This document shows positions 1 through 64,000 of a stretch of DNA of 64,000 nucleotides, one piece after another. Made by a program: the position numbers and the translations under genes. Positions within the stretch are counted from its first letter, which is position 1, and each line of letters starts with the position of its first letter. The notes under the pieces were generated by a model. It saw only the letters and a list, made by a program, of their open reading frames with translations, was not told the origin of the DNA and made no database searches. The stretch is taken from contig JAUNHV010000005.1 of the NCBI GenBank assembly GCA_030523725.1, positions 43,323 through 107,322 of the forward strand. The letters run 5' to 3'. Source of the stretch: Synergistaceae bacterium (lineage in GTDB: Bacteria; Synergistota; Synergistia; Synergistales; Synergistaceae).

Positions 1-156
1 CTTGATTTATGGTTAGGAAAGGATATCCGTGGCAAGATTATTAAGATGTACTCAGAACCCAAATTTTTGGAATTTGCAGATAGAGGAATTAAAGTTGTGA
101 ATCGCTTTAAAGAACTAAACGCATTTTCAAGGGAGTATTTTGCAAATGAAGAGTGA
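1..156 (+). CDS. C-terminal fragment of an unidentified ORF running in from the left edge
   Basis: Frame 1 is open from base 1 to TGA at 154-156 (...KELNAFSREYFANEE*). It overlaps the ATG at 146 of the next gene by 11 nt, which is operon-style coupling. Only 51 residues are visible and I recognise no motif. Confidence 0.3.
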   Translation, partial: LDLWLGKDIRGKIIKMYSEPKFLEFADRGIKVVNRFKELNAFSREYFANEE

Positions 157-913
157 TGAATTTCAAGACTATCTTCAAAAAGATTTAGCTTGGAGGAAGA
201 TGGAAATATCGCAGCTCTTCAGGATACTGCAATTTTCCGAATCAAAAGAAATTGTTGCTAAATCAATAATTTTACTGCTTTATGCTCATTGGGAAGGTTT
301 TATCAAGAAAAGCAGTAAATGCTACATAAAATACATAAGTGACAAAAATATTAGATTAAGCGATCTGACGGAGAATTTTGAGGCAATAATGTTGAAAAAA
401 TATGCTATTGAATGCATTGAAAATGACAGTACAAACCTTGCAAAAGAGTTTGTTTTTCTGAATGCACAAAAGAAAAAAGCAAACAGCCCCTTTAGCATAA
501 AAATAGATCTTGATAATGAATTCGATGATAAAGTTATAGATACTCATCACAATCTATCATCAAAGGTGCTGGAAAACATTATCCAGATCGTTGGAATTGA
601 GCATAATGAAGCCATGCAAACGAGGAAGCAGTATTTAGATTCCAATCTTGTGAATAGTCGAAATACTATTGGTCACGGTAGTGTATTAAAAAATGAAGAA
701 GGTAATGCTTCACTGATTGAATACGCATGTGTGGTCAAGCTAAAGGATTTTGTTCTATCAATGTTAGACTATTATTCGGATGTGCTAATTAATTACGTTG
801 AAGATGAGCTATACCTTGTAGCAAACATAGAAAAAAGAAATCAATTTGAGGCTAAGCAATCTGAAAAGCTTTCGCGAAAATTGAAAGACATTGAATCAAG
901 AGATATTTTATGA
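146..913 (+). CDS. HEPN-domain protein (Abi-like putative RNase) linked to the R-M genes
   Basis: The track ORF 140..913 starts on TTG. An ATG at 146 lies 10 nt after AGGGAG. The protein is helical and carries an R-x4-H HEPN signature (SRNTIGHG; R codon 659-661, H codon 674-676). It resembles the HEPN-like nucleases seen next to R-M systems. That family assignment is from memory, not a search. Confidence 0.55.
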   Translation: MKSDEFQDYLQKDLAWRKMEISQLFRILQFSESKEIVAKSIILLLYAHWEGFIKKSSKCYIKYISDKNIRLSDLTENFEAIMLKKYAIECIENDSTNLAKEFVFLNAQKKKANSPFSIKIDLDNEFDDKVIDTHHNLSSKVLENIIQIVGIEHNEAMQTRKQYLDSNLVNSRNTIGHGSVLKNEEGNASLIEYACVVKLKDFVLSMLDYYSDVLINYVEDELYLVANIEKRNQFEAKQSEKLSRKLKDIESRDIL

Positions 914-929
914 TTGGTGGGTTAGGTTT

Positions 930-2339
930 ATGCAGAAACGTTGCCAAATTCCTACTCCGATTGAATATGTAAGAATAATGCTAGATGCCGCCGGATACGT
1001 TTCCGATTTATTTGGGAAGAGAATTCTCGAAAATTCATGCGGTGAGGGCAACATTCTATGTGAAATAGTCAGGAGATATATAAGTGATTGCAGATCGTCA
1101 GGTCTCAGTGGTTTTGAAATCTGCAAAGGACTTGCTCACGATATTGTAGGATACGAAATAGATGCACAATCTGTAGAAGTGTGCACACAAAGACTAAATC
1201 AATTACTTAAGGCAGAGGGAATTCCAGCGGTGTCATGGAATATTTGTCAAAGGGATTATTTGAAATCTGAGAGCAACGGATTTCATTTCATTGTTGGAAA
1301 TCCGCCTTATGTTACATATCATGATTTGGATGTTGAGACGAGGGAGTTCTTGAGGAACAATTTTGAATCATGTAAAAATGGAAGGTTTGATTATTTCTAT
1401 GCATTCACCGAAAAAAGTTATGCTACATTAGAAGAAAATGGAATCATGGTATACCTAATTCCGTTTAGCTTATTTAGAAACAAGTTTGCCATTAGTTTGC
1501 GAGAAATACTACGGAACGATCTTATTTCTGTAGTAGATTGTTCGGAAACAGCTGTATTCAGCGGAGTAACAACATCTGTTGCAATAATCAAAGTCATAAA
1601 AGGCAGCGATGCGAAAAAGGTGCGGTATTTCTGCCAGATTTCCGGTGAGCAATATTTTTTTGATAAGAATTCGCTATCTGAAAAATGGTTTTTTGCACAA
1701 GATAAAGACGGTAAAAGATTCGGAGACTATTTTCAGATTAAAAACAGCGTTGCAACCCTTTGTAACAAAGCTTTTTTGATTACTGAATATGAAGAAGCCG
1801 ATGATTATATTATATTAGGAAACTACAAAATTGAGAAGAAATTAGTAAGAACGGCAGTAAGTACAAAATCGTGTAAAAAGCAGAAGCCTACGCTTATTAT
1901 CTTCCCATATAGATTAGGAAATAGCAGGTATGAACATTTTTCCGAGGCGGAGTTTCAGCAGATATATCCGGAGGCTTCAAAATATATGAAATCATTTGCC
2001 GATGATTTGTCTAAACGTAAAGTAAGCGAAGGAGTGCTGTGGTTCGAATATGGGAGAACACAGGCGATTAACGATGTTGATGGTGAAAAACTAATTATTC
2101 CAATGGTGATAACTACAAAAGTGACTGCATATCGGGCTAATGATAAATCGGTACCTTATGCCGGGTATTTTATTAAAGCAAAAACTCCGGATCAATACAA
2201 TCTGGATTTTGCAAAAACGATATTAGAAAGCCCAGAGTTTTTCGATTATGTAAAAACTCACGGAACACCTACAACAGGTTCATCTTATAGAATTCCTGTA
2301 GAAGAAATAGCGAACTTTACATTTGGAGGAAAACAGTAA
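930..2339 (+). CDS. N6-adenine DNA methyltransferase, gamma-class (M.TaqI/Eco57I-like), no nuclease domain
   Basis: The track ORF 891..2339 starts on TTG. The first ATG is at 930. Motif I-like is ILENSCGEGNIL and motif IV is FIVGNPPYVTY (NPPY). A ~250-aa C-terminal region is consistent with a target-recognition domain. The TAA stop overlaps the ATG of mod (TAATG at 2337-2341). Confidence 0.8.
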   Translation: MQKRCQIPTPIEYVRIMLDAAGYVSDLFGKRILENSCGEGNILCEIVRRYISDCRSSGLSGFEICKGLAHDIVGYEIDAQSVEVCTQRLNQLLKAEGIPAVSWNICQRDYLKSESNGFHFIVGNPPYVTYHDLDVETREFLRNNFESCKNGRFDYFYAFTEKSYATLEENGIMVYLIPFSLFRNKFAISLREILRNDLISVVDCSETAVFSGVTTSVAIIKVIKGSDAKKVRYFCQISGEQYFFDKNSLSEKWFFAQDKDGKRFGDYFQIKNSVATLCNKAFLITEYEEADDYIILGNYKIEKKLVRTAVSTKSCKKQKPTLIIFPYRLGNSRYEHFSEAEFQQIYPEASKYMKSFADDLSKRKVSEGVLWFEYGRTQAINDVDGEKLIIPMVITTKVTAYRANDKSVPYAGYFIKAKTPDQYNLDFAKTILESPEFFDYVKTHGTPTTGSSYRIPVEEIANFTFGGKQ

Positions 2340-4195
2340 TGGATAAAATGAGAATGGAGTCAATTGATATGACAGCACAGAATATTGAGCGGATTGGGGA
2401 ACTGTTTCCAAATTGTATTACGGAGACAAGGGATGAAAACGGCAAGTTGAAGAAGGCTATTAACTTTGAGATGCTAAGGCAAATGCTTTCAAGTGATATT
2501 GCTGACGGCGATGAAGCCTATGAATTTACATGGGTGGGCAAGAAAGCGTCTATTGTTGAAGCAAACAAGCCGATCCGTAAAACCTTGCGTCCTTGTCCTG
2601 AAGAAAGTGTTGACTGGGACAAGACTGAAAACCTGTATATCGAAGGGGATAACCTTGAAGTGTTGAAGCTTTTACAGGAAAGTTATCTTGGTTCGGTGAA
2701 GATGATTTATATTGACCCACCATATAACACGGGAAATGACTTCATTTACAATGATGACTTTAAGGTGGAGAGTGAAGAGTGGAATGTGGAGAGTGGAGTT
2801 GTTGACGAAGACGGGAACCGTATGTTCAGAAATACAGATAGCAATGGGCGTTTTCATTCTGACTGGTGCAGTATGATTTATTCTCGACTTATGTTGGCAA
2901 GGAATTTGCTTTCTGACGATGGGGTTATTTTTATTAGTATTGATGATAACGAGCAAGCAACATTAAAAGCAGAATGTGATGAAATTTTTGGTAGCGACAA
3001 TTTTATATTACAAATCGCTTGGAGACGAACGGATAATCAACCCAACATAGGTACGTGTGCTAGAGTTAAAGAATATATATTGCTGTATGCAAAAAATAAA
3101 AGCCGGCTTTTATTGGGGCGTTTGCCACTGTCAGAATCAGCTAAAGCAGAATATAGATATGAAGATGCAAAAGGATTGTTCCGAAGGGGAATCCTTTTGC
3201 ATAAAACTCGTGGTCGCAAGTTTTATCCAAAAACAACAAAATTGGGAAATACACTAAACGGACCTTGGATGGTTACAGAAGAAGAGTTTGACAGATTAGA
3301 TGCAAATGGTGAGATTTATTGGACAACTAGTGGTGATGGTCAGCCTTACAGTAAGATATACTTGAGTAACAGTAAGGGGGCTATTCCAAATGATTTTTGG
3401 GGAATAGAATACGGCACTAATCAAAGAGCAAGTCTTGAGGTCGAAAAACTGTTTAATAAGAGATATTTTGATTTTCCAAAAGCTGTTTCGCTTATTAAGA
3501 CTCTAACAGTATTAGGTACACCAAACAAAGATACAATCATTCTTGATTTCTTCTCCGGTTCTGCCACAACTGCCCATGCGGTTATGCAACTTAATGCTGA
3601 AGATGGTGGAAACAGAAAATTTATTATGGTTCAGTTGCCAGAAAAATGCGATGAAAAAAGTGAGGCATATAAAGCAGGCTATAAAAATATTTGTGAAATT
3701 GGCAAGGAACGTATCAGAAGAGCAGGAGCAAAGATAAAAGAAGAGATGAAGCAAAACTCCACTCTTCACTCTCCAAACTCCACGCTCGACACGGGTTTCC
3801 GTGTCTTCAAGCTAGACGACAGCAACATGAATGATGTCTATTATTCGCCTGATGAATATAATCAAGGAAAACTAAAGGATTTGGAATCTAACATAAAGTC
3901 TGACCGCACAGACCTTGACCTTCTGTTTGGTTGCCTGCTTGACTGGGGCTTGCCACTGTCAATGCCATATACTTCCGAAAAAATTGATGGATTTACCGTT
4001 CACACCTACAATGACGGTGACCTTATCGCTTGTTTTGATGAAAATGTGCCAGAATCTGTCATAAAAGAAATTGCAAAACGCAAACCTCTCCGTGCCGTGT
4101 TTCGTGATAGTAGCTTTGAAAATAGCCCTGCAAAAATCAATGTTGAAGAAATCTTCAAATTACTTGCGCCGGACACAAGAGTCAAAGTTATTTGA
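2339..4195 (+). CDS. mod: Type III restriction-modification methyltransferase (Mod)
   Basis: Motif IV is IYIDPPYNTGNDFIYNDDF and the AdoMet motif is LDFFSGSATTAHAV, in the beta-class order (IV before I) typical of type III Mod. It lies directly upstream of a type III Res helicase-nuclease. Confidence 0.85.
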   Translation: MDKMRMESIDMTAQNIERIGELFPNCITETRDENGKLKKAINFEMLRQMLSSDIADGDEAYEFTWVGKKASIVEANKPIRKTLRPCPEESVDWDKTENLYIEGDNLEVLKLLQESYLGSVKMIYIDPPYNTGNDFIYNDDFKVESEEWNVESGVVDEDGNRMFRNTDSNGRFHSDWCSMIYSRLMLARNLLSDDGVIFISIDDNEQATLKAECDEIFGSDNFILQIAWRRTDNQPNIGTCARVKEYILLYAKNKSRLLLGRLPLSESAKAEYRYEDAKGLFRRGILLHKTRGRKFYPKTTKLGNTLNGPWMVTEEEFDRLDANGEIYWTTSGDGQPYSKIYLSNSKGAIPNDFWGIEYGTNQRASLEVEKLFNKRYFDFPKAVSLIKTLTVLGTPNKDTIILDFFSGSATTAHAVMQLNAEDGGNRKFIMVQLPEKCDEKSEAYKAGYKNICEIGKERIRRAGAKIKEEMKQNSTLHSPNSTLDTGFRVFKLDDSNMNDVYYSPDEYNQGKLKDLESNIKSDRTDLDLLFGCLLDWGLPLSMPYTSEKIDGFTVHTYNDGDLIACFDENVPESVIKEIAKRKPLRAVFRDSSFENSPAKINVEEIFKLLAPDTRVKVI

Positions 4196-4386
4196 GTTTG
4201 GAGTGTGAAGTGTGAAATGTGGAGTTGAAAGAGTGTGAAGTGTTAAGTGTGGAGTTTGGAGTTAGATGAGTGCCTAGTGTGCAACGACCAAATTGGTCAG
4301 ACACTATCTGACTTATTGAATATGGAGCTAAAAGAGTGTGGAGTGTAGAGTGTGAAGAGTGGAGTTGAAAGAGTGTGAAGTGTGTA
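4194..4386. repeat. G/T-rich imperfect repeat nest (GAGTGTGAAG / GGAGTT units) between mod and the four-helix-bundle gene
   Basis: There are two blocks, at 4194-4262 and 4331-4386. They include a perfect 23-nt direct repeat GGAGTTGAAAGAGTGTGAAGTGT at 4221-4243 and 4361-4383. Complementary C/A-rich copies lie at 3753-3783 and 4761-4796. Confidence 0.75.
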
Positions 4387-4419
4387 GTTAAATTAGGGTG
4401 AAACGGGGAGAGTTGAATT

Positions 4420-4818
4420 ATGGAACAGGAAAAGACTGTGAAATCCAAGAGCAAAAAGTTTGCCGTAAGGATTGTTAATCTTTATAAATTTCTATGCAAC
4501 GAAAAAAAAGAGTATGTTCTCTCCAAACAATTATTGCGGAGTGGAACAAGCATAGGTGCAAATATTGCAGAAAGTGAAACTGCTATCAGTAAAAAAGATT
4601 TTCTTGCCAAGCTATATATTGCATTAAAAGAAACAAATGAAAGCTTGTATTGGCTTGACTTATTGCATGACACAGAATATTTAACAAAACAGGAATATGA
4701 TTCCTTATATTTTGATTGTGAAGAGCTGCGAAAGATGCTGTCATCCTCAACTATGACGATAAACTCCACTCTCCACTCTTCAAACTCCAAACTCACGAAG
4801 GGAGGCGAAGCCGAGTGA
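4420..4818 (+). CDS. Four-helix-bundle protein (23S rRNA intervening-sequence protein family)
   Basis: The family-typical core is LLRSGTSIGANIAESETAISKKDFLAKLYIALKETNESLYWLDLL. The ATG at 4420 is preceded by GGGGAGAG. The TGA stop overlaps the GTG start of res (GTGA at 4815-4818). Confidence 0.8.
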   Translation: MEQEKTVKSKSKKFAVRIVNLYKFLCNEKKEYVLSKQLLRSGTSIGANIAESETAISKKDFLAKLYIALKETNESLYWLDLLHDTEYLTKQEYDSLYFDCEELRKMLSSSTMTINSTLHSSNSKLTKGGEAE

Positions 4819-7800
4819 AGTTACAATTTCGACATCAAAAATTTCAGGCTGATGCTGCAAAAGCTGTTGTGGACGTTTTTGCAGGACAGCCATATTCACA
4901 ATCTTCATACAGAATAGATAAGGGGCGTTTAGAGGCTCAAAGCGACCTAGGCTACCAAGAGGATTATATCGGTTGTAACAATGCAAAAATTGTGTCGGAG
5001 CTTTCTGATGGGATAATTTTAGAACACATAAACAAGATACAAAGGGCTAACCAAATAGAACCGTCACAAGCACTTGAGGGCAGATATAATCTGACGATAG
5101 AGATGGAAACAGGCGTAGGTAAAACCTATACTTATATCAAGACAATGTATGAGCTGAATAAACATTACGGATGGAGCAAATTTATTGTTGTTGTTCCAAG
5201 CATTGCTATTCGTGAAGGAGTCTATAAATCTTTTCAGATAACACAGGAGCATTTTGCAGAGGAATATGGAAAGAAAATCCGTTTCTTCATATACAATTCT
5301 GCACAATTAACAGAAATAGACCGTTTTGCTTCTGATAGCGCCATCAACGTTATGATTATCAACAGCCAAGCCTTTAACGCAAGAGGTGCGGATGCTAGGC
5401 GTATCAAGATGAAGCTGGACGAATTCCGCAGCCGCAGACCGATTGACATTATTGCGAAGACAAACCCCATCTTGATAATAGATGAGCCACAATCTGTGGA
5501 GGGAAAGCAGACGAAAGAAAATTTGAAGGAATTTCATCCGCTTTTCACACTGCGTTATTCTGCAACCCACAAGGCAGATAGCATCTATAATATGATTTAT
5601 CGTCTTGATGCACTGGAAGCATATAACAAGCATTTGGTTAAAAAAATTGCGGTAAAGGGTATTTCAGAAAGTGGCAGCACTGCCACAGATAGCTTTGTAT
5701 ATCTTCAAAGCATAAATCTTTCAAAAGATGCTCCAACTGCCACAATTCAATTTGACTGCAAAATGAAAAATGGGACAAAAGTTGTAACAAGAATTGTCGG
5801 TGAAGGATACAATCTCTATGACAATTCTGGCGAGTTGGAAGAATACCGGAAAGGCTTTGTCGTTTCCAGGATTGACGGACGTGATGACTCCATAGAATTT
5901 ATCAATGGTCTCAAAATTTATGCTGGCGATATGGTTGGAAAAGTCAGCGAGGAACAATTACGCCGTATTCAAATTCGCGAAACAATTCTTTCTCATATTG
6001 ACCGTGAACAACAATTATTCTACAAGGGAATAAAAGTGCTGTCGCTTTTCTTTATTGACGAAGTGGCACATTACAAGGTGTATGATGCTACTGGACAAGC
6101 ACAAAATGGCATTTTTGCACAGATTTTTGAGGAAGAATACAAGGACATTTTGGATAATCTGCAACACACACTTGGCGACAAAACTTATATGGAATATCTG
6201 AATGCCATAAATGCCTCTGCAACTCACGCTGGCTATTTTTCCATAGACAAAAAAGGACACATGACAAATAGCAAGGTGAACAATAGGACGGAAAAGACCT
6301 CAGATGACATCAGTGCCTATGATCTGATTATGAAAGACAAAGAATTGCTTTTGGACAGAGATCCCAAAAAAAGCCCAGTGCGTTTCATTTTTTCGCACTC
6401 AGCTTTGAGAGAGGGTTGGGATAATCCAAATGTATTTCAAATTTGCACACTAAAACAATCCTCTAGCGAAGTAAGAAAACGTCAAGAAGTTGGACGAGGC
6501 TTGAGGCTTTGCGTTAATCAAGACGGTGAACGAATGGACGCAAATGTTCTTGGAAACAGTGTGCACGATGTCAATGTCTTGACCGTTATTGCAAGCGAAA
6601 GCTATGACAGTTTTGCAAAGGGACTCCAAGCTGAAATTGCGGAAGCTGTCGCAGACCGCCCAAGAGCAGTAACGGCTGAACTCTTCAAAGGAAAAGTTGT
6701 CAAGGACAGTGCAGGGAATGAAATTCCTATAGATGAGGATATAGCCGATGCTATCATTTATGAGCTTACAATGAATGGTTACATTGACAAGAAACATAAT
6801 CTAACAGATAAATACTATGAAGACAAACAAAATAATACTCTTGAATTTGCTGAAGAAGTAAAAGATTGTGCCTCTGATGTAATTACCATTCTTGAGTCTG
6901 TTTACAATCCTGCTTCAATGGCTCCGGAAAACGCAAGGAGCAATAATGTTGAGTTACGAGTCAGTCCGGACAAGCTTGCTATGGCAGAATTCAAAGCCCT
7001 GTGGTCAAAAATCAATTCAAAATCTGTTTATGTGGTGGACTTTGATACAGAAGAGCTTATTAGAAACTCCATCAATGCGTTAAACACAAAACTTCATGTA
7101 TCAAAGATATATTTCACAGTAGAAACAGGGCAGATGAACGATATAAAATCAAAAGAAGACTTGCAGGCAGGACTTTCCATGGAGCAAGCTCCGACTACAC
7201 ACCGTTACGATAGTCATATTGCATCTGCCAATAAATCTGTGAAATACGATCTCATTGGAAAATTGGTAGAAGAAACAAATCTCACTCGCAAAGACATAAT
7301 AGCGATACTCACAGGAATTGAAAAGGTTATATTTGATCAGTTCAAGGATAATCCGGAAGAATTTATTATCAAGGCGGCATCCTTAATCAATGAAGAAAAA
7401 GCGAATGTCGTCATTGAGCACATTACATACAACGTGCTTGATGAAAAGTATGATACAGATGTATTCACCGACCCAACAATTAAGGGGCGGTTAGATAAAA
7501 ATGCAATGAAGACAAATAAACATTTGTATGATCACGTTGTTTATGATTCAGACAACGAGATGAAATTTGCAAAAGATTTGGAGGATAACACAGAGGTTGC
7601 TGTATATGTGAAATTGCCAAGAGGTTTCTATATCTCCACTCCCGTTGGGCACTATAACCCAGACTGGGCAATAGCTTTCTATGAAGGGAGCGTTAAGCAT
7701 ATTTATTTCGTTGCAGAAACAAAAGGCTCTATACAATCTTTAGAACTTAGATTGATTGAAAAGGCAAAAATTCACTGTGCAAAGGAACATTTCAAAGCAA

Positions 7801-7868
7801 TCAGCAACGGCAATGTAGTTTACAGTGTTGTTACAAATTATAGCGAACTGCTGAATTTGGTGAAGTAA
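4815..7868 (+). CDS. res: Type III restriction enzyme Res subunit (SF2 helicase + PD-(D/E)xK nuclease)
   Basis: The N-terminus is MKLQFRHQKFQADAAKAV. Helicase motif I is METGVGKTYTY, motif II is IIDEPQS and motif VI is RQEVGRGLRL. The C-terminal nuclease motif is YNPDWAIAF...FVAETKG. Confidence 0.9.
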   Translation: MKLQFRHQKFQADAAKAVVDVFAGQPYSQSSYRIDKGRLEAQSDLGYQEDYIGCNNAKIVSELSDGIILEHINKIQRANQIEPSQALEGRYNLTIEMETGVGKTYTYIKTMYELNKHYGWSKFIVVVPSIAIREGVYKSFQITQEHFAEEYGKKIRFFIYNSAQLTEIDRFASDSAINVMIINSQAFNARGADARRIKMKLDEFRSRRPIDIIAKTNPILIIDEPQSVEGKQTKENLKEFHPLFTLRYSATHKADSIYNMIYRLDALEAYNKHLVKKIAVKGISESGSTATDSFVYLQSINLSKDAPTATIQFDCKMKNGTKVVTRIVGEGYNLYDNSGELEEYRKGFVVSRIDGRDDSIEFINGLKIYAGDMVGKVSEEQLRRIQIRETILSHIDREQQLFYKGIKVLSLFFIDEVAHYKVYDATGQAQNGIFAQIFEEEYKDILDNLQHTLGDKTYMEYLNAINASATHAGYFSIDKKGHMTNSKVNNRTEKTSDDISAYDLIMKDKELLLDRDPKKSPVRFIFSHSALREGWDNPNVFQICTLKQSSSEVRKRQEVGRGLRLCVNQDGERMDANVLGNSVHDVNVLTVIASESYDSFAKGLQAEIAEAVADRPRAVTAELFKGKVVKDSAGNEIPIDEDIADAIIYELTMNGYIDKKHNLTDKYYEDKQNNTLEFAEEVKDCASDVITILESVYNPASMAPENARSNNVELRVSPDKLAMAEFKALWSKINSKSVYVVDFDTEELIRNSINALNTKLHVSKIYFTVETGQMNDIKSKEDLQAGLSMEQAPTTHRYDSHIASANKSVKYDLIGKLVEETNLTRKDIIAILTGIEKVIFDQFKDNPEEFIIKAASLINEEKANVVIEHITYNVLDEKYDTDVFTDPTIKGRLDKNAMKTNKHLYDHVVYDSDNEMKFAKDLEDNTEVAVYVKLPRGFYISTPVGHYNPDWAIAFYEGSVKHIYFVAETKGSIQSLELRLIEKAKIHCAKEHFKAISNGNVVYSVVTNYSELLNLVK

Positions 7869-7972
7869 AAATTACTGTTGCTTTATTCCCAAAATATGTG
7901 TAATTTATGAACGTTATTTGTTAACTTCACAAAAACAATGCTTTTTGTGAAACAAAAATTGCCTAAAAAACA

Positions 7973-8010
7973 CAGAGGAGAGAATCAACTTTTGTTGATT
8001 CTCTCCTCTG
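7973..8010. terminator. 17-bp-stem hairpin downstream of res (copy 1 of a duplicated hairpin)
   Basis: CAGAGGAGAGAATCAAC-tttt-GTTGATTCTCTCCTCTG. The T-tract is better on the minus-strand side (TGTTTTTT) than on the plus side. A near-identical hairpin occurs at 9699-9730. Confidence 0.5.
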
Positions 8011-8142
8011 TATCTATGAAATTTTCTCAAAACTTAACAAAATTTCTGTCGATATTTAGATTATTGTGAAAGGAAGGGAAATAGTTCTTTATGAAAAATC
8101 AGATTTGAGAAAAGTAATGAAATAGCTTTTTAGATTGTGCAT

Positions 8143-8173
8143 TTGACAACTAAAATCAAAATTATGCTATAAT
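8143..8173 (+). promoter_or_regulatory. Putative sigma-70 promoter for rhuM
   Basis: TTGACA (8143-8148), a 19-nt spacer, then TGcTATAAT with extended -10 (TATAAT at 8168-8173). The spacer is longer than optimal. Confidence 0.4.
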
Positions 8174-8297
8174 GCAAAGATAGTGTCTTGCTATGACGAT
8201 TAAAGTTAGGACAAACATCAAATGCAACAAATCTGAGCTGGTTGAAGTGAAAGCACAATTAAACAAGTATCTTGAAGAGTTGGGGTTAGGAGAATAG

Positions 8298-9350
8298 ATG
8301 AAAGACAAACACAACAAACAAGAAGAAAAAATGCCAAGGGTAAGAAGCTCTGCCGCTGAATATTTAACATATGTATCAGCTGTCGGAGAAAACGCAAACA
8401 GCATTGAAATGCGGTATGAGAATGAGAATATTTGGCTGACACAAAAGATGATGGCAACATTGTATGATGTGACTGTTGCCACTATCAATCAGCATATCAA
8501 AAAGATTTTTGAGGATAACGAATTGCAAAAAGAATCAGTTATTAAGAATTTCTTAATAACTGCGAGTGATAGTAAAAACTATAATGCATTACATTACAAT
8601 TTGCAGATGACTATTGCTGTTGGCTTCAAGATTAACAACGAGCGTGCAGTCCAATTTCGAAAATGGGCAAATCAGATTGTAAAAGATTACACCATTCAAG
8701 GCTGGGTAATGGATAAAGAACGCTTGAAAAAAGGGCATCTTTTTACAGATGAGTATTTTGAACGACAACTGCAATACATTAGAGAGATTCGCCTGTCAGA
8801 GCGCAAATTCTATCAAAAAATTACGGATATCTATGCAACCGCCTTTGACTATGACAAAAATTCCAAAACAACACAGCAATTCTATAAAATGGTGCAGAAC
8901 AAAATGCACTGGGCAGTCCATAGACACACTGCGGCTGAGCTTATAGTTGAAAGAGCAGACGCGACAAAAGAGCACATGGGCTTAACAACTTGGGAAGCAA
9001 CGCCAGATGGAAAAATTATCAAGGCAGATGTAACCATTGCAAAAAACTATTTAAGTGACACGGAAATGCGTTACCTTGAGCGTATCGTTTCGCTATACCT
9101 TGACTATGCCGAATTGCAAGCGGAAAGAAAAATCCCAATGTCTATGGAAGATTGGGCAAAAAGACTTGACGGTTTTTTGGAATTTAACGGAAATGAAATT
9201 TTAACCGATGCTGGGAAAATTTCACACGAACAGGCCAAGCTCCACGCAGAAACAGAATTTGAAAAATACAGAATAATTCAAGACAGAATTTATATTAGTG
9301 ATTTTGATAGACAAATGATGGAAATTGAGCAGATTAAATCCCAAAAATAA
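8298..9350 (+). CDS. rhuM: RhuM-family protein
   Basis: Family-typical segments are IWLTQKMMATLYDVTVATINQHIKKIFEDNEL and IAVGFKINNERAVQFRKWANQIVKDYTIQGWVMD. The ATG is preceded by AGGAG. Confidence 0.8.
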   Translation: MKDKHNKQEEKMPRVRSSAAEYLTYVSAVGENANSIEMRYENENIWLTQKMMATLYDVTVATINQHIKKIFEDNELQKESVIKNFLITASDSKNYNALHYNLQMTIAVGFKINNERAVQFRKWANQIVKDYTIQGWVMDKERLKKGHLFTDEYFERQLQYIREIRLSERKFYQKITDIYATAFDYDKNSKTTQQFYKMVQNKMHWAVHRHTAAELIVERADATKEHMGLTTWEATPDGKIIKADVTIAKNYLSDTEMRYLERIVSLYLDYAELQAERKIPMSMEDWAKRLDGFLEFNGNEILTDAGKISHEQAKLHAETEFEKYRIIQDRIYISDFDRQMMEIEQIKSQK

Positions 9351-9488
9351 CGTTTATTTATAGGACTTATTATGAAATACCTACAATTGCATTGGTATCT
9401 GAGATGAAATTGACGGAATAGGCATACTTACCAAATCAGGTAGATATGAGGCGGAATTTTTGGTTCTCATGATATTTGAAAAATATAT

Positions 9489-9525
9489 AAGACAGGCCAT
9501 TGAAAAAAATCCAATAGCCTGTCTT
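9489..9525 (+). terminator. Hairpin downstream of rhuM
   Basis: AAGACAGGCCATTG...CAATAGCCTGTCTT pairs at 13 of 14 positions. It is followed by AGCTTTATAT, a weak T-tract. Confidence 0.4.
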
Positions 9526-9698
9526 AGCTTTATATGAGATTAAGATTTTATTTTGTAAGTAGCGTGAACTTAAAATTTCTCATATTTTAGAGCAGATTTT
9601 TATATGGTATTAGCGGATTTACTACTAGTGAGATGTTCACAAAAGTGAACATATTAAATCAGTACAAACAAAAGGCTCTATACAATCTTAAAAACCAA

Positions 9699-9730
9699 AG
9701 GAGAGAATCAACTTTTGTTGGTTCTCTCCT
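9699..9730 (-). terminator. Rho-independent terminator of fic (copy 2 of the duplicated hairpin)
   Basis: On the minus strand: AGGAGAGAACCAAC-aaaa-GTTGATTCTCTCCT followed by TTGGTTTTT. It sits 20 nt after the fic stop codon. Confidence 0.6.
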
Positions 9731-9750
9731 CTTAATATGAAATTTTCTTA

Positions 9751-10905
9751 TCAAGTATCTTTGCGGAGTATGTCCAAATATGCAGTATAAGAATATACCC
9801 TCGCTTTGCCCACCTTGTTTGTTTGTAGAAGGATTTTCTTTTCTTCTAAGATAGATACCGCCTTGGCAACTGTATTGTATGACAAGTCTAAAGCTTTTGC
9901 AGTTTTGCCGATGTCTATAATTGGATTGGCTTCAAGATAAGTGAAAAGAGCTAGCACAGTTTCTCTTTGACGTGCTGAAAAATCAGAAAATTTTTCCAAA
10001 TTGGAAATGTGAAGAGCGGAAAGTTTTTTTATGTCAGCAATTGCGTCCTTCGCAGATTCGCTTAATGCGTCTAGGAAAAACGCAACCCACTGTTCGTAAT
10101 CTCCAGTTTTTCTAACCTGTGTCATGCGGTCATAGTATTCAATGCGATTTAATTTCAGGTAGCAGGAGATGTAAAGAGCTGGTGTAGTGAGAATTTTTCT
10201 TTCCATGAGAAATAATGTTATCAAAAGACGGCCAACACGACCATTACCATCAAGAAATGGATGAATGGTTTCAAATTGATAATGAATGAGGGCAATGGCG
10301 ATCAAGGGGTCTAGCGTATCGTCATTATTGATAAACTTTTCAAGGTCTGACATAGCCTCAATCATATCTGATGGGTTCGGGGGAATGTATCTTGCGTTTT
10401 TGAGTGTGCTTCCTGCTCCACCTATCCAGTTTTGTGAATGGCGAAATTGCCCCGGATTTTTTTCTTCACCTCTAGTGCCTTGAAGGAGCACAGCGTGAGT
10501 TTCTTTCAACAGACGTGAGCTAATGGGAAGTGCTTTTAGTCTTTCAATGGCAAATTCAGTAGCCTTTGTGTAGTTCACAACGTCAGAGACATCTTGATTA
10601 ACATTTGTATCTATGAAAGGATTCAAAATATCATCCAGTGTGCATTGCGTTCCCTCTATTTGGGAGGATAACAACGCTTCTTTCCTAACATACATGGAGA
10701 CAAAAAGCTTAAGGCTCGGAATTCCTGAAGATAAACTTTCAAGTGTTGCTATATTTTTATTTGCCTCAATGAGTTTTTTTAGCATATCAGAATTGATTTC
10801 AAGCGATGGCTTTGGCGGAAGTGGTGAGGGATTGAAAGATTTATATGCTAATTCTCCCGATAGGTTATTAACAAAACGTCCAGCTCTGTTTTCCACAAGA
10901 AACAT
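9751..10905 (-). CDS. fic: Fic-family protein (AMPylase-type Fic motif) with C-terminal winged-helix-like region
   Basis: The canonical Fic motif HPFLDGNGRVGRLL is present. The ~384-aa length and the C-terminal DLSYNTVAKAVSILEEKKIL segment are HTH-like. Confidence 0.85.
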   Translation of the reverse strand: MFLVENRAGRFVNNLSGELAYKSFNPSPLPPKPSLEINSDMLKKLIEANKNIATLESLSSGIPSLKLFVSMYVRKEALLSSQIEGTQCTLDDILNPFIDTNVNQDVSDVVNYTKATEFAIERLKALPISSRLLKETHAVLLQGTRGEEKNPGQFRHSQNWIGGAGSTLKNARYIPPNPSDMIEAMSDLEKFINNDDTLDPLIAIALIHYQFETIHPFLDGNGRVGRLLITLFLMERKILTTPALYISCYLKLNRIEYYDRMTQVRKTGDYEQWVAFFLDALSESAKDAIADIKKLSALHISNLEKFSDFSARQRETVLALFTYLEANPIIDIGKTAKALDLSYNTVAKAVSILEEKKILLQTNKVGKARVYSYTAYLDILRKDT

Positions 10906-10938
10906 TCCTTTCTCTATGGTGATGTTGAAATTGAAATT

Positions 10939-11066
10939 GAAATTTCAGAAAGAATTATTGCATAGAAATTTCAAAAAATCAACTATTTCTGAAAATAAAC
11001 AGAAGAGAAATTTCAAAAAAATGCAAAAACTTGAAATTTCTTCCTAAAAATGACGGTAGAAATTTC
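10939..11066. promoter_or_regulatory. Array of five palindromic GAAATTTC octamers upstream of fic
   Basis: GAAATTTC occurs at 10939, 10965, 11007, 11033 and 11059, giving spacings of 26, 42, 26 and 26 bp. Three copies are embedded in AGAAATTTCAAAAA. Confidence 0.45.
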
Positions 11067-11157
11067 AAAAACGGCGCAATCGTGCAAAACCAGCTCAAAA
11101 AACTGGCGCATTCGTGCAAAATCAACTCAAAAAACTGGCGCATTCGTACAAAATTAT
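11064..11157. repeat. About three tandem copies of a ~32-bp unit (CTCAAAAAACTGGCGCATTCGTGCAAAATCAA)
   Basis: Copies at 11094-11125 and 11126-11154 are near-identical. A diverged copy lies at 11064-11093. Confidence 0.65.
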
Positions 11158-11294
11158 TTACGAAAATTATTGACAAATAATTTCTGATAAAGTCACGCAA
11201 GGTTTAGTCCTTTACTTATCTTCCATACTTTATGGCTTCTATCCTTTAAAATGTAAAGAAGCACAAGGTATAACAAGCTGTCACATGATCAAAC

Positions 11295-11346
11295 AAAAAA
11301 CATAGCCAAAAAGAGCACAAAATTTGTTCTTTAAGGCTATGTTTTT
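11295..11346 (-). terminator. Terminator downstream of dnaJ
   Basis: The stem is AAAAAACATAGCC...GGCTATGTTTTT. On the minus strand the hairpin is followed by TTTTTGTTTG. Confidence 0.5.
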
Positions 11347-11371
11347 ATTTGTTGTTATTTTTTATTCGGTT

Positions 11372-12466
11372 TTATTCTTTTACCGTAACCTTCATTTCTT
11401 TGGCGAGTTCACGCAAAATTTCTTTTTCTTTTTTGGTTGGGTTCTTTGGCACAGTAACCCTTACCAAAATGTTGAGGTCGCCCTTCGTTCCACGATAACG
11501 AAGCCGTGGCATACCGCGCCCACGAATGCGAAGTTTGCTTCCTGCTTGTGTTCCAGCTGGGATATTTAGTTTCTCTTCTCCCTCAAACGTTTCCACTGAA
11601 ACAGTGCAACCAAGGACAGCTTGTGGATAGGTAATTTCTATCGATGTAGCAAGGTCATCACCTGTTCTTGTAAGTCGGCTATCGTCTGCAACCTCTATCA
11701 TTATAAATAAGTCGCCAGACGGACCTCCGTTTGTTCCCGCATTGCCGTGTCCAGCGACACGAAGGCGTAAACCAGTATCAACTCCGGCAGGAATTGTAAC
11801 CTCAACTGGATGACGACGACGGATATGCCCACTTCCGTGGCATTCCTTGCATGGAGTTTCTATGCTGCGACCCTTACCATGGCATGTCGGGCAAACATGT
11901 TGTTGCCTCATCTGACCAAATGGTGTATTCGTCACCTGAGCAACTACTCCACTACCATTACATGTAGCACAGGTTTTAACGTTTGTCCCTGGCTCAGCAC
12001 CATTTCCATGGCAATGTCCACAAGTTTCAACACGAGTAACTTCCACGGTACGTTTTGTGCCACGATAGGCATCCTCAAGAGAAATTCTCATTCCATACTC
12101 AAGATCGTCTCCACGTGTAGGAGCATTAGGATTACTTCTGCGACTTCTGCCACCCATACCAAAAAGGTTGCCAAAAATATCACCTAGGTCTTCTCCAAAA
12201 TCAAAACCACCAAATCCACCACCGCTAAATCCACCAGCACCCATGTCACCAACTGTACCAAACTGGTCATATTGCGCCTTTTTCTGTGGGTCAGATAGAA
12301 CCTCATTCGCTTCGTTTATTTCCTTATATTTTGCCTCTGCTTCCTTATCCCCCGGATGTAAATCTGGGTGATATTTGCGAGTAAGTGCACGGTAGGCTTT
12401 TTTTATTTCATCTGGCGTTGCATTTCTACCCACGCCTAGAATTTCATAATAATCTTTTTGTGCCAT
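11372..12466 (-). CDS. dnaJ: Chaperone DnaJ
   Basis: The J-domain reads MAQKDYYEILGV...KYHPDLHPGD. A G/F-rich linker follows, then four CxxCxGxG zinc motifs (CGHCHGNG, CATCNGSG, CPTCHGKG, CKECHGSG). The track ORF begins on TTG at 12484. The ATG at 12466 follows AAGAGGA. Confidence 0.95.
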   Translation of the reverse strand: MAQKDYYEILGVGRNATPDEIKKAYRALTRKYHPDLHPGDKEAEAKYKEINEANEVLSDPQKKAQYDQFGTVGDMGAGGFSGGGFGGFDFGEDLGDIFGNLFGMGGRSRRSNPNAPTRGDDLEYGMRISLEDAYRGTKRTVEVTRVETCGHCHGNGAEPGTNVKTCATCNGSGVVAQVTNTPFGQMRQQHVCPTCHGKGRSIETPCKECHGSGHIRRRHPVEVTIPAGVDTGLRLRVAGHGNAGTNGGPSGDLFIMIEVADDSRLTRTGDDLATSIEITYPQAVLGCTVSVETFEGEEKLNIPAGTQAGSKLRIRGRGMPRLRYRGTKGDLNILVRVTVPKNPTKKEKEILRELAKEMKVTVKE

Positions 12467-12608
12467 AATTTCCTCTTTTGGCAATTACTTTATAATACTA
12501 AAGAATACACATTAGGCTCTAACACTAGAGCCTATGTGTATCTTGATTACTATTACTGTTTTGCCCTTTTATCTTATTTGGTAAAACTAAATTTTTCTAC
12601 TTTAATAA

Positions 12609-14456
<1,848 letters not shown>

Positions 14457-14498
14457 TTATCTCCTTTTCTAAAAATTTTATTACCTAAAATATAAAAA

Positions 14499-14720
14499 TT
14501 ACTTTTTATCGCTAAATGTGCGCATAAAAGCATCAAGCATGCTAAATAGGACAGCAAAACCAAAACAAACAACCGCTGTTAAAATTTGTGTCTGTCCATA
14601 GGTCAATCTTGCTGTAATCTTTAAACCAAGCTGCCCGGTTAGAGACATAATTCCTACAACAGTAAAATAAAGCCCAACTAAAACGAATAAGGTGATGATA
14701 ACCTTTAAACATTTTTGCAT
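14499..14720 (-). CDS. Small two-TM membrane protein between grpE and dnaK
   Basis: The product is 73 aa with two hydrophobic helices (VIITLFVLVGLYFTVVGIM and ILTAVVCFGFAVLFSML). The ATG is preceded by GAGGAGAGG. It is co-directional with the operon. Confidence 0.45.
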   Translation of the reverse strand: MQKCLKVIITLFVLVGLYFTVVGIMSLTGQLGLKITARLTYGQTQILTAVVCFGFAVLFSMLDAFMRTFSDKK

Positions 14721-14763
14721 GACAACCTCTCCTCATATTTTTGTTTTTTTATTGCTTTCTAAA

Positions 14764-15330
14764 TTAACCATTAAACTTGCCAACGCGAACCTTGGATGCG
14801 CGCAGCACTCTGCCTCCAAGTTTATAACCGCGACTGACAGCACCGATTATCTTGCCATCCAGTGCTTCATCCTCAACTGGCTCCATAAAAATTGCTTCAT
14901 GAAGTGTCGGGTCAAAGTCGCCTTCGGCCTCTATAAATTCAAGTCCCAATGATTCAAGAGACTCAGCAAACTGCTTTTGAACCATCATAATTCCCTTTGC
15001 CACAGCATCTTCCTTGTTTGTCAAGGCATCTGCTATTCGTTCCAGATTTTCAAACACGGGAAGCATTGCATTTACAGCACTTTCAGCAGCAAGGATAGCG
15101 TTTGTCTCACGCTGTTTTTCTGTCCTTGTGCGAAGATTGAAGTAATCTGCTTTAGCTCGCATGACATCTTCTCTCAATTTTTCATTTTCTTCTTTTAAGA
15201 GAGAAATTTCATCTGGCTTCTTTATTTCTTCTTCTCGTTCCTCGTCAGCTTTCCCAGCAATACTTTCATTTGCTACATCAGCTTCTAGTTCCTTTTTTAA
15301 TTCCTCTAGTTCTTCGCGTTCCTTTGACAT
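14764..15330 (-). CDS. grpE: Nucleotide exchange factor GrpE
   Basis: An acidic coiled-coil N-terminus is followed by the GrpE core (LPVFENLERA...GYKLGGRVLRASKV). It sits between hrcA and dnaK. Confidence 0.93.
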   Translation of the reverse strand: MSKEREELEELKKELEADVANESIAGKADEEREEEIKKPDEISLLKEENEKLREDVMRAKADYFNLRTRTEKQRETNAILAAESAVNAMLPVFENLERIADALTNKEDAVAKGIMMVQKQFAESLESLGLEFIEAEGDFDPTLHEAIFMEPVEDEALDGKIIGAVSRGYKLGGRVLRASKVRVGKFNG

Positions 15331-15335
15331 ACCAA

Positions 15336-16340
15336 CTATCCTTTCGTTTTATTTGTTATCATATCCAGCACACAATGTATAGTGTCAAGTGCCTGTTCAA
15401 AATCCATTCTCTCTGGTCCAATGAGTCCGACCACCGCACGCTGTCCCTTAACATCCGCACTCGCAGTCACCATCGCCGTTGAACCAAGGGTCTCAAAATT
15501 ACTCTCAGCACCAAGCGTAACATTAAACCTGTTTGCCCCACAAGTGGAAACGAGATGAGCCATGTTCTCCTCTTCCTCAAGAAAAGAACAAAGAGCCCTA
15601 ACCTTCGTTAGATCTTGAAAATCTTTTAGCCCCATAATGTGACTAAAACTACCTGTGAATACACGAGGTTTTCCAATCCCCAGGAGTGAATCAATCTCCT
15701 CAACAGCTTTCACACATTTTTCTCTGTATTGTGCAACGTCATTCCAAATCGAGGCACGAACAATTTGCTTAACCTCACTCCACATTTTACCGGAAAACTT
15801 GTTTATGTAACGGCAAATTTCATCAAGGTCATCTTGCGTAACCTCCGGGCTGAAGGCAACCATTTTTTTGTGTAACACGCCACCTTCTAAAACCACAACA
15901 AGCAAGACCGTTCCCTCTGCCACCAAAACAAAATCCACCTTGTGAAATTTTATTGTATTAAGTGGAGTAAAGGCAGCAATGCCAATATAATTCGACATTT
16001 TTGAAAGCATTTCTGACGCTTGATGCATGGAGCGCTCAATATCTTCCTTGCGACGTGTAATGTCTTGCAGGAGTTCTATTGAATTATTGTCCTTTGCTCG
16101 CTCAAGCACCGTATCTATATAGAGCCTATAACCAAGAGAGGTTGGCACCCTGCCGCTTGACGTATGAGTGTGCTTCAAAAACCCTAGGTTTTCGAGATTA
16201 CTCATTTCATTTCTTATCGTAGCCGGACTCCTGTGATGGAGAAATTTTTTTGCTACGGTGGAACTTCCAACGGTGTCACCACTTTTAATATACTCGTAAA
16301 CGACAGATAAGACAACCTCCAACTGGCGTTCCGTTATCAA
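15336..16340 (-). CDS. hrcA: Heat-inducible transcription repressor HrcA
   Basis: The N-terminal wHTH reads ERQLEVVLSVVYEYIKSGDTVGSSTVAKK. The start is TTG at 16340, after GGAGGTGG. It is the first gene of the hrcA-grpE-dnaK-dnaJ operon and lies behind CIRCE. Confidence 0.93.
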   Translation of the reverse strand: MITERQLEVVLSVVYEYIKSGDTVGSSTVAKKFLHHRSPATIRNEMSNLENLGFLKHTHTSSGRVPTSLGYRLYIDTVLERAKDNNSIELLQDITRRKEDIERSMHQASEMLSKMSNYIGIAAFTPLNTIKFHKVDFVLVAEGTVLLVVVLEGGVLHKKMVAFSPEVTQDDLDEICRYINKFSGKMWSEVKQIVRASIWNDVAQYREKCVKAVEEIDSLLGIGKPRVFTGSFSHIMGLKDFQDLTKVRALCSFLEEEENMAHLVSTCGANRFNVTLGAESNFETLGSTAMVTASADVKGQRAVVGLIGPERMDFEQALDTIHCVLDMITNKTKG

Positions 16341-16361
16341 AATTTTCCACCTCCAAGCTCA

Positions 16362-16388
16362 TTAGCACTCTCAACACACGAGTGCTAA
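16362..16388. promoter_or_regulatory. CIRCE operator (HrcA binding site)
   Basis: There is a perfect TTAGCACTC-N9-GAGTGCTAA inverted repeat 22 nt upstream of the hrcA start. Confidence 0.92.
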
Positions 16389-16405
16389 CTTTCAACAACG
16401 ACGTA

Positions 16406-16434
16406 AGTTTAACAGTATTTACATATTTTGTCAA
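16406..16434 (-). promoter_or_regulatory. Sigma-70 promoter of the hrcA operon
   Basis: On the minus strand: TTGACA (16434-16429), a 17-nt spacer, then TAAACT (16411-16406). It lies immediately upstream of CIRCE. Confidence 0.7.
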
Positions 16435-16617
16435 GACTGGTCAAAAAAAAATTTTACAATTTTATACCATACTATAAAACCTAAAGAAAAACATATAGGC
16501 ATAGCGACATTTTAATGTAATTGCTCTAGCAAGAGCAAAAAAAATAGCAAGAAATCACCAGTATAACCAATGATTCCTCGCTTATGTTCCTAAAAATAGC
16601 CAAGCAAAATAATAAAT

Positions 16618-18861
16618 TTACCTTTTCACACGTAAAATACGCAGAGAATTTAACACTACTGTAATACTGCTTGCTGCCATTGCCATCTCGGCAACTGCTG
16701 GGTGTAGTGCACCACTTGCAGCAAGTGGAATCGCAATTACATTATAGATGAGAGCTCCAAACAAATTCTGATGGATGATTCTAGTCGTGTAATTTGCAAG
16801 TTTTATGAAATATGCAATGTTTTTGATTCCTCCACTCAAGATGATAAGATCCGACGCTTCCTGCGCAATTTGCGAACCCTCACCCATTGCAATACTACAA
16901 TCTGCACCCTTTAAAGCAGGAGCATCGTTAATTCCATCACCTGCCATAATAACTAAATCTTTATTTTCTTTGTCACCCTCACGCCAATCTTGCCTCAATG
17001 TCTGGATGAACGTTAATTTGTCCGTTGGAGATAATTTTGCATGAACAGATGAAATTCCTACTTGCCGTGCCACTAGGTTAGCAACTTCCATCTTGTCACC
17101 TGTTGCGAGAATGGGGATATACCCCATATTTTTAATTTCTTTTATTGCAACTGCGGCATCGCTACGTACCTTGTCATCTGTGGCAAATACACCAATGCAA
17201 ATGTTGTTTCTATAAAGAAAAGAAAGGGTACTATTGGGATAGCGTTTCTTAAAAATAGAAATGTCTTCAGAAAGCAGAGCACTAGTCTCTTTACCAAAAA
17301 AATATTTATTCCCGTTAAACTCTGCAAAAATGCCTTGACCAGCAACTTCGTGAACATCAGTTAAACTAATAGAGGAAGCATCTTTTATATTCGTACTCAA
17401 AAATTCACAAATCGCCTTGGCTATTGGATGATTGCTTGTACTTTCAATCGCCATGGCAATTTTTTCATCTTCTTCTTTAATACAAGAACCGAACACCTTG
17501 GGTTTACCTTCCGTAATTGTACCCGTCTTGTCAAAAATACAATATTCGGCAGAGTTCACAACCTGTAAACTTGCCATGTTCCTTATGAGAAGTCCTGCTT
17601 TTGTCGCCACACCACTCACAGTGATAAATGCCATAGGTGTTGCAAGTCCAAGGGCACAGGGACAAGCAATAACAAGAGTCGCAATAAATGCAAAAATCGC
17701 AGTATCAAGTGCAGTACCAGAAACTGGTTTCAAGAAAAATAGAGCAGAGTAGTGCGTTGCAATTTGACGCGTAATAGGAACAAATCGCCAAAAACAAAAA
17801 GCAAGAATTGCTACAAACAAAACAAATGGAACAAAAACAAGAGTAAGTCTATCTGCCATAGCTTGTAACGGAATTTTTGTTCCCTGTGCTTCTTCCACAA
17901 GACGTGTCATTTGAGAAAGGAAGGTATCACGAGCTTCCTTTGTTACACGATACTTCAATTCACCGGTAAGGTTTATAGCCCCTCCAGTCACCATATCACC
18001 TTCATCTTTTATGACTGGCACAGATTCACCCGAAATAAAGCTCTCATCAACTTCGCTTGAGCCTCGTGTAATAACACCATCAAGTGCTATTTTTTCTCCA
18101 GCTCTCACACAAACAATGGAATCTGGTTTTACTGCCTCAACTGGCAATACCATTTCACGCCCATCATCTGATACCACCCTTGCCATTGTCGGAGCAAGAG
18201 AAAGTAATTTTTTCAGATCCACACTTGCCTTTGCACGGAGTTTACTTTCTATAAACCGTCCTAACAAATTGAACATCATCACCATGACAGCACTTGCACC
18301 AAATGAGTGAAAGTTATAGTAAGATGTAAAAAATGACAGAACACAAGTAAGCCAAGCAGAAAAAGCGGAAATTGCAATGAGGGTATTCATATTCGTGTGA
18401 AAATGTCGCAAAGCAATTCCTGCACTCTTAAATGTACCTCTACCACAATAGAAAAGGCAGAATGTAGCAGAGAAAAGCTCTAAATAGCTATAAAAAGGAA
18501 TTGTAATATGAGCAAACTCACTTAGATACATTAGGAGACAAAAGGGAAGTCCCACAGCCCAACAAAGAATCAAATTTTGTTTTGCTTTTTTATATTTTAC
18601 TTCTTCAAAATTTGCATCAATTTTTTTTGTTGGTCTAAAGCCAACATTGCTCACAGCTTCAAACAGCACCTCTTCTGTTACAGTATCATCAGCAGTAACA
18701 AAAGCAGCTTCTGTTGCCAGATTAACTGTCGCAAAAGATACACCAAGCACACGACTCAAGGCACGTTCTGCCATTTTTGAGCAGGTTGCACAGGTCATAC
18801 CTTCAATGTAAAAGGAAAAGGTTTGTGTTTGGTTTGACATTTTTTCTTTACTTGCCTCCAT
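16618..18861 (-). CDS. copA: Heavy-metal (copper-type) translocating P1B-type ATPase
   Basis: The N-terminal HMA domain has GMTCATC. The TM6 CPC motif is CPCALGLATP. The phosphorylation site is FDKTGTIT and the hinge is GDGINDAPAL. Confidence 0.88.
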   Translation of the reverse strand: MEASKEKMSNQTQTFSFYIEGMTCATCSKMAERALSRVLGVSFATVNLATEAAFVTADDTVTEEVLFEAVSNVGFRPTKKIDANFEEVKYKKAKQNLILCWAVGLPFCLLMYLSEFAHITIPFYSYLELFSATFCLFYCGRGTFKSAGIALRHFHTNMNTLIAISAFSAWLTCVLSFFTSYYNFHSFGASAVMVMMFNLLGRFIESKLRAKASVDLKKLLSLAPTMARVVSDDGREMVLPVEAVKPDSIVCVRAGEKIALDGVITRGSSEVDESFISGESVPVIKDEGDMVTGGAINLTGELKYRVTKEARDTFLSQMTRLVEEAQGTKIPLQAMADRLTLVFVPFVLFVAILAFCFWRFVPITRQIATHYSALFFLKPVSGTALDTAIFAFIATLVIACPCALGLATPMAFITVSGVATKAGLLIRNMASLQVVNSAEYCIFDKTGTITEGKPKVFGSCIKEEDEKIAMAIESTSNHPIAKAICEFLSTNIKDASSISLTDVHEVAGQGIFAEFNGNKYFFGKETSALLSEDISIFKKRYPNSTLSFLYRNNICIGVFATDDKVRSDAAVAIKEIKNMGYIPILATGDKMEVANLVARQVGISSVHAKLSPTDKLTFIQTLRQDWREGDKENKDLVIMAGDGINDAPALKGADCSIAMGEGSQIAQEASDLIILSGGIKNIAYFIKLANYTTRIIHQNLFGALIYNVIAIPLAASGALHPAVAEMAMAASSITVVLNSLRILRVKR

Positions 18862-18984
18862 ATATCAGGTTCTATACACTAAGAAGTTAAATACACGACA
18901 AAAAGGAGCGAAGCCTCAAAAGAGTTAAGAGTAGGATTAGCAATAATCTGTGTAAAAATTTTAAGAAAAAAAAGATAAAAAAAA

Positions 18985-19063
18985 TGGTCGGGATGGTCGG
19001 ATTCGAACCGACGACCCCCTGCTCCCAAAGCAGGTGCGCTAAACCAGACTGCGCTACATCCCG
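18985..19063 (-). tRNA. tRNA-Pro (anticodon TGG), CCA encoded
   Basis: The reverse complement is CGGGATGTAGCGCAGTCTGGTTTAGCGCACCTGCTTTGGGAGCAGGGGGTCGTCGGTTCGAATCCGACCATCCCGACCA. The acceptor stem has 7 bp (CGGGATG/CATCCCG). The anticodon stem is CCTGC/GCAGG with loop TTTGGGA. The T-arm is GTCGG-TTCGAAT-CCGAC. Confidence 0.9.
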
Positions 19064-19282
19064 TAACCTCACAGGGCGGTATTATATCATAATTTTTTAT
19101 ATTGGCAAGGGTTTTTTCTAGCTTTTCACAGTATAATTTTTGAAATAAAGTTTTTTGGGACCACACACCGCAGCGTTTTTGCATTTGCTAGAAATTGAGA
19201 AGCATTTGCCAAATTCAGTTTTTTAACAAAAATGCAGCTACTGCACCAACAAAAGTACCAATAAATGAAGCAAAATATGGGT

Positions 19283-20278
19283 TCATCTAGCTTTTCCCCT
19301 ATTCAACACACTAACAACAACATTCTTTATTGTTTCCATTTCGCTCGGATTACTTTCCGCTATCAAAAGAGTTAAAGAGAATAATGTCGCGTTATCAATT
19401 ATTGGGGTGTCGTCTTGGTATAACATTTTATTCTTTTCCATAAAATACAAAAAGCAACTTGCTGCAATTCTTTTGTTGCCATCAGAGAAAGAATGATTTT
19501 TAGTTATCAGATACAGCAACATTGCCGCTTTTTCTTCCAGAGTCGGGTAGAGTTCCTCGCCTCCAAAGGTTTGGTAAATCTGGTTAATTGAGCTTGCAAA
19601 GCTTCCGTCTTTTGGGTTTGCAAAGACATCTGATGCAAATTCCGCCTTCATCTCCTTTATGACCTTTAAGTATTCCGCTTCCTCAATCACAACAGCTTCT
19701 CTTGTTGTCTTTCCTTTTGTTTCCAACGTCTTATGGTCAAAATCATCCAGTAAATCAAGCCCAGTAGCAAAATTATTCAGAATTTGTGCGACCTGTTTTG
19801 CTTCATCCAAATTTTCAACTTGATTATTCAAGCTCCTAGACAAAAGATTTATTGTGTCTTGCAAACTTTTGACCTTTGCTTGTTCCTGTTTCAACTGTCT
19901 TTCGTTAACGGCATAACCTTTTGTCAAATATGACCGCAACACATTTGTTGCCCAAATACGAAATTGTGTTGCTCGTTTTGAATTAACCCTATAACCTACG
20001 GCAATAATTGCATCCAGATTGTAAAAAGTTTTAGTTCTATTTACCTGTCTGTTGCCTTCAATTTGAACTACCGAGAAATCCTCGGTAGTTGCATTTTTGT
20101 TTAATTCCTCTTCTTGATATATATTTTTCAAGTGTAGTGAAATATTGTCTGTGCTACATTCAAACAGCTCAGCCATTGTCTTTTGAGTAAGCCAAATTGT
20201 CTCATTTTCTAACTTTACGCTTATGTCTATATTTCCATCTTCATTTTTGTATATTATAAGGTTGTTGTTTTCTTTCAT
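19283..20278 (-). CDS. RhuM-like N-terminal domain fused to a Fic/Doc-type C-terminal domain
   Basis: The N-terminal half parallels the RhuM at 8298 (IWLTQKTMAELFECSTDNISLHLKNIYQEEEL; AVGYRVNSKRATQFRIWATNVLRSYLTKGYAVNE). The C-terminal part carries a Doc-type motif, HSFSDGNKRIAASCF. Confidence 0.75.
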   Translation of the reverse strand: MKENNNLIIYKNEDGNIDISVKLENETIWLTQKTMAELFECSTDNISLHLKNIYQEEELNKNATTEDFSVVQIEGNRQVNRTKTFYNLDAIIAVGYRVNSKRATQFRIWATNVLRSYLTKGYAVNERQLKQEQAKVKSLQDTINLLSRSLNNQVENLDEAKQVAQILNNFATGLDLLDDFDHKTLETKGKTTREAVVIEEAEYLKVIKEMKAEFASDVFANPKDGSFASSINQIYQTFGGEELYPTLEEKAAMLLYLITKNHSFSDGNKRIAASCFLYFMEKNKMLYQDDTPIIDNATLFSLTLLIAESNPSEMETIKNVVVSVLNRGKAR

Positions 20279-20280
20279 CT

Positions 20281-20500
20281 ACTTCACCTCAAAACCTATT
20301 GCTGCAAGGTTTTTCTTGATTTCTTTCTGCAATTCATTTGACTTTGCAAACATTCTTGCAAGCTCACCAGTAAGCCTATTCATTTTTTCTCCAAAAGGCT
20401 CTCCGTCGTCTGCTTATTCTTCAATGCCAACATAACATCCTGGACTTAATATATAATCCTGTTTTGCAATGCCTTCTGCCGTTACAAAATCCTATGTTTG
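20281..20500 (-). pseudogene. hsdM: Remnant 3' end of a type I R-M methyltransferase (hsdM), 5'-truncated with an in-frame stop
   Basis: The minus-strand translation is FVTAEGIAKQDYILSPGCYVGIEE*ADDGEPFGEKMNRLTGELARMFAKSNELQKEIKKNLAAIGFEVK*. This matches the usual HsdM C-terminal pattern (...N.SPGRYVG...DDGEPFEEKM..L...L......L...I..NL..LG). Its stop lies 2 nt before the RhuM-Doc ATG. No upstream catalytic part is present. Confidence 0.55.
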
Positions 20501-20719
20501 CATTATTATTTTGCATAATTTTTCCCTTTTTCTGACTATTGAACTTGCAATATAAATTTAGTAAATTCTTGCTTCAAAAATCTGTTGAAATTATTTCAAT
20601 ATCTATCAGAAACGCATATATTTTATATGTTAATAACTGTAACTGTCAAGTCTTTGCATAACCTTGAAAAGCTAGTGAACAAGAAAAGATTTTCACAATC
20701 ATGAGATTTTTTATAAAAT

Positions 20720-20748
20720 TTGACAAAAATAAATTTTAGTTGTAGAAT
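20720..20748 (+). promoter_or_regulatory. Sigma-70 promoter of the ilv leader
   Basis: TTGACA (20720-20725), a 17-nt spacer, then TAGAAT (20743-20748). Confidence 0.65.
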
Positions 20749-20808
20749 TCTGCTTGCGTTCTTAGAACGTGTAAAAAATTAGGATAAATTCGCCGAAGGA
20801 GGAGCAAG

Positions 20809-20892
20809 ATGTCAAATTATTTGAACGGCATTTCAATAATTAACATAATTATTCGCATTAGCAGCGCGCCCTCTTTTCGGCTCGATGTTTAA
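20809..20892 (+). CDS. Ile-rich leader peptide (27 aa) of the ilv operon
   Basis: The peptide is MSNYLNGISIINIIIRISSAPSFRLDV*, with 7 Ile in 10 consecutive positions. The ATG lies 7 nt after GAAGGAGGAG. It sits between the promoter and a strong terminator hairpin. Confidence 0.55.
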   Translation: MSNYLNGISIINIIIRISSAPSFRLDV

Positions 20893-20904
20893 GGCGTCGT
20901 GCTT

Positions 20905-20947
20905 GCCGAGGGGGCTGTGATGAAAAGCCCGGCTCGGCGTTTTTTTT
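20905..20947 (+). terminator. Attenuator terminator upstream of ilvN
   Basis: GCCGAGGGGGCT-gtgatgaaa-AGCCCGGCTCGGC is followed by G and a run of eight T. It lies 30 nt before the ilvN ATG. Confidence 0.7.
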
Positions 20948-20977
20948 ATCTTACTCACAGGAAAGGAAACTTCTAAC

Positions 20978-21487
20978 ATGCTCAACACATTCAGCATAAC
21001 AAGTGAAGACTCACCGGGTGTTCTCGTCCGTGTTGCCAGTTTGTTTTACAGACGTGGTTATAACATAGAGAGCATCAGTGAAGACAGAACACATAAGAAA
21101 GGTCTCGCCCACTTTACCATCATGGTAGAGGGAGAAGAGCAGATTTTTGACCAAATTCAAAAGCAACTTGAAAAGCTCATTGAAATAATTGAAGTCAAGA
21201 ACCTTTCGAAAGAGGGAAAATTTGTTGATAGATGGTTACTGCTTATGAAAATAAATGCTCCCCTCGATATGAGACCGCACATTTTACAGACGGCTCAGGT
21301 CTTCAGATGCCGTGTTGTTGACTTGGGGACTGATGCAATCACAGTGGAAGTGACCGGTGACATGGGAAAGATAGACGCTTGCAAAGAGGCATTCCGTCCC
21401 TATGGCATTATAGAAACCGCCGGCAGTGGACAAATTGCCATGAGCAGAAGTGGCTTCCACGACGACAACATAGCAACAGGTTTTTAA
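20978..21487 (+). CDS. ilvN: Acetolactate synthase small (regulatory) subunit
   Basis: The ACT domain reads SITSEDSPGVLVRVASLFYRRGYNIESI. An ALS small-subunit C-terminal domain follows. The product is 169 aa. Confidence 0.9.
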   Translation: MLNTFSITSEDSPGVLVRVASLFYRRGYNIESISEDRTHKKGLAHFTIMVEGEEQIFDQIQKQLEKLIEIIEVKNLSKEGKFVDRWLLLMKINAPLDMRPHILQTAQVFRCRVVDLGTDAITVEVTGDMGKIDACKEAFRPYGIIETAGSGQIAMSRSGFHDDNIATGF

Positions 21488-21547
21488 CACTTTAATAAAT
21501 ATTAAATTTCAGGGCATAAAAATGCCCCAAAAAAGGAGACGATAAAA

Positions 21548-22558
21548 ATGGCACATGTTTATTACGACAAGGATGCAGACCTTTCATATTTGGAAGGCAA
21601 AACAATCGCTATCATTGGATATGGTAGCCAGGGACACGCACACGCTCAGAATTTGCGTGACAGTGGTGCAAAGGTAATCATTGCACTCGCTCCAACAAGC
21701 AAATCAAAGGCAGTGGCAGAGAAAGACGGTTTTGAAGTCTTTACAGTTGAAGAGGCAGCAAAGAGAGCAGATTTCATTATGTTCCTTTTGCCAGACCATT
21801 TGCAGGCAAATGCTTTCAACACTCAGGTTAAACCAAATATGAAGCCAGGTACAAAGCTTCTCTTTGCACACGGCTTTGCAGTTCACTTTGGTCAGATTAC
21901 GCCACCAGCAGACAGCGATGTCTTCATGATTGCTCCAAAGGGTCCAGGTCACATGGTTCGTTCCATGTACAAAGAAGGCAAGGGGGTTCCATGCCTTATC
22001 GCAATTCAACAGGATGTGAGCGGTCACGCAAAGGATTTTGCTCTTGCATATGCTTCCGCAATCGGTGGTGGCAGAGCTGGCGTTATTGAAACATCATTCC
22101 GTGAAGAGACAGAAACAGACCTCTTTGGTGAGCAGGTTGTTCTCTGCGGTGGTGTTACAGAGCTTATGCAGCAAGGTTTCAAAACCCTTGTTGACGCAGG
22201 TTATCAGCCAGAGATGGCTTACTTTGAGTGCATTAACGAAATGAAGCTCATCGTTGATATGATCTTTGAGGGTGGTATCAGCTGGATGCGTTATTCCGTT
22301 TCTGACACAGCAAAGTTTGGTGATATGACACAGGGTCCACGCATTATTGGCGAAGCAAGCGTTAAAGCAATGAAGCAGACCTTGAAAGAAATCCAGGATG
22401 GAACATTTGCAAGAGATTGGATACTCGAGAACCAGTCCGGCAGACCACGCATGAAAAAATGGGCAAAGGCAGCGCAGGAAGCTCAGTGCGAAGAAGTTGG
22501 TCGTGAGCTCCGCAAAATGATGCCTTGGATGGAAGCAAAACAAGCACCAAAATTCTAA
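21548..22558 (+). CDS. ilvC: Ketol-acid reductoisomerase
   Basis: [27 protein letters not shown] and EQVVLCGG are present. The product is 336 aa, a class I KARI. Confidence 0.95.
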
Positions 22559-22676
22559 AAAAACAAATAATCTCTGAAACCATATAGAACTCAGAAAACA
22601 TAAAGGCGGGCTACGCCCGCATAAAAGATATTTATGTAAGAAACGATGAAGTCGTTTCGCTTATATTTAGAAGGAA

Positions 22677-24362
22677 ATGGAAATCATGACAACACTCAAC
22701 GGTGCACAGATGGTAACACGTGCATTGGAGGACGAGGGCGTTTCCACAGTATTTGGAATTCCCGGTGGTTCTGCAATTCACCTTTATGACGCTATCTATG
22801 ATGCAAATTTCAAACACATACTTATGAGACATGAACAAGCAGCAGTCCACGCAGCAGATGGCTACTCAAGAGCATCTGGGCAAGTGGGTGTGTGCGTAGC
22901 AACTTCTGGTCCGGGGGCATTAAATCTAATTACCGGTATTGCTACTGCAAACCTTGACTCAGTTCCTGTTGTGGCAATTACAGGTCAGGTTGCAACTGAC
23001 TTTATTGGCACAGACTATTTTCAAGAAGCTGATGTCGTTGGCTGTTCTTTGCCATTGGTAAAGCACAGCTTCCAAGTTCGTAGCATTGACCAAATTCAAA
23101 AGGCAATTCACAAAGCCTTTTACATTGCTCGCACTGGCAGACCAGGACCTGTACTTGTTGACGTTCCAACAAACATTCAGTGCGCAGTAGGTGAGTATTC
23201 TTTTCAGGAAGATACAGATTTTCTTGGCTATAAGCCAAAGGATATCCTCGATCTTAAAGACCTTGACAAGGTAATTCAGGCAATCGAGAAATCTGTTCGT
23301 CCCGTGATTTTGTCCGGTGGCGGTGTTATTTCCTCAGATTCATCTCGCAACCTTGAAAACTTTGCGGTAAGATATAACATCCCAGTTGCGACCACCTTGC
23401 TAGGGAAGGGGTCATTCCCGGAAAGCCACAAAAGTGGTCTTTCTCTTGGCATGGCTGGTATGCACGGTCATCCCGTAGCAAATTTTGCAATTCAACAAGC
23501 AGACCTTGTTATCGCAATAGGCACACGTTTCTCTGACCGTACAACATGCGAAAGAGAAACCTTTGCCAAGGATGCTACACTTGTTCACATTGATGTTGAT
23601 GCGGCAGAATTCCATAAGGTAATTCACCCGACCTACACACTGCTCGGTAGCGCTCCACGTGTTCTTTCTGCAATTTTTGCATCGCTGCGCCGTCTTGAAG
23701 ATCACACGGCTTGGATTGAGCATTTAAAGAAACTAAGAAAAGAGTATCCACTCCCACATCCATCTTATGACGGACAAATTGCCCCATGGCAAGCTCTGGA
23801 AACGCTTCGTGAAGTTGCCGGTCCAGATGCCATTGTTACAACTGAAGTTGGACTAAACCAAATGTGGGCAGCACAGCTTTATAAAACGGAAGAGCCACGT
23901 TCCTTTATTTCTTCTGGTGGCCTAGGTACAATGGGTTTTGGTTTCCCAGCAGCTATAGGTGCATCTTTTGCTCATCCCAACAATCCAGTTTGTTGTGTGG
24001 CAGGTGACGGAAGTCTCATGATGAATATTGCAGAATTAGACACTTGTGCAAGGTATGATATTCCTGTAAAGGTGCTTCTCATGAATAACGTTTCTCTTGG
24101 AAATGTTCGTATGTGGCAACAGTTCTTCTATGATAGTCGCTATTCAAACACAATTTACAACAAGGCACCTGACTTTGTAAAACTAGCAGAGTCTATGGGG
24201 GTCATGGGTGTCTCTGTTTCTGAACCAGACAAGTTAAAAGAAACTATTAAAAAAGCTTTAGACTATAATGGTCCTGCACTCATTGACGTCAGAATTCCAC
24301 AAGGTGCAAATGTTATGCCTATGGTTAATCCAGGGCACTCATTAAACGAAATGAATTTTTAG
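22677..24362 (+). CDS. ilvB: Acetolactate synthase large (catalytic) subunit
   Basis: ThDP-enzyme motifs are GIPGGSAIHLYDA and GGLGTMGFGFPAAIGA...GDGSLMMNIAELDT. The true start could instead be the ATG at 22686. Confidence 0.92.
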   Translation: MEIMTTLNGAQMVTRALEDEGVSTVFGIPGGSAIHLYDAIYDANFKHILMRHEQAAVHAADGYSRASGQVGVCVATSGPGALNLITGIATANLDSVPVVAITGQVATDFIGTDYFQEADVVGCSLPLVKHSFQVRSIDQIQKAIHKAFYIARTGRPGPVLVDVPTNIQCAVGEYSFQEDTDFLGYKPKDILDLKDLDKVIQAIEKSVRPVILSGGGVISSDSSRNLENFAVRYNIPVATTLLGKGSFPESHKSGLSLGMAGMHGHPVANFAIQQADLVIAIGTRFSDRTTCERETFAKDATLVHIDVDAAEFHKVIHPTYTLLGSAPRVLSAIFASLRRLEDHTAWIEHLKKLRKEYPLPHPSYDGQIAPWQALETLREVAGPDAIVTTEVGLNQMWAAQLYKTEEPRSFISSGGLGTMGFGFPAAIGASFAHPNNPVCCVAGDGSLMMNIAELDTCARYDIPVKVLLMNNVSLGNVRMWQQFFYDSRYSNTIYNKAPDFVKLAESMGVMGVSVSEPDKLKETIKKALDYNGPALIDVRIPQGANVMPMVNPGHSLNEMNF

Positions 24363-24465
24363 TTATCTACGCAGATTGTGAACATTGAGCTTGCCGTTTA
24401 ACGTTCATAATCTGCGCTTTTTACATGTAGATGTTATAATTCAAAGTAATGAGAGGATATTATAT

Positions 24466-25548
24466 ATGTCTGACCAAGCAATTCGTAAGCGCTATGACTA
24501 TCTTGATATAGCTAAGGCTATCTCAATTTTTCTTGTGCTTATTGGACACACAACAGCAAACAATGACACCACGTTTTTCCGCCTTGTACTTTATACATTC
24601 CATATGCCCCTTTTTTTTATGGTATCTGGCGTAGTTATGCGTGCTCATCGCGATAATTATGACTGGAAGCATTGGTGCAGATTTTTTAGGAAAACCTTTT
24701 TTAGTCTTTTTGTGCCATACTTTATTTGGGCATTAATTTATTGTAGTTTCAATTTTGCTAATACTGCAAAAATTCTCTATGGCTCGTGGCAGGAGCTTAC
24801 GCAAGCAAAGACAGTTACGTCGCTCTGGTTTTTGCCGTGCCTCATTTTGGCAAGGACTTTTATGGAATTTGTCTTAATGTTCTCGAAACGTTTTTCAAAA
24901 TTGAATCGACATATTTACGCAGCTATTGTGTCAATTCCTGCCTTTGCAGTTGGCTTTTCACTACCAAAAATTTCTAATGGTTATCCATGGTGCTTTGATG
25001 TTGCCTTTGTTGCGCTTGGCTTCATGCTAATCGGATATTCTCTTAAAGAGCGCCTTATTGCATTACATTCACGCAAGTTACGGCACATTACAACACTCCT
25101 TGTAATGTCAACAGCATTGTTTGTCGTTTTTATTATCATGCAGGGCAACAAATTACCACTTATACTTATGTGTGCAGGCGATTATGGCAATGTTTTTTAT
25201 TTCCTGATTGAAGCTTTCAGTGCCTGTAGCATGATTTTGCTACTATCTATTGTGCATACGGTGATTTTTGTCGAGCGTAGAAATTCAAAGATTCGTCATT
25301 TTATTCTTTGGGTGGGTGGAAACACTAAGGGAATTTTACTTTTGCATAAACCTTTTTTGCAGGAAATTGTTGTCAAACACGCTGTTGCTTTGGGTTTACC
25401 TATGCCGAATTTGTTTGTCGCCATTGCCTGTGCAGCAGTCACACTACCGGTTTGTTGTGTAGGTATTATTGTGATAAAACGCTTCTTTCCTCAACTTTTG
25501 GGTACTTTCCCCTATCTTGAAAAGAAGATGGAAATTTTTCGAGTTTAA
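24466..25548 (+). CDS. Acyltransferase family 3 integral membrane protein
   Basis: The N-terminus is RYDYLDIAKAISIFLVLIGH, followed by about 10 hydrophobic segments. The track ORF 24385 starts on TTG. The ATG at 24466 follows GAGAGGA. Confidence 0.75.
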   Translation: MSDQAIRKRYDYLDIAKAISIFLVLIGHTTANNDTTFFRLVLYTFHMPLFFMVSGVVMRAHRDNYDWKHWCRFFRKTFFSLFVPYFIWALIYCSFNFANTAKILYGSWQELTQAKTVTSLWFLPCLILARTFMEFVLMFSKRFSKLNRHIYAAIVSIPAFAVGFSLPKISNGYPWCFDVAFVALGFMLIGYSLKERLIALHSRKLRHITTLLVMSTALFVVFIIMQGNKLPLILMCAGDYGNVFYFLIEAFSACSMILLLSIVHTVIFVERRNSKIRHFILWVGGNTKGILLLHKPFLQEIVVKHAVALGLPMPNLFVAIACAAVTLPVCCVGIIVIKRFFPQLLGTFPYLEKKMEIFRV

Positions 25549-25629
25549 CAATAAATAAATAAATAATTTATTACACAGAGTGATTTTTATATAGCAATTT
25601 ATATTTTATGTTTACTAAGGAGAAAACAA

Positions 25630-27297
25630 ATGGATAAACTTAACAGTTGTCAAGCAAAGTGTGGCTACGCCAGAGCACCGCACAGGTCGCTCATGAAAGC
25701 AAGTGGCTACACAGATTGGGAAATTGACAGACCTTGGATTGGCGTTGCAAATTCTTTTAATGCAATTATCCCTGGACATAGTCATCTTCGCCAAATTGCA
25801 GAAGCGGTAAAAGCTGGAATCTACGCCGCAGGCGGACTTCCTCTTGAATTCCCTGTAATTGGTGTTTGCGATGGCATCGCAATGAATCATGACGGTATGA
25901 AATACAGCTTAACAAGCCGTGAAGTCATTATGGATAGCATTGAGATAATGACAAAGGGGCATGCACTTGACGGTCTTGTTCTCATTCCAAATTGCGACAA
26001 AATTATTCCGGGAATGGCGATGGCAGCAGCAAGCCTCAATGTACCATCTATTGTAATTTCCGGCGGTCCTATGATGGCAGGTAAATACAAAGGACGCACC
26101 CTTGACCTCAACAGCGTGTTTGAGGCTGTTGGTTCAAAAAGCGTTGGGAAAATTTCAGATGCAGAGTTTGCAGAGATAGAGGGCAATGCCTGCCCAGGAT
26201 GCGGTTCTTGCTCCGGTATGTTCACGGCAAACACCATGAACTGCATGATGGAGGTGCTGGGGCTTGCCTTGCCAGGAAACGGCACAATTCCTGCAGTTCA
26301 TGCCGGACGTATTCGCCTTGCAAAAGAAGCTGGCAGAGCAATTATGGCTCTTGTTGAAAAGGGAATTCGCCCACGCGACATTCTTACATACGAGGCGTTT
26401 GAAAACGCAGTAGCAGTTGATCTTGCTCTTGGTGGCTCTACAAACACGAGTTTACACTTGCCAGCAATTGCACACGCAGCAGGGCTAAATTTATCACTAG
26501 AAGTCTTTAACAAAATCGGTGAGCATGTGCCACACCTCTGCTCTATGTCACCAGGTGGTGCACATCACATAGAAGACCTGTGGCAGGCAGGTGGAGTTCA
26601 GGCTCTGGAAAAGCAATTGCTTGATGCCGGATTGCTCCACGGTGAGGTTATTACAGTAACTACAAAGACAAAGGCAGAGAACGTAGCAAATTGCGCTGTG
26701 CTCGACAGTGACGTTATTCGCCCACTAGACAAGCCACACCACAAACAAGGTGGCCTTGCATTTATGAAAGGAACTCTTGCTCCACTCGGTGCAATCGTCA
26801 AACAAGCTGCAGTAGCACCAGAGATGTTAGTCCATACAGGACCAGCCAGAGTGTTTAACAGCGAAGAAGAGGCAAGTGCCGCAATCTTGGCAAATAAGAT
26901 AAACGATGGTGACGTTGTCGTAATTCGTTATGAAGGTCCAAAGGGCGGTCCCGGTATGAGAGAGATGCTTACTCCAACAAGCGTCATTCAGGGCCAAGGC
27001 AAAGGAAGCACAGTTGCCCTCATCACAGACGGTCGTTTCTCTGGAGCAACACGCGGAGCTTCCATTGGCCACGTTTCACCAGAAGCAGCAATCGGTGGTC
27101 CTATAGGACTTGTGGAAGAGGGAGACGAAATATACATCAATATTCCAGAAAAGATTTTAGACCTCCACGTCTCTCCAGAAGTGCTCGAGGAACGCAAAAA
27201 GAAATTTATACCTACACCACAGCCAACAGATAGTCCATTCCTTACAAGATACAGAGCCCACGCAACAAGCGGTGTTGAAGGCGCAGTCTTAAAGTAA
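25630..27297 (+). CDS. ilvD: Dihydroxy-acid dehydratase
   Basis: [35 protein letters not shown] and [21 protein letters not shown] are present. Confidence 0.95.
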
Positions 27298-27311
27298 CGT
27301 AGAAGGCAAAT

Positions 27312-28481
27312 ATGGGAATAACAGTTGGTATCTTGGTTGGTGCAATATTTGAGCCTCTGATTGCCCTATTGGTTTTATTTAGGGTTGTCTTACCATGCAA
27401 AAAAATGAGCCCATTTTTTCGCTGGTTCTCCATAATAATTCTTATTATTTTGGCTCTAAGACCACTAATTTTTGCTTTGATTGGCGAAGATATTTCTTAT
27501 CCTAAGCTTTCTCCATTTTTTATCGAATTTACGGGGACATTGTTTTGTAGCATAGTAGTTTTTACCTTTTTTGTCCTGGCAAGGGATATAGTTGTACTTT
27601 TCAGCAAATTATGGGGAAAATTTTCCTCTCGTAAATCCCTTAGCTTTTCTCTAGGGGCAAATTTTATTATTCCCACATTGGCTATAGCAGTTATTTTGTC
27701 TTTCTACGGCAATTACAATGCACATCTTATGCCTATTGTAACGGAATATACGGTAGAATCTAAACATCTACCATCATCATTTGATGGTTTAAGGATTGCT
27801 TACATAGCGGATATTCACGCCTGGCATGGTAGAAGAAGGGCTTTTGTACAATCAGTTGTAGATATTACCAATGAGCAGAAGTGTCAACTTGTTCTTTTAG
27901 GTGGAGATTATTTGGATGGCTCGGTAGAAGATATGGGAGATGCTCTTTTGCCATTGAAAGATCTTCACTCTAAGTATGGAACATTCGCCGTCCCTGGCAA
28001 CCACGAATATTACTTTGGCTATGCAGAATGGAAAAAGTTTTTTGAAGAGAAGTTAAACATCCCTGTTTTAATAAATCAGCATAAATTCATTGAGGGATAC
28101 AATGGACAGATAATTTTTATTACGGGAATTTCGGATAAGTTTGCAAAAAAAATCGGAGAAGAAGTCCCTGATGTCAGACGTGCCATGCCAGTTTTTGGTT
28201 ATCATGTTTTTAACATCCTTCTTTCCCATAGACCTGGGAACGCAAAAGAAAATAACAAGCTTGGCATTGACCTTCAGCTTTCTGGGCATACGCATGGCGG
28301 AAATGTGTGCTACGCATCAGACCTGATTGCTTACTTCAACAATGGCTTCGTTTCAGGGCGATACGACTTGTCTAACATGACACTCATAGTTTCTCGCGGT
28401 GCCGGATATTGGCAGGGTTTTGCAGAACGCTTGCTAGAACCGGCAGAAATTGTTGTTGTTACCTTGAGGTGCAAAAAATAA
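27312..28481 (+). CDS. Membrane-anchored metallophosphoesterase (paralogue 1)
   Basis: The N-terminal ~130 aa hold 4 TM segments. Calcineurin-like motifs follow: DIHAW, GGDYLDG, GNHEYY and GHTHGG. Confidence 0.8.
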   Translation: MGITVGILVGAIFEPLIALLVLFRVVLPCKKMSPFFRWFSIIILIILALRPLIFALIGEDISYPKLSPFFIEFTGTLFCSIVVFTFFVLARDIVVLFSKLWGKFSSRKSLSFSLGANFIIPTLAIAVILSFYGNYNAHLMPIVTEYTVESKHLPSSFDGLRIAYIADIHAWHGRRRAFVQSVVDITNEQKCQLVLLGGDYLDGSVEDMGDALLPLKDLHSKYGTFAVPGNHEYYFGYAEWKKFFEEKLNIPVLINQHKFIEGYNGQIIFITGISDKFAKKIGEEVPDVRRAMPVFGYHVFNILLSHRPGNAKENNKLGIDLQLSGHTHGGNVCYASDLIAYFNNGFVSGRYDLSNMTLIVSRGAGYWQGFAERLLEPAEIVVVTLRCKK

Positions 28482-28520
28482 CAGTATTGACAAAAAATAT
28501 AAAAATATGAGGGTAAAGTA

Positions 28521-29687
28521 ATGAAGTTGACATTCGGCTATATATTTGGTGCAATGATTTTGCCTAACTTAATACTCCTATACCTCTGGTACAGGGTAGT
28601 ATTTCCACGCAAAAATATGAAGCCTATTTGCCGTCTACTTTGTTATTTGACCCTCATATTTTTTGCAATAAACCCTTTTTTATTTCTAATCGTTGGTGGA
28701 AATAAGGTTTACCCTAAACTTCCACCACTTTTTATTGAATTTTCTGGATTAGCCTTTTTTGTTCTAGTAATATTTGCATTTTTTATTTGGCTAAAAGACG
28801 TGTTCTCCCTTTTATCTAGGATATTGGCAAAATTTTTCTCTTGCAAGTCGCTTGGCTTTTCACTGAGCAAAAAATTTATGGCAACAGCTTTTGCCATAGC
28901 TTTCGCCTTGGCTTGTTATGGAAATTACTGTGCACACCGCCTGCCGATCGTAACAGAATATACTGTAGAATCTGAGAGTTTACCCTCTTCTTTTAACGGT
29001 TTTAAGATAGCACTCGTTACAGATATTCACGCTTGGCGAGGGCAAGGAAAAGATTTTGTACAATCTGTTGTGGATATTACAAATGCCCAGCACTGCCAAC
29101 TTGTGCTTTTAGGTGGAGATTACCTTGACGAAACAATAGCAGATCTTGGCGAGGCGCTTTTGCCACTGAAAAGTCTAAAGTCACAGGTCGGAATATATGC
29201 TGTTCCTGGCAATCATGAATATTATCTTGATTATTCAGAATGGAAAAGGTTTTTTGAAGAAAAGTTAAACATTCCAGTTTTGATAAACCAACACAAAATG
29301 ATTGTGAGCTCTGCAAATCAGGCAATTTTCTTAACCGGAATTTCAGACGAATCTGCAAAACACACAGGAGATAAAATGCCGGACGTTAAGCGTGCTTTGC
29401 CCGTTTTCGGTTTTCCTGTTTTTAATATTCTTTTGTCTCATAGACCTAACAACGCAAAGAGAAACTGTAAACTCGGAGTCAACCTACAGCTTTCGGGACA
29501 TACTCATGGTGGAATTCTGCCGTTTTTGTCAAAAATAATTTGCTTCTTCCATGCTGGGGGATATGTAGCTGGAGAATATAAGCTAGACAACATGACTCTT
29601 ATAGTCTCTCGCGGTGCGAATGGAGGAAATATACGCATAATGAATCCAGCAGAAATTGTTGTTGTTACCTTGAAGTGTAGGAAATAA
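28521..29687 (+). CDS. Membrane-anchored metallophosphoesterase (paralogue 2)
   Basis: The architecture and motifs match 27312..28481 (DIHAW, GGDYLDE, GNHEYY, GHTHGG). Long stretches are identical, for example KLNIPVLINQHK and NILLSHRP. Confidence 0.8.
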   Translation: MKLTFGYIFGAMILPNLILLYLWYRVVFPRKNMKPICRLLCYLTLIFFAINPFLFLIVGGNKVYPKLPPLFIEFSGLAFFVLVIFAFFIWLKDVFSLLSRILAKFFSCKSLGFSLSKKFMATAFAIAFALACYGNYCAHRLPIVTEYTVESESLPSSFNGFKIALVTDIHAWRGQGKDFVQSVVDITNAQHCQLVLLGGDYLDETIADLGEALLPLKSLKSQVGIYAVPGNHEYYLDYSEWKRFFEEKLNIPVLINQHKMIVSSANQAIFLTGISDESAKHTGDKMPDVKRALPVFGFPVFNILLSHRPNNAKRNCKLGVNLQLSGHTHGGILPFLSKIICFFHAGGYVAGEYKLDNMTLIVSRGANGGNIRIMNPAEIVVVTLKCRK

Positions 29688-29762
29688 TAACAAAAATGTA
29701 AAAGCAATTAATCATGCTACAAAGTGGTACACAGTATAGGCAATTCAGCAAAGGAGTTTTAT

Positions 29763-31832
29763 ATGAAGAAATTATTATTTATTTGTTGTGTAACAGTAAT
29801 TGCTTTTTCTTCATTTATGCCGCTAGATTATGCAATGGCACAGACAACAATCTTAAATACACCATCGCAAAGTTATGATATAGTAATTGTAGGTGCTGGA
29901 CTTTCAGGGGTTAGTGCCGCAATCTCTGCTGCACGTCTTGGCATGAAGGTACTTATTGTTGAAGATACAGAGGTCGTAGGAGGCCAGGCCGTGGCTTCTG
30001 CAGTATCTACCATGGACGATATGCAAGTGACAAGACATGGAATATATCTTGACTTCCTAAACAGGGCAATAGACCACTACAAAAAGACTCAAACACCAAC
30101 AAATATTTGTCTTTGGGCAGACACAACCTTTGGATTTGAACCCAAGATTATTGATAAGACATTACGTGAAATGATGGAAAGCATCGGAGGAATTACTCTT
30201 CTTCTTAATGCAAAGGTGGTGTCTGCTAAGGTAAAAGACAATACCGTAACTTCTATAGATATTTTACACAATGGAAAACAAAGTCGAGTTACTGCAAAAA
30301 TGTTTATAGATGCTACTGAGTATGGCGATTTTATCCCTCTTACGGGAGCAAGATACAGGGTGGGAAATGGAATTTTTCCAAATGTAAGTGAAAAAGCTAT
30401 TGTTCAAGACATCACCTATGTTGCAGTTGTAAAAAAATATGGTGCAAATATGCCAAAAGAGCTTTTTATGACCACAAAGCCCCCACATTATGACGAATAC
30501 GTGTCAGAATTTCGCAACATGGTAACCAAAGATGGTAGCTTTTGGCCAGATGGTGCTTTCCCATTTAATCCTGACACCCAAGCTGCATATCGTGCTTTAC
30601 CAAATGAAGAGGACGCCAACAGAGGAAAGGTTGACGGCGAAAATAATGCTACATGGAAATACATTTCTCGCACATGCCTAAATTGGGCAAACGATTGGCC
30701 TGGTGGTAAAAAAGGTGGACATACCTCAACCATAGACAGTGAAACCCTTTCTCTTTCTACCAAGTTTCTAACAGATTTACAATATCGCAAAGACATATCA
30801 AGGAAGGCTCTAGTCAAGACACTTTGCCTTATTTATTACATGCAACATGAGTTAGGGCTGGAAGACTGGGCTGTTGACAACACTCAAAATTTTGGTGCAA
30901 ACACTTCTTGCGACCTTGAAAATTGGAGTGACTTGCCAGCCGAGTTTTTGCCAATAGTAAAATTTTTTCCGCCAAAACCCTATGTTCGTGAATCCAAACG
31001 CCTTGTTGGACGCTACACAATGTCTTCAAAAGATGTTCGTCGTGACGAAAAATTAAAGAGAACTCTCTCTTCCAACACAGAGGCAATAGCCCTAGGTGAG
31101 TATCCAGCAGATATCCATGGGAAGTGGAATCCACTGCACCATGAGGCAGAATTACTTGACGATCCTAAAGATTTAGTCAAGCCTTCTGTTTGGGAAGCAC
31201 GATTATTCCAAGTGCCGATGGGAGCTCTTATTCCTGAAAAGATTAATGGTCTCTTGGCAGTAGAGAAAAATATCTCAGCTTCTCGCCTTGTTAATGGCGC
31301 TACTCGTTTACACCCAATCGTATTTCACACAGGCGAAGCAGCTGGAATTTTAGCAAGCATGGCAATAAAACTAAATGTACCTGCTCGACGAGTTCCTGCT
31401 ATCTTTGTTCAATCAAAGCTCCTTGAAAACTCGTCAAATATTTCTATTTGGCGTTTGCAAGATGTTCTAGTTTCACAGCCATATTACAAAGAAATTTCTA
31501 TCGCTCTTGTTAACAATATAATGAGCCCCATATCTGAAGAACTTTTTTGCCCTAAAGAATCTGTAACGTGGCAAGAGTTCTGTAAAACTGTTTCTTCAGT
31601 AGCAAAAATAAAGATAAATTTGACTGACGAACAAAAAAATTCTGTTCTAACCAAACAAGATGCAAACAAGCTACTGCTTGAACAATCTGGGAGTCAATCA
31701 ATTCTTAAACTTATACAGCCACTGTCAAACACACAGGAAGTCGTATTACGACAAGATCTTGCTTGCCTCGTGTACAATTTACTCTTAAAACAAGCGGAAA
31801 TCAACTCAGGTTTAACCTATCCAAAGGACTAA
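29763..31832 (+). CDS. Secreted FAD-dependent oxidoreductase
   Basis: The signal peptide is MKKLLFICCVTVIAFSSFMPLDYAMA. The dinucleotide fold is YDIVIVGAGLSGVSAAISAARLGMKVLIVE. The track ORF starts on GTG at 29724. The ATG at 29763 follows AAGGAG. Confidence 0.7.
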   Translation: MKKLLFICCVTVIAFSSFMPLDYAMAQTTILNTPSQSYDIVIVGAGLSGVSAAISAARLGMKVLIVEDTEVVGGQAVASAVSTMDDMQVTRHGIYLDFLNRAIDHYKKTQTPTNICLWADTTFGFEPKIIDKTLREMMESIGGITLLLNAKVVSAKVKDNTVTSIDILHNGKQSRVTAKMFIDATEYGDFIPLTGARYRVGNGIFPNVSEKAIVQDITYVAVVKKYGANMPKELFMTTKPPHYDEYVSEFRNMVTKDGSFWPDGAFPFNPDTQAAYRALPNEEDANRGKVDGENNATWKYISRTCLNWANDWPGGKKGGHTSTIDSETLSLSTKFLTDLQYRKDISRKALVKTLCLIYYMQHELGLEDWAVDNTQNFGANTSCDLENWSDLPAEFLPIVKFFPPKPYVRESKRLVGRYTMSSKDVRRDEKLKRTLSSNTEAIALGEYPADIHGKWNPLHHEAELLDDPKDLVKPSVWEARLFQVPMGALIPEKINGLLAVEKNISASRLVNGATRLHPIVFHTGEAAGILASMAIKLNVPARRVPAIFVQSKLLENSSNISIWRLQDVLVSQPYYKEISIALVNNIMSPISEELFCPKESVTWQEFCKTVSSVAKIKINLTDEQKNSVLTKQDANKLLLEQSGSQSILKLIQPLSNTQEVVLRQDLACLVYNLLLKQAEINSGLTYPKD

Positions 31833-31987
31833 ATTTTGTTCTATTGCACAACACTTAACCCAAAAACGAGGATTAGATGCCTCAAACGCAAAGCGGTTTA
31901 GCACAAAAGTAACGGAACGTATAAAAACGTATAAAAATCTTTGAAACCATAAAGACACAGAAGCGAGCTATGCTCGCAAAAAATAAC

Positions 31988-32027
31988 AAGGAGTCGCTGA
32001 TTTTACCAACGACTCCTTGCTATTTTA
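31988..32027 (+). terminator. Terminator after the oxidoreductase gene
   Basis: CAAGGAGTCG-ctgattttaccaa-CGACTCCTTG is followed by CTATTTTAT. Confidence 0.5.
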
Positions 32028-32162
32028 TCCTTACTGGTAAAACCACCGCACTTGCGTCGTAAGGGTTTTATAACTTTTATAACATTTCACACGTAGCGGC
32101 TTTACTTGTAAAGCCCAACAATTTTGAAGCTAACGCTTGTTAAAAAATTGAGAATTTCTTTT

Positions 32163-33704
32163 TTACTTAAATTTTTTCAAAATCTGTTTCGGCGGTCGGT
32201 GTTTGAAATTAAATTTCAACGTAACAGATTTTATTACAAGTGTAATCTGCCATACCAAGAAAAGGTAAATTAACGCTGTGGCAATTAGAGGAAAGAATGC
32301 TTCAAAGGTGCGCGAACGTATTATGTCCGACACCTTTGTTAAATCCTGCACGGCAATGTAACCAACTATTGATGTGCTTTGCAATAAAGAAATAAGTGCT
32401 CCCTTGTAGTTTGGCAGAAACTGTGTCATAGATTGTGGCAAAACAATCCTAAAGAATGTTTGAGTATCAGTGAAACCTAAACTATAGGCTCCTTCTATCT
32501 GTCCCCTGCCAATAGATTTCACTGCTACACCTAGCATAGAATAGACGCTGAGTCCCAAGCTTATCGCAAAGGCAATGGATGAAACCCATAGCCCAGATAA
32601 TGACGATTTTGCAAAAATAATGTAATACAAAATCATGAGAATTACGACTGCTGGTAGACCTTTATATACCAAGGCAAAAGCATCTAGGAATTTATTAAAG
32701 AAGCGATTGCCCTTTCTGTATATTAGATACAGGCAAAAACCTAAGAGGCTACCAATTATGGTAGATACAATAGTAATTATCGCTGTTACACCCAAGCCAT
32801 CAAGAACGATGCGCCATCTGTCTTCTTGAATAAATGTTTTTTCAAAAGAATCCTTTATGCTACTTAAACTAAACCCCGATGCTTTCTTCATAACTATAGC
32901 GATTATGGGATTCATGGCATATGGGGCAGAAAAATCAACGCTTTTAGCACGTTCCTCTGTAATGGTGATACAGCTCGCTCCTATGTCACATTTTCCAGAA
33001 GAAACCGCTGGTATAATTCCATCAAAATCTGAAGCATAAAATTCAACACCATAGCCATATTTTTTGCAGAAATTGACTAAAAATTCTATATCATGACCGT
33101 TTAACGAGCCATTTGAAACGAAACTAAATGGCACAATTGCTTGGGATACTGCAATTTTTATTACCCCATTTTTCCCATCAAATTTCGTATCTAAAGGAGG
33201 AGCATTATCAGCTGCCGCTGCAACATCTACAAACCATTTTTCAGCCAATGAATCAAGGTACCCATTCTTCTTGCTTTCGCCAATAAATTCATTTAGTTGT
33301 TTTTTTAGTTTTGCTGTCTTTATAGAACCTTTTTGAAAAATAAATCCGTAGGGCTGGTCTAATAAAGATTCATCAAGCATAAGAAATCCGCTCTCGTTGG
33401 CAATCATGTAATTAGCTGCGATTTTGTCGGATAAGAAGTAGTCTATTTTATTATTTTCAAGACCTATTAATAGATCGGCGAGATTATTGTAATAGCAAAT
33501 TTTGCTATCGGGAAAATTTTCTTCAATTATAATATCGGTAATTGCCCCGGTAAGAGTGCCAGCCTTAAGTCCATTTAATTCTTTTACACTTTTTGGATAA
33601 GCACGTTTAGCTTCACTACGTCCTGCTAAAAATAAAAGGCTAAACAGGAGTAATATAAAGAACGTAAAAATTGTTACTCTTTTCATAAAATTATTTTTAT
33701 TCAT
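32163..33704 (-). CDS. Amino-acid ABC transporter: substrate-binding domain fused to permease
   Basis: A signal/anchor comes first, then a ~230-aa family-3 SBP-like region, then a His/Glu/Gln/Arg-type permease (GAYSLGFTDTQTFFRIVLPQ). The start overlaps the stop of the upstream ATPase gene. Confidence 0.8.
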   Translation of the reverse strand: MNKNNFMKRVTIFTFFILLLFSLLFLAGRSEAKRAYPKSVKELNGLKAGTLTGAITDIIIEENFPDSKICYYNNLADLLIGLENNKIDYFLSDKIAANYMIANESGFLMLDESLLDQPYGFIFQKGSIKTAKLKKQLNEFIGESKKNGYLDSLAEKWFVDVAAAADNAPPLDTKFDGKNGVIKIAVSQAIVPFSFVSNGSLNGHDIEFLVNFCKKYGYGVEFYASDFDGIIPAVSSGKCDIGASCITITEERAKSVDFSAPYAMNPIIAIVMKKASGFSLSSIKDSFEKTFIQEDRWRIVLDGLGVTAIITIVSTIIGSLLGFCLYLIYRKGNRFFNKFLDAFALVYKGLPAVVILMILYYIIFAKSSLSGLWVSSIAFAISLGLSVYSMLGVAVKSIGRGQIEGAYSLGFTDTQTFFRIVLPQSMTQFLPNYKGALISLLQSTSIVGYIAVQDLTKVSDIIRSRTFEAFFPLIATALIYLFLVWQITLVIKSVTLKFNFKHRPPKQILKKFK

Positions 33705-34800
33705 CTTTATCTACAATCAGCTTAAATGACTGATTTCCATCTCCTTCTTCAAACTGCTCTATTTTTTTAGTATATCCTTTGATTATTTTCCATGGCATAC
33801 TGTCTGCTTCATCATCAATGGATATTTTTAGGTTATTATAGGTGCATACTAGACCTGCTGCATCATCTTTGGGTGAGAATCCAATTGCAACGTGAATGTT
33901 ATAATCAATATTTTGCTCCTTATATTTTGGAATAAGAATGTTGAAAACAAGTTCTTCAAAAACAACTTGAAGACTATCGCGAATATTATGAGAGATATCC
34001 ATTTTATTTGCAAACTGACGGAGTTGTGTATAGAAAGTTAAGAAGTCGCTGCCATCTGAATTGAGTTCAAACTCTATCGATTGTAGCTGTTTAATAAATA
34101 CTATCGTTTTGGGCTTCTTTGGATGCTGGAAAATGTCTGAAGGTGTGCCCTCCTCGTAAATTCCACCTTCGTCCAGATACATAACTCTTGTAGAGATGGA
34201 TTGAGCAAACCTCATATCATGGGTTACCAAAATCATCGTAAAGTTTTTTTTGCTTAATTGTGATATTACTGTTTCAACTTCATTTACCATTGTGGGATCT
34301 AAAGCTGAAGTTGGTTCATCAAACAATATTATTTCAGAGCCAACAGCCAAGGTTCGCACAATAGCAACCCTCTGTTTTTGACCGCCTGATAATTCATCTG
34401 GATATTTTAAAGCAGCACTAACAAGCCCAACTTCCTCCAAAAGCTTCATACCCTTTTCATAGGCTTTTTTAGGGTCCTCATGAAGCAGAACAATTGGAGC
34501 ATAGCAGACATTTTCAATAACTGTCATGTGGTCAAAAAGGTTGAAATGTTGAAATACCATTCCCACCTTGCGACGCAGCTTGTGTAATGGATAACCCTGC
34601 TTGGTAATATCTTCGCCATCAATTAATATTTGGCCTGAAGTGGGAGTCTCTAGCATATTAATCATTCTCAAAAACGTAGATTTGCCCACGCCAGAAGGAC
34701 CAATTATTGATACAACTTCACCCTTTTTGATGGTGGTGCAAATATCTTTAATCGGCTCGGCATCACCATATTTTTTACGCAGATGTTTGATTTCTATCAT
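33697..34800 (-). CDS. Amino-acid ABC transporter ATP-binding protein with ~120-aa C-terminal extension
   Basis: Walker A is GPSGVGKST, the signature is LSGGQKQRVAI and Walker B is IILFDEPTSALD. I place the start at MIEIKHLRKKYG (ATG at 34800). The 72 upstream residues of the track ORF have no ABC similarity. Confidence 0.85.
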   Translation of the reverse strand: MIEIKHLRKKYGDAEPIKDICTTIKKGEVVSIIGPSGVGKSTFLRMINMLETPTSGQILIDGEDITKQGYPLHKLRRKVGMVFQHFNLFDHMTVIENVCYAPIVLLHEDPKKAYEKGMKLLEEVGLVSAALKYPDELSGGQKQRVAIVRTLAVGSEIILFDEPTSALDPTMVNEVETVISQLSKKNFTMILVTHDMRFAQSISTRVMYLDEGGIYEEGTPSDIFQHPKKPKTIVFIKQLQSIEFELNSDGSDFLTFYTQLRQFANKMDISHNIRDSLQVVFEELVFNILIPKYKEQNIDYNIHVAIGFSPKDDAAGLVCTYNNLKISIDDEADSMPWKIIKGYTKKIEQFEEGDGNQSFKLIVDKDE

Positions 34801-35072
34801 CCTTAATACCTCGTCGCAAAAATCTTCTTTCTTAGTCTTTTCATTATGTGAAGCTTCGTAACAATAAACATTGTAAACTTTGCCTTTGGTACCCAACAAG
34901 TATATAATTTCACAGTAAGCACTTATCTTTGTCAAGCTAACATAAACGAAACGACAGCATTGCTTCCCACATAAAATATTTTTATCATAATCCAAATTTC
35001 TATTTACCAAAATCAAAATTTTTTCAAAAATGGTAAATAGCTAAGAAAAAGCTCTAATATATTTTTGTTAGC

Positions 35073-36035
35073 TTAAAAAATTTCATTAGCTGCAGTAAAT
35101 AAAATAATACAAGATACAGTAAGACCAATCCAAACGGCCTGACTTTTTTCTATTTTTTCTTTCAGAATTATGCGAGAAAGTAACACTGTAAAAACACAAA
35201 AGCTGGAGATTATGACATTTGTGTAAATTTGGTTTCCTGCTACGGCAATCATGTAAAAAATAGTTCCTAAGCTATCAAACCCAGCACCCATCACTTTAGG
35301 TAATTCCATCTTTGCAAAAATTTTATATGGTTTCTTTTCCAATATCCAGAGTAGTACATACAAAATTACAGAAAAGCCAAACAACATCATTCCGTGTATA
35401 TAGATATAATCCCACGACACAGGTACCTCACCTAAAAAATAAATATCCGTCAAGGAGCTGAATGCGTCAAGAACAGCGGAGAGTAACGTCAAAATCACAC
35501 CGATTATTGCAAAACGCCCATTATTTAGAAGAAACATTCCTTTTGCAAGCTTCTTATTTTCTTCTGTATCTTCTTTTCTTGTTTGTATCAGTGTTGAGGC
35601 ATAAACACCTATCGAAATCAATATGACAAGAACCAGTTTCAAAGAAGTAATGCTCTCATACAAAATAGATGATTTACCAATAATTAAATAAAGTACGATT
35701 ATCCCAATGAATGTGAACACACCATCCATACAGGTAACAGGAGACGCAATAGAAACAGGCACAAGTTTAAATGCAAAAAAACACAATAGTAGCGAGACAT
35801 AATAAAAGGTAGATGACAAGAGAATTGCAGGGTGTATCTTTAGCATTTGCAACGCAGTTATTGAGCTTTTGAGTCCAAGCAAGTTAATGGCTAACGAAAC
35901 AATTCCGCTGCAAATCCCAAACCAAATCAAGATTTTCAACTCAGAATGTTCACCCTCAAAATCAGAACCTTTCTTTTGAAATACCTCGCCCAATGCATAA
36001 AAAATTATTGAAATAAATGCAAATACTATCCACAT
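35073..36035 (-). CDS. DMT/EamA-like transporter
   Basis: The 320-aa product has about 10 TM helices in two similar halves, and nothing else. Confidence 0.6.
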   Translation of the reverse strand: MWIVFAFISIIFYALGEVFQKKGSDFEGEHSELKILIWFGICSGIVSLAINLLGLKSSITALQMLKIHPAILLSSTFYYVSLLLCFFAFKLVPVSIASPVTCMDGVFTFIGIIVLYLIIGKSSILYESITSLKLVLVILISIGVYASTLIQTRKEDTEENKKLAKGMFLLNNGRFAIIGVILTLLSAVLDAFSSLTDIYFLGEVPVSWDYIYIHGMMLFGFSVILYVLLWILEKKPYKIFAKMELPKVMGAGFDSLGTIFYMIAVAGNQIYTNVIISSFCVFTVLLSRIILKEKIEKSQAVWIGLTVSCIILFTAANEIF

Positions 36036-36179
36036 TTTCTGCTCTACCTTTCTTTAATTGCTGTAGCAACAGCACAGAAGTAGCAAAATATCTTTCTTAA
36101 TTTTGTAATACTATAATAAAAGCACGATAAAAACATGAAAAATTTTGAGAATAGTTAGGGTAGTTGTTTAGTTGTAGGC

Positions 36180-36512
36180 TTACCTTAAGTCGTGTTTATC
36201 TATGCGTTTTTGAGCATCTTGGTAAACTTCATTATCTTCACGGATTCCGATTACAACAATCAGCATTCCATATACGCTTCGTTCTAGTTTGTAAACAATA
36301 CGAATTCCTGCACTACGGAGCTTAATTTTCAAAAAATTTGTCAGATTAGCTCCTTTTTTATTCCCCAAGGGTTTTCCATAACCACCCTCTGATTCCGAAA
36401 GAGGATTTGATTGGACTTTTTTAATTGCCTTTTGAACTAGGATTCTCTGATTACCATCGAGAGATTTTAAGTCATTTAATGCCTCTGGCAGGTAGCTTAT
36501 TTTCCAGCTCAT
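36180..36512 (-). CDS. RelE/ParE-family type II toxin
   Basis: The product is 110 aa. It contains KIKLRSAGIRIVYKLE...LIVVIGIREDNEVY. There is a 4-nt ATGA overlap with the upstream antitoxin. Confidence 0.7.
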   Translation of the reverse strand: MSWKISYLPEALNDLKSLDGNQRILVQKAIKKVQSNPLSESEGGYGKPLGNKKGANLTNFLKIKLRSAGIRIVYKLERSVYGMLIVVIGIREDNEVYQDAQKRIDKHDLR

Positions 36513-36832
36513 TCAAATTCTACCTCGTTAAAACCCTCAAGATCTGCATCAGTAATCCCCAATTCACGGTTCACTTCTTCATTGTCAATTAAGGTTGCTG
36601 GGTCATAGTGAGCCATTCTGTTTATTGCAGTAACCAGAAGCTTGACATCATTCACTTCATCCATAAGACGAACATATTCATTCGGTGCAAGAAGAACACA
36701 CTCCGCAGTGTTATTTTTCATTACAACTTTTGCACCACTACGCTTTACTTCATCAAAAATTTTGCCTGCTAACCCTCTGTTGAAAACAGAAATTGAAACT
36801 GTGTCTTGAATTGCACTCATAACAGAAGCCAT
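36509..36832 (-). CDS. Phd/YefM-type antitoxin
   Basis: The sequence reads SISVFNRGLAGKIFDEVKRSGAKVVMKNNTAECVLLAPNEYVRLMDE. The ATG at 36832 lies 7 nt after GGAGGG. The track start at 36847 is a TTG. Confidence 0.65.
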   Translation of the reverse strand: MASVMSAIQDTVSISVFNRGLAGKIFDEVKRSGAKVVMKNNTAECVLLAPNEYVRLMDEVNDVKLLVTAINRMAHYDPATLIDNEEVNRELGITDADLEGFNEVEFE

Positions 36833-37014
36833 TGTAGCACCCTCCAACTTAATTTTTGGTCATTATAACTTGTTTTGAAAGAAAAAACAATATATATACT
36901 AATAAATAAATTTGTAAATTTATCAATGTAGCAACTATGCATATAGAACAATCATGGTAATGCACAAAAATAATCCGTTCTCAACTGATGTCTTTTGTTG
37001 TTCTTCTAGCTAAT

Positions 37015-39951
37015 TTACTTTATCCTCTTCATAATATCCATCACATGCATATCAGGATTATCGGCATTTTGCGTAAGAAGGCAGGCAGTTTTGATGAACA
37101 TTTTTCTAAAATTATATATGGTTTCTTCCTTGTAAGCACAGGCGTTGTAATCCATATAGAGTTTGCAACCTTCATCGGTTTCGTGTATTTCCATATTCAA
37201 AAGGTTGTTGGCACAATCTGTTTCCGTTGGGATTTTTGCAATGGTAAATTGCAAGGAACCTTCTGCACAAATATTTCTTAAATTTCCTTGGTAAAGGACA
37301 GAGGCATCATCACTATCTTCACAGAAATGTTCCGGTCCTGGGTAAGGATAACATAAATAGCGAATATCATTATTGACCTGCTCTGCCACGTTTTTATATA
37401 AATTTGCTAGTGTTATTTTTTCGTCAAAGCATATGCCGACATACAAGTCACGCAAAAATGCAGCTATTACATGTTTTTCACTCAGCATAGCACGTCCATT
37501 ATGCACCCAAGACACTCTTATGTTCTTTGTTCCATTATATGTAGCTATTGCTATACATGCCACGGCAATAAAAAATGAATTTTTTCCTACACCATACTGT
37601 TTATGCATCTTTTCGTATGACTGCTCATCAAGTGGAATCATAACTTCCATATTTGCATAGCGGTTTTCCTTGGTTTCAAAATCCTGCGCAAGGCATATAT
37701 CCCAATTTATCCCATCAAATGTCTTTTTGTAATACTCGCGAGCTTCTTCATACAAGGGAGAATTGATTTGCTTTGCTCTGTCTTCAAGAGCTGCAAAATA
37801 ATAATTTGGCTCAAGGGGCTTTCCGTCATAGGCTCTGCTTATGTCCTCTATGAGTATGTGTAGCGAAGTGCCGTCTGCAACACTATTATGCAAATCGAAG
37901 AAGAGATAGCCGCCAATTTCTGTTTTGAAAAGACGAATCCTATAGAGTGATTTGTTTAACAACACAAAAGGCTTCACAAGCTGTTCACTTTCATCCACAA
38001 AGTCTGCTTCCGAAATTTCTTCGAGCTTTATATCAAATACCTTGTCCTTGTCATAATTTTGCACAAGCTCCGCAGTTTTGCTAAAGGCATATACAGACGA
38101 AAAAATCGGATGTGCAGCAAGTACAGTATCTACTGCTTTTTTTAGGCGCTCCATATCTGTGTCACGTCCAAACTTTAACAGCACTGGCATATTCCACACA
38201 GTGGAGTCAGGATAATAGCATTGATAGTCAAACATAAAAATCTGCTCTGCAGAAAGTGGCAAATTTTGTTTAGGCGCACGAGCGTTACGCTCGGCAAGGC
38301 TCTCTGTTTTACCATTGGTTGCCTTTTCATAGAGCTCTGCAATTTTTTTAGGGGTTCGCCCTGCCAAAAATATATTAACGTCGAGCTGATCTAAATTTAG
38401 TTTAGTAATGACCTGTATAGAGCTTATAGAATCTCCGCCAATTTCATAGAAGTCATCTTCAACACCAATTCTTTCGATACCAAGAACCGATGCAATAGCA
38501 CTGCAGAGTTTTTCTTCCATCTCGTTTGATGGTGCAACATAATCCTTAAAGTAGCTTTTGAAATCCGGTGCTGGAAGGTCATTTCTTTTGAATTTTCCGT
38601 TTGAGCTTACTGGAATTTTATCAATTTTTATGTAAAATGCCGGCACCATGTAGGGCACAAGTTTTTCACTGATAATTTTTTTTGCTTCCTCAATTGGTAA
38701 AACTGGTTCATCTATGTAGTAAGCACAGACGAAATTATTTTTCCCTTCAGTAAAGACTTTAACGCCAACCCACTCCGTACCAAGCACTTCTTTTACAGCA
38801 ACTTCAATTTCGGCAGGTTCAACCCTGTTGCCGTTTATTTTCACCATGTCGTCACTTCGGCCAAGTATTAAGAAATTACCATCTGGCAGAATTTTTGCCA
38901 TATCTCCGCTTCTCACATAACCATTTCTAAAGATGTCCGCATTCCTCTCTGACAAATTTAGGTAGCCTCTAAAATAAGGGTTACGGTAGCAAATCTCACC
39001 TACTTCACCATCTTCTACAGGGAAACCGTTTTCATTCATAAGGCAAACATTAGCTTCTTCGATAGTTGCTCTCCCCGACGGGACAGTTTCATAGCTCTTG
39101 TCAAGGAGAAAAGCCAGAAGCACAAGTCCTGACTCCGACAGTGCATACATATTGTAGGAGTCAATTCCCTCAAGGAAAAGTCCGTTTGCAGGCTCACCGC
39201 CCATAACAAGTTTTTTAATGCTCTTCGGCAATTTTGGCATGACACGGATAAGTGAGGGTGTAAAAAATCCTGTTGTAATCTGGTATTTATCCATGATATC
39301 CACGAGTATATTGGTGTTCTTCATCGTTTCTAGCGTTATAACTATCAAGCTTGCAGCAACATCTATCACAGCATGAAACAATATTACTGTAGCAGTAAAA
39401 TTAAGCGGTGTTAGCTGGACAACTCTATCGTCATGATTAAAGGTTGCTACCCCTTTGTGTTGCCATGATTTTACCGCAAGAAACTGTGTCCCATATTCGT
39501 GCATTACGCCCTTTGGATTTCCTGTTGTGCCAGATGTGTAAACAATATAGGAGAGGTCGTGGGGATTGGCTACTTTGTAGCCTTCTAGGACTTCACATTT
39601 CATCATTTCTTCAAACACATTTTCGTCAATGACTAACTTGCAATTAGCATCACGCTTGATAAATTCTCGCTTTTTTTCAGGATAATTTGTTTCAAGCATG
39701 ACATAAGCTGCTCCTGCTTTCCACACACCAACAAGTGTCACAAATGGTTTTGCACCACGTGGCAAAAGAATCATTACAACATCTTCCTTGCCAATGCCAC
39801 GCTCTGTGAGGTATCTATAAACCTTGCCAGAGGCAACATCAAGTTCGTGATATGTCAATGAAGTGTCTTTCGCAACATCTATTATTGCCGTGTGATTCGG
39901 GTATGCTGTACAATTTTCAGCAAATTTTTTAATAAGACTAAATTCTTCCAT
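37015..39951 (-). CDS. NRPS-like A-T-C protein 1 (last gene of the operon); C domain has HNxxxDG
   Basis: A-domain cores are LTYHEL, YTSGTTGNPKG, GEICYRNPYFRGYLN, YVRSGD, GRSDDMVKINGNRVEPAEIE, VPYMVP and NGKFKRNDLP. The carrier motif is FYEIGGDSIS. The condensation domain reads FFDLHNSVADGTS. I place the start at MEEFSLIKKF (ATG at 39951, after AGAGGGA). The 10-codon track extension overlaps the upstream gene. Confidence 0.85.
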   Translation of the reverse strand: MEEFSLIKKFAENCTAYPNHTAIIDVAKDTSLTYHELDVASGKVYRYLTERGIGKEDVVMILLPRGAKPFVTLVGVWKAGAAYVMLETNYPEKKREFIKRDANCKLVIDENVFEEMMKCEVLEGYKVANPHDLSYIVYTSGTTGNPKGVMHEYGTQFLAVKSWQHKGVATFNHDDRVVQLTPLNFTATVILFHAVIDVAASLIVITLETMKNTNILVDIMDKYQITTGFFTPSLIRVMPKLPKSIKKLVMGGEPANGLFLEGIDSYNMYALSESGLVLLAFLLDKSYETVPSGRATIEEANVCLMNENGFPVEDGEVGEICYRNPYFRGYLNLSERNADIFRNGYVRSGDMAKILPDGNFLILGRSDDMVKINGNRVEPAEIEVAVKEVLGTEWVGVKVFTEGKNNFVCAYYIDEPVLPIEEAKKIISEKLVPYMVPAFYIKIDKIPVSSNGKFKRNDLPAPDFKSYFKDYVAPSNEMEEKLCSAIASVLGIERIGVEDDFYEIGGDSISSIQVITKLNLDQLDVNIFLAGRTPKKIAELYEKATNGKTESLAERNARAPKQNLPLSAEQIFMFDYQCYYPDSTVWNMPVLLKFGRDTDMERLKKAVDTVLAAHPIFSSVYAFSKTAELVQNYDKDKVFDIKLEEISEADFVDESEQLVKPFVLLNKSLYRIRLFKTEIGGYLFFDLHNSVADGTSLHILIEDISRAYDGKPLEPNYYFAALEDRAKQINSPLYEEAREYYKKTFDGINWDICLAQDFETKENRYANMEVMIPLDEQSYEKMHKQYGVGKNSFFIAVACIAIATYNGTKNIRVSWVHNGRAMLSEKHVIAAFLRDLYVGICFDEKITLANLYKNVAEQVNNDIRYLCYPYPGPEHFCEDSDDASVLYQGNLRNICAEGSLQFTIAKIPTETDCANNLLNMEIHETDEGCKLYMDYNACAYKEETIYNFRKMFIKTACLLTQNADNPDMHVMDIMKRIK
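38825..39630. repeat. 806-bp block 100% identical to 41772-42577 (A-domain core of proteins 1 and 2)
   Basis: I compared the two stretches base by base at an offset of 2947 and found no mismatch. The flanks diverge: C/T at 38824 versus 41771, and G/A at 39631 versus 42578. Confidence 0.9.
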
Positions 39952-39964
39952 TTGTTTCCCTCTA

Positions 39965-42898
39965 CTATTTGCGGATTGCACTTATAATTTCCATTACCTT
40001 CATTTCGTGGTTCTCAATATGCTCCATCAAAAGGCATGCCGTTTTCATAAACATATTTTTGAATCGATTTATTGACTCCTTTTTATAGGCACTTGCATTG
40101 TATTTTAATTCAAGACAGCAACCGTCATCAATGTCCAAAATTTCGATATCAAGTAAATTATCACTATGGGCATTGTCTAGTGGTAAGGCAGAAAAAGTAT
40201 ATGCAAGCTCACCTTCACCCGAAAAACTTTCCAAGTCAGCTAAATAGTTAAGGTTAATATTTTTGTCTGCTGAAATGAGTAGCCACTCCGGCACATAGTA
40301 CGAATAATGTATATTATTACGCATTTGCTCAATCATATCAAGATATACATTTTCCAAAGTTTTTGTCTTGCTGAAACGCATCCCTACCCCAAAGCATTTA
40401 TATAAAAATCCAAACACACGTGCATTCATAGAATTTGTTCTACCATTGTGGATCCATGTCATTCTTACTTCGTCTCTCTCGTTATAGGCAGATACAGCAA
40501 TACAGGTTGCTACAATGAAAAAAGCATTTTTATTAAGACCATGCACCTTTTGCATTTTTTCATAACATTTTTCCTCAATTGGAATTTTGACATTCATGGT
40601 GCCTAATGTATGATCTTCTGTATCAAAGTCAACATTGAGATAAGGCAGCGTCTCATATCCTTTGAATAGATTGTCATAGTATTGCTTGGCTTCTTCATAC
40701 AATGGCGAATGAATCGTTCTTTGGTAATAATCTCGAACAGCAAAATAATAATCCGGTTCAATTGGTTTTCCATCATATACCTTAGTAATATCATCTAACA
40801 ATATATGTATTGAAGTGCCGTCTGAAATACTATGGTGAAAATTGCAGAAAAGATATCCTCCCCGTTCTGTCTTAAAAAGCCTTATTCTGTAAAGTGGCTT
40901 TTCCAAAAGATCAAATGGCTGGACAAGGCTTTTTTTCAGCGTTTCAAATTCTGCTTCTGTAATCTCCTCAATCTTTGTATCAAAAATTTTGTCAGGATTG
41001 AATCTTTGCACTGGCTCGTTATTTTTCCCCCATACATACATAGTTGAAAAAACAGGATGAGCTTTGAGCACGGTATCAAGTGCTTTTTTAAGACGCCCCA
41101 TATCAGTATTACGCCCAAATTTAAGAAGCGTCGGCAAATACCAAGCCAATGAATCTGGATAACTGCTTTGATAGTCAAACATAAAAATCTGCTCTGTAGA
41201 AAGTGGCAAATCTTTTTTTTGTGCTTGAGCATTTTGCTCCTCAAGACTCTCTGTTTTACTCTTTGCTGCTTCTTTGTAAAGTGCTGCTATTTTTCTTGCG
41301 GTGCGCCCTGCTAAAAACATATTAACGTCAAGCATATCCAGCTTCATTTGTGTAATAACTTTTATTACACAAATTGAGTCACCACCTATCTCATAAAAAT
41401 CATTCTCTACGCCAACACGCTCTATGCAAAGAACGGACGCCATAACCTGGCACAATTTTTCTTCCAGTTCGTTTGACGGTGCAACATATTCCTTTATATA
41501 ACTTTTGAAATCCGGTGCCGGCAAGTCATTTCTTTTGAATTTTCCGTTTGAGCTTACTGGAATTTTATCAATTTTTATGTAAAAGGCTGGAACCATGTAG
41601 GGCACAAGTTTCTCGCTAATAATCTTCTTTGCGTCCTCAATTGGTAAGACTGGTTCACCTATGTAGTAAGCACAAACGAAACTTTTTTGCCCTTCAGTGA
41701 AAATTCTAACGCCCACCCACTCCGTGCCGAGCACTTTCTTTACAGCAACTTCAATTTCAGCTGGCTCAACTCTGTTGCCGTTTATTTTCACCATGTCGTC
41801 ACTTCGGCCAAGTATTAAGAAATTACCATCTGGCAGAATTTTTGCCATATCTCCGCTTCTCACATAACCATTTCTAAAGATGTCCGCATTCCTCTCTGAC
41901 AAATTTAGGTAGCCTCTAAAATAAGGGTTACGGTAGCAAATCTCACCTACTTCACCATCTTCTACAGGGAAACCGTTTTCATTCATAAGGCAAACATTAG
42001 CTTCTTCGATAGTTGCTCTCCCCGACGGGACAGTTTCATAGCTCTTGTCAAGGAGAAAAGCCAGAAGCACAAGTCCTGACTCCGACAGTGCATACATATT
42101 GTAGGAGTCAATTCCCTCAAGGAAAAGTCCGTTTGCAGGCTCACCGCCCATAACAAGTTTTTTAATGCTCTTCGGCAATTTTGGCATGACACGGATAAGT
42201 GAGGGTGTAAAAAATCCTGTTGTAATCTGGTATTTATCCATGATATCCACGAGTATATTGGTGTTCTTCATCGTTTCTAGCGTTATAACTATCAAGCTTG
42301 CAGCAACATCTATCACAGCATGAAACAATATTACTGTAGCAGTAAAATTAAGCGGTGTTAGCTGGACAACTCTATCGTCATGATTAAAGGTTGCTACCCC
42401 TTTGTGTTGCCATGATTTTACCGCAAGAAACTGTGTCCCATATTCGTGCATTACGCCCTTTGGATTTCCTGTTGTGCCAGATGTGTAAACAATATAGGAG
42501 AGGTCGTGGGGATTGGCTACTTTGTAGCCTTCTAGGACTTCACATTTCATCATTTCTTCAAACACATTTTCGTCAATAACTAATTTGCAATTTGCGTCAC
42601 GCTTGATAAATTCTCGTTTTTCCGCTGGGTAATCTGTTTCAAGCATAACATAAGCTGCACCAGCTTTCCACACACCGACAATAGCAGCAAAAGGTTTTGC
42701 TCCACGTGGAAGAAGAATCATTATCACATCTTCCTTGCCTATGCCACGCTCTGTAAGGTATCTATATACCCTGCCGGAATACTCATCAAGCTCGTGATAT
42801 GTCATTGCTGTGTCTTTCGCAACATCTATTATTGCCGTGTGATTTGGGTGTGCTGTGCAATTTTCAGCAAATTTTTTAATAAGACTAAATTCTTCCAT
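39965..42898 (-). CDS. NRPS-like A-T-C protein 2
   Basis: The core motifs are the same. The carrier motif is FYEIGGDSIC and the C domain reads FHHSISDGTS. The A-domain core is identical to protein 1 over 806 bp. Confidence 0.85.
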   Translation of the reverse strand: MEEFSLIKKFAENCTAHPNHTAIIDVAKDTAMTYHELDEYSGRVYRYLTERGIGKEDVIMILLPRGAKPFAAIVGVWKAGAAYVMLETDYPAEKREFIKRDANCKLVIDENVFEEMMKCEVLEGYKVANPHDLSYIVYTSGTTGNPKGVMHEYGTQFLAVKSWQHKGVATFNHDDRVVQLTPLNFTATVILFHAVIDVAASLIVITLETMKNTNILVDIMDKYQITTGFFTPSLIRVMPKLPKSIKKLVMGGEPANGLFLEGIDSYNMYALSESGLVLLAFLLDKSYETVPSGRATIEEANVCLMNENGFPVEDGEVGEICYRNPYFRGYLNLSERNADIFRNGYVRSGDMAKILPDGNFLILGRSDDMVKINGNRVEPAEIEVAVKKVLGTEWVGVRIFTEGQKSFVCAYYIGEPVLPIEDAKKIISEKLVPYMVPAFYIKIDKIPVSSNGKFKRNDLPAPDFKSYIKEYVAPSNELEEKLCQVMASVLCIERVGVENDFYEIGGDSICVIKVITQMKLDMLDVNMFLAGRTARKIAALYKEAAKSKTESLEEQNAQAQKKDLPLSTEQIFMFDYQSSYPDSLAWYLPTLLKFGRNTDMGRLKKALDTVLKAHPVFSTMYVWGKNNEPVQRFNPDKIFDTKIEEITEAEFETLKKSLVQPFDLLEKPLYRIRLFKTERGGYLFCNFHHSISDGTSIHILLDDITKVYDGKPIEPDYYFAVRDYYQRTIHSPLYEEAKQYYDNLFKGYETLPYLNVDFDTEDHTLGTMNVKIPIEEKCYEKMQKVHGLNKNAFFIVATCIAVSAYNERDEVRMTWIHNGRTNSMNARVFGFLYKCFGVGMRFSKTKTLENVYLDMIEQMRNNIHYSYYVPEWLLISADKNINLNYLADLESFSGEGELAYTFSALPLDNAHSDNLLDIEILDIDDGCCLELKYNASAYKKESINRFKNMFMKTACLLMEHIENHEMKVMEIISAIRK
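41772..42577. repeat. Partner copy of the 806-bp identical block
   Basis: See 38825-39630. The identical shadow ORFs in the track (39036..39245 = 41983..42192; 39444..39632 = 42391..42579) confirm it. Confidence 0.9.
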
Positions 42899-42980
42899 TT
42901 GCTTTTTATCCCCTTTTCATAACTAATTACTTCGAACTTTACAAGTAGAGCCCCTGCTTTGCATCATAGTGGTCGATTTT

Positions 42981-45923
42981 TCACTTTATCCTCTTTATAA
43001 TATCCATCATACACATATCAGGATTATCGACATTTTGTGCAAGGGCACAGGCTGCCTTAATAAACATTTCCTTGAAACGCTCCATGCTCTCTTTTTTATA
43101 CACGCTCGCATTATAATCCATATAAAGCTTGCACCCTTCGTTTGTTTCGTGTATTTCAACATCCAACAAATTGTCAGCACCGTCTGCCTGCCCTGGCAGT
43201 TCTGCCACAGTGAAATTCAAACTTCCTTCTGCTTCAAGGCTACGCAAATTTGACTGATATATTAGATTTACATCACCATGGTTTTTTATTGCATCTTCTA
43301 TGCTAGGATAAGAACAACATGCATATTTGACATTATTCCTCACCTGTCTTGCTGTCTCTTCCAGCAATGCCCCAAGTGTTTTTAGTTCATCAAAATGAAG
43401 TCCAACGTAAAAATAGTTAAGAAGTTCTCCAACTGCATGCTGTGCACTCACTGCGTCTCGTCCATTGTAAATCCATCCTACCCTGATGTTGCTCGACTCA
43501 TTATAGATGGACATGGCCACGGCTGTTACTGCAATAAAAAATGCATTTTTCCCAAGTCCATAGATCTCTCGCATTTTTTCATAATATGCAGAATCAAGTG
43601 GTATCATTGCTGTCATGTTGCCGTATGTATTTTCTTGTGTATCAAAATCGGACTTTAGGCGTGCATCCCATTCATATTTTTTTATGGAATTATTGTAATA
43701 CTCCTTGCCTTCTTCACGCAAAGGAGAGGCCTGGCTTTTCTTTTGGTCGTCCAAGAAAACAAAATAATAATCTGGCTCTAGTGGCTTTCCGTCATAAGCA
43801 AGACATATATCATTCTTTAGGACATGTATGGAAGTTCCATCAACTATGCTGTGATGAAAATCCATAAAAAGGTATCCACCACACTCAGTGCGAAAAAGGC
43901 GAACTCTAAACATAGGCTTATTAAGAAGCTCGAAAGGTCTAACAAAATTTTTGCTTTCTTTTGCAAAATCTGCCTCGGATATTTCTTCAATCTTTGTATC
44001 AAAAATCTTGTTTGCATCATATTTTTGCACAAGCTGTTTTTCTGCATTATAGGCAAAAACGATTGAAAACATTGGATGCACTTTAAGTGCGATATCAACT
44101 GCTTTTTTTAGACGTTCCACATCTGTGTCACGTCCAAACTTTAAAAGCATTGAAACATTCCACATAGTGGAATCTGGATAACGTAATTGATAATCTATGA
44201 CATATTGTTGCTGTATTGAAATGGGGTGGTCCTTTGTTAATTCCAAAGCATTACGCTCATCAAGACTCTTTACGCCTTCTTTAGTGGCTTCTTCGTAAAG
44301 CTTTGCTATTTTTGCCGGAGTGCGCCCAACAAAAAGAGTATTCACATCAAGCTGAGGCAAATTTAGTTTAGTAATGACTTTTATTGCATTTACAGAATCT
44401 CCACCAATTTCATAAAAATCATCTGTTACACCAACACGTTCAAGCTCCAAAACCGATGCCATGACCTGGCACAATTTTTCTTCCAGTTCGTTTGACGGTG
44501 CCACATATTCTTTTATGTAACTTTTGAAATCCGGTGCTGGCAGGTCGTTTCTCTTGAATTTTCCATTTGCATTCACTGGAATTTTATCAATCTTTATGTA
44601 AAAGGCTGGAACCATATAGGGCACAAGTTTCTCGCTAATAATTTTCTTTGCTTCCTCAATTGGTAAAACAGGTTCACCTATGTAGTAAGCACAAACAAAA
44701 CTTTTTTGTCCTTCAGTGAAAATTCTAACGCCAACCCATTCCGTGCCAAGCACATGCTTTACAGCAACTTCAATTTCAGCTGGCTCAACTCTGTTGCCGT
44801 TTATTTTCACCATATCATCAGTTCTGCCAAGGACTAGAAAATTGCCATCCGGCAGAATTTTTGCCATATCACCACTTCTAACATAACCCTTTCTAAAGAC
44901 GCTTGCATTCTTCTCCGGCAAATTCAAATAGCCTCTAAAATAAGGGTTATGGTAACAGATTTCTCCAACTTCACCATCCTTGACAAGGTTGCCATTTTCA
45001 TCCTGTATGCAAATATCCATCTCCGGCACAGTAGGTTTACCCGCCGGTGCTTTTTCGTAAGCTTTGTCTAATTTAAAAATCAGTATGGAAGTACCCGATT
45101 CAGACTGACCATATCTACCATAAACATCACAACCTTCGTAATACACGTTATTTACTGGCTCTGCACCGACTAACACAGTTTTAACGCATTCAGGTATTTT
45201 TGGAATCAACCTTAAATGTGAAGTAGTGAAAAAAGCAACCGTTACCTTATATTCGTTTATCACAGCCAAAACACGTTCAATATTTCTCACATCTGACAAT
45301 GGAAGCACAATAATGGTAGCACAAGCATACATCACTGTGTGAAATGTCATTATAGTTGCGGTAAAATTTAATGGCGCCATAAGAGTAGTTATGTCACCGT
45401 AACTAAAAATAGCCTTACCACCATACTTACGCCTTGCTCCTTTTGCAACAAGAGACTGCGTCCCATATTCGTGCATAACTCCCTTTGGATTTCCTGTGGT
45501 GCCGGAAGTGTAAACAATATAGGAGAGGTCGTGGGGATTAGCGACCCTGTAGCCTTCTAGGACTTCACATTTCATCATTTCTTCAAACACATTTTCGTCA
45601 ATGACTAATTTGCAATTTGCATCACGCTTGATAAATTCTCGTTTTTGCTCTGGATATTCCACCTCAAGCATAACGTATGCTGCTCCGGCTTTCCACACGC
45701 CAACAACCGTTACAAAAGGCTTTGCACCACGTGGCAAAAGAATCATTACAACGTCTTCCTTGCCAATGCCACGCTCTGTGAGGTATCTATATACCCTGCC
45801 AGAGGCAACATCAAGCTCGTGATAGGACATTGAAGTGTCTTTCGCAACATCTATTATTGCCGTGTAATTCGGATGTGCTGCACAATCTTCAGCAAATTTT
45901 TTAATAAGACTAAATTCTTCCAT
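42981..45923 (-). CDS. NRPS-like A-T-C protein 3
   Basis: Motifs are YTSGTTGNPKG, GEICYHNPYFRGYLN, GRTDDMVKINGNRVEPAEIE and NGKFKRNDLP. The carrier motif is FYEIGGDSVN. The C domain reads FHHSIVDGTS. Confidence 0.85.
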   Translation of the reverse strand: MEEFSLIKKFAEDCAAHPNYTAIIDVAKDTSMSYHELDVASGRVYRYLTERGIGKEDVVMILLPRGAKPFVTVVGVWKAGAAYVMLEVEYPEQKREFIKRDANCKLVIDENVFEEMMKCEVLEGYRVANPHDLSYIVYTSGTTGNPKGVMHEYGTQSLVAKGARRKYGGKAIFSYGDITTLMAPLNFTATIMTFHTVMYACATIIVLPLSDVRNIERVLAVINEYKVTVAFFTTSHLRLIPKIPECVKTVLVGAEPVNNVYYEGCDVYGRYGQSESGTSILIFKLDKAYEKAPAGKPTVPEMDICIQDENGNLVKDGEVGEICYHNPYFRGYLNLPEKNASVFRKGYVRSGDMAKILPDGNFLVLGRTDDMVKINGNRVEPAEIEVAVKHVLGTEWVGVRIFTEGQKSFVCAYYIGEPVLPIEEAKKIISEKLVPYMVPAFYIKIDKIPVNANGKFKRNDLPAPDFKSYIKEYVAPSNELEEKLCQVMASVLELERVGVTDDFYEIGGDSVNAIKVITKLNLPQLDVNTLFVGRTPAKIAKLYEEATKEGVKSLDERNALELTKDHPISIQQQYVIDYQLRYPDSTMWNVSMLLKFGRDTDVERLKKAVDIALKVHPMFSIVFAYNAEKQLVQKYDANKIFDTKIEEISEADFAKESKNFVRPFELLNKPMFRVRLFRTECGGYLFMDFHHSIVDGTSIHVLKNDICLAYDGKPLEPDYYFVFLDDQKKSQASPLREEGKEYYNNSIKKYEWDARLKSDFDTQENTYGNMTAMIPLDSAYYEKMREIYGLGKNAFFIAVTAVAMSIYNESSNIRVGWIYNGRDAVSAQHAVGELLNYFYVGLHFDELKTLGALLEETARQVRNNVKYACCSYPSIEDAIKNHGDVNLIYQSNLRSLEAEGSLNFTVAELPGQADGADNLLDVEIHETNEGCKLYMDYNASVYKKESMERFKEMFIKAACALAQNVDNPDMCMMDIIKRIK

Positions 45924-46003
45924 TTGCTTTTAAGCCCCTTTCATTTAATAACTCACTTCGCTCTCTACAACTAGAGCCTCTACTTTGTCAATGTTCTTTT
46001 TTA

Positions 46004-48937
46004 TTACCTTATTAGCTCCAGCAATTCAGTAATACGCATATCTGGATTATTTATATTTTCTGCTAATACAACTGCTATTTTGACAAATAGTTTCTTGAAG
46101 TTATCTATGGTTTCTTCTTTATATGCACAGGCATTATATTCAAGCACCAAACTGCAGCCATCCCTACCATCAAGGATCTCTATGTCAAGCAGATCGTCTG
46201 CAACCTCCTTTGATTGTGTCATATCCACTGGCATCCAAGAAAGCTTACCGTCAGGTGCAAGACTCTTTAAATCCTGAAGAAAATTTAGACTTGCTTCTCC
46301 TCCTACACGTACATTCTGTGGTCCAAAATAACTATAACAGGAGTAATATATATTGTTTTTCAATTGCTCCATCACGTCGTGATAAATTTCCCCCATTGTT
46401 CTTTCGTTATTAAAACGAATTCCAACATAGAACGCCCTGAGCATTGCACCTGTCACATGCTGTTCAGCTATCGTGTTTCTACCGTTATAAATCCAGGATA
46501 ACATAACATTGTTTTCATTGTCCGTCACAAAAATTGCCAAACATGCTACTATGATAAAAAAGGCGTTTTTCCCTAAACCATATTGCTTATAAATTTCCTC
46601 GTAAACATAGCTCTCAATTGGAATTGCTGCTGAGGTTGTGCCATATTTATTCTCATCGATTTCGTTATCAGGTCTGAGGCATATTGACCATTCATACTTG
46701 TCGTAAACTCTCTCATAATACGCTTTTGCCTTCGAATACAAGGTGGAGTTTTTCTTTTTGCGTCGCTCATCCAATGCAACAAAATAGTAATCGCACTCCA
46801 AAGGCACACCTTCATAGACCTTGTTTAAATCGCCTAGGAATATTTTTATTGAAGTTCCGTCAACAATACTATGGTGAAAATCACCGAAGAGGTATCCTCC
46901 ACTTTCTGTCTTAAAAAGCCTAATTCTGTAAAGAGGTTTTCCAAAAAGTTCAAATGGTTGGACAAGAGTCTCTTTCAAAGCTTCAAATTCAGCTTCTGTT
47001 ATATTTTCAATTTTTGTATCAAATTTTTTGTTAGCATCATATTTATGAACTAGGATTTCGTTAGCCTCTTTTGCATAAACACATGAAAAAACTGGGTGTG
47101 CAGCAAGCACAGTGTCCACAGCCATTTTGAGACGTTCAAAATCCGTATCGTCTCCAAACCTCAAAAGAATTGGTAGATTCCACATGGTGCTGTCTGGCAT
47201 CTCTTGCTGAACGTCAAGGATATATTGTTGTGTAACTGAAATAGGCTGATCACTTAAAAGCAATTTTTCATTTTGTTCCTTAAGGTCAAGCTGGTTGTTT
47301 AAGTCCTCATTTTCGAGCAATTTAACAATTTCTCGTGGGGTTCTGCCTTTCAAAAGCATATTTACGTCAAGCTGATTCAAGTTTAACTGAGTAATAACCT
47401 TTATTGCGTTTATGGAGCTTCCACCAATTTCATAGAAATCATCTGTGGCGCCGACGCGCTCTACACCAAGAACGGATGCCATAGCATTACAGAGTTTTTC
47501 TTCCATTTCATTTGATGGTGCGACATATTCCTTTACGTAACTCTTAAAATCTGGTGCTGGGAGGTCGTTTCTTTGGAATTTTCCATTTGCATTTACTGGA
47601 ATTTTATCAATTTTTGTGTAAAAGGCTGGCACCATATAGGACACGAGTCTTTCTCTAATAATTTTTTTCGCTTCTTCAATTGGTAACACTGGTTCACCAA
47701 TATAATAAGCGCAAACAAAGCTCTTCTCTTCCCCAGTAAAAACTCGAACGCCGACCCACTCTGTGCCAAGCACTTTCTTTACAGCAACTTCAATTTCGGC
47801 TGGCTCAACTCTGTTGCCATTTATCTTCACCATATCATCAGTTCTGCCAAGAATTAGGAATTTGCCATCTGGCAGAATTTTTGCCATGTCACCACTTCTC
47901 ACATAGCCGTTTCTAAAAATGTCCGCGTTCCTATCTGGCAAATTCAAGTAGCCTCTTAAGTATGGCTGTTTGTAGCAAATTTCACCAACTTCACCATTTT
48001 GCACCTGTTTACCATCGTCATCTAAAATACATACATCGTTCTCAGAAAGCACAGGCTTTCCTGCTGGCGTTATATCATATTTCTTGTTAATTTTGAATGT
48101 GAGCAACAGGGAACCGGACTCCGTTTGTCCATAACAGTTGTACGTGTCCATATTTTCATAGTAAACATCTTTAGTAGGTTCTGAGCCAGTGACGACCGTT
48201 TTAACGCATGGTGGAAATTTTTGTATTAGTCGTAATAGTGACGGGGAGAAAAATCCGACTGTCACGTTGTATTTTTCAATTGCCAACAAAAGAGAACTGA
48301 TATTGCGTGAAATTTCAAATGGAAATACAGCGATAGCAGCACAGGCATCCATAGCTGTATGAAAAACCATTATGGTAGCAACAAAATTCAAAGGGGAAAT
48401 ATGTGCCACAACATCACCATATTGCACAAACGGTTTTCCCTCACATGACCAAGCAGCCACATCCATTCTCTGTATTCCATATTCGTGCATTACGCCCTTG
48501 GGATTACCAGTCGTGCCAGACGTATATATAAGTCTTGAAAGGTCATGTGAATCGGCAACCCTGTAGCCATCCAGGGGTTCACCTTTCATCATTTCTTCAA
48601 ACACAGTTTCGTCAATGACTAATTTGCAATTTGCATCATGCTTGATAAACTCTATCTTTTCCTTTGGATAATCTGCTTCAAGCATAACATAAGCTGCTCC
48701 TGCTTTCCATACGCCAACAACCGCTACAAAAGGCTTTGCGCTACGTGGCAAAAGAATCATAACCACATCTTCCTTGCCAATGCCACGCTCAGTGAGGTAT
48801 CTATAAACCTTACCAGAAGCGTCATCAAGCTCGTGATATGTCATTGAAGTATCTGTTGCAACATCTATTATTGCCGTGTGATTCGGGTATGCCGTACAAT
48901 TTTCAGCAAATTTTTTAATAAGACTAAATTCTTCCAT
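46004..48937 (-). CDS. NRPS-like A-T-C protein 4
   Basis: Motifs are YTSGTTGNPKG, GEICYKQPYLRGYLN, GRTDDMVKINGNRVEPAEIE and NGKFQRNDLP. The carrier motif is FYEIGGSSIN. The C domain reads FHHSIVDGTS. The start is at MEEFSLIKKF (ATG at 48937), with the same junction as protein 1. Confidence 0.85.
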   Translation of the reverse strand: MEEFSLIKKFAENCTAYPNHTAIIDVATDTSMTYHELDDASGKVYRYLTERGIGKEDVVMILLPRSAKPFVAVVGVWKAGAAYVMLEADYPKEKIEFIKHDANCKLVIDETVFEEMMKGEPLDGYRVADSHDLSRLIYTSGTTGNPKGVMHEYGIQRMDVAAWSCEGKPFVQYGDVVAHISPLNFVATIMVFHTAMDACAAIAVFPFEISRNISSLLLAIEKYNVTVGFFSPSLLRLIQKFPPCVKTVVTGSEPTKDVYYENMDTYNCYGQTESGSLLLTFKINKKYDITPAGKPVLSENDVCILDDDGKQVQNGEVGEICYKQPYLRGYLNLPDRNADIFRNGYVRSGDMAKILPDGKFLILGRTDDMVKINGNRVEPAEIEVAVKKVLGTEWVGVRVFTGEEKSFVCAYYIGEPVLPIEEAKKIIRERLVSYMVPAFYTKIDKIPVNANGKFQRNDLPAPDFKSYVKEYVAPSNEMEEKLCNAMASVLGVERVGATDDFYEIGGSSINAIKVITQLNLNQLDVNMLLKGRTPREIVKLLENEDLNNQLDLKEQNEKLLLSDQPISVTQQYILDVQQEMPDSTMWNLPILLRFGDDTDFERLKMAVDTVLAAHPVFSCVYAKEANEILVHKYDANKKFDTKIENITEAEFEALKETLVQPFELFGKPLYRIRLFKTESGGYLFGDFHHSIVDGTSIKIFLGDLNKVYEGVPLECDYYFVALDERRKKKNSTLYSKAKAYYERVYDKYEWSICLRPDNEIDENKYGTTSAAIPIESYVYEEIYKQYGLGKNAFFIIVACLAIFVTDNENNVMLSWIYNGRNTIAEQHVTGAMLRAFYVGIRFNNERTMGEIYHDVMEQLKNNIYYSCYSYFGPQNVRVGGEASLNFLQDLKSLAPDGKLSWMPVDMTQSKEVADDLLDIEILDGRDGCSLVLEYNACAYKEETIDNFKKLFVKIAVVLAENINNPDMRITELLELIR

Positions 48938-48950
48938 TTGTTTCCCTCTA

Positions 48951-50336
48951 CTATTTGCGGATTGCACTTATAATTTCCATTACCTTCATTTCGTGGTTCT
49001 CAATATGTTCCATCAAAAGGCATGCTGTTTTCATAAACATATTTTTGAATCGATTTATTGATTCCTTTTTATAGGCACTAGCGTTGTATTTTAATTCAAG
49101 AAAGCAGCCATCATCAATGTCAGAAACTTCAATTTCAAGCAGATTATCTGCTTGGTCAACGTCCGCAGATAATACAGAAACGGTATATGAAAGACCCTCT
49201 TTATGTGCAAAATCTCTTAGATATTTCAGATCCTTCAGATAGTTAAAATTTGCAACTCCTTTCTCCTCGGGACGCAGCTCACGCCCTGGATATGGAAAAC
49301 AAGAATAATGTTTATTATTATGTATTTGCTCTTTCACCTCGCGATAAAGATTACTAAGTGTTTTTGTATCATCAAAACAAAGACCAACTGGATAGCATTG
49401 ATACATAAAACCAAACACAGATTTTTCCACAAATGTGTGTCTGCCGTTATGAATCCAGGTTAATAGAGCAGCGTCTTTTTCGTTATATGCAGAAAGCACA
49501 AAACAAGATACGATAATGAAAAACGCATTTTTATTGAGCCCATGCACCCTCTGCATCTGCTCATAAAAACTTTCTGCAATTGGGATCATTTCACGTATAG
49601 TTCCGAGTGGATTATCATTGGGTTTCATGTCAATTTTAAGGCGAGGTGGCATCGCCTTCTCGTAGCCTTCAAACAACTTGTCGTAATATTTTCTCCCCTC
49701 TTCAAACCTTGAAGAATGCATCAAACCTTGACGATAATCCATAGCAGCGAAATAGTAATCTGGCTTAAGAGGCTTTCCCTCATACGCGTCACATATATCA
49801 TTAAAAAATATATATCTTGAAACTCCGTCAACAATACTATGATGGAAATCGCAGAAAAGATATTCTCCTTTTTCCGTCTTGAAAAGTCTTAATCTGTAAA
49901 GTGGTTTTTCAAGCATTTCAAAGGGGCGAACAAGTCCTCTTTTTATTGTTTCAAGTTCTGCTTCTGTTACTTCCTCTACAGTGGTGTCAAATTTCTTATT
50001 TGGGACATATCTTTGCACAGGCTCATCGCCTTTTAACAAATATATAACTGAAAAGACTGGATGTGTAGCAAGCACAGTGTCAACTGCTTTTTTGAGGCGT
50101 GCAATGTCTGTATTACAGCCAAATTTAACTAACAGAGGAACATTCCAGCTAATAGAATCTGGGTAATCGAGCTGATATTTGAGCAGCAATGACTGCCAAA
50201 ATGAAAGAGGAGCATCCATTTTTTGCAGGCATGCATTACGCTCGGCAAGCCCTTCTGTCTCCCCTGCTTCCCTTTGCTTACAAAGATGTGTTTCACAATT
50301 TTCACTGAATTTTTTATTAAGGCTAAATTCTTCCAT
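48951..50336 (-). CDS. Free-standing condensation-domain protein (A and T domains missing)
   Basis: The product is 461 aa. The C domain reads FHHSIVDGVS. The N-terminal 14 aa, MEEFSLNKKFSENC, mimic the start of the A-T-C paralogues. The last 39 aa are identical to those of protein 2. Confidence 0.85.
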   Translation of the reverse strand: MEEFSLNKKFSENCETHLCKQREAGETEGLAERNACLQKMDAPLSFWQSLLLKYQLDYPDSISWNVPLLVKFGCNTDIARLKKAVDTVLATHPVFSVIYLLKGDEPVQRYVPNKKFDTTVEEVTEAELETIKRGLVRPFEMLEKPLYRLRLFKTEKGEYLFCDFHHSIVDGVSRYIFFNDICDAYEGKPLKPDYYFAAMDYRQGLMHSSRFEEGRKYYDKLFEGYEKAMPPRLKIDMKPNDNPLGTIREMIPIAESFYEQMQRVHGLNKNAFFIIVSCFVLSAYNEKDAALLTWIHNGRHTFVEKSVFGFMYQCYPVGLCFDDTKTLSNLYREVKEQIHNNKHYSCFPYPGRELRPEEKGVANFNYLKDLKYLRDFAHKEGLSYTVSVLSADVDQADNLLEIEVSDIDDGCFLELKYNASAYKKESINRFKNMFMKTACLLMEHIENHEMKVMEIISAIRK

Positions 50337-50387
50337 TTCTCCTAAAGTCCCTTCTTTATTATGAGTTATTTCAGATTAAACAAATCA

Positions 50388-51653
50388 CTAATCAACTAAT
50401 GCTGGGTTTTCCACAACAACCCATGGCAAACCGAATTTGTTTAGCATTTCCATATACGGATCAGGATCAAATTCATCCGTGGTCTTTGCTCCCCTCGCAT
50501 TCCAAACTCCACTTACAATTAGTGCTGCGCCAATCATTGCCGGCACGCCAGCCGTATAGCTTATGGCTTGGCTGCCCACTTCCTTGTAACATTCTTGATG
50601 GTCACAGACATTGTAAATGTATAGCGTGCGTTCCTTGCCGTCTTTTTTACCACGGAAAATGCAACCAATGTTTGTTTTGCCAATTGTGCGTGGTCCAAGA
50701 GTTGCAGGGTCGGGCAAGAGAGTTTGCAAAAACAGGATTGGCACAATTGGAACTCCGTTATACATTACAGGCTCTGTACCCAACATTCCAACGTTTTCAA
50801 GACACTTCAAGTGAGTCAGGTAACTTTGGGTAAACGTCATAAAGAAACGAATGCGCTTTATCTCTGGAAAATTTCTTCCAAGTGATTCTGTTTCTTCGTG
50901 ATGTATCAGATACATATCTCTCTTTCCAATACAAGGAAAATCATATTCACGCTTAATGCTCATTGCGGGAACCTCTACCCAATGACCATCTTCCCAATAA
51001 CTACCAAGATCAGAAACTTCGCGAAGGTTTACTTCAGGATTATAATTTGTTGCAAAGGGGTAACCATGGTCTCCCCCGTTGCAATCCAAAATATCAAGCT
51101 CATCAATCGTATCAAAATAATATTTTTTTGCATAGGTTACGAACACACTTGTTACACCGGGGTCAAAACCTGAACCTAATAATGCTGTTAAATTTGCCTT
51201 TTTGAAACGCTCGTCATAAGCCCATTGCCATGAGTAATCAAAATAAGCGGAAAGGATTGAGCCTGAATACCTCTCTTTACGCATTTTGCTCCATGCAGGA
51301 TCATTCATATCTTCTGATTCATAGCATGCTGTGTCAACGTAATGGACACCACACTCAAGACAGGCATCCATTATTGTTAAATTTTGGTAAGGAAGAGCTA
51401 AATTCAAAACACAGTCGGGCTTATAACTTTTAATCAGTGCTACTAATTCTTGTAGGTTACCCGCATCTACCTGTGCTGTTGTAACCTTTGTATGTGAGGT
51501 ACCAGCTCGCTCTATTTTTTCTTTTAATGCATCACACTTTGATTTTGTCCTACTTGCAATACAAAGTTCCTTGAAAACTTCATCATTTTGACAGCATTTT
51601 TGAATTGCAACCTGTGCAACTCCACCACAACCTACAACTAATAACCTAGACAT
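50388..51653 (-). CDS. Saccharopine-dehydrogenase-family enzyme, carboxy(nor)spermidine dehydrogenase-like
   Basis: The N-terminal Rossmann fold is MSRLLVVGCGGVAQVAIQKCCQ. It is followed by ELCIASRTKSKCDALKEKI. At ~420 aa, this pattern matches CANSDH/CASDH enzymes as I recall them. The ATG at 51653 lies 7 nt after GAGGAGGG. The track start at 51713 adds 20 aa. Confidence 0.65.
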   Translation of the reverse strand: MSRLLVVGCGGVAQVAIQKCCQNDEVFKELCIASRTKSKCDALKEKIERAGTSHTKVTTAQVDAGNLQELVALIKSYKPDCVLNLALPYQNLTIMDACLECGVHYVDTACYESEDMNDPAWSKMRKERYSGSILSAYFDYSWQWAYDERFKKANLTALLGSGFDPGVTSVFVTYAKKYYFDTIDELDILDCNGGDHGYPFATNYNPEVNLREVSDLGSYWEDGHWVEVPAMSIKREYDFPCIGKRDMYLIHHEETESLGRNFPEIKRIRFFMTFTQSYLTHLKCLENVGMLGTEPVMYNGVPIVPILFLQTLLPDPATLGPRTIGKTNIGCIFRGKKDGKERTLYIYNVCDHQECYKEVGSQAISYTAGVPAMIGAALIVSGVWNARGAKTTDEFDPDPYMEMLNKFGLPWVVVENPALVD

Positions 51654-51752
51654 TATTTTGCCCTCCTCTATATTGTGTGGTAAAAATTTTTTAGTGGGAT
51701 TGTTTTCCTCCATCGGTTAATACTTTTTTAAGGCATTGCCCCGATGTTTAAC

Positions 51753-54689
51753 TTACTGTATCCTCTCCATAACATCCATCACGCAGATATTAGGATTATC
51801 GACATTTCGTGCAAGAGCACAAGCTGTTTTGATGAACATTTTTCTGAAGCGGTATATGCTTTCTTCCTTGTATGCACAAGCATTATAGTCCATATAAAGT
51901 TTGCAACCTTCATCTGTTTCATGTATTTCTACATCCAATAAATTGTCAGCACAATCCGTTTCTGTTGGTATTTCAGCAACGGTGAATTGCAAGGAACCTT
52001 CTGCGCAAATATCTCTTAAATTTGCTTGATACATGACATCAACATCGTCACTTTCTGCATATACATCTCCCGCTTCTGGATAGGGATAGCATGAATACCG
52101 GATGTCATTCTTAACTTGCTCTGACACCTCTTTGCATAGGCCTTCAAGCGTTAATTTATCGTCAAAACGAATTCCAACGTATAAAACACGCAGGAGTGCA
52201 CCAATCACATTATTCTCACTCACCATTGTACGCCCGTTATGCACCCATGACACCCTTACATTGTTTGTTTTGTTATATGCTGCCATTGCCACACAGGTTA
52301 CCGCAATAAAAAACGCATTTTTCCCTACGCCATATTTTTTCCGTATCTTTTCGTATGACAGTTCGTCAAGTGGAATCATAACTTCCATATTTGCATAACG
52401 GTTTTCCTTTGTTTCAACATCTGGCTTAAGAAAAGTATCCCACTTATGCTGTTTTAAAGTTCTTTCATAATACTGCCGCCCTTCTTCATACAAGGAAGAA
52501 TTAATTTGTTTTGCACGGTCTTCAAAAGCAGCAAAGTAGAAATCAGGCTCAAGCGGTTTCCCATCATAAGCCTTGCAAATATCACCTAAGAATATGTGTA
52601 ACGAAGTACCGTCTGCAATGATATGATGTATGTCAAAAAAGAGGTAGCCACCAATTTCTGTCTTAAAAAGACGAAGCCTGTAGAGTGGCTCGTTCAGCAA
52701 AATAAAAGGCTTCACAAGCTGTTCGCTTTCATCCACAAAATCCGCTTCAGAAATTTCTTCAAGCTTTACGTCAAACTCCTTCTCCGGATCGTAGTTTAGC
52801 ACAAGCTCCGCAGTTTTACTAAAGGCAAATACAGATGAAAAAATCGGGTGAGCAGCAAGCACTGTATCCACTGCCTTTTTGAGACGCACCATATCTGTAT
52901 CACGTCCAAACTTTAAAAGCACTGGTATATTCCACAAGGTGGAGTAGGGATAATTACATTGATAGTCAAACATAAAGATCTGCTCTGTAGAAAGTGGCAA
53001 ATCTTGTTTTGGTGCACGTGCGTTACGCTCAGCAAGGCTCTCAGCTTTACCATTGGTCGCCTTTTCATAGAGCTTTGCAATTTTTTTGGGGGTTCGTCCT
53101 GTTAAAAATATATTAACGTCAAGCTGGTCTAAATTCAACTGAGAAATGACCTTTATCGTGCTTACCGAATCTCCACCAATTTCATAGAAATCATCTTCAA
53201 CACCCATTCTTTCAATACCAAGAGCAAATGCCATGGTGCTGCACAATCTTTCTTCCATTTCGTTTGACGGCGCAACATATTCCTTTATGTAGCTCTTAAA
53301 ATCTGGCGCCGGGAGGTCATTTCTCCTGAATTTTCCATTTGCATTCACTGGAATTTTATCAATTTTTATGTAAAAAGCTGGCACCATATAGGGCACAAGT
53401 TTCTCGCTAATAATCTTCTTTGCGTCCTCAATTGGTAAAACTGGTTCACCTATGTAGTAAGCACAAACAAAACTTTTTTGCTCTTCAGTAAAAACTCGAA
53501 CGCCGACCCACTCCGTGCCAAGCACTTTCTTTACAGCAACTTCAATTTCGGCTGGCTCAACTCTGTTGCCATTTATTTTGACCATATCATCAATTCTGCC
53601 AAGGACTAAAAAATTGCCATCTGGCAGAACTTTTGCCATGTCACCACTTCTCACATAGCCTTTTCTAAAGATGCTTGCATTCTTCTCCGGCAAATTCAAG
53701 TAGCCTCTAAAATAAGGATTGTGGTAACAAATTTCACCAACTTCACCATCCTTGACAAGGTTGCCATTTTCATCCTGTATGCAAATATCCATCTCTGGCA
53801 CAGTAGGTTTACCCGCCGGTGCTTTTTCGTATGATTTATCTAATTTGAAAGTCAGTATTGAAGTTCCAGATTCAGATTGACCATATCTGCAATAAATGTC
53901 ATATCCTTCGCAATACACATTATTGGCAGGTTCTGCCCCACTAATTATCTTTTTAACACTTTCTGGAAATTTTGGGATTAGCCTTAAAGACGATGGGGTA
54001 AAGAAAACGAGTGTAATTTTATACTTGTTAATGACTGAAAAAATGCGTTCGATGTTTCTAGCGTCTGCCAAAGCAAGCACAATCATAGTCGAGCAGGCAT
54101 CTATTACAGTGTGAAACATCATTATGGTCGCAGTAAAACTTAATGGGGCGGTAAGGAGAGCTCTGTCTTCGTGGGTAAAGGTAGCTTCGCCATTATATGT
54201 AGCTCCTTTTATAACAAAAAGCTGTGTCCCATATTCATGCATAACGCCCTTTGGATTTCCTGTTGTGCCAGATGTGTAAACAATGTACGAGAGGTCGTGG
54301 GGATCGGCTACTTTGTAGCCTTCTAGGACTTCACATTTCATCATTTCTTCAAATACATTTTCATCAATGACTAACTTGCAATTTGCGTCACGCTTGATAA
54401 ATTCTCGCTTTTCCGCTGGATAATTTGCCTCAAGCATAACATATGCTGCTCCTGCTTTCCACACACCAACAACCGTCACAAAAGGCTTTGCACCACGTGG
54501 CAAAAGAATCATTACAACGTCTTCCTTACCAATGCCACGCTCTGTGAGATATCTATAAACCCTGCCAGAGGCAACATCAAGCTCGTGATATGTCATTGCT
54601 GTGTCTTTCGCAACATCTAATATTGCCGTGTGATTTGGGTGTGCTGCACAATTTTCAGCAAATTTTTTAATAAGACTAAATTCTTCCAT
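51753..54689 (-). CDS. NRPS-like A-T-C protein 5
   Basis: Motifs are YTSGTTGNPKG, GEICYHNPYFRGYLN, GRIDDMVKINGNRVEPAEIE and NGKFRRNDLP. The carrier motif is FYEIGGDSVS. The C domain reads FFDIHHIIADGTS. Confidence 0.85.
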   Translation of the reverse strand: MEEFSLIKKFAENCAAHPNHTAILDVAKDTAMTYHELDVASGRVYRYLTERGIGKEDVVMILLPRGAKPFVTVVGVWKAGAAYVMLEANYPAEKREFIKRDANCKLVIDENVFEEMMKCEVLEGYKVADPHDLSYIVYTSGTTGNPKGVMHEYGTQLFVIKGATYNGEATFTHEDRALLTAPLSFTATIMMFHTVIDACSTMIVLALADARNIERIFSVINKYKITLVFFTPSSLRLIPKFPESVKKIISGAEPANNVYCEGYDIYCRYGQSESGTSILTFKLDKSYEKAPAGKPTVPEMDICIQDENGNLVKDGEVGEICYHNPYFRGYLNLPEKNASIFRKGYVRSGDMAKVLPDGNFLVLGRIDDMVKINGNRVEPAEIEVAVKKVLGTEWVGVRVFTEEQKSFVCAYYIGEPVLPIEDAKKIISEKLVPYMVPAFYIKIDKIPVNANGKFRRNDLPAPDFKSYIKEYVAPSNEMEERLCSTMAFALGIERMGVEDDFYEIGGDSVSTIKVISQLNLDQLDVNIFLTGRTPKKIAKLYEKATNGKAESLAERNARAPKQDLPLSTEQIFMFDYQCNYPYSTLWNIPVLLKFGRDTDMVRLKKAVDTVLAAHPIFSSVFAFSKTAELVLNYDPEKEFDVKLEEISEADFVDESEQLVKPFILLNEPLYRLRLFKTEIGGYLFFDIHHIIADGTSLHIFLGDICKAYDGKPLEPDFYFAAFEDRAKQINSSLYEEGRQYYERTLKQHKWDTFLKPDVETKENRYANMEVMIPLDELSYEKIRKKYGVGKNAFFIAVTCVAMAAYNKTNNVRVSWVHNGRTMVSENNVIGALLRVLYVGIRFDDKLTLEGLCKEVSEQVKNDIRYSCYPYPEAGDVYAESDDVDVMYQANLRDICAEGSLQFTVAEIPTETDCADNLLDVEIHETDEGCKLYMDYNACAYKEESIYRFRKMFIKTACALARNVDNPNICVMDVMERIQ

Positions 54690-54719
54690 TTGCTTTTAAG
54701 CCCCCTTATTTTATCTTTC

Positions 54720-55286
54720 TTATAGTTTGCTCTTGATAGCTTCCTTCGCCTGAGCTAACAAAGCTTTAGTGTCAACCCCAATGATGTCAAGATTTTCCAC
54801 CTTAAACATCTGAGTTTCTTTTATGCCGAATTGATTTAACGCAAGTCCTCTAATGTAACCATATCCAAAAGCATCATCAAAAATTATACCGCCGGCGGTG
54901 GTTACGTAATAGAGCTTTTTTGCTTTGCACAACCCAACACACGATCCATCTTCTGTGTATTCAAATGTTAGCCCACATACAGATATGGTTTCTACATACT
55001 TTTTCAACACAGCAGGAAACGAACCATCCCAATAAGGGGCAGCTATAACAATTATGTCTGCATCTAAAAACTGCTTTGCGTAGTTGAAGTATGAATCAGA
55101 AAAATTGTGCTCCTCGCAAAATTTTGTGCGTTCCTCAAGTCTTTTTTTATCAAGCGGTGCAATGTCTTCGTCACGTAACACAAGATGCGTCACATCGCCT
55201 TCCAGTTTGCTTATGAGATATTCTGCCAATTCTCTCGTTCGTGAATTTTCTCTTACAGTTGCATCTAAAAACAATATTTTTTTCAT
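54720..55286 (-). CDS. Flavodoxin-fold NAD(P)H-dependent oxidoreductase (AzoR/AcpD-like)
   Basis: The product is 188 aa. It contains MKKILFLDATVRENSRTRELAEY...IVIAAPYWDGSFPAVLKKYVE. It is the first gene of the co-directional block, 30 nt upstream of A-T-C protein 5. Confidence 0.65.
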   Translation of the reverse strand: MKKILFLDATVRENSRTRELAEYLISKLEGDVTHLVLRDEDIAPLDKKRLEERTKFCEEHNFSDSYFNYAKQFLDADIIVIAAPYWDGSFPAVLKKYVETISVCGLTFEYTEDGSCVGLCKAKKLYYVTTAGGIIFDDAFGYGYIRGLALNQFGIKETQMFKVENLDIIGVDTKALLAQAKEAIKSKL

Positions 55287-55354
55287 GGTTTTCTCCTTTA
55301 AGGCTAGGCTATATTTCTCTATTATTCCTCAAGTCTTTTTCAAAGATTTCATTC

Positions 55355-56605
55355 TTATAGCAACCCTTGATTAAGCAGAAATTGCTTAATGCCTACAATT
55401 ATGATTCCATCCTCGGTTCTGCGTGGTTTTTTGTCCTCTCGCACCACGATTATTTTTGTAAACGAATCAAGAATGTTGTGCAGAGATTTTTCTTCCTGCT
55501 CTTGTTTGTCTTGTGTGCCGATTGTGAAGGCAGATTGAATGTAATATTTCTGGTTGCCTTTTGTTGCAACAAAATCTACTTCGTAATTTCTCTTTGTTTT
55601 TTGACCACTTTTTTCATCACGCCCATAAAGCTGAATTATTCCTACATCAACGTGAAACCCACGGTAACGCAGCTCATTATAAATAATATTTTCCATTATG
55701 TGATTTTCTTCTGTTTGACGAAAGTTGAGTCTTGCATTGCGAAGCCCCACATCTTCAAAATAATATTTTACAGGAGAACCAATATATTTTTTCCCCTTAA
55801 TGTCAAAACGAATAGCCTTGCTCACGATAAAGGCATCACAAAGATATTCAAGATATTTTGTAATTGTTACATCGCTTATTGTTTTATTTTTTCTGCTTTT
55901 AAAGGTTTTTGAAAGTTTTACGGGATTAGTAAGGGAACCGACGGCAGATGCCAAGAAGTCTATTAACTCATTAAATTCTGCAACATTACGAATATAATGC
56001 CGCTCCATTATATCAGTGAGGTAGAGTTCCTTAAAAAGCATTAAGAGGTATTCTTCCTTTTCCTCTGGTAACTCTTTTGTAAGGACAAGGGGCAGTCCAC
56101 CATAGTAAAAATAATCATTCCAAGCCTCACCTATATCACCACCATATGCAGTTACAAATTCGCTAAATGAAAGGGGCAACATGTGAATTTCGTCACCCCT
56201 GCCACGAAATTCCGTAACAACATCACTGGATAGAAATTTAGAGTTACTCCCAGTGACATAAACGTCTACATTGCTTATGTGTAAAAAACCGTTGAGCACA
56301 TCAACAAAATTCTCAAGCAACTGAACCTCATCCAAAATTACATAATAAGGCTCGTTGTCAACAATTTGCTTTTCCACATATTCAAACATAGTTTTTGCTT
56401 GGCGTAAATCGCTGTATTTGATGTCGTCAAGTGCAACTTCAATAATGTGATCCTGTTTTACACCCTTGTCTAACAAATATTGATGAAACAGTGTGAAAAG
56501 AAGATATGACTTTCCGCACCTGCGAAGCCCAGTAACAATTTTTATCAAGCCGTTATGTTGACGGCGGATAAGTTTATTCAGATACACGTCACGTTTTATT
56601 TGCAT
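55355..56605 (-). CDS. AAA-family ATPase with DUF4143-type C-terminal region
   Basis: Walker A is TGLRRCGKSYLL and Walker B-like is VILDEVQ. The 416-aa length and layout fit the AAA_14/DUF4143 family. Confidence 0.7.
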   Translation of the reverse strand: MQIKRDVYLNKLIRRQHNGLIKIVTGLRRCGKSYLLFTLFHQYLLDKGVKQDHIIEVALDDIKYSDLRQAKTMFEYVEKQIVDNEPYYVILDEVQLLENFVDVLNGFLHISNVDVYVTGSNSKFLSSDVVTEFRGRGDEIHMLPLSFSEFVTAYGGDIGEAWNDYFYYGGLPLVLTKELPEEKEEYLLMLFKELYLTDIMERHYIRNVAEFNELIDFLASAVGSLTNPVKLSKTFKSRKNKTISDVTITKYLEYLCDAFIVSKAIRFDIKGKKYIGSPVKYYFEDVGLRNARLNFRQTEENHIMENIIYNELRYRGFHVDVGIIQLYGRDEKSGQKTKRNYEVDFVATKGNQKYYIQSAFTIGTQDKQEQEEKSLHNILDSFTKIIVVREDKKPRRTEDGIIIVGIKQFLLNQGLL

Positions 56606-56676
56606 GTCTGTTCCTCTTTTGTATGTTATATAAATTTTGGTTAAAATTTTATCTCAACCAAGTAAAAAAAACAATA

Positions 56677-56722
56677 TGCAATTAAGAAAAAAGGTGGCAA
56701 GGAACCTTTTTTCTTAATTGCA
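56677..56722. terminator. Perfect 19-bp-stem hairpin between the two ATPase genes
   Basis: TGCAATTAAGAAAAAAGGT-ggcaagga-ACCTTTTTTCTTAATTGCA. The stems are A/T-rich, so it could act in either direction. Confidence 0.5.
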
Positions 56723-56815
56723 TAAAAATTTTATAAAACCATTTTTAGCCATTTGCGCTCGATTTTGCTTCATTCTGACTTGACTGACATAATGTTCCAA
56801 AAACAAAATCTACGA

Positions 56816-58039
56816 TTAAATTATCCATACTGGGACGATAAAATTGTCTTGGTCTATTGCAGACAATTTGGGCTTCATACAGACAACAGCTCCTTTTGAG
56901 GTGGGCGTGGATGATTTGTTAAGTAACTCAAATACTTTAGTAAGCTCGGAACTTGGATTTGACGATTTTTTTATTTCAATCGGATTAAGCACACCATCAT
57001 GCTCCAATACAATATCTATTTCCTTGGCATCCTTATTGCGGAAGTAATACATGTATGGCTCTTTGCCGCAATTTAGGTAGGATTTCATTATTTCTGAAAC
57101 AACGTAGTTTTCTAAAATTGCTCCATTCATAGCTCCACTTTCTAGTGTTTCTGCATTGCTCCATTTTGTTAAATAACAAACTAACCCTGTGTCATAAAAA
57201 TATAGCTTTGGAGTCTTTACCAAGCGTTTTAACATATTATTAGAATATGGGTGCAGATAGAAAATAATTCCCAGTGTTTCAAGAATTCCTAACCAACTTT
57301 TTGTTTGGGTTTGGTTAATATCTGCATCTCTTGCTATATCTGCTACATTTAACATTTGACCACACCTTGCAGCAACTGCAGTAATAAAATGCAGAAACTT
57401 TAGAGAATTGATTGCGTCTGACAATTCTTTTACATCTCTTTCAACGTAGGTAGATAAATAGCTGCTGTAAAATATTTGGCTATTGCTATACTGACCGCTG
57501 ATGATGGCAGGCATAGAGCCTTTAAAAATTCTTTCAAAAATACCTCTTGTATCAGCTTTTGTTCTTGCTTTAGATCTTGCAGATAGACTTTGCAAATCAA
57601 CGACAAAAGGCGCTGTTTCTTCCCTAAATATCTCTCTCTGTGAAAGAGAAGTTAGCGACAATACAGCTACTCGTCCTGCTAAAGATTCCTGCACGCCCTT
57701 CATCAACTTAAAAACCTGAGAGCTAGTTAGCCAGAAATCTCCCGGAGTGTGATGTTTGTCCACATGAAGCTTAATATAAGAAAAAAGTTCAGGTGCGTAT
57801 TGCACCTCATCAATAAGGACAGGTGCTTTATGTAGTTGTAAAAAAATTTCTGGGTCTGTTTTAGCAAGATTTCTTTCATTCAAATCGTCCAGCGAAACGT
57901 AGCTTCTGTCAGTCCCCTCCATAAGTTTTTGAAGCATTGTTGTTTTGCCAACTTGTCGTGACCCAGTTACAAGCACTACGGGGTATTCGTTAGTTACCTG
58001 CAAAACAATTTTTTCCAAAGCTCTCGGTATATAATTCAT
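56816..58039 (-). CDS. AAA-family ATPase with DUF4143-type C-terminal region (paralogue)
   Basis: I place the start at MNYIPRALEKIV (ATG at 58039). Walker A is TGSRQVGKTTML and Walker B-like is VLIDEVQ. Confidence 0.7.
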   Translation of the reverse strand: MNYIPRALEKIVLQVTNEYPVVLVTGSRQVGKTTMLQKLMEGTDRSYVSLDDLNERNLAKTDPEIFLQLHKAPVLIDEVQYAPELFSYIKLHVDKHHTPGDFWLTSSQVFKLMKGVQESLAGRVAVLSLTSLSQREIFREETAPFVVDLQSLSARSKARTKADTRGIFERIFKGSMPAIISGQYSNSQIFYSSYLSTYVERDVKELSDAINSLKFLHFITAVAARCGQMLNVADIARDADINQTQTKSWLGILETLGIIFYLHPYSNNMLKRLVKTPKLYFYDTGLVCYLTKWSNAETLESGAMNGAILENYVVSEIMKSYLNCGKEPYMYYFRNKDAKEIDIVLEHDGVLNPIEIKKSSNPSSELTKVFELLNKSSTPTSKGAVVCMKPKLSAIDQDNFIVPVWII

Positions 58040-58268
58040 ACAATTAATCCTTTCGGCTGATTTGCATTTTTGTTGTATTATAGCCGAAGACAAAAGAATG
58101 TCAATGTAAAAATTTGATTGCTGCCTATGTAACCTAAATGTCACATAGACAAAATGCAAAAGTCAGTATTATCAAGGGAATTTTGGGCAAAAATCGCAGA
58201 AATTTTTGAGAAAAATCGATAGATTAGAGGATTCAGGGCTCTACTCATAAACCAGCAAATAGAGCAAA

Positions 58269-58301
58269 AGAGCGTGCACGAAATTACTTCGTGCACGCTC
58301 T
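58269..58301 (-). terminator. Terminator downstream of the autotransporter gene
   Basis: AGAGCGTGCACGAA-attac-TTCGTGCACGCTCT forms a 14-bp stem. T-rich runs flank both sides (TTTTGCTCT on the minus strand, CTTTTTTTT on the plus strand). Confidence 0.6.
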
Positions 58302-58321
58302 CTTTTTTTAATTTGTAACCT

Positions 58322-61300
58322 TTACTGGTTATTGTCTATTGCTTCTTGTGGCTTTTTTTGCTTTTGTTCAGCTTCCTGTTTTTGTTCTTCTTGCTTCTCT
58401 TGCTTCTTTTTCTTTCCAAATTCATACCACATGCTTAAGTTCACTCCAAAGCTATTGCGGCTGCCTGCATGGCCGTTAATTGTAAATTCACCCTTCCATG
58501 GACTATTTGCCCTCTGGAATTTGGCACCAAGTTCTGCCATTCCGCTTCCGCCCTTCATCTCTGGCTCTGGAAGTGCATATTCCTCAAAAAGTCCGTGTGC
58601 ACGACCGTCAAACTCGTGCTCGTAAGCAAGTCCTCCGAAGAACACAAAGCCGTGTTCATCTTCCTTGCCAAAGTAACGGAATCCAATCCGCGCTCTGTGG
58701 CTGTTCACTCCATCAAGGCTAATTGTTTCCTCGTCTATTACTGTGCGGTTTGTGCTGCACTGTCTGCTCCATAGATATTTTACATAGGTGTCTATCTTGT
58801 TACCACTCTTCATGTTCCATTTGTAGCCAAATCCTGCGTGGGCTCCAAGATATGCTCCACCAAGGTCAAAGTTAACAGACGGAATTTCTGGATCAAAGTT
58901 GGTACTGTTGTATTTGCTGTTTATACGTCCTGCTCTAACGCTCACTTCGCTGTGTAGCTGTCCTGTCTCTGTCGCCTTGCCTGTTATCTTGGCAAACAAA
59001 CCACCGCCAAAGTAGTTTATATCTCCCTTGGATGAAACTCTGCTCGCCACATCCTCGTCCATGAACTCATGGCTTGTGTCGTAGCGACCATTTCCACCTT
59101 CTGCAAAAACTCCAAGTGTGAGATTGTCAAACACTACCTTTGAAAGTCCTGCTGCCACGCTAAACATATTCAAGGTTACATTGCTGCTTACTTCGTCATA
59201 GCGGCTGTTACTTCCTCTCATCGCTGCAAATGTTTCCCATCCTCTGTCTTGTGGCGTTGCATTGTCCATCACAGATGACGATATAAGGTCTCCAGCATCA
59301 TTTAATGCAGATGTCAGAGCATACTTGGATTGAGTAAATGATTTTGTCTGTGGCGTTGCTTCTTGTGCAAGATAACCAAGCATCAAAGCATATTTTGTTT
59401 CTTTTTTGTTTCCATTTCCCAATACGTCTGAACCAAGGAGTGCCTCATTCACACTGCTGGCCAATGTGTCTTTTTTGAGCACTGGCTCTATCGACACCTT
59501 GTAAACAAATTTCTTTACTCCCTTGCTCGTCTTTACCCTCTGTTTGCCAAGATAGCTATTATTCTTGACATTGGAAATAAGGGTCATGGTTTCGCCTTTT
59601 CTGAGCCTATCGTATTTCTTATGTGTTTGAATCAGCGTTATTGGTTCTTTTGCTCCACGGAGAGTTTTAAGATTTACTGGCTCTGCACCGTCTGAGTCTA
59701 TAAAGACATAGCCTTTTCTCTTTTTGATTCCTAATTCAGGGTCATCATCAAGGTTAAAGATGAGAGCTCCCTTTGGTGTAAAGGTGCCGCTAGTAATCGT
59801 TGTATGACCATCCACCATATAATTACCCTTTAGCGTTATATCACCAGAAAGCTCGTTGTTTAGGTCTGATGTAATAAGCCTTCCATCTATGTTTATTGTT
59901 CCACCATTTAACCCTGCGTTATTCAGTATCACGTCTCCTGCGATTGTGCCCGTGTCGTTTACCTTCATTGACATATTAGCGAGCCCCATGTTGCCGTTAT
60001 TGTTAAGCATATTAGTTTCTAATATAGATGTTTCAAGCCCATTACCACTGATAATGCTACCATCTGCTATCTCTGTTTTACCATCTGTCTTAAGCGTAAT
60101 ATCTTCCAGCTTTAAAGTATCAGCTATGTTTAGGTTATTTGTGGTTTCTATTGGCTTGTTTGCTGTATGACCCTTCATTGTTACTCTTGCAAGTGAAAGA
60201 TCTCCTTCTATACGCCCGCTTTCATCTATCTGAAGCGTTATGTCACTCACATTGACATCACCGGAAGCTGTAAGGTTCTTGCTGTGTATTAGCGCATTAT
60301 TTTCTCCATTACCAATTAAATTGCTTCCGCCTTCCAATGACAGTCCATTCGCTGATTCAAAGGCAATGTCTCCTACTAACACATCTCCTTTAATCTTTAG
60401 GTTATTTACAACTTCTTTTGTATTAGATACGCCATTACCCACTACGACGATGTCTTCAAGTAAAAGGTCACCGACAAAGGTTCCGCCTGCACCATAAACA
60501 TTCACTATCATATCCTTTAATGATGCGTTACCAGATCCTCCAAGTGTTCCTGTGTTCAACACTGTCTTGTCAACTCCATTACCGGTTACGCTTCCATTCG
60601 CATCTATTGTTGTATCTCCAGCTGGCACTTCACCTACCTTGCCAGATGTTAGCATTATATCCTGCAGCTTCACATCTCCTGCAAAGGCAAGGCCTCCTGC
60701 CACTATGTCCGTTAAATTAACTCCTTTTCCGGTTAGTGTCGTGTTTTCAATTCTTAGGACTCCATCCACTAAGCCCTCCACTGCAGCAGGATCTGCACCT
60801 GTTAAGTTTACTATCATTCCACTAATAGTAAGGTCGCCTTTTCCAGTAAGAGTTTCCGTATTTAGTGTTGACTTGTCTTTCTTACCAGTTATCTTTCCTC
60901 CAGCTGCTATTTCCGTATTTTTTGTTACATCTACCTTGGCATCTTCTCCAACTTCGAGCGTAGACTTAGTTATTTTTAGATTGTTAATACCATCTATCGT
61001 TGTATCATTTGCTACTACGATATTACCCTGTGTCAAATCCGTATTATTAAAGTTTGTGTCAACCTGCACGTTTAATGTGCCATTGCCGGTTACACCCTTG
61101 TCAAATACCGTTGTCTTTATGATATCCATCCTACCATTGTTTACAACGTCATGATGACCTTCGTCTGTATTAGTAAATGTTACTCCATCTAGGATAACGG
61201 TGCCTGAGTTTTTAAGCACATCTCCTGTCCAACCACTCAATTCTTTAATATTCTGCAAGGTAAGCACGTCTTCTGGGTTTGTTACTTCGAAGAATTCATG

Positions 61301-64000
61301 ACCGTCTCCATAAAAACCATGACCGTTACCATATATCGTTAGTTCTCTTGCCACTGGTGGATCCTCGTGGTGCTTTATCTCTCCTAAATCTGTATCAGAA
61401 TGATAATCGTCAACTATACCAAAGGTCTTTGCTCTTCCTGCGTATTGGCTTGGATCGTCTTCATCCGGGTTGTCCTGTATTATATCTTTTAGTGAATACG
61501 CATTCTGCTTGTGGATATCCATGTAACCACACAGTATGTTTTGACTTGCGTCGTATGCCTGAGAGAATTCATACATATAGCCACTAGAACTTACCGCAAG
61601 GCTGCTTCCTACTATCTCCATGGTAGAAGAACTTGGATTTGTAAGATATTGCACCTGCACATGTGAACCTGGCGTTTCGTTATCCTCTGTATCAATTTTA
61701 ACATTTCCAAGTTTAAGTTTACCGCTCGTAGCGTCTGCTACAACTATTTTTTCCACCCATGCATCAGTAATGACAGTACCAGCTGTAAAATTGTATTTTG
61801 CGTTGTTTGAGACAAGGGTTGCTATACCAGCACCCCCCTCAAGACCAGCGAGGTTTGCCGTCATGAATTTTACATCGTCGTTAAGAATAACATTTCCATC
61901 AGTAATTACGCCATTTGCTCCAAACTCCGTACCACTCTCAAGCGTCGTTGTTCCAGCGCCGCTTATCGTGGCATTAACCTCTACTCCGCTTCTTGCTATC
62001 ACACTACCTGTGCCTGTAGTTACTATATTTTTACTAAGAGTGCTTAAGCCTACTTCTTTTTCCGTATCTTTTATGAGATCTACTGTACCATTGTTTTCTG
62101 TTACAGCACTCATAACGTTATCTGCCTTTATCTTAAGCGTCTTAGTTGTCGCAACTGTTAAGGCTTCTTTGGCTGTTAGATCATTATTCATATCCAGGTC
62201 TGTATTTACGTTGACCGTTTTCTGATTAATCGCTTGTGCTGCTGTTATTTTATTTGATCCACCAAACACTAGCGTTCCTTCGCTTCCATTGCCAGCACTG
62301 TCCTTCACAGCCTCCTGCAGTGTGTTAGTCGATGCAGTCGCCAACAGGGTAAGCTTTCCGTCATTAATAATGGTTCCCTTACCATCGCTTCCTATCATAA
62401 GGTTATTCACTCCACTGGTAAGGTCTCCCGCCGCCTTGTCTATCGTGAGTGCGCTCTGCGTTACGGTCTTGTCATTATCATTTGTAACTGTGCCGACTAT
62501 TTTTGTCTTACCACCACCGGCTATGTTGTCCTGAATTACACCATCGTTCAATGTAAGCTCATTTGAACCAGCGTTTGTTATACCATTCACGGAAGCAAGG
62601 TCACTCGCATTTGCTGTTAGGTTACCAGAGGTCTCTATTGCGCCTCCAGATATCGTGTAGCCATCTGCCAATGTTCCTGCTCTAAGGGTAACCTTGCCTG
62701 TGCCTGCTGCGTTCACGCTACTCTTGAGGTTATCTGCAACTATTGTTAGAGTTTTACCCGTAGCAAGACTTGTTCCTGCCTTTGTAGCAAGGTCTGCCTG
62801 CATTTCGAGGTTTGTGTTAACAGTAACAACATTCTGTGTAATAGCCGCATTGGCAATAACGTCTTTATCTCCGACAAATTTAAGAGTTCCTGCGCTTCCA
62901 TCACCAGCGCTATCCACCACAATTTCTTTAAATGTAGCTGTGTCACCCTCTGCTTCGTCACCGGAAAGGGTAATTGTACCGTCATTTACGATTTTTGCGG
63001 TTGTTCCATCAAATATTACAAGATTATCTATTTCACTTGTAAGGCTACCTGTGTTGGTTAGGTTAGAAGCTGTTATCATTGCATTATTTGTAACTGCGCC
63101 AGCGTTAGTTATAGTCGTTGCAGTTATTGCAGCAGCGTTTGTAAGGCTTGCTGCAGCATCTACTGTTACATTTTTCTGGTCTATTGTGGCATTGTTTGTT
63201 ATGCCTGAGCCCTTGAAATAAAAATCTCCTGCTCCTGTTACTGTGTTAGCAGCAGTAAGGCTTATTAAACTGTTAAATGTGCCCTCGTTTGCTATCTTGC
63301 CACTTATTGAACCACTATTTGAATTAAACGTTCCACTGTTGCTTATATCGCCGGTTATGGTTCCTGTGTTGGTAGCTGTTCCAGCATTTGTAAAGCCTGT
63401 TGTAGCAGTAGTAAGCTTAATAGTTCCAGCATTTGTAAAGGTTTTGCCGGACTTGTTGGTTACATCTCCATCTATACTTGCACCTGCTACATTTTCGAAA
63501 GTTCCGTCATTGCTCACAAAGCCATTTATACTCGCACTATTGGTAAATGTTCCCTCGTTTGTAACATTACCGGTTATAGTACCAACCTTGCTTCCTTCTT
63601 TATTATTATTAAATTCTGAAGTGCTACCACTATTGGTTACATTTGCTGTGATATTTCCAGTGTTGGTTAATGTTCCAGTATTGGTTAAATCTGTTGCTGC
63701 TATCGTTGCACTATTCTTGAGGTTAGCTTCGTTAGTTACGGTCTTCTGCGTCATATTAGCAGCGTTTGTAAGTTCTTCATTTCCAAGGAAATTGAATGTC
63801 CCTTGTGGTGTTTCAGAGTCTGTTACCGTGTTTCCTGCACCAAGGCCTATATAGCTGTTAAACTCACTTGTATTCTTTATCGTGGTCGTTGCGCTTAACG
63901 TGCTTCCTGCCTTGGCTGTAAACTTTCCAGCATTGTCAATGCTTCCGGATATATTTCCACCCTCATCATTAACAAATTCTTTTGTGTTGCTCACTGCTGC
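58322..64000 (-). CDS. Giant type Va autotransporter / adhesin-like protein (N-terminus outside the window)
   Basis: More than 1890 aa are visible. The passenger is Thr/Asn/Gly-rich and repetitive (..TNxGTxTN.. and ..GNG..L.T..L.. periodicity). The C-terminal ~280 aa alternate in the manner of a beta-barrel and end in ...GVNLSMWYEF. The reading frame is still open at 64000. The track 'start' at 63994 is a GTG, and no signal peptide is visible. Confidence 0.8.
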   Translation of the reverse strand, partial: AAVSNTKEFVNDEGGNISGSIDNAGKFTAKAGSTLSATTTIKNTSEFNSYIGLGAGNTVTDSETPQGTFNFLGNEELTNAANMTQKTVTNEANLKNSATIAATDLTNTGTLTNTGNITANVTNSGSTSEFNNNKEGSKVGTITGNVTNEGTFTNSASINGFVSNDGTFENVAGASIDGDVTNKSGKTFTNAGTIKLTTATTGFTNAGTATNTGTITGDISNSGTFNSNSGSISGKIANEGTFNSLISLTAANTVTGAGDFYFKGSGITNNATIDQKNVTVDAAASLTNAAAITATTITNAGAVTNNAMITASNLTNTGSLTSEIDNLVIFDGTTAKIVNDGTITLSGDEAEGDTATFKEIVVDSAGDGSAGTLKFVGDKDVIANAAITQNVVTVNTNLEMQADLATKAGTSLATGKTLTIVADNLKSSVNAAGTGKVTLRAGTLADGYTISGGAIETSGNLTANASDLASVNGITNAGSNELTLNDGVIQDNIAGGGKTKIVGTVTNDNDKTVTQSALTIDKAAGDLTSGVNNLMIGSDGKGTIINDGKLTLLATASTNTLQEAVKDSAGNGSEGTLVFGGSNKITAAQAINQKTVNVNTDLDMNNDLTAKEALTVATTKTLKIKADNVMSAVTENNGTVDLIKDTEKEVGLSTLSKNIVTTGTGSVIARSGVEVNATISGAGTTTLESGTEFGANGVITDGNVILNDDVKFMTANLAGLEGGAGIATLVSNNAKYNFTAGTVITDAWVEKIVVADATSGKLKLGNVKIDTEDNETPGSHVQVQYLTNPSSSTMEIVGSSLAVSSSGYMYEFSQAYDASQNILCGYMDIHKQNAYSLKDIIQDNPDEDDPSQYAGRAKTFGIVDDYHSDTDLGEIKHHEDPPVARELTIYGNGHGFYGDGHEFFEVTNPEDVLTLQNIKELSGWTGDVLKNSGTVILDGVTFTNTDEGHHDVVNNGRMDIIKTTVFDKGVTGNGTLNVQVDTNFNNTDLTQGNIVVANDTTIDGINNLKITKSTLEVGEDAKVDVTKNTEIAAGGKITGKKDKSTLNTETLTGKGDLTISGMIVNLTGADPAAVEGLVDGVLRIENTTLTGKGVNLTDIVAGGLAFAGDVKLQDIMLTSGKVGEVPAGDTTIDANGSVTGNGVDKTVLNTGTLGGSGNASLKDMIVNVYGAGGTFVGDLLLEDIVVVGNGVSNTKEVVNNLKIKGDVLVGDIAFESANGLSLEGGSNLIGNGENNALIHSKNLTASGDVNVSDITLQIDESGRIEGDLSLARVTMKGHTANKPIETTNNLNIADTLKLEDITLKTDGKTEIADGSIISGNGLETSILETNMLNNNGNMGLANMSMKVNDTGTIAGDVILNNAGLNGGTINIDGRLITSDLNNELSGDITLKGNYMVDGHTTITSGTFTPKGALIFNLDDDPELGIKKRKGYVFIDSDGAEPVNLKTLRGAKEPITLIQTHKKYDRLRKGETMTLISNVKNNSYLGKQRVKTSKGVKKFVYKVSIEPVLKKDTLASSVNEALLGSDVLGNGNKKETKYALMLGYLAQEATPQTKSFTQSKYALTSALNDAGDLISSSVMDNATPQDRGWETFAAMRGSNSRYDEVSSNVTLNMFSVAAGLSKVVFDNLTLGVFAEGGNGRYDTSHEFMDEDVASRVSSKGDINYFGGGLFAKITGKATETGQLHSEVSVRAGRINSKYNSTNFDPEIPSVNFDLGGAYLGAHAGFGYKWNMKSGNKIDTYVKYLWSRQCSTNRTVIDEETISLDGVNSHRARIGFRYFGKEDEHGFVFFGGLAYEHEFDGRAHGLFEEYALPEPEMKGGSGMAELGAKFQRANSPWKGEFTINGHAGSRNSFGVNLSMWYEFGKKKKQEKQEEQKQEAEQKQKKPQEAIDNNQ

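Follow-up and report, generated by a model that had tools for sequence, protein, structure and literature searches.

Since the early 1990s, the open reading frames carried by intervening sequences (IVS) of 23S rRNA have remained a curiosity without an explanation, and many bacterial genomes contain an unexplained excess of heptamer repeats. In the S23p-encoding 23S IVS of Coxiella burnetii, tandem heptamers precede the S23p ORF and RNase III cuts within a 28-bp terminal stem (Warrier et al. 2016, PMC4990558). The heptamer unit in this element is GACAGAT (PMC4990558). Genes of the family PF05635 (23S_rRNA_IVP) have also been recorded inside cas operons, in one case between cmr3 and cmr2 (Zhang et al. 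2013, PMC3936711), and GxxRxxxSxxxNxxE was given as a conserved motif of PF05635 proteins (PMC3936711). The architecture of a gene enclosed by repeat arms was found in print only for 23S rRNA.

The window analysed here is a stretch of 64 kb. Positions 4196-4796 are an intervening-sequence-type cassette, consisting of a PF05635 gene (IVP) between inverted arrays of ~7-nt units. It occupies precisely the interval that separates the stop codon of mod from the ribosome-binding site of res in a type III restriction-modification (R-M) operon. The features, in window positions, are the following.

2339-4195, + strand: mod, 618 aa, N6_N4_Mtase (Pfam PF01555, E 2.9e-30), host to two in-frame repeat arrays; stop codon TGA at 4193-4195
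2763-2802, + strand: G0, purine-rich heptamer array inside mod, encoding KVESEEWNVESGV, with the length of the native loop in orthologues
3753-3787, + strand: C1, 5-unit array, pyrimidine-rich, in the linker that joins the methylase core of Mod to its C-terminal domain, encoding NSTLHSPNSTL
4194-4272, + strand: G1, first 5' array, ~11 units, beginning on the mod stop codon
4273-4330, + strand: G1-G2 spacer, unique in the genome, containing two small local hairpins
4331-4390, + strand: G2, second 5' array, ~8 units, proximal to IVP
4405-4412, + strand: Shine-Dalgarno-like GGGGAGAG of IVP, read from the sequence, 7 nt before the ATG and outside the arrays
4420-4818, + strand: IVP, the four-helix-bundle gene, 132 aa, PF05635 (23S rRNA intervening-sequence protein family)
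4761-4796, + strand: C2, 5-unit 3' array that complements G0, G1 and G2, translated as NSTLHSSNSKL
4797-4817, + strand: native res leader, with Shine-Dalgarno GGGAGG at 4800-4805 and GTG start at 4815-4817
4815-7868, + strand: res, type III, 1017 aa, Pfam ResIII, DEAD and RE_endonuc

The host operon was assigned to type III from its gene content, a Mod with the N6_N4_Mtase domain followed by a Res with ResIII helicase and endonuclease domains. PDB relatives of Mod, identified by alignment, were 6K0W and the Mod of 4ZCF. No terminator was found in the promoter/terminator scan, in which promoter-like matches did not exceed shuffles, and there was no credible Rfam family match at 3500-5000. A gene for RNase III was present in the genome.

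The G1 and G2 blocks were resolved as arrays of ~7-nt units (TRF period 7/14/37). Two exact copies of the 23-nt repeat GGAGTTGAAAGAGTGTGAAGTGT, at 4221 and 4361, were the only ones in the window, and GAGTGTGAAGTG with at most one mismatch occurred five times, against 0.34 expected. A longer direct-repeat family (D2) aligned 4216-4281 with 4319-4384 at 77%; from this alignment, G1 with the spacer and the spacer with G2 look like a partial tandem duplication. The number of units next to the ORF was variable, G1 being two units (14 nt) shorter in the same-genus relative L003. Searching the whole 1.55-Mb genome recovered no copies of the GAGTGTG family outside this operon, which rules it out as a dispersed repeat. 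In res, a candidate C-type array at 5531 did not rise above background and was rejected.

The 5' and 3' arrays were strongly complementary. G1 and C2 were 85% complementary over 34 nt (I2), with a duplex energy of -44.9 kcal/mol, and G2 and C2 82% over 33 nt (-42.7 kcal/mol), the latter forming a stem in both the MFE and the centroid fold. Arm-to-arm duplexes ranged from -39.6 to -52.9 kcal/mol, compared with -25 to -28 (sd ~4) for composition-matched shuffles and -27 for the strongest of 6335 other 40-nt windows taken from the 64 kb. Folds of 476-611 nt had z scores of -2.8 to -3.65, with long-range stems in both MFE and centroid; for the stem enclosing the element, z was -2.9 to -3.65. Terminal inverted repeats are thus predicted to form a long stem around the element.

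The IVP protein matched the PF05635 HMM over residues 6-108 with 109.5 bits (cut-off 33.8; E 1.2e-31), and its sequence matched a relative with a solved structure, PDB 2RLD, over residues 4-113 (E 5.3e-38). Its RSGTSIGANIAE fits the motif RxxxSxxxNxxE, the leading G of the full motif being Q. The fold ends at about residue 108, and the final 24 residues are encoded by C2 and the res leader. The IVP stop codon TGA (4816-4818) overlaps the res start GTG (4815-4817) as GTGA. Repeat-coded tails were found in 118 of the 120 nearest IVP protein clusters, and in 83 of the 120 the tail continued into ...KGG..., which corresponds to the res Shine-Dalgarno. Since so many tails read through this site, sequence comparison marks the IVP subfamily as a long-term resident of the mod-res junction and supports a predicted translational coupling to res that is conserved in the subfamily. 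The gene order mod, IVP, res was likewise found in P0123, P0140 and P0150. In the IVP tree the placement of the L014 row was disregarded.

Twelve orthologous mod-res junctions lacking the cassette were only 2-54 nt long and had the same layout of Shine-Dalgarno and start, placing the borders of the 0.6-kb insert at ~4196 and ~4796. In these relatives a res leader of the same type directly followed the mod stop (TGAGGGAGGGGCTGCGgtg). Without the cassette, the empty-site sequence would read ...GTTATTTGA/ACGAAGGGAGG..., with the slash at the junction. The first-pass annotation had been made from this sequence alone. The G/T-rich blocks with their exact 23-nt direct repeat, the C/A-rich complements in mod and at the 3' end of IVP, and the GTGA overlap were all recovered where it had placed them. 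Its interpretation was borne out in part: duplexes were more stable than the shuffled controls that it had proposed, and comparison with cassette-less loci supported its IVS-like insertion.

Inverted arms were identified by ungapped arm search in 42 of 47 relatives' loci. Heptamers varied among loci, while the 5' and 3' arms matched within a locus, and the purine-rich arm was the 5' arm in 39 of 39 loci. Mismatches between arms were of the G-U type in 30 cases and of the A-C type in 38 (p = 0.40), and so showed no G-U excess. The same architecture was present in an independently assembled genome of the same genus (L003/L057), 98% identical over 3700-4900; the nearest non-self relative of the IVP protein was 80% identical. 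Sister operons with 65-75% Res identity had a junction that was empty or occupied by a DUF1016, Fic, RhuM or wHTH passenger, and the junction state changed at least 18 times among 34 loci. Solo arrays accompanied some of these passengers: in L062 a 5' G-type array preceded the Fic gene, and in L060 the DUF1016 gene had a C-type remnant, CCACACTCCACACT, at its 3' end.

No near-identical cassette was found in another context, so mobility of the cassette can be read only from its phylogenetic scatter. No direct (target-site) duplication was seen at the borders of the insert. The sole ORF was that of PF05635 and the GAGTGTG arrays were confined to the operon, unlike a transposable element or MITE. 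Related cassettes occurred in housekeeping operons, such as the one between pyrE and pyrB in this genome. The second PF05635 gene of the genome (contig C7) had GAGAATT arms, and at least 18 arrays of this family were located at ~11 or more other sites, mostly as hairpins without a gene. No rRNA was found near the GAGAATT hairpins at contig ends.

The array inventory of the first-pass annotation was sound for the arrays it listed. It had missed a fifth, G0, and thereby the pairing of the two in-mod arrays: G0 and C1 complement one another as well as the cassette arms. Duplexes of G0 reached -44.8 kcal/mol with C1 and -43.6 kcal/mol with C2 (background minimum -27), G0 pairing with C1 as strongly as the cassette's own arms pair with each other. 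C1 was 88% complementary to G2 over 33 nt (I1), with a duplex of -52.9 kcal/mol. G0 replaced the native loop without a change in length relative to orthologues, and the recoded loop kept the E-E-aromatic and S-G residues. The C1 segment was missing from arm-less Mod orthologues, and the absence of NSTLHS from cassette-less Mods agrees with the earlier suggestion that repeat copies had been taken into the Mod frame.

The in-mod arrays recurred at the same two Mod sites in other operons combining mod with a four-helix-bundle gene. The G0 site was arm-coded in 9 of 120 Mod homologues. The linker was arm-coded in 8 of these 9 Mods, compared with 0 of the 111 others (Fisher p = 1e-11, uncorrected for phylogeny). 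In L091, L092 and L101/L103 the in-mod arrays belonged to the same family as the operon's cassette. In L093 the G0 heptamer family was unlike that in the linker and on IVP. Arm-bearing Mods fell in three places in the Mod tree, even though the ~30 arm-site columns kept in the alignment tend to pull such rows together. Between operons whose Mods were only 65% identical, arm sites were 77-88% identical in nucleotides; compared with closer, arm-less Mods, they were 37-57% identical. The similarity of the in-mod arrays therefore cuts across the Mod tree. No IVP was found near the arm-less Mods that were checked, and mod-IVP-res operons without in-mod arrays were also found (L004-L006, L008, L014 and L023). 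Locus L084 had a complete cassette in the Mod linker, at the same site as C1. Two further candidates were set aside: 'NSPNSK' in the L006 Mod linker was rejected as an arm, being a local palindrome, and a derivation of arms from local target sequence (L077 vs L084 linker) was dropped because the alignment was unconvincing.

We suggest that the arrays are the cis-acting ends of the cassette. In the transcript, G1 or G2 would pair with C2 and fold the 0.6-kb insert out as a hairpin, so that only a few nucleotides would separate the stop of mod from the res leader. The C array is free of stop codons, so the cassette ORF runs through the arm and the res Shine-Dalgarno and ends on the res start. 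Ribosomes translating IVP would melt the stem and hand over to res, replacing the direct mod-to-res coupling of empty junctions. The 23S rRNA IVS precedent also makes the stem a candidate substrate of RNase III. G-U-type and A-C-type mismatches were equally common and the G0 loop was swapped at unchanged length; the arrays are therefore probably kept alike by copying at the DNA level (template switching or gene conversion between inverted arrays) and not by selection on the RNA at the level of base pairs. The same copying may also have given rise to G0 and C1, in Mod loops that tolerate such changes. We put the probability of this explanation as a whole, comprising an IVS-type cassette, the fold-out of its stem, coupling to res and array copying in DNA, at roughly 0.55. 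Any effect on the Res:Mod ratio would be a consequence and not an established purpose. The missing G-U excess among arm mismatches speaks against a strongly selected RNA helix, and the MFE fold of the naked RNA favoured G0:C2 and C1:G2 and not G1 or G2 with C2. Insulation of the insert leaves the in-mod arrays and the recoding of G0 unexplained, and the retention of E-E-aromatic and S-G in the recoded G0 hints at selection for the arrays themselves.

Such selection would be accommodated if PF05635 proteins and their arrays formed a protein-repeat system. The heptamer arrays would be DNA or single-stranded binding sites of a pentameric IVP, each protein lineage having its own heptamer, and would be propagated in cis (G0, C1) and in trans (the hairpins lacking a gene) by a logic like that of REP/RAYT. 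This would account for arms that vary among loci and match within them, for in-mod arrays that follow the cassette instead of Mod phylogeny, for the recoding of G0 under protein constraint and for the missing G-U excess. Arrays are commonly of ~5 units (G0, C1, C2), and 2RLD, the closest solved relative, is listed with 5 chains. The contrast between the contig C7 gene, with at least 18 GAGAATT arrays elsewhere, and the GAGTGTG family, which stays in its own operon, is also in line with such lineage-specific propagation. We consider it unlikely nonetheless: no nuclease or recombinase activity is known for PF05635, neither target duplication nor recent movement of the cassette was seen, and the discordant G0 family of L093 does not fit. 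The first-pass annotation had suggested that long-range duplexes set the restriction-to-modification ratio. In such a dedicated regulator, alternative duplexes among the five arrays would make RNase III sites or gate res translation; Res would then be made only while mod is translated, and restriction would be delayed on entry into a new host. The Res proteins of EcoP1I and EcoP15I are indeed under post-transcriptional control, this genome encodes RNase III, and the stable association of the subfamily with the mod-res junction and the conserved res coupling would be expected of a regulator. The five mutually complementary arrays allow two global folds; blocking G0 and C1 cost 39 kcal/mol (-496.5 vs -535.7 for the free fold). 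Such blocking may mimic a translated mod, with G1 or G2 then pairing with C2. However, sister operons manage with empty junctions or with DUF1016, Fic, RhuM and wHTH passengers, the junction turns over repeatedly (the same count of at least 18 changes), and related cassettes sit in housekeeping operons (pyrE/pyrB). The res Shine-Dalgarno (4800-4805) lies outside every arm, and a cut at G0:C1 or C1:G2 would sever the mod message itself. The arm mismatches, again, show no G-U excess. A purpose-built regulator is accordingly quite improbable in our view.

PF05635 proteins and heptamer arrays may also constitute a protein-repeat system able to write copies of its arrays into adjacent DNA. One complementary pair (G0/C1) would be placed so as to flank the part of Mod responsible for catalysis and target recognition, and a second pair would flank the system's own gene. 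The transcript or DNA could then alternate between two global folds (either G0:C1 with G:C2, or G0:C2 enclosing C1:G2), making Res synthesis dependent on ongoing Mod translation. This proposal is speculative and we think it unlikely, but if true it would add to R-M systems a control module and quasi-mobile element of a new kind and would tie the unexplained heptamer repeats of bacteria and the rRNA IVS to one mechanism. An origin as a DGR accessory gene, whose Avd-like product would act together with a reverse transcriptase to rewrite targets and would have produced G0, is suggested by the Avd fold and family of PF05635 (PMC10053308) and by the nature of G0 as a same-length patch. No RVT_1 (PF00078) match was found in the whole, 100%-complete genome, in which the controls matched, and a genome without a reverse transcriptase does not harbour a DGR; nor was there a template/variable repeat pair with adenine-specific differences or a match of the bAvd model to IVP. 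We therefore regard this origin as very improbable. Chance sequence or an assembly artefact might come to mind, since the arrays are low in complexity and rich in G/T or C/A. This is scarcely credible given the same architecture in the independent same-genus assembly and in dozens of other loci, and given repeat counts, duplex energies and window background statistics that exclude chance.

The IVS-type cassette with DNA-level array copying, our preferred reading, implies constraint or conversion at the nucleotide level that acts within a coding sequence and runs counter to the phylogeny of that gene. It may also add a new layer of control of Res versus Mod expression in type III systems. The locus offers a tractable setting for asking what the four-helix-bundle protein and the arms do, since restriction activity is easily scored and a cultured relative exists, Eubacterium coprostanoligenes ATCC 51222 (locus L006).

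Among known systems, DGR Avd proteins share the four-helix-bundle fold of IVP and belong to a family related to PF05635. Unlike the setting of Avd, this genome had no reverse transcriptase and no TR/VR pair, and the bAvd model was unmatched. REP/RAYT (REPIN) systems and MITEs comprise short palindromic elements and one small protein gene, which recalls the GAGAATT hairpins that share their arms with the second PF05635 gene. Unlike RAYT, IVP is not a Y1 transposase; the arms are heptamer arrays that differ by locus, and the GAGTGTG family has no dispersed copies. Passenger genes are also familiar in R-M operons, and relatives within this type III family have DUF1016/YhcG, Fic, RhuM or wHTH genes slotted into the mod-res junction. 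Those passengers lack paired inverted heptamer arrays and are accompanied by solo arrays only (L062, L060). The PF05635 genes of cas operons are wedged between two genes of a defence operon and have the RxxxSxxxNxxE motif, both of which are also true here. No repeat arms or cassette were described in that paper, in which the gene was treated as a possible cas-associated function (PMC3936711).

The closest counterpart remains the 23S rRNA IVS of Leptospira and Coxiella burnetii. As in the cassette, the enclosed protein is PF05635, there is no transposase, and terminal inverted repeats form a stem of ~30 bp, which is likewise predicted here. Tandem heptamers stand at the start of the ORF and vary in unit number between strains, as G1 does between this genome and its same-genus relative. 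Unlike the 23S rRNA elements, the cassette has an mRNA operon (mod/res) as its host instead of an rRNA helix, and excision by RNase III is here proposed by analogy. The cassette ORF also differs in reading through the 3' arm into the leader of the next gene, to which it is predicted to be coupled, and the arms in having extra in-frame copies inside the neighbouring gene. At this locus, a gene-plus-arms unit of the rRNA-IVS type thus resides inside a protein operon and is apparently coupled to the downstream gene, and the adjacent enzyme gene has been recoded at fixed positions to carry matched copies of the arms.

The window (contig C13:43323-107322) belongs to a genome of 1.55 Mb with 39% G+C and 100% completeness. 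Each element listed in the first-pass annotation was found at the coordinates given there, including the two copies of the 23-nt repeat (at 4221 and 4361) and the overlap of the small gene's TGA with the res GTG. Scans of the region detected neither an Rfam family nor a terminator, and no promoter call was convincing. The operon and its heptamer arrays are laid out as follows.

140-913, forward strand: HEPN protein (MAE_28990/RiboL-PSP type)
891-2339, forward strand: Eco57I-like N6-adenine methylase
2339-4195, forward strand: type III Mod
2763-2802, inside mod: G0 array, encoding KVESEEWNVESGV
3753-3787, inside mod: C1 array, read as NSTLHSPNSTL, complement of G1 and G2
4194-4272: G1 array, units of about 7 nt
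4331-4390: G2 array, units of about 7 nt
4420-4818, forward strand: PF05635 "23S rRNA intervening-sequence protein" gene (E 1.2e-31)
4761-4796, inside the small protein: C2 array, read as NSTLHSSNSKL, complement of G1 and G2
4815-7868, forward strand: type III Res
after Res, last in forward-strand order: RhuM gene

The HEPN and methylase genes were chained straight upstream of mod (140-2339); in other relatives the upstream partners of Mod were SNF2 and DUF4391, with or without TIR.

The array and pairing signal was far above chance. The 12-mer of the arrays occurred five times against 0.34 expected, and the arm duplexes reached -52.9 (C1:G2), -44.9 (G1:C2), -42.7 (G2:C2) and -39.6 kcal/mol (C1:G1). 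Composition-matched shuffled arms gave -25 to -28 kcal/mol (sd 4) and the best of the other 40-nt windows across the 64 kb was not below -27 kcal/mol. Folds of the cassette gave z = -2.9 to -3.65, with the long-range stem common to the MFE and centroid structures. Scanning the window with C1 and C2 recovered G0, a fifth array absent from the earlier list, which formed duplexes of -44.8 kcal/mol with C1 and -43.6 kcal/mol with C2 and had words of 9-12 nt in common with G1 and G2. A genome-wide search found no copy of this repeat family outside the locus.

Res orthologues, present in 55 of 268 Synergistota genomes, provided 26 readable mod-res junctions. In 12 of these the res start lay 2-54 nt from the mod stop, typically as TGA-GGGAGG-(about 8 nt)-GTG. 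Deleting 4196-4796 gives ...GTTATTTGA|ACGAAGGGAGGCGAAGCCGA-GTG, which matches this layout, so the cassette is bounded on the left by the mod stop codon and on the right by the end of C2. The borders showed no target duplication. The short cassette-less junctions, and the inverted arrays enclosing the PF05635 ORF, support the view of the cassette as an IVS-like insertion.

The mod-res junction of Synergistota type III operons is a swappable slot. Its other occupants in relatives were a DUF1016/YhcG nuclease, Fic, RhuM and a small wHTH protein. Across 34 loci on the Res tree there were at least 18 changes of junction content, and the PF05635 state required five parsimony changes, at least three of them forced by well-supported branches. 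TGATG or TAATG overlaps were frequent in loci L058-L083, whose junction genes encoded DUF1016/YhcG nuclease, Fic/Bro-N, Fic, RhuM or wHTH proteins. A lone G-type heptamer array lay ahead of the Fic gene in L062, and the DUF1016 ORF of L060 ran through a lone CCACACTCCACACT remnant.

The subfamily of the window's PF05635 protein belongs to this junction. The order mod, small gene, res was found in all three protein clusters looked up (P0123, P0140 and P0150, the last indexed in 121 blocks of the collection), and in these the small-gene stop overlapped the res start or fell 9 nt before it. An arm-coded tail ended the protein in 118 of the 120 nearest clusters (at least 67% identity), continuing in 83 of the 120 to ...KGG(T/E)..., the in-frame res Shine-Dalgarno. 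Such tails and stop-start layouts indicate that the translational coupling to res, claimed from the GTGA overlap in the window, is probably a conserved trait and not a peculiarity of the window. It takes the place of the coupling that links mod directly to res where the junction is empty. The conservation may be partly passive, since the C-type arrays are stop-free in all frames and the ORF must therefore continue until the res leader. The search of nearest proteins found no near-identical cassette in another context, and we thus infer mobility from scatter on the trees rather than from observed movement.

Of 47 loci with a gene for a relative of the protein, 42 had an inverted array pair around that gene, and the control scored low. 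The heptamers were locus-specific (GAGTGTG, GGAATTA, GAGTTTA, AATGCGT, GTGACGA, GTAAAAA and others), yet within any one locus the 5′ arm matched the 3′ arm. The purine-rich array was 5′ in 39 of 39 loci, a constant polarity that shows either some strand-specific constraint or common descent. In the loci inspected, including all Mod-aligned loci with the gene between mod and res, the 5′ array started at the upstream gene's stop codon or within a few nt of it. The second PF05635 gene of the genome (contig C7:9745-10440; locus L002, 1305-2000) lay between pyrE and pyrB, with GAGAATT/AATTCTC arrays on its flanks. These heptamers form the arms of a hairpin element of about 150 nt, two copies of which flank the gene and which has a conserved GTGCCACAAA(A/G)TGGCAC loop hairpin. 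The GAGAATT arrays numbered at least 18, at about 11 or more sites, mostly as gene-less hairpins (contigs C3, C4, C6, C7, C8, C9 and C10); they look like a MITE-like family having its arms in common with the pyrE-pyrB gene. The closest outgroup operon (L014, 2821-3410) was arranged as G-arm, about 70 nt, C-arm, four-helix-bundle gene and C-arm. Its small gene had an apparent frameshift in an A-run right after the TTG start, which may reflect a pseudogene or a mistake in the assembly.

Within mod, G0 replaced the native loop after motif IV without a change in length. An E-E-aromatic motif and S/N-G were retained in all G0 variants; the recoding was constrained by protein function. Cassette-less Mod orthologues had the native loop, a linker of 12-14 residues and no NSTLHS segment, as expected if a repeat copy had been absorbed into the Mod coding sequence. 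The G0 site was arm-coded in nine of the 120 closest Mods and the linker too in eight of the nine, versus none of the remaining 111 (Fisher p = 1e-11, from only about three independent lineages). Two heptamer families were represented, VESG.../NSTLHS... (GAGTGKG) and GIRS.../NSSLPTPN... (GGAATTA), in the following arrangements.

L091: GAGTGKG-armed cassette upstream of mod, with both G0 and the linker in the GAGTGKG family
L092: cassette with GGAATTA arms following the mod stop; G0 array of GGAATTA; linker occupied by a complete mini-hairpin lacking a gene
L101 and L103: window layout repeated exactly
L105: arrays at G0 and two further sites
L093: mixed heptamer families

Extra in-frame arrays in L093 (2279-2308) and L105 (911-949 and 2759-2793) lay inside a DUF4391 gene, at the Mod N-terminus and in the Mod C-terminal domain. 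Three arm-less Mods (P0003, P0036 and P0100) had no arrays and no PF05635 gene within 2.5 kb, and in-mod arrays were absent from the mod-PF05635-res operons L004-L006, L008, L014 and L023. G0-by-linker duplexes were -29 to -49 kcal/mol in arm-bearing Mods, versus -6 to -16 kcal/mol in arm-less ones.

Arm-bearing Mods occupied three separate places on the Mod tree. Their arm sites had 77-88% nucleotide identity to those of the window in Mods only 65% identical as proteins, whereas arm-less Mods of 74-78% protein identity had only 37-57% at these sites. The in-mod arrays thus follow the cassette rather than the gene. The linker holding C1 is a second landing site, since in L084 (Synergistota genome G085) it contained a complete heptamer-armed PF05635 cassette (580-1060, E 1.8e-40). 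There the mod frame stayed open across the whole cassette (491-aa open frame), with the small gene in another frame. In L061 the linker had a palindromic G+C-rich insertion in frame, GGGGCAGGCCCATGTGTCTGCCCC...GGGCAACCACGGGGGGTTGCCC, translated as GAGPCVCPGAGQPRGVA; this is another type of hairpin element occupying that tolerant site. Compared with the same-genus locus L003, the window mod was a mosaic around 2800-3700, with identity dropping from 97% at 2405-2504 to 30-55% in a central region, the presumed determinant of target recognition, before returning to 98% near 3700. Another short patch of divergence lay in res (4900-4999, 54%). From the C-terminal domain of Mod to the 5′ end of res, cassette included, the sequence behaves as one conserved module.

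Under RNA-level selection on the helices, G-U-compatible mismatches should exceed A-C ones. No such excess was found in the arms of 39 distinct loci (30 vs. 38, p = 0.40), and between the window and its same-genus relative the arms had diverged more quickly than the ORF. Together with the same-length G0 patch, these observations suggest that the arrays were homogenised by DNA-level templated copying between inverted repeats. RNase III processing and restriction-to-modification control, proposed in the first-pass annotation, are candidate roles; the genome encodes RNase III. In the predicted fold of the naked 2.1-kb RNA (2740-4840), G0:C2 formed the outer pairing and C1:G2 the inner one. The cost of blocking was 100 kcal/mol for all five arrays and 39 kcal/mol for G0 and C1 (-496.5 vs. 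-535.7). Blocking G0 and C1 would mimic ribosomes translating mod, leaving G1 or G2 to pair with C2, and alternation of the predicted folds might in theory tie the synthesis of Res to translation of Mod. The comparative data make a dedicated regulatory role less likely than a long-term, coupled passenger. Simple passenger status does not account for the recoded, matched arrays inside mod. Of the earlier interpretation, the IVS-like insertion and the absorption of a repeat into Mod were supported.

The protein is not an Avd of a DGR, since no reverse transcriptase is encoded in the genome. In the Coxiella 23S rRNA IVS, tandem heptamers precede the S23p ORF and differ in unit number among strains, and RNase III cuts in a 28-bp terminal stem (PMC4990558). 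The cassettes described here have this gene-plus-inverted-heptamer-array architecture. Our literature search found descriptions of heptamer-armed PF05635 genes for rRNA only; PF05635 genes inside cas operons have been reported, with arms not mentioned (PMC3936711). Unlike the Coxiella element, whose host is 23S rRNA, the window cassette would represent an IVS of the rRNA type that resides in an mRNA operon.

Follow-up and report, generated by a model that had tools for sequence, protein, structure and literature searches.

In vibriobactin biosynthesis, VibE, VibB and VibH acylate norspermidine; the C domain of VibH uses the free polyamine as acceptor, and the polyamine itself comes from a carboxynorspermidine dehydrogenase/decarboxylase route. 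Single-module nonribosomal peptide synthetases (NRPSs) of the rhabdopeptide/xenortide type dock promiscuously and make peptide libraries. Swapping of A-domain subdomains or pockets occurs naturally in NRPS evolution, for example in hormaomycin and in cyanobacterial recombination surveys. In gut Clostridia, OaaA, OaaACP and OaaC form fatty-acid amides by joining the acyl group of a carrier-bound thioester to free amines, and the motif HHxxxDG has been associated with carrier-dependent C domains, (D/H)HxxxDS with the free-amine FAA clade (PMC13310621). The glidonin C domain adds putrescine (PMC10587159). For the A-PCP-C protein TybD, O-acylation of a free small molecule has been reported (Patel et al. 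2022, as summarised in PMC13235161).

The locus described here lies in a 64,000-nucleotide stretch (the window) of a contig from a Synergistaceae MAG, not from the diderm Firmicute-like chromosome assumed in the initial annotation. It occupies positions 37015–55286 and consists of eight co-directional genes, all on the minus strand, which encode five A-T-C proteins of 977–980 aa (ATC1 to ATC5), a C-only protein (461 aa), a homologue of carboxy(nor)spermidine dehydrogenases and an AzoR-like FMN reductase. The ORF coordinates bore out the gene positions given earlier, and the shorter start codons of that first reading were the better choices; the dehydrogenase start at 51653 (MSRLLVVGCGG) corresponds to residue 1 of PDB 4rl6. 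From the reductase to ATC5, the intergenic gaps are 30, 99, 51, 13, 80, 82 and 13 nt; the genes are thus tightly packed, but the upper limit of 80 nt claimed for the gaps does not hold. Directly flanking the array are accessory genes, namely a toxin-antitoxin-like pair and two PDC-S01 candidate-defence ATPases (PADLOC), rather than the housekeeping genes among which the cluster had been placed. In agreement with the initial annotation, the window's ORFs of at least 120 aa included no gene for a TE, R, PPTase or second module, its ORFs of at least 50 aa contained no MbtH motif, and no characterised pathway with this gene content was found in the literature searched.

All five ≈978-aa proteins matched the Pfam families AMP-binding (E 1e-52 to 1e-58), PP-binding and Condensation (E 1e-33 to 1e-46), as had been proposed from their motifs, and every adenylation and carrier motif quoted earlier is present in the sequences. 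Their best sequence and fold match is the A-T-C portion of LgrA modules 1–2, with an alignment of ≈940 residues (E 1e-140 summed over stretches; Foldseek E 4e-74) at only 23–28% identity. The AF2 model of ATC1 (51753–54689, minus strand; 978 aa; 100% identity to P0001 of a Synergistaceae MAG) had a pLDDT of 86.7 and gave the same top fold match. In LgrA, however, the C domain hands the chain on to the following module, to which it is covalently joined, whereas the array proteins end after the C domain. The N-termini are invariant among the paralogues, and both protein ends are nearly invariant. The A domain begins at about residue 8.

The C motif HHxxxDG, previously assigned to all five A-T-C proteins, is intact in five of the six C domains: HHIIADG in ATC1, HHSIVDG in ATC2 (46004–48937; 977 aa; carrier motif GGSS), ATC3 (42981–45923; 980 aa) and the C-only protein, and HHSISDG in ATC4 (39965–42898; 977 aa). 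ATC5 (37015–39951; 978 aa) has the degenerate HNSVADG, and its orthologue P0002 has YNSIADG. The ATC5 C domain has lost the catalytic His, yet it is under purifying selection (dN/dS 0.15 in comparison with P0002). The C-only protein (48951–50336) matched only Condensation in Pfam (2e-45), consistent with the earlier description of a free C domain. By its sequence, however, it derives from an A-T-C paralogue through an in-frame A-T deletion: A-domain residues 1–17 remain, its N-terminus MEEFSLNKKFSENCETH agrees with the ATC N-termini, it resumes at about residue 540, and its final 40 residues are identical to those of ATC4. It is not a dedicated VibH-like enzyme.

The paralogues are mosaics, in which the A-domain flanks are homogenised, a pocket cassette of ≈155 residues has been swapped and the C domains have diverged. 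Over 806 nt the pocket segment is exactly identical in ATC4 and ATC5 (aa 108–376 in both; 41772–42577 and 38825–39630, respectively, minus strand), yet the C domains of these two are only 49% identical; conversely, the C domains of ATC1 and ATC5 are 76% identical and their pockets only 46%. ATC2 is the paralogue most divergent from the others. Synonymous divergence (dS) reaches saturation in the pocket and C domain but stays low in the A-domain flanks. The same pattern appears between genomes: P0004 and P0002, the orthologues of ATC4 and ATC5, are 90–100% identical to them in the T and C domains and differ from both in the pocket. P0004, for example, has 100% identity to ATC4 in the T domain and 99% in the C domain, but only 44% in the pocket, while the pockets of P0002 and P0004 are 98% identical to each other. 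As in known cases of pocket swapping, the exchanged segment lies between core motifs A3 and A6, with nearly identical flanks. Here, however, the exchanging partners are single-module paralogues in tandem, and two neighbouring genes show it in parallel, giving a pocket that is the same within a genome and different between related genomes.

An exact repeat of 806 nt in a MAG, together with a copy without its A-T region, might suggest a chimeric assembly built from a smaller number of real genes, or a set of decaying, functionless pseudogenes; in a related assembly (L022), another ATC C-domain remnant, of 153 nt, lies immediately upstream of the C-only gene. We consider this extremely improbable. 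The five long ORFs are all intact, with dN/dS of 0.05–0.20 between copies and between orthologues, and the shared-pocket pattern is repeated in P0002 and P0004. Moreover, five junctions of the array recur in other assemblies at 86–98% nt identity: reductase to ATC in L010, ATC1 to dehydrogenase to free C in L022, ATC3 to the next ATC in L009 and L018, and ATC4-like to the next ATC in L008 (free C to ATC2 and ATC2 to ATC3 are not among them). The repeat-rich array, for which confirmation had been sought earlier, is thus real and not an assembly artefact as a whole. Its composition, gene number, order and flanks nevertheless vary. Orthologous fragments of ATC3 (97–99% identity) occur in L009, L010 and L018, and in L018 the gene after ATC3 combines an ATC4-like N-terminus with ATC5-like T and C domains. 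In L010, a 96% identical reductase directly precedes an ATC gene, with nucleotide homology to the window beginning at the reductase start codon.

The A domains fall into three pocket classes: ATC1 (TAMFIGRTSK) and ATC3 (TAMFLGRTSK), with an Arg in the pocket; ATC2 (VAMFVGCSLK); and ATC4 and ATC5 (TAIFVGMLVK in both). The position aligned to the α-amino-binding Asp of LgrA (D396) and GrsA (D235) is Thr or Val in all five paralogues, and T, V, A, S or I in 118 of the 118 family members examined. Because this Asp is absent from the listed members, the substrates, judged from pocket residues, are probably not α-amino acids. Loss of Asp235 does not exclude β- or ω-amino acids. None of the array A domains showed a pocket code for a catechol or an aryl acid.

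Seven distinct relatives (39–57% identity) are each encoded by one gene, in unrelated surroundings where no further NRPS module lies close by; for one of them, translation is coupled to that of a MatE exporter. Since these relatives have no second module in the vicinity, each A-T-C enzyme is probably autonomous. (The solo state of distant relatives is no proof that tandem copies act independently.) We therefore somewhat favour reading the locus as a row of tandem single-module NRPS-like enzymes that recombine with one another and work autonomously, transferring acyl groups to free acceptors, rather than as one assembly line. Each protein would adenylate a carboxylic acid, probably not an α-amino acid, and load it on its own phosphopantetheinyl carrier, with the PPTase coming in trans. 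The C domain would then transfer the acyl group to a free, not carrier-bound, amine or hydroxyl, thereby releasing an amide or ester without any TE. Lacking the catalytic His, ATC5 cannot simply follow this scheme.

The initial annotation had offered an ordered split assembly line as one of two models, in which the C domain of protein n would condense onto the T-bound unit of protein n+1 and a four- or five-unit chain would be released by the variant last C domain. Tight co-directional packing, the canonical HHxxxDG and the precedent of promiscuously docking single-module NRPSs agree with such a line, and purifying selection on the degenerate last C domain makes a special terminal role possible. 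We nonetheless disfavour it and regard it as quite improbable. Relatives occur as solo genes, and gene order and number change between related assemblies such as L018. Without the α-amino-binding Asp, a nucleophile for extending the chain may be lacking in most units. Only ≈8 residues precede the A domain, leaving no room for an N-terminal docking domain, and the nearly identical termini cannot specify an order. The C-terminal tail, proposed earlier as a docking helix, is indeed nearly invariant and makes up the final two helices in the AF2 model, but it is also present in solo homologues and so cannot encode order. Finally, the putative release domain is the one without a catalytic His.

The autonomous reading has its closest parallels in TybD and the Oaa pathway. 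TybD, from the tyrocitabine cluster of Lactobacillus iners, likewise a host-associated anaerobe, has the same stand-alone three-domain layout and, as summarised, activates an acid and transfers it to a free acceptor (ribose hydroxyls) with neither TE nor downstream module; the likeness is one of architecture and reported role. TybD is, however, a single tailoring enzyme, compared with five tandem paralogues here, and the tyb-type partners (the tRNA-synthetase-like TybB and the Amadori synthase TybC) are absent from the window. The Oaa pathway, also set in the gut microbiome, shares the proposed chemistry of adenylation, carrier loading and C-domain condensation with a diffusing amine, but divides among three proteins the functions that are fused in the array enzymes. 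The array C domains carry the canonical HHxxxDG, not the (D/H)HxxxDS of the FAA clade, an observation that speaks against a free acceptor. Among matches to solved chains at E <= 0.01, there was neither a chain named OaaC nor VibH, which is a dedicated free-standing C domain working with an aryl carrier protein.

The second model of the initial annotation, parallel enzymes acylating a soluble polyamine-type acceptor, fits better in its general idea, while its specific scaffold is unproven. The embedded gene (50388–51653; 421 aa) does encode a close relative of solved carboxyspermidine dehydrogenases, as first suggested: it matched PDB 4rl6 over its full length (E 3e-210), 8deb, a "carboxyspermidine dehydrogenase" (E 1.7e-145), and the Pfam Sacchrp_dh_NADP and Sacchrp_dh_C domains, although the NCBIfam carboxynorspermidine synthase score (383 bits) is under the equivalog cut-off of 800. 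It may supply a polyamine-type acceptor. In that case, a special case of the autonomous reading and not exclusive with it, carboxyspermidine or carboxynorspermidine would be acylated on its several amino groups by the ATC enzymes and the C-only protein to give poly-acylated polyamines. C domains acylating free polyamines are established (VibH, glidonin), the gene is co-directional inside the array (gaps of 99 and 51 nt), its neighbours recur in L022, and no carboxyspermidine decarboxylase is present in the window; if none acts, the carboxylated intermediate could serve as acceptor in its own right. A link is plausible from gene position alone, but this product seems unlikely. The dehydrogenase resembles the ordinary lineage copy (86–87% identity to orthologues in other Synergistaceae MAGs, 77% in Lachnospiraceae), neighbours none of the seven solo relatives, and is not part of the unit in L010, where an ATC3-like gene comes straight after the reductase and the ATC1–dehydrogenase–free C–ATC2 block does not intervene. 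The ATC deletion remnants around it suggest chance entrapment through array rearrangement. The reductase (54720–55286), the first gene of the unit, travels with the array. Its predicted flavodoxin fold was confirmed by Pfam (Flavodoxin_2, 90 bits against a cut-off of 27; FMN_red), and its best solved relatives are FMN-dependent NADH azoreductases (E 3.5e-14).

Some relatives point to the cell envelope. P0020 lies in one run (L020) with an 81-aa carrier, an AlgX/DHHW-like protein, an MBOAT and a DltA-like ligase; Acyl_transf_3 genes adjoin the reductase-ATC unit in L010 and lie just upstream of P0028; and an abundant gut clade has a basic amphipathic C-terminal tail, ...NFFETVKGVFSRKK. By analogy with Dlt, ATC acyl thioesters or conjugates might be handed to membrane acyltransferases (Acyl_transf_3, MBOAT/AlgX-type) that decorate surface glycans or lipids, and the carrier of the dlt-like set makes a carrier-bound acceptor possible in at least some members. 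We rate this as very improbable for the array. No membrane acyltransferase adjoins it in the window (the nearest Acyl_transf_3, 24385–25548, is within an ilv cluster), most solo contexts lack envelope genes, the co-occurrences are few, and MatE exporters in two contexts suggest a secreted small molecule instead.

Under the autonomous reading, the array would evolve via duplication, unequal crossing-over in the homogenised A-domain flanks and exchange of the ≈155-residue pocket cassette. Different C domains would choose different acceptors, so that the array would give a small matrix of acid × acceptor products. Because the A-T-C enzyme is a solo gene without an NRPS partner in other anaerobes, we infer that its products here are probably several small amines or alcohols in acylated form, and not one five-unit peptide.

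The locus holds a variable tandem array of genes for stand-alone A-T-C proteins, in which an adenylation (A), a carrier (T) and a condensation (C) domain are fused in one NRPS-like chain; their family is widespread and uncharacterised. ORF calling confirmed the eight minus-strand genes proposed in the initial annotation and their close packing, although the gaps measured 13–99 nt and not 13–80 nt. Five of the genes, ATC1 (51753–54689), ATC2 (46004–48937), ATC3 (42981–45923), ATC4 (39965–42898) and ATC5 (37015–39951), encode proteins with AMP-binding, PP-binding and Condensation domains. The remaining three are the C-only gene (48951–50336), with a Condensation domain alone, a dehydrogenase gene with both saccharopine-dehydrogenase domains (50388–51653) and a reductase gene with Flavodoxin_2 and FMN_red domains (54720–55286). 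Pfam thus recovered every domain type that had been predicted (AMP-binding, PP-binding, Condensation and saccharopine dehydrogenase), and the A-, T- and C-domain motifs quoted previously are present in the sequences. AMP-binding was matched with E-values of 1e-52 to 1e-58 across ATC1–5, PP-binding exceeded the Pfam cut-off in all five, and motifs A3 (YTSGTTGxPKG), A5 (xYGxxE), A7 (Y/VRxGD), A8 (GRxDDxVKIxGxRVE) and A10 (NGK) occur in each of the five long proteins. The carrier serine motif GGxS reads GGSS in ATC2 and GGDS in the other four paralogues. ATC1 was modelled confidently with AlphaFold2 (pLDDT 86.7); the A-T-C portion of LgrA was the top fold match of the model and also the top sequence match among solved structures. 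In agreement with the initial annotation, which had seen no thioesterase (TE), reductive release domain, PPTase, MbtH or multimodule gene, no thioesterase, reductase domain, PPTase, MbtH motif or second NRPS module was found within the 64-kb window. Predicted promoter sites (64, compared to 58 ± 7 in shuffled sequence) and terminators (14, compared to 14) were not in excess.

The five paralogues are 58–76% identical overall, but the identity is very uneven along the genes. Residues 1–150 and 311–478 of the A domain are 83–95% identical in all copies and have diverged little at synonymous sites (dS 0.25–0.87), while in the specificity pocket between them (residues ~155–310) dS is saturated and identity between classes is 36–50%. 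C-domain identity between paralogues is 46–57%, except for ATC1 and ATC5 (76%). ATC4 and ATC5 have in common an exact tract of 806 nt (aa 108–376; 41772–42577 and 38825–39630, respectively), despite which their C domains are only 49% identical. The pockets of two orthologues from other samples, P0004 of ATC4 (T domain 100% and C domain 99% identical) and P0002 of ATC5 (T 90%, C 93%), are 43–44% identical to those in the window and 98% identical to each other. Because both proteins have kept their T and C domains and yet carry another pocket, the pocket cassette, i.e., the specificity segment of the A domain, is exchanged as a unit and kept alike in the array's final two genes. The N-terminus of P0002 is ATC4-like (97%), and its gene directly follows ATC3 in the L018 contig, as would be expected for a product of unequal crossing-over between ATC4 and ATC5 inside the shared tract. 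The C-only gene and ATC4 are each followed by the same 13-nt spacer, TAGAGGGAAACAA (48938–48950 and 39952–39964, respectively), and the last 40 codons of these two genes encode identical residues; thus, a single duplication or conversion tract extends from the gene end through the spacer into the start of the next gene. The array diversifies through exchange of the pocket cassette and divergence of the C domains.

The array includes one copy without A and T domains and one C domain without its catalytic histidine. The HHxxxDG motif is intact in ATC1–4 and in the C-only protein (five of the six C domains). The motif reads HNSVADG in ATC5 and YNSIADG in the orthologue P0002; this lineage has thus lost the catalytic second histidine. 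Despite this loss, the dN/dS between the ATC5 and P0002 C domains is 0.15: the ATC5 C domain is maintained for some function, whether non-canonical or structural. The C-only protein begins with residues 1–17 of an ATC A domain (MEEFSLNKKFSENCETH), resumes at about residue 540, keeps the motif as HHSIVDG and has the same last 40 residues as ATC4. Described initially as a free C domain, it is, with its A-domain residues 1–17 retained, an in-frame deletion product of an A-T-C paralogue and not a separate lineage. In L022, a contig from another assembly, the stretch between the dehydrogenase and C-only genes contains a remnant of an ATC C domain (153 nt at 2551–2703; residues ~891–944, 87% identity to ATC5), which the window lacks at 50372. 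Together with the C-only deletion product, this remnant shows that the surroundings of the dehydrogenase gene are a zone of ATC rearrangement.

The C domains of the family are only distantly related to those of solved structure. There were 26 solved-structure matches at E ≤ 0.01, the best being BacC (2e-15) and TycC6 (3e-12), and these weak matches (E 2e-15 and weaker) mix LCL-type C domains with E domains, so that they give no basis for a subtype. No VibH chain was among the 26. In an exhaustive search of representatives, A-T-C proteins of ~1000 aa were found at 29–47% identity, compared to 21–30% for the C domains of multimodular NRPSs.

Parts of the array recur in contigs from other assemblies. 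L022 has ATC1 (98%), the dehydrogenase (97%) and the C-only gene (97%), in that order; L009 and L018 have the 3′ end of ATC3 (97–98%), followed by another ATC gene; and in L008, an ATC4-like gene (86%) precedes the start of a further ATC gene. The unrelated sample behind L019 yielded two tandem ATC genes with ~65% identity. In L010, a sister Synergistaceae assembly, the reductase gene (96%) is followed directly by an ATC gene that shares 99% identity with ATC3 over its first 447 residues. This order suggests that the block from ATC1 through the dehydrogenase and C-only genes to ATC2 is missing there, with the caveat that the contig stops within the ATC gene. Nucleotide homology between L010 and the window begins at the reductase start codon, and that between L018 and the window stops at the ATC5 stop. 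These boundaries and the reproduced junctions define the conserved unit as the reductase gene plus the ATC array, whose flanks and internal composition vary between related assemblies. The recurrence of junctions also speaks against the concern, raised in the initial annotation, that the paralogues are an assembly artefact; the junctions of the C-only gene with ATC2 and of ATC2 with ATC3 were seen in the window only. A contig scan seeded with the five-paralogue alignment used over-specific patterns (VFEEMMK, MEEFSLIK) and returned one sister Synergistaceae MAG, which informs variation between assemblies and not distribution, as well as unrelated ligases. A metagenome scan with a 32-sequence family alignment used generic patterns (YTSGTTG etc.) and returned NRPS and ligase relatives of ≤30% identity and one 41% fragment.

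ATC1 is 100% identical to a protein encoded on a 114-kb contig of a Synergistaceae MAG; the host is therefore a diderm member of the Synergistota, and not Firmicute-like as first described. Nor does the array sit among housekeeping genes, as had been stated: its immediate flanks are accessory genes (candidate-defence ATPases and a small overlapping gene pair), and the dnaK and ilv operons are 10–25 kb away. Upstream, two adjacent minus-strand genes (55355–56605 and 56816–58159) encode AAA_14/DUF4143 ATPases that both match the PADLOC candidate defence family PDC-S01 (E about 5e-114 and 2e-110); PADLOC returned no defence-system match for an ATC protein or the reductase. ATPases of this type are missing from the corresponding position in L010, where the region upstream of the reductase–ATC unit (117–7188) instead encodes a 967-aa DUF3089 protein, a STAS protein, an anti-sigma-type kinase (HATPase_c_2), MatE and Acyl_transf_3. 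STAS, MatE and Acyl_transf_3 were each seen again in other ATC contexts, which are too few for statistics, and a large neighbouring gene is present both in L010 (DUF3089) and in the gut Firmicute contig L001 (carboxylesterase). Downstream of the array (36180–36847, minus strand), two ORFs of 112 and 110 aa overlap by 4 nt and look like a toxin–antitoxin pair; the 112-aa ORF has a weak match to Phd/YefM antitoxins (E 8e-4, under the cut-off).

Several other features were observed in the window. A 1890-aa ORF at 58322–63994 (minus strand) has no Pfam or NCBIfam match, and the AT skew over this region is strongly negative (−0.19 to −0.28). A cluster of defence and mobile-type genes at 140–10905 and 19283–20278 encodes a HEPN protein, Eco57I-type and N6_N4 methylases, a 23S rRNA IVP protein, a ResIII-endonuclease protein, RhuM and Fic, and a second RhuM–Fic fusion adjoins tRNA-Pro (18985–19063). 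The ilv set at 20978–27297 (ilvN-like, ilvC, a TPP enzyme and ilvD) is split by an Acyl_transf_3 membrane acyltransferase gene (24385–25548) and followed by two tandem Metallophos paralogues (27312–29687).

Pocket codes were derived by alignment to GrsA-PheA, the residue numbering of the reference being self-consistent, and read TAMFIGRTSK for ATC1, TAMFLGRTSK for ATC3, VAMFVGCSLK for ATC2 and TAIFVGMLVK for both ATC4 and ATC5. In all five, the Asp that binds the α-amino group (GrsA 235; LgrA D396) is replaced by Thr or Val, and an independent HMMER alignment, which placed Thr opposite LgrA D396, agreed with this assignment. The position is occupied by T, V, A, S or I in 118 of the 118 full-length family members examined. 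From this family-wide replacement, we infer that the A-T-C proteins probably activate carboxylic acids other than α-amino acids. The pocket of an abundant gut clade (VAIFFGIFAK) is very hydrophobic; Lys or Arg is frequent at the seventh code position in the closer relatives. ATC1 and ATC3 could accommodate an anionic group. The codes of the ATC proteins are not known to match a described one; resemblances to fungal anthranilate or arylpyruvate codes are given no weight here.

The initial annotation had offered two models: a split assembly line, in which the proteins act in order, and a set of parallel enzymes that acylate a polyamine-type scaffold. Seven distinct relatives with 39–57% identity are encoded as single genes with no other NRPS module nearby. 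Their contexts are diverse: one adjoins M20 peptidase and amidohydrolase genes, one adjoins restriction genes, one adjoins dnaJ and trigger factor genes, one overlaps a MatE exporter gene and one follows an Acyl_transf_3 gene. In the most abundant gut Firmicute clade (39% identical, pocket code VAIFFGIFAK; L001–L003, about 9694–14658), the gene has a STAS gene (98 aa) on one side and a type-B carboxylesterase gene (554 aa), to which it is translationally coupled, on the other, and the A-T-C proteins end in a basic amphipathic tail (...NFFETVKGVFSRKK). In L020 (8913–17650; 49% identical), it forms one run with genes for ATPgrasp_ST, an 81-aa PP-binding carrier, an AlgX/DHHW-like protein, MBOAT and a 504-aa DltA-like ligase. 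This run is a dlt-like envelope-acylation set, making a carrier-bound acceptor possible for some members of the family. An enzyme acting alone depends on a nucleophile other than its own loaded substrate.

An ordered line would be expected to leave traces at the protein termini. No partner-specific terminal extensions of the COM docking type were found in ATC1–5: the A domain starts at about residue 8, and residues 1–14 are almost invariant among the paralogues. The conserved C-terminal tail, considered previously as a candidate docking helix, is also present in the solo homologues, which rules it out as an array-specific docking element; it corresponds to the last helices (942–961 and 970–977) of the C-domain model. 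Thus, no docking code specifies an order. The solo relatives, the invariant termini, the loss of Asp235 and the varying gene order disfavour the split assembly line and favour parallel, autonomous acyl-transfer enzymes, i.e., the parallel mode of the second model in general.

The scaffold of that model depends on the dehydrogenase, which has both saccharopine-dehydrogenase domains (Pfam E 3e-31 and 4e-40). Among PDB structures, 4rl6 aligns with it from end to end (E 3e-210), and 8deb, a carboxyspermidine dehydrogenase of the Bacteroides type, is matched at E 1.7e-145. It scored 383 bits against NCBIfam NF043000, under the equivalog cut-off of 800. Orthologues that are 86–87% identical occur in other Synergistaceae MAGs, so that it looks like the ordinary polyamine enzyme of the lineage, judging by sequence. 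Its position within the array is reproduced in a second assembly (L022). No solo relative has a dehydrogenase neighbour, L010 appears to lack the dehydrogenase block, and no carboxyspermidine decarboxylase was found within the 64-kb window. A functional link, with a polyamine or carboxypolyamine as the ATC acceptor, is plausible, albeit unlikely. The AzoR-like, FMN-dependent NAD(P)H reductase (Flavodoxin_2, 90 bits against a Pfam cut-off of 27) falls under the NCBIfam azoreductase cut-offs and matches PDB azoreductases at E 3.5e-14. Apart from the ATC genes, its gene alone remains linked to the array where the flanks differ.

The initial annotation could not match the locus to a characterised pathway, and the literature searched likewise contained no characterised member of the stand-alone A-T-C family. 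The proposed kind of chemistry has precedents in which A-T-C proteins, or separate A, T and C proteins, acylate a free acceptor. The classical analogue is the acylation of polyamines by VibH-type enzymes, but the C domains of the array have no detectable sequence similarity to VibH. Judged by its described architecture and function, the closest precedent is TybD of the Lactobacillus iners tyrocitabine cluster, an A-PCP-C protein that reportedly O-acylates a free metabolite at its ribose hydroxyls (PMC13235161). The ATC proteins likewise have an A-PCP-C arrangement with no downstream module or TE in the window; unlike in the tyb cluster, no partner genes of the tybB/tybC type were seen in the window, where Pfam scans found no tRNA-synthetase-like partner. 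A split analogue is the OaaA/OaaACP/OaaC fatty-acid-amide (FAA) pathway of gut Clostridia, which uses free amine acceptors and free-standing A, ACP and C proteins, the C domains of the FAA-type OaaC clade having a (D/H)HxxxDS motif (PMC13310621). Here, in contrast, the domains are fused and the motif is HHxxxDG, that of carrier-dependent C domains (PMC13310621), which sets the array apart from the FAA type. This motif and the dlt-like neighbourhood in L020 are caveats to the reading of autonomous enzymes with free acceptors.

All of these elements can be joined in a single reading, which we regard as speculative and quite improbable. The array would be a natural combinatorial generator, in Synergistota, of acylated (carboxy)polyamines or related amides that form a class not yet described; swappable acid-selecting cassettes and divergent acceptor-selecting C domains would give a matrix of products on a scaffold made by the dehydrogenase. 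The ATC5 C domain that lacks the histidine and the C protein that lacks A and T would be a complementary pair acting in trans, and the abundant related solo genes of the gut (Lachnospiraceae, Ruminococcus) would be a widespread, unrecognised route to microbiome amides and esters.

The array is a useful entry point to the family, since a natural domain-swap experiment has already been done. ATC4 and ATC5 have the same pocket with different C domains, ATC1 and ATC5 have similar C domains with different pockets, and P0002 and P0004 are orthologues in which the pocket alone was replaced. Such pairs are direct handles for assigning donor and acceptor specificity, and also mark the sites at which an A-domain cassette can be swapped while function is retained. 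Stand-alone A-T-C proteins are common in metagenomes, with many members from gut anaerobes: of 8000 candidates in a word-index search, 1630 proteins reached E ≤ 1e-10, and a single cluster at 90% identity held 208 sequences. Should each enzyme prove to be a self-contained ligase of acid and acceptor, the family would be a sizeable unexplored source of microbiome amides and esters, comparable to the fatty-acid-amide and tyrocitabine systems.
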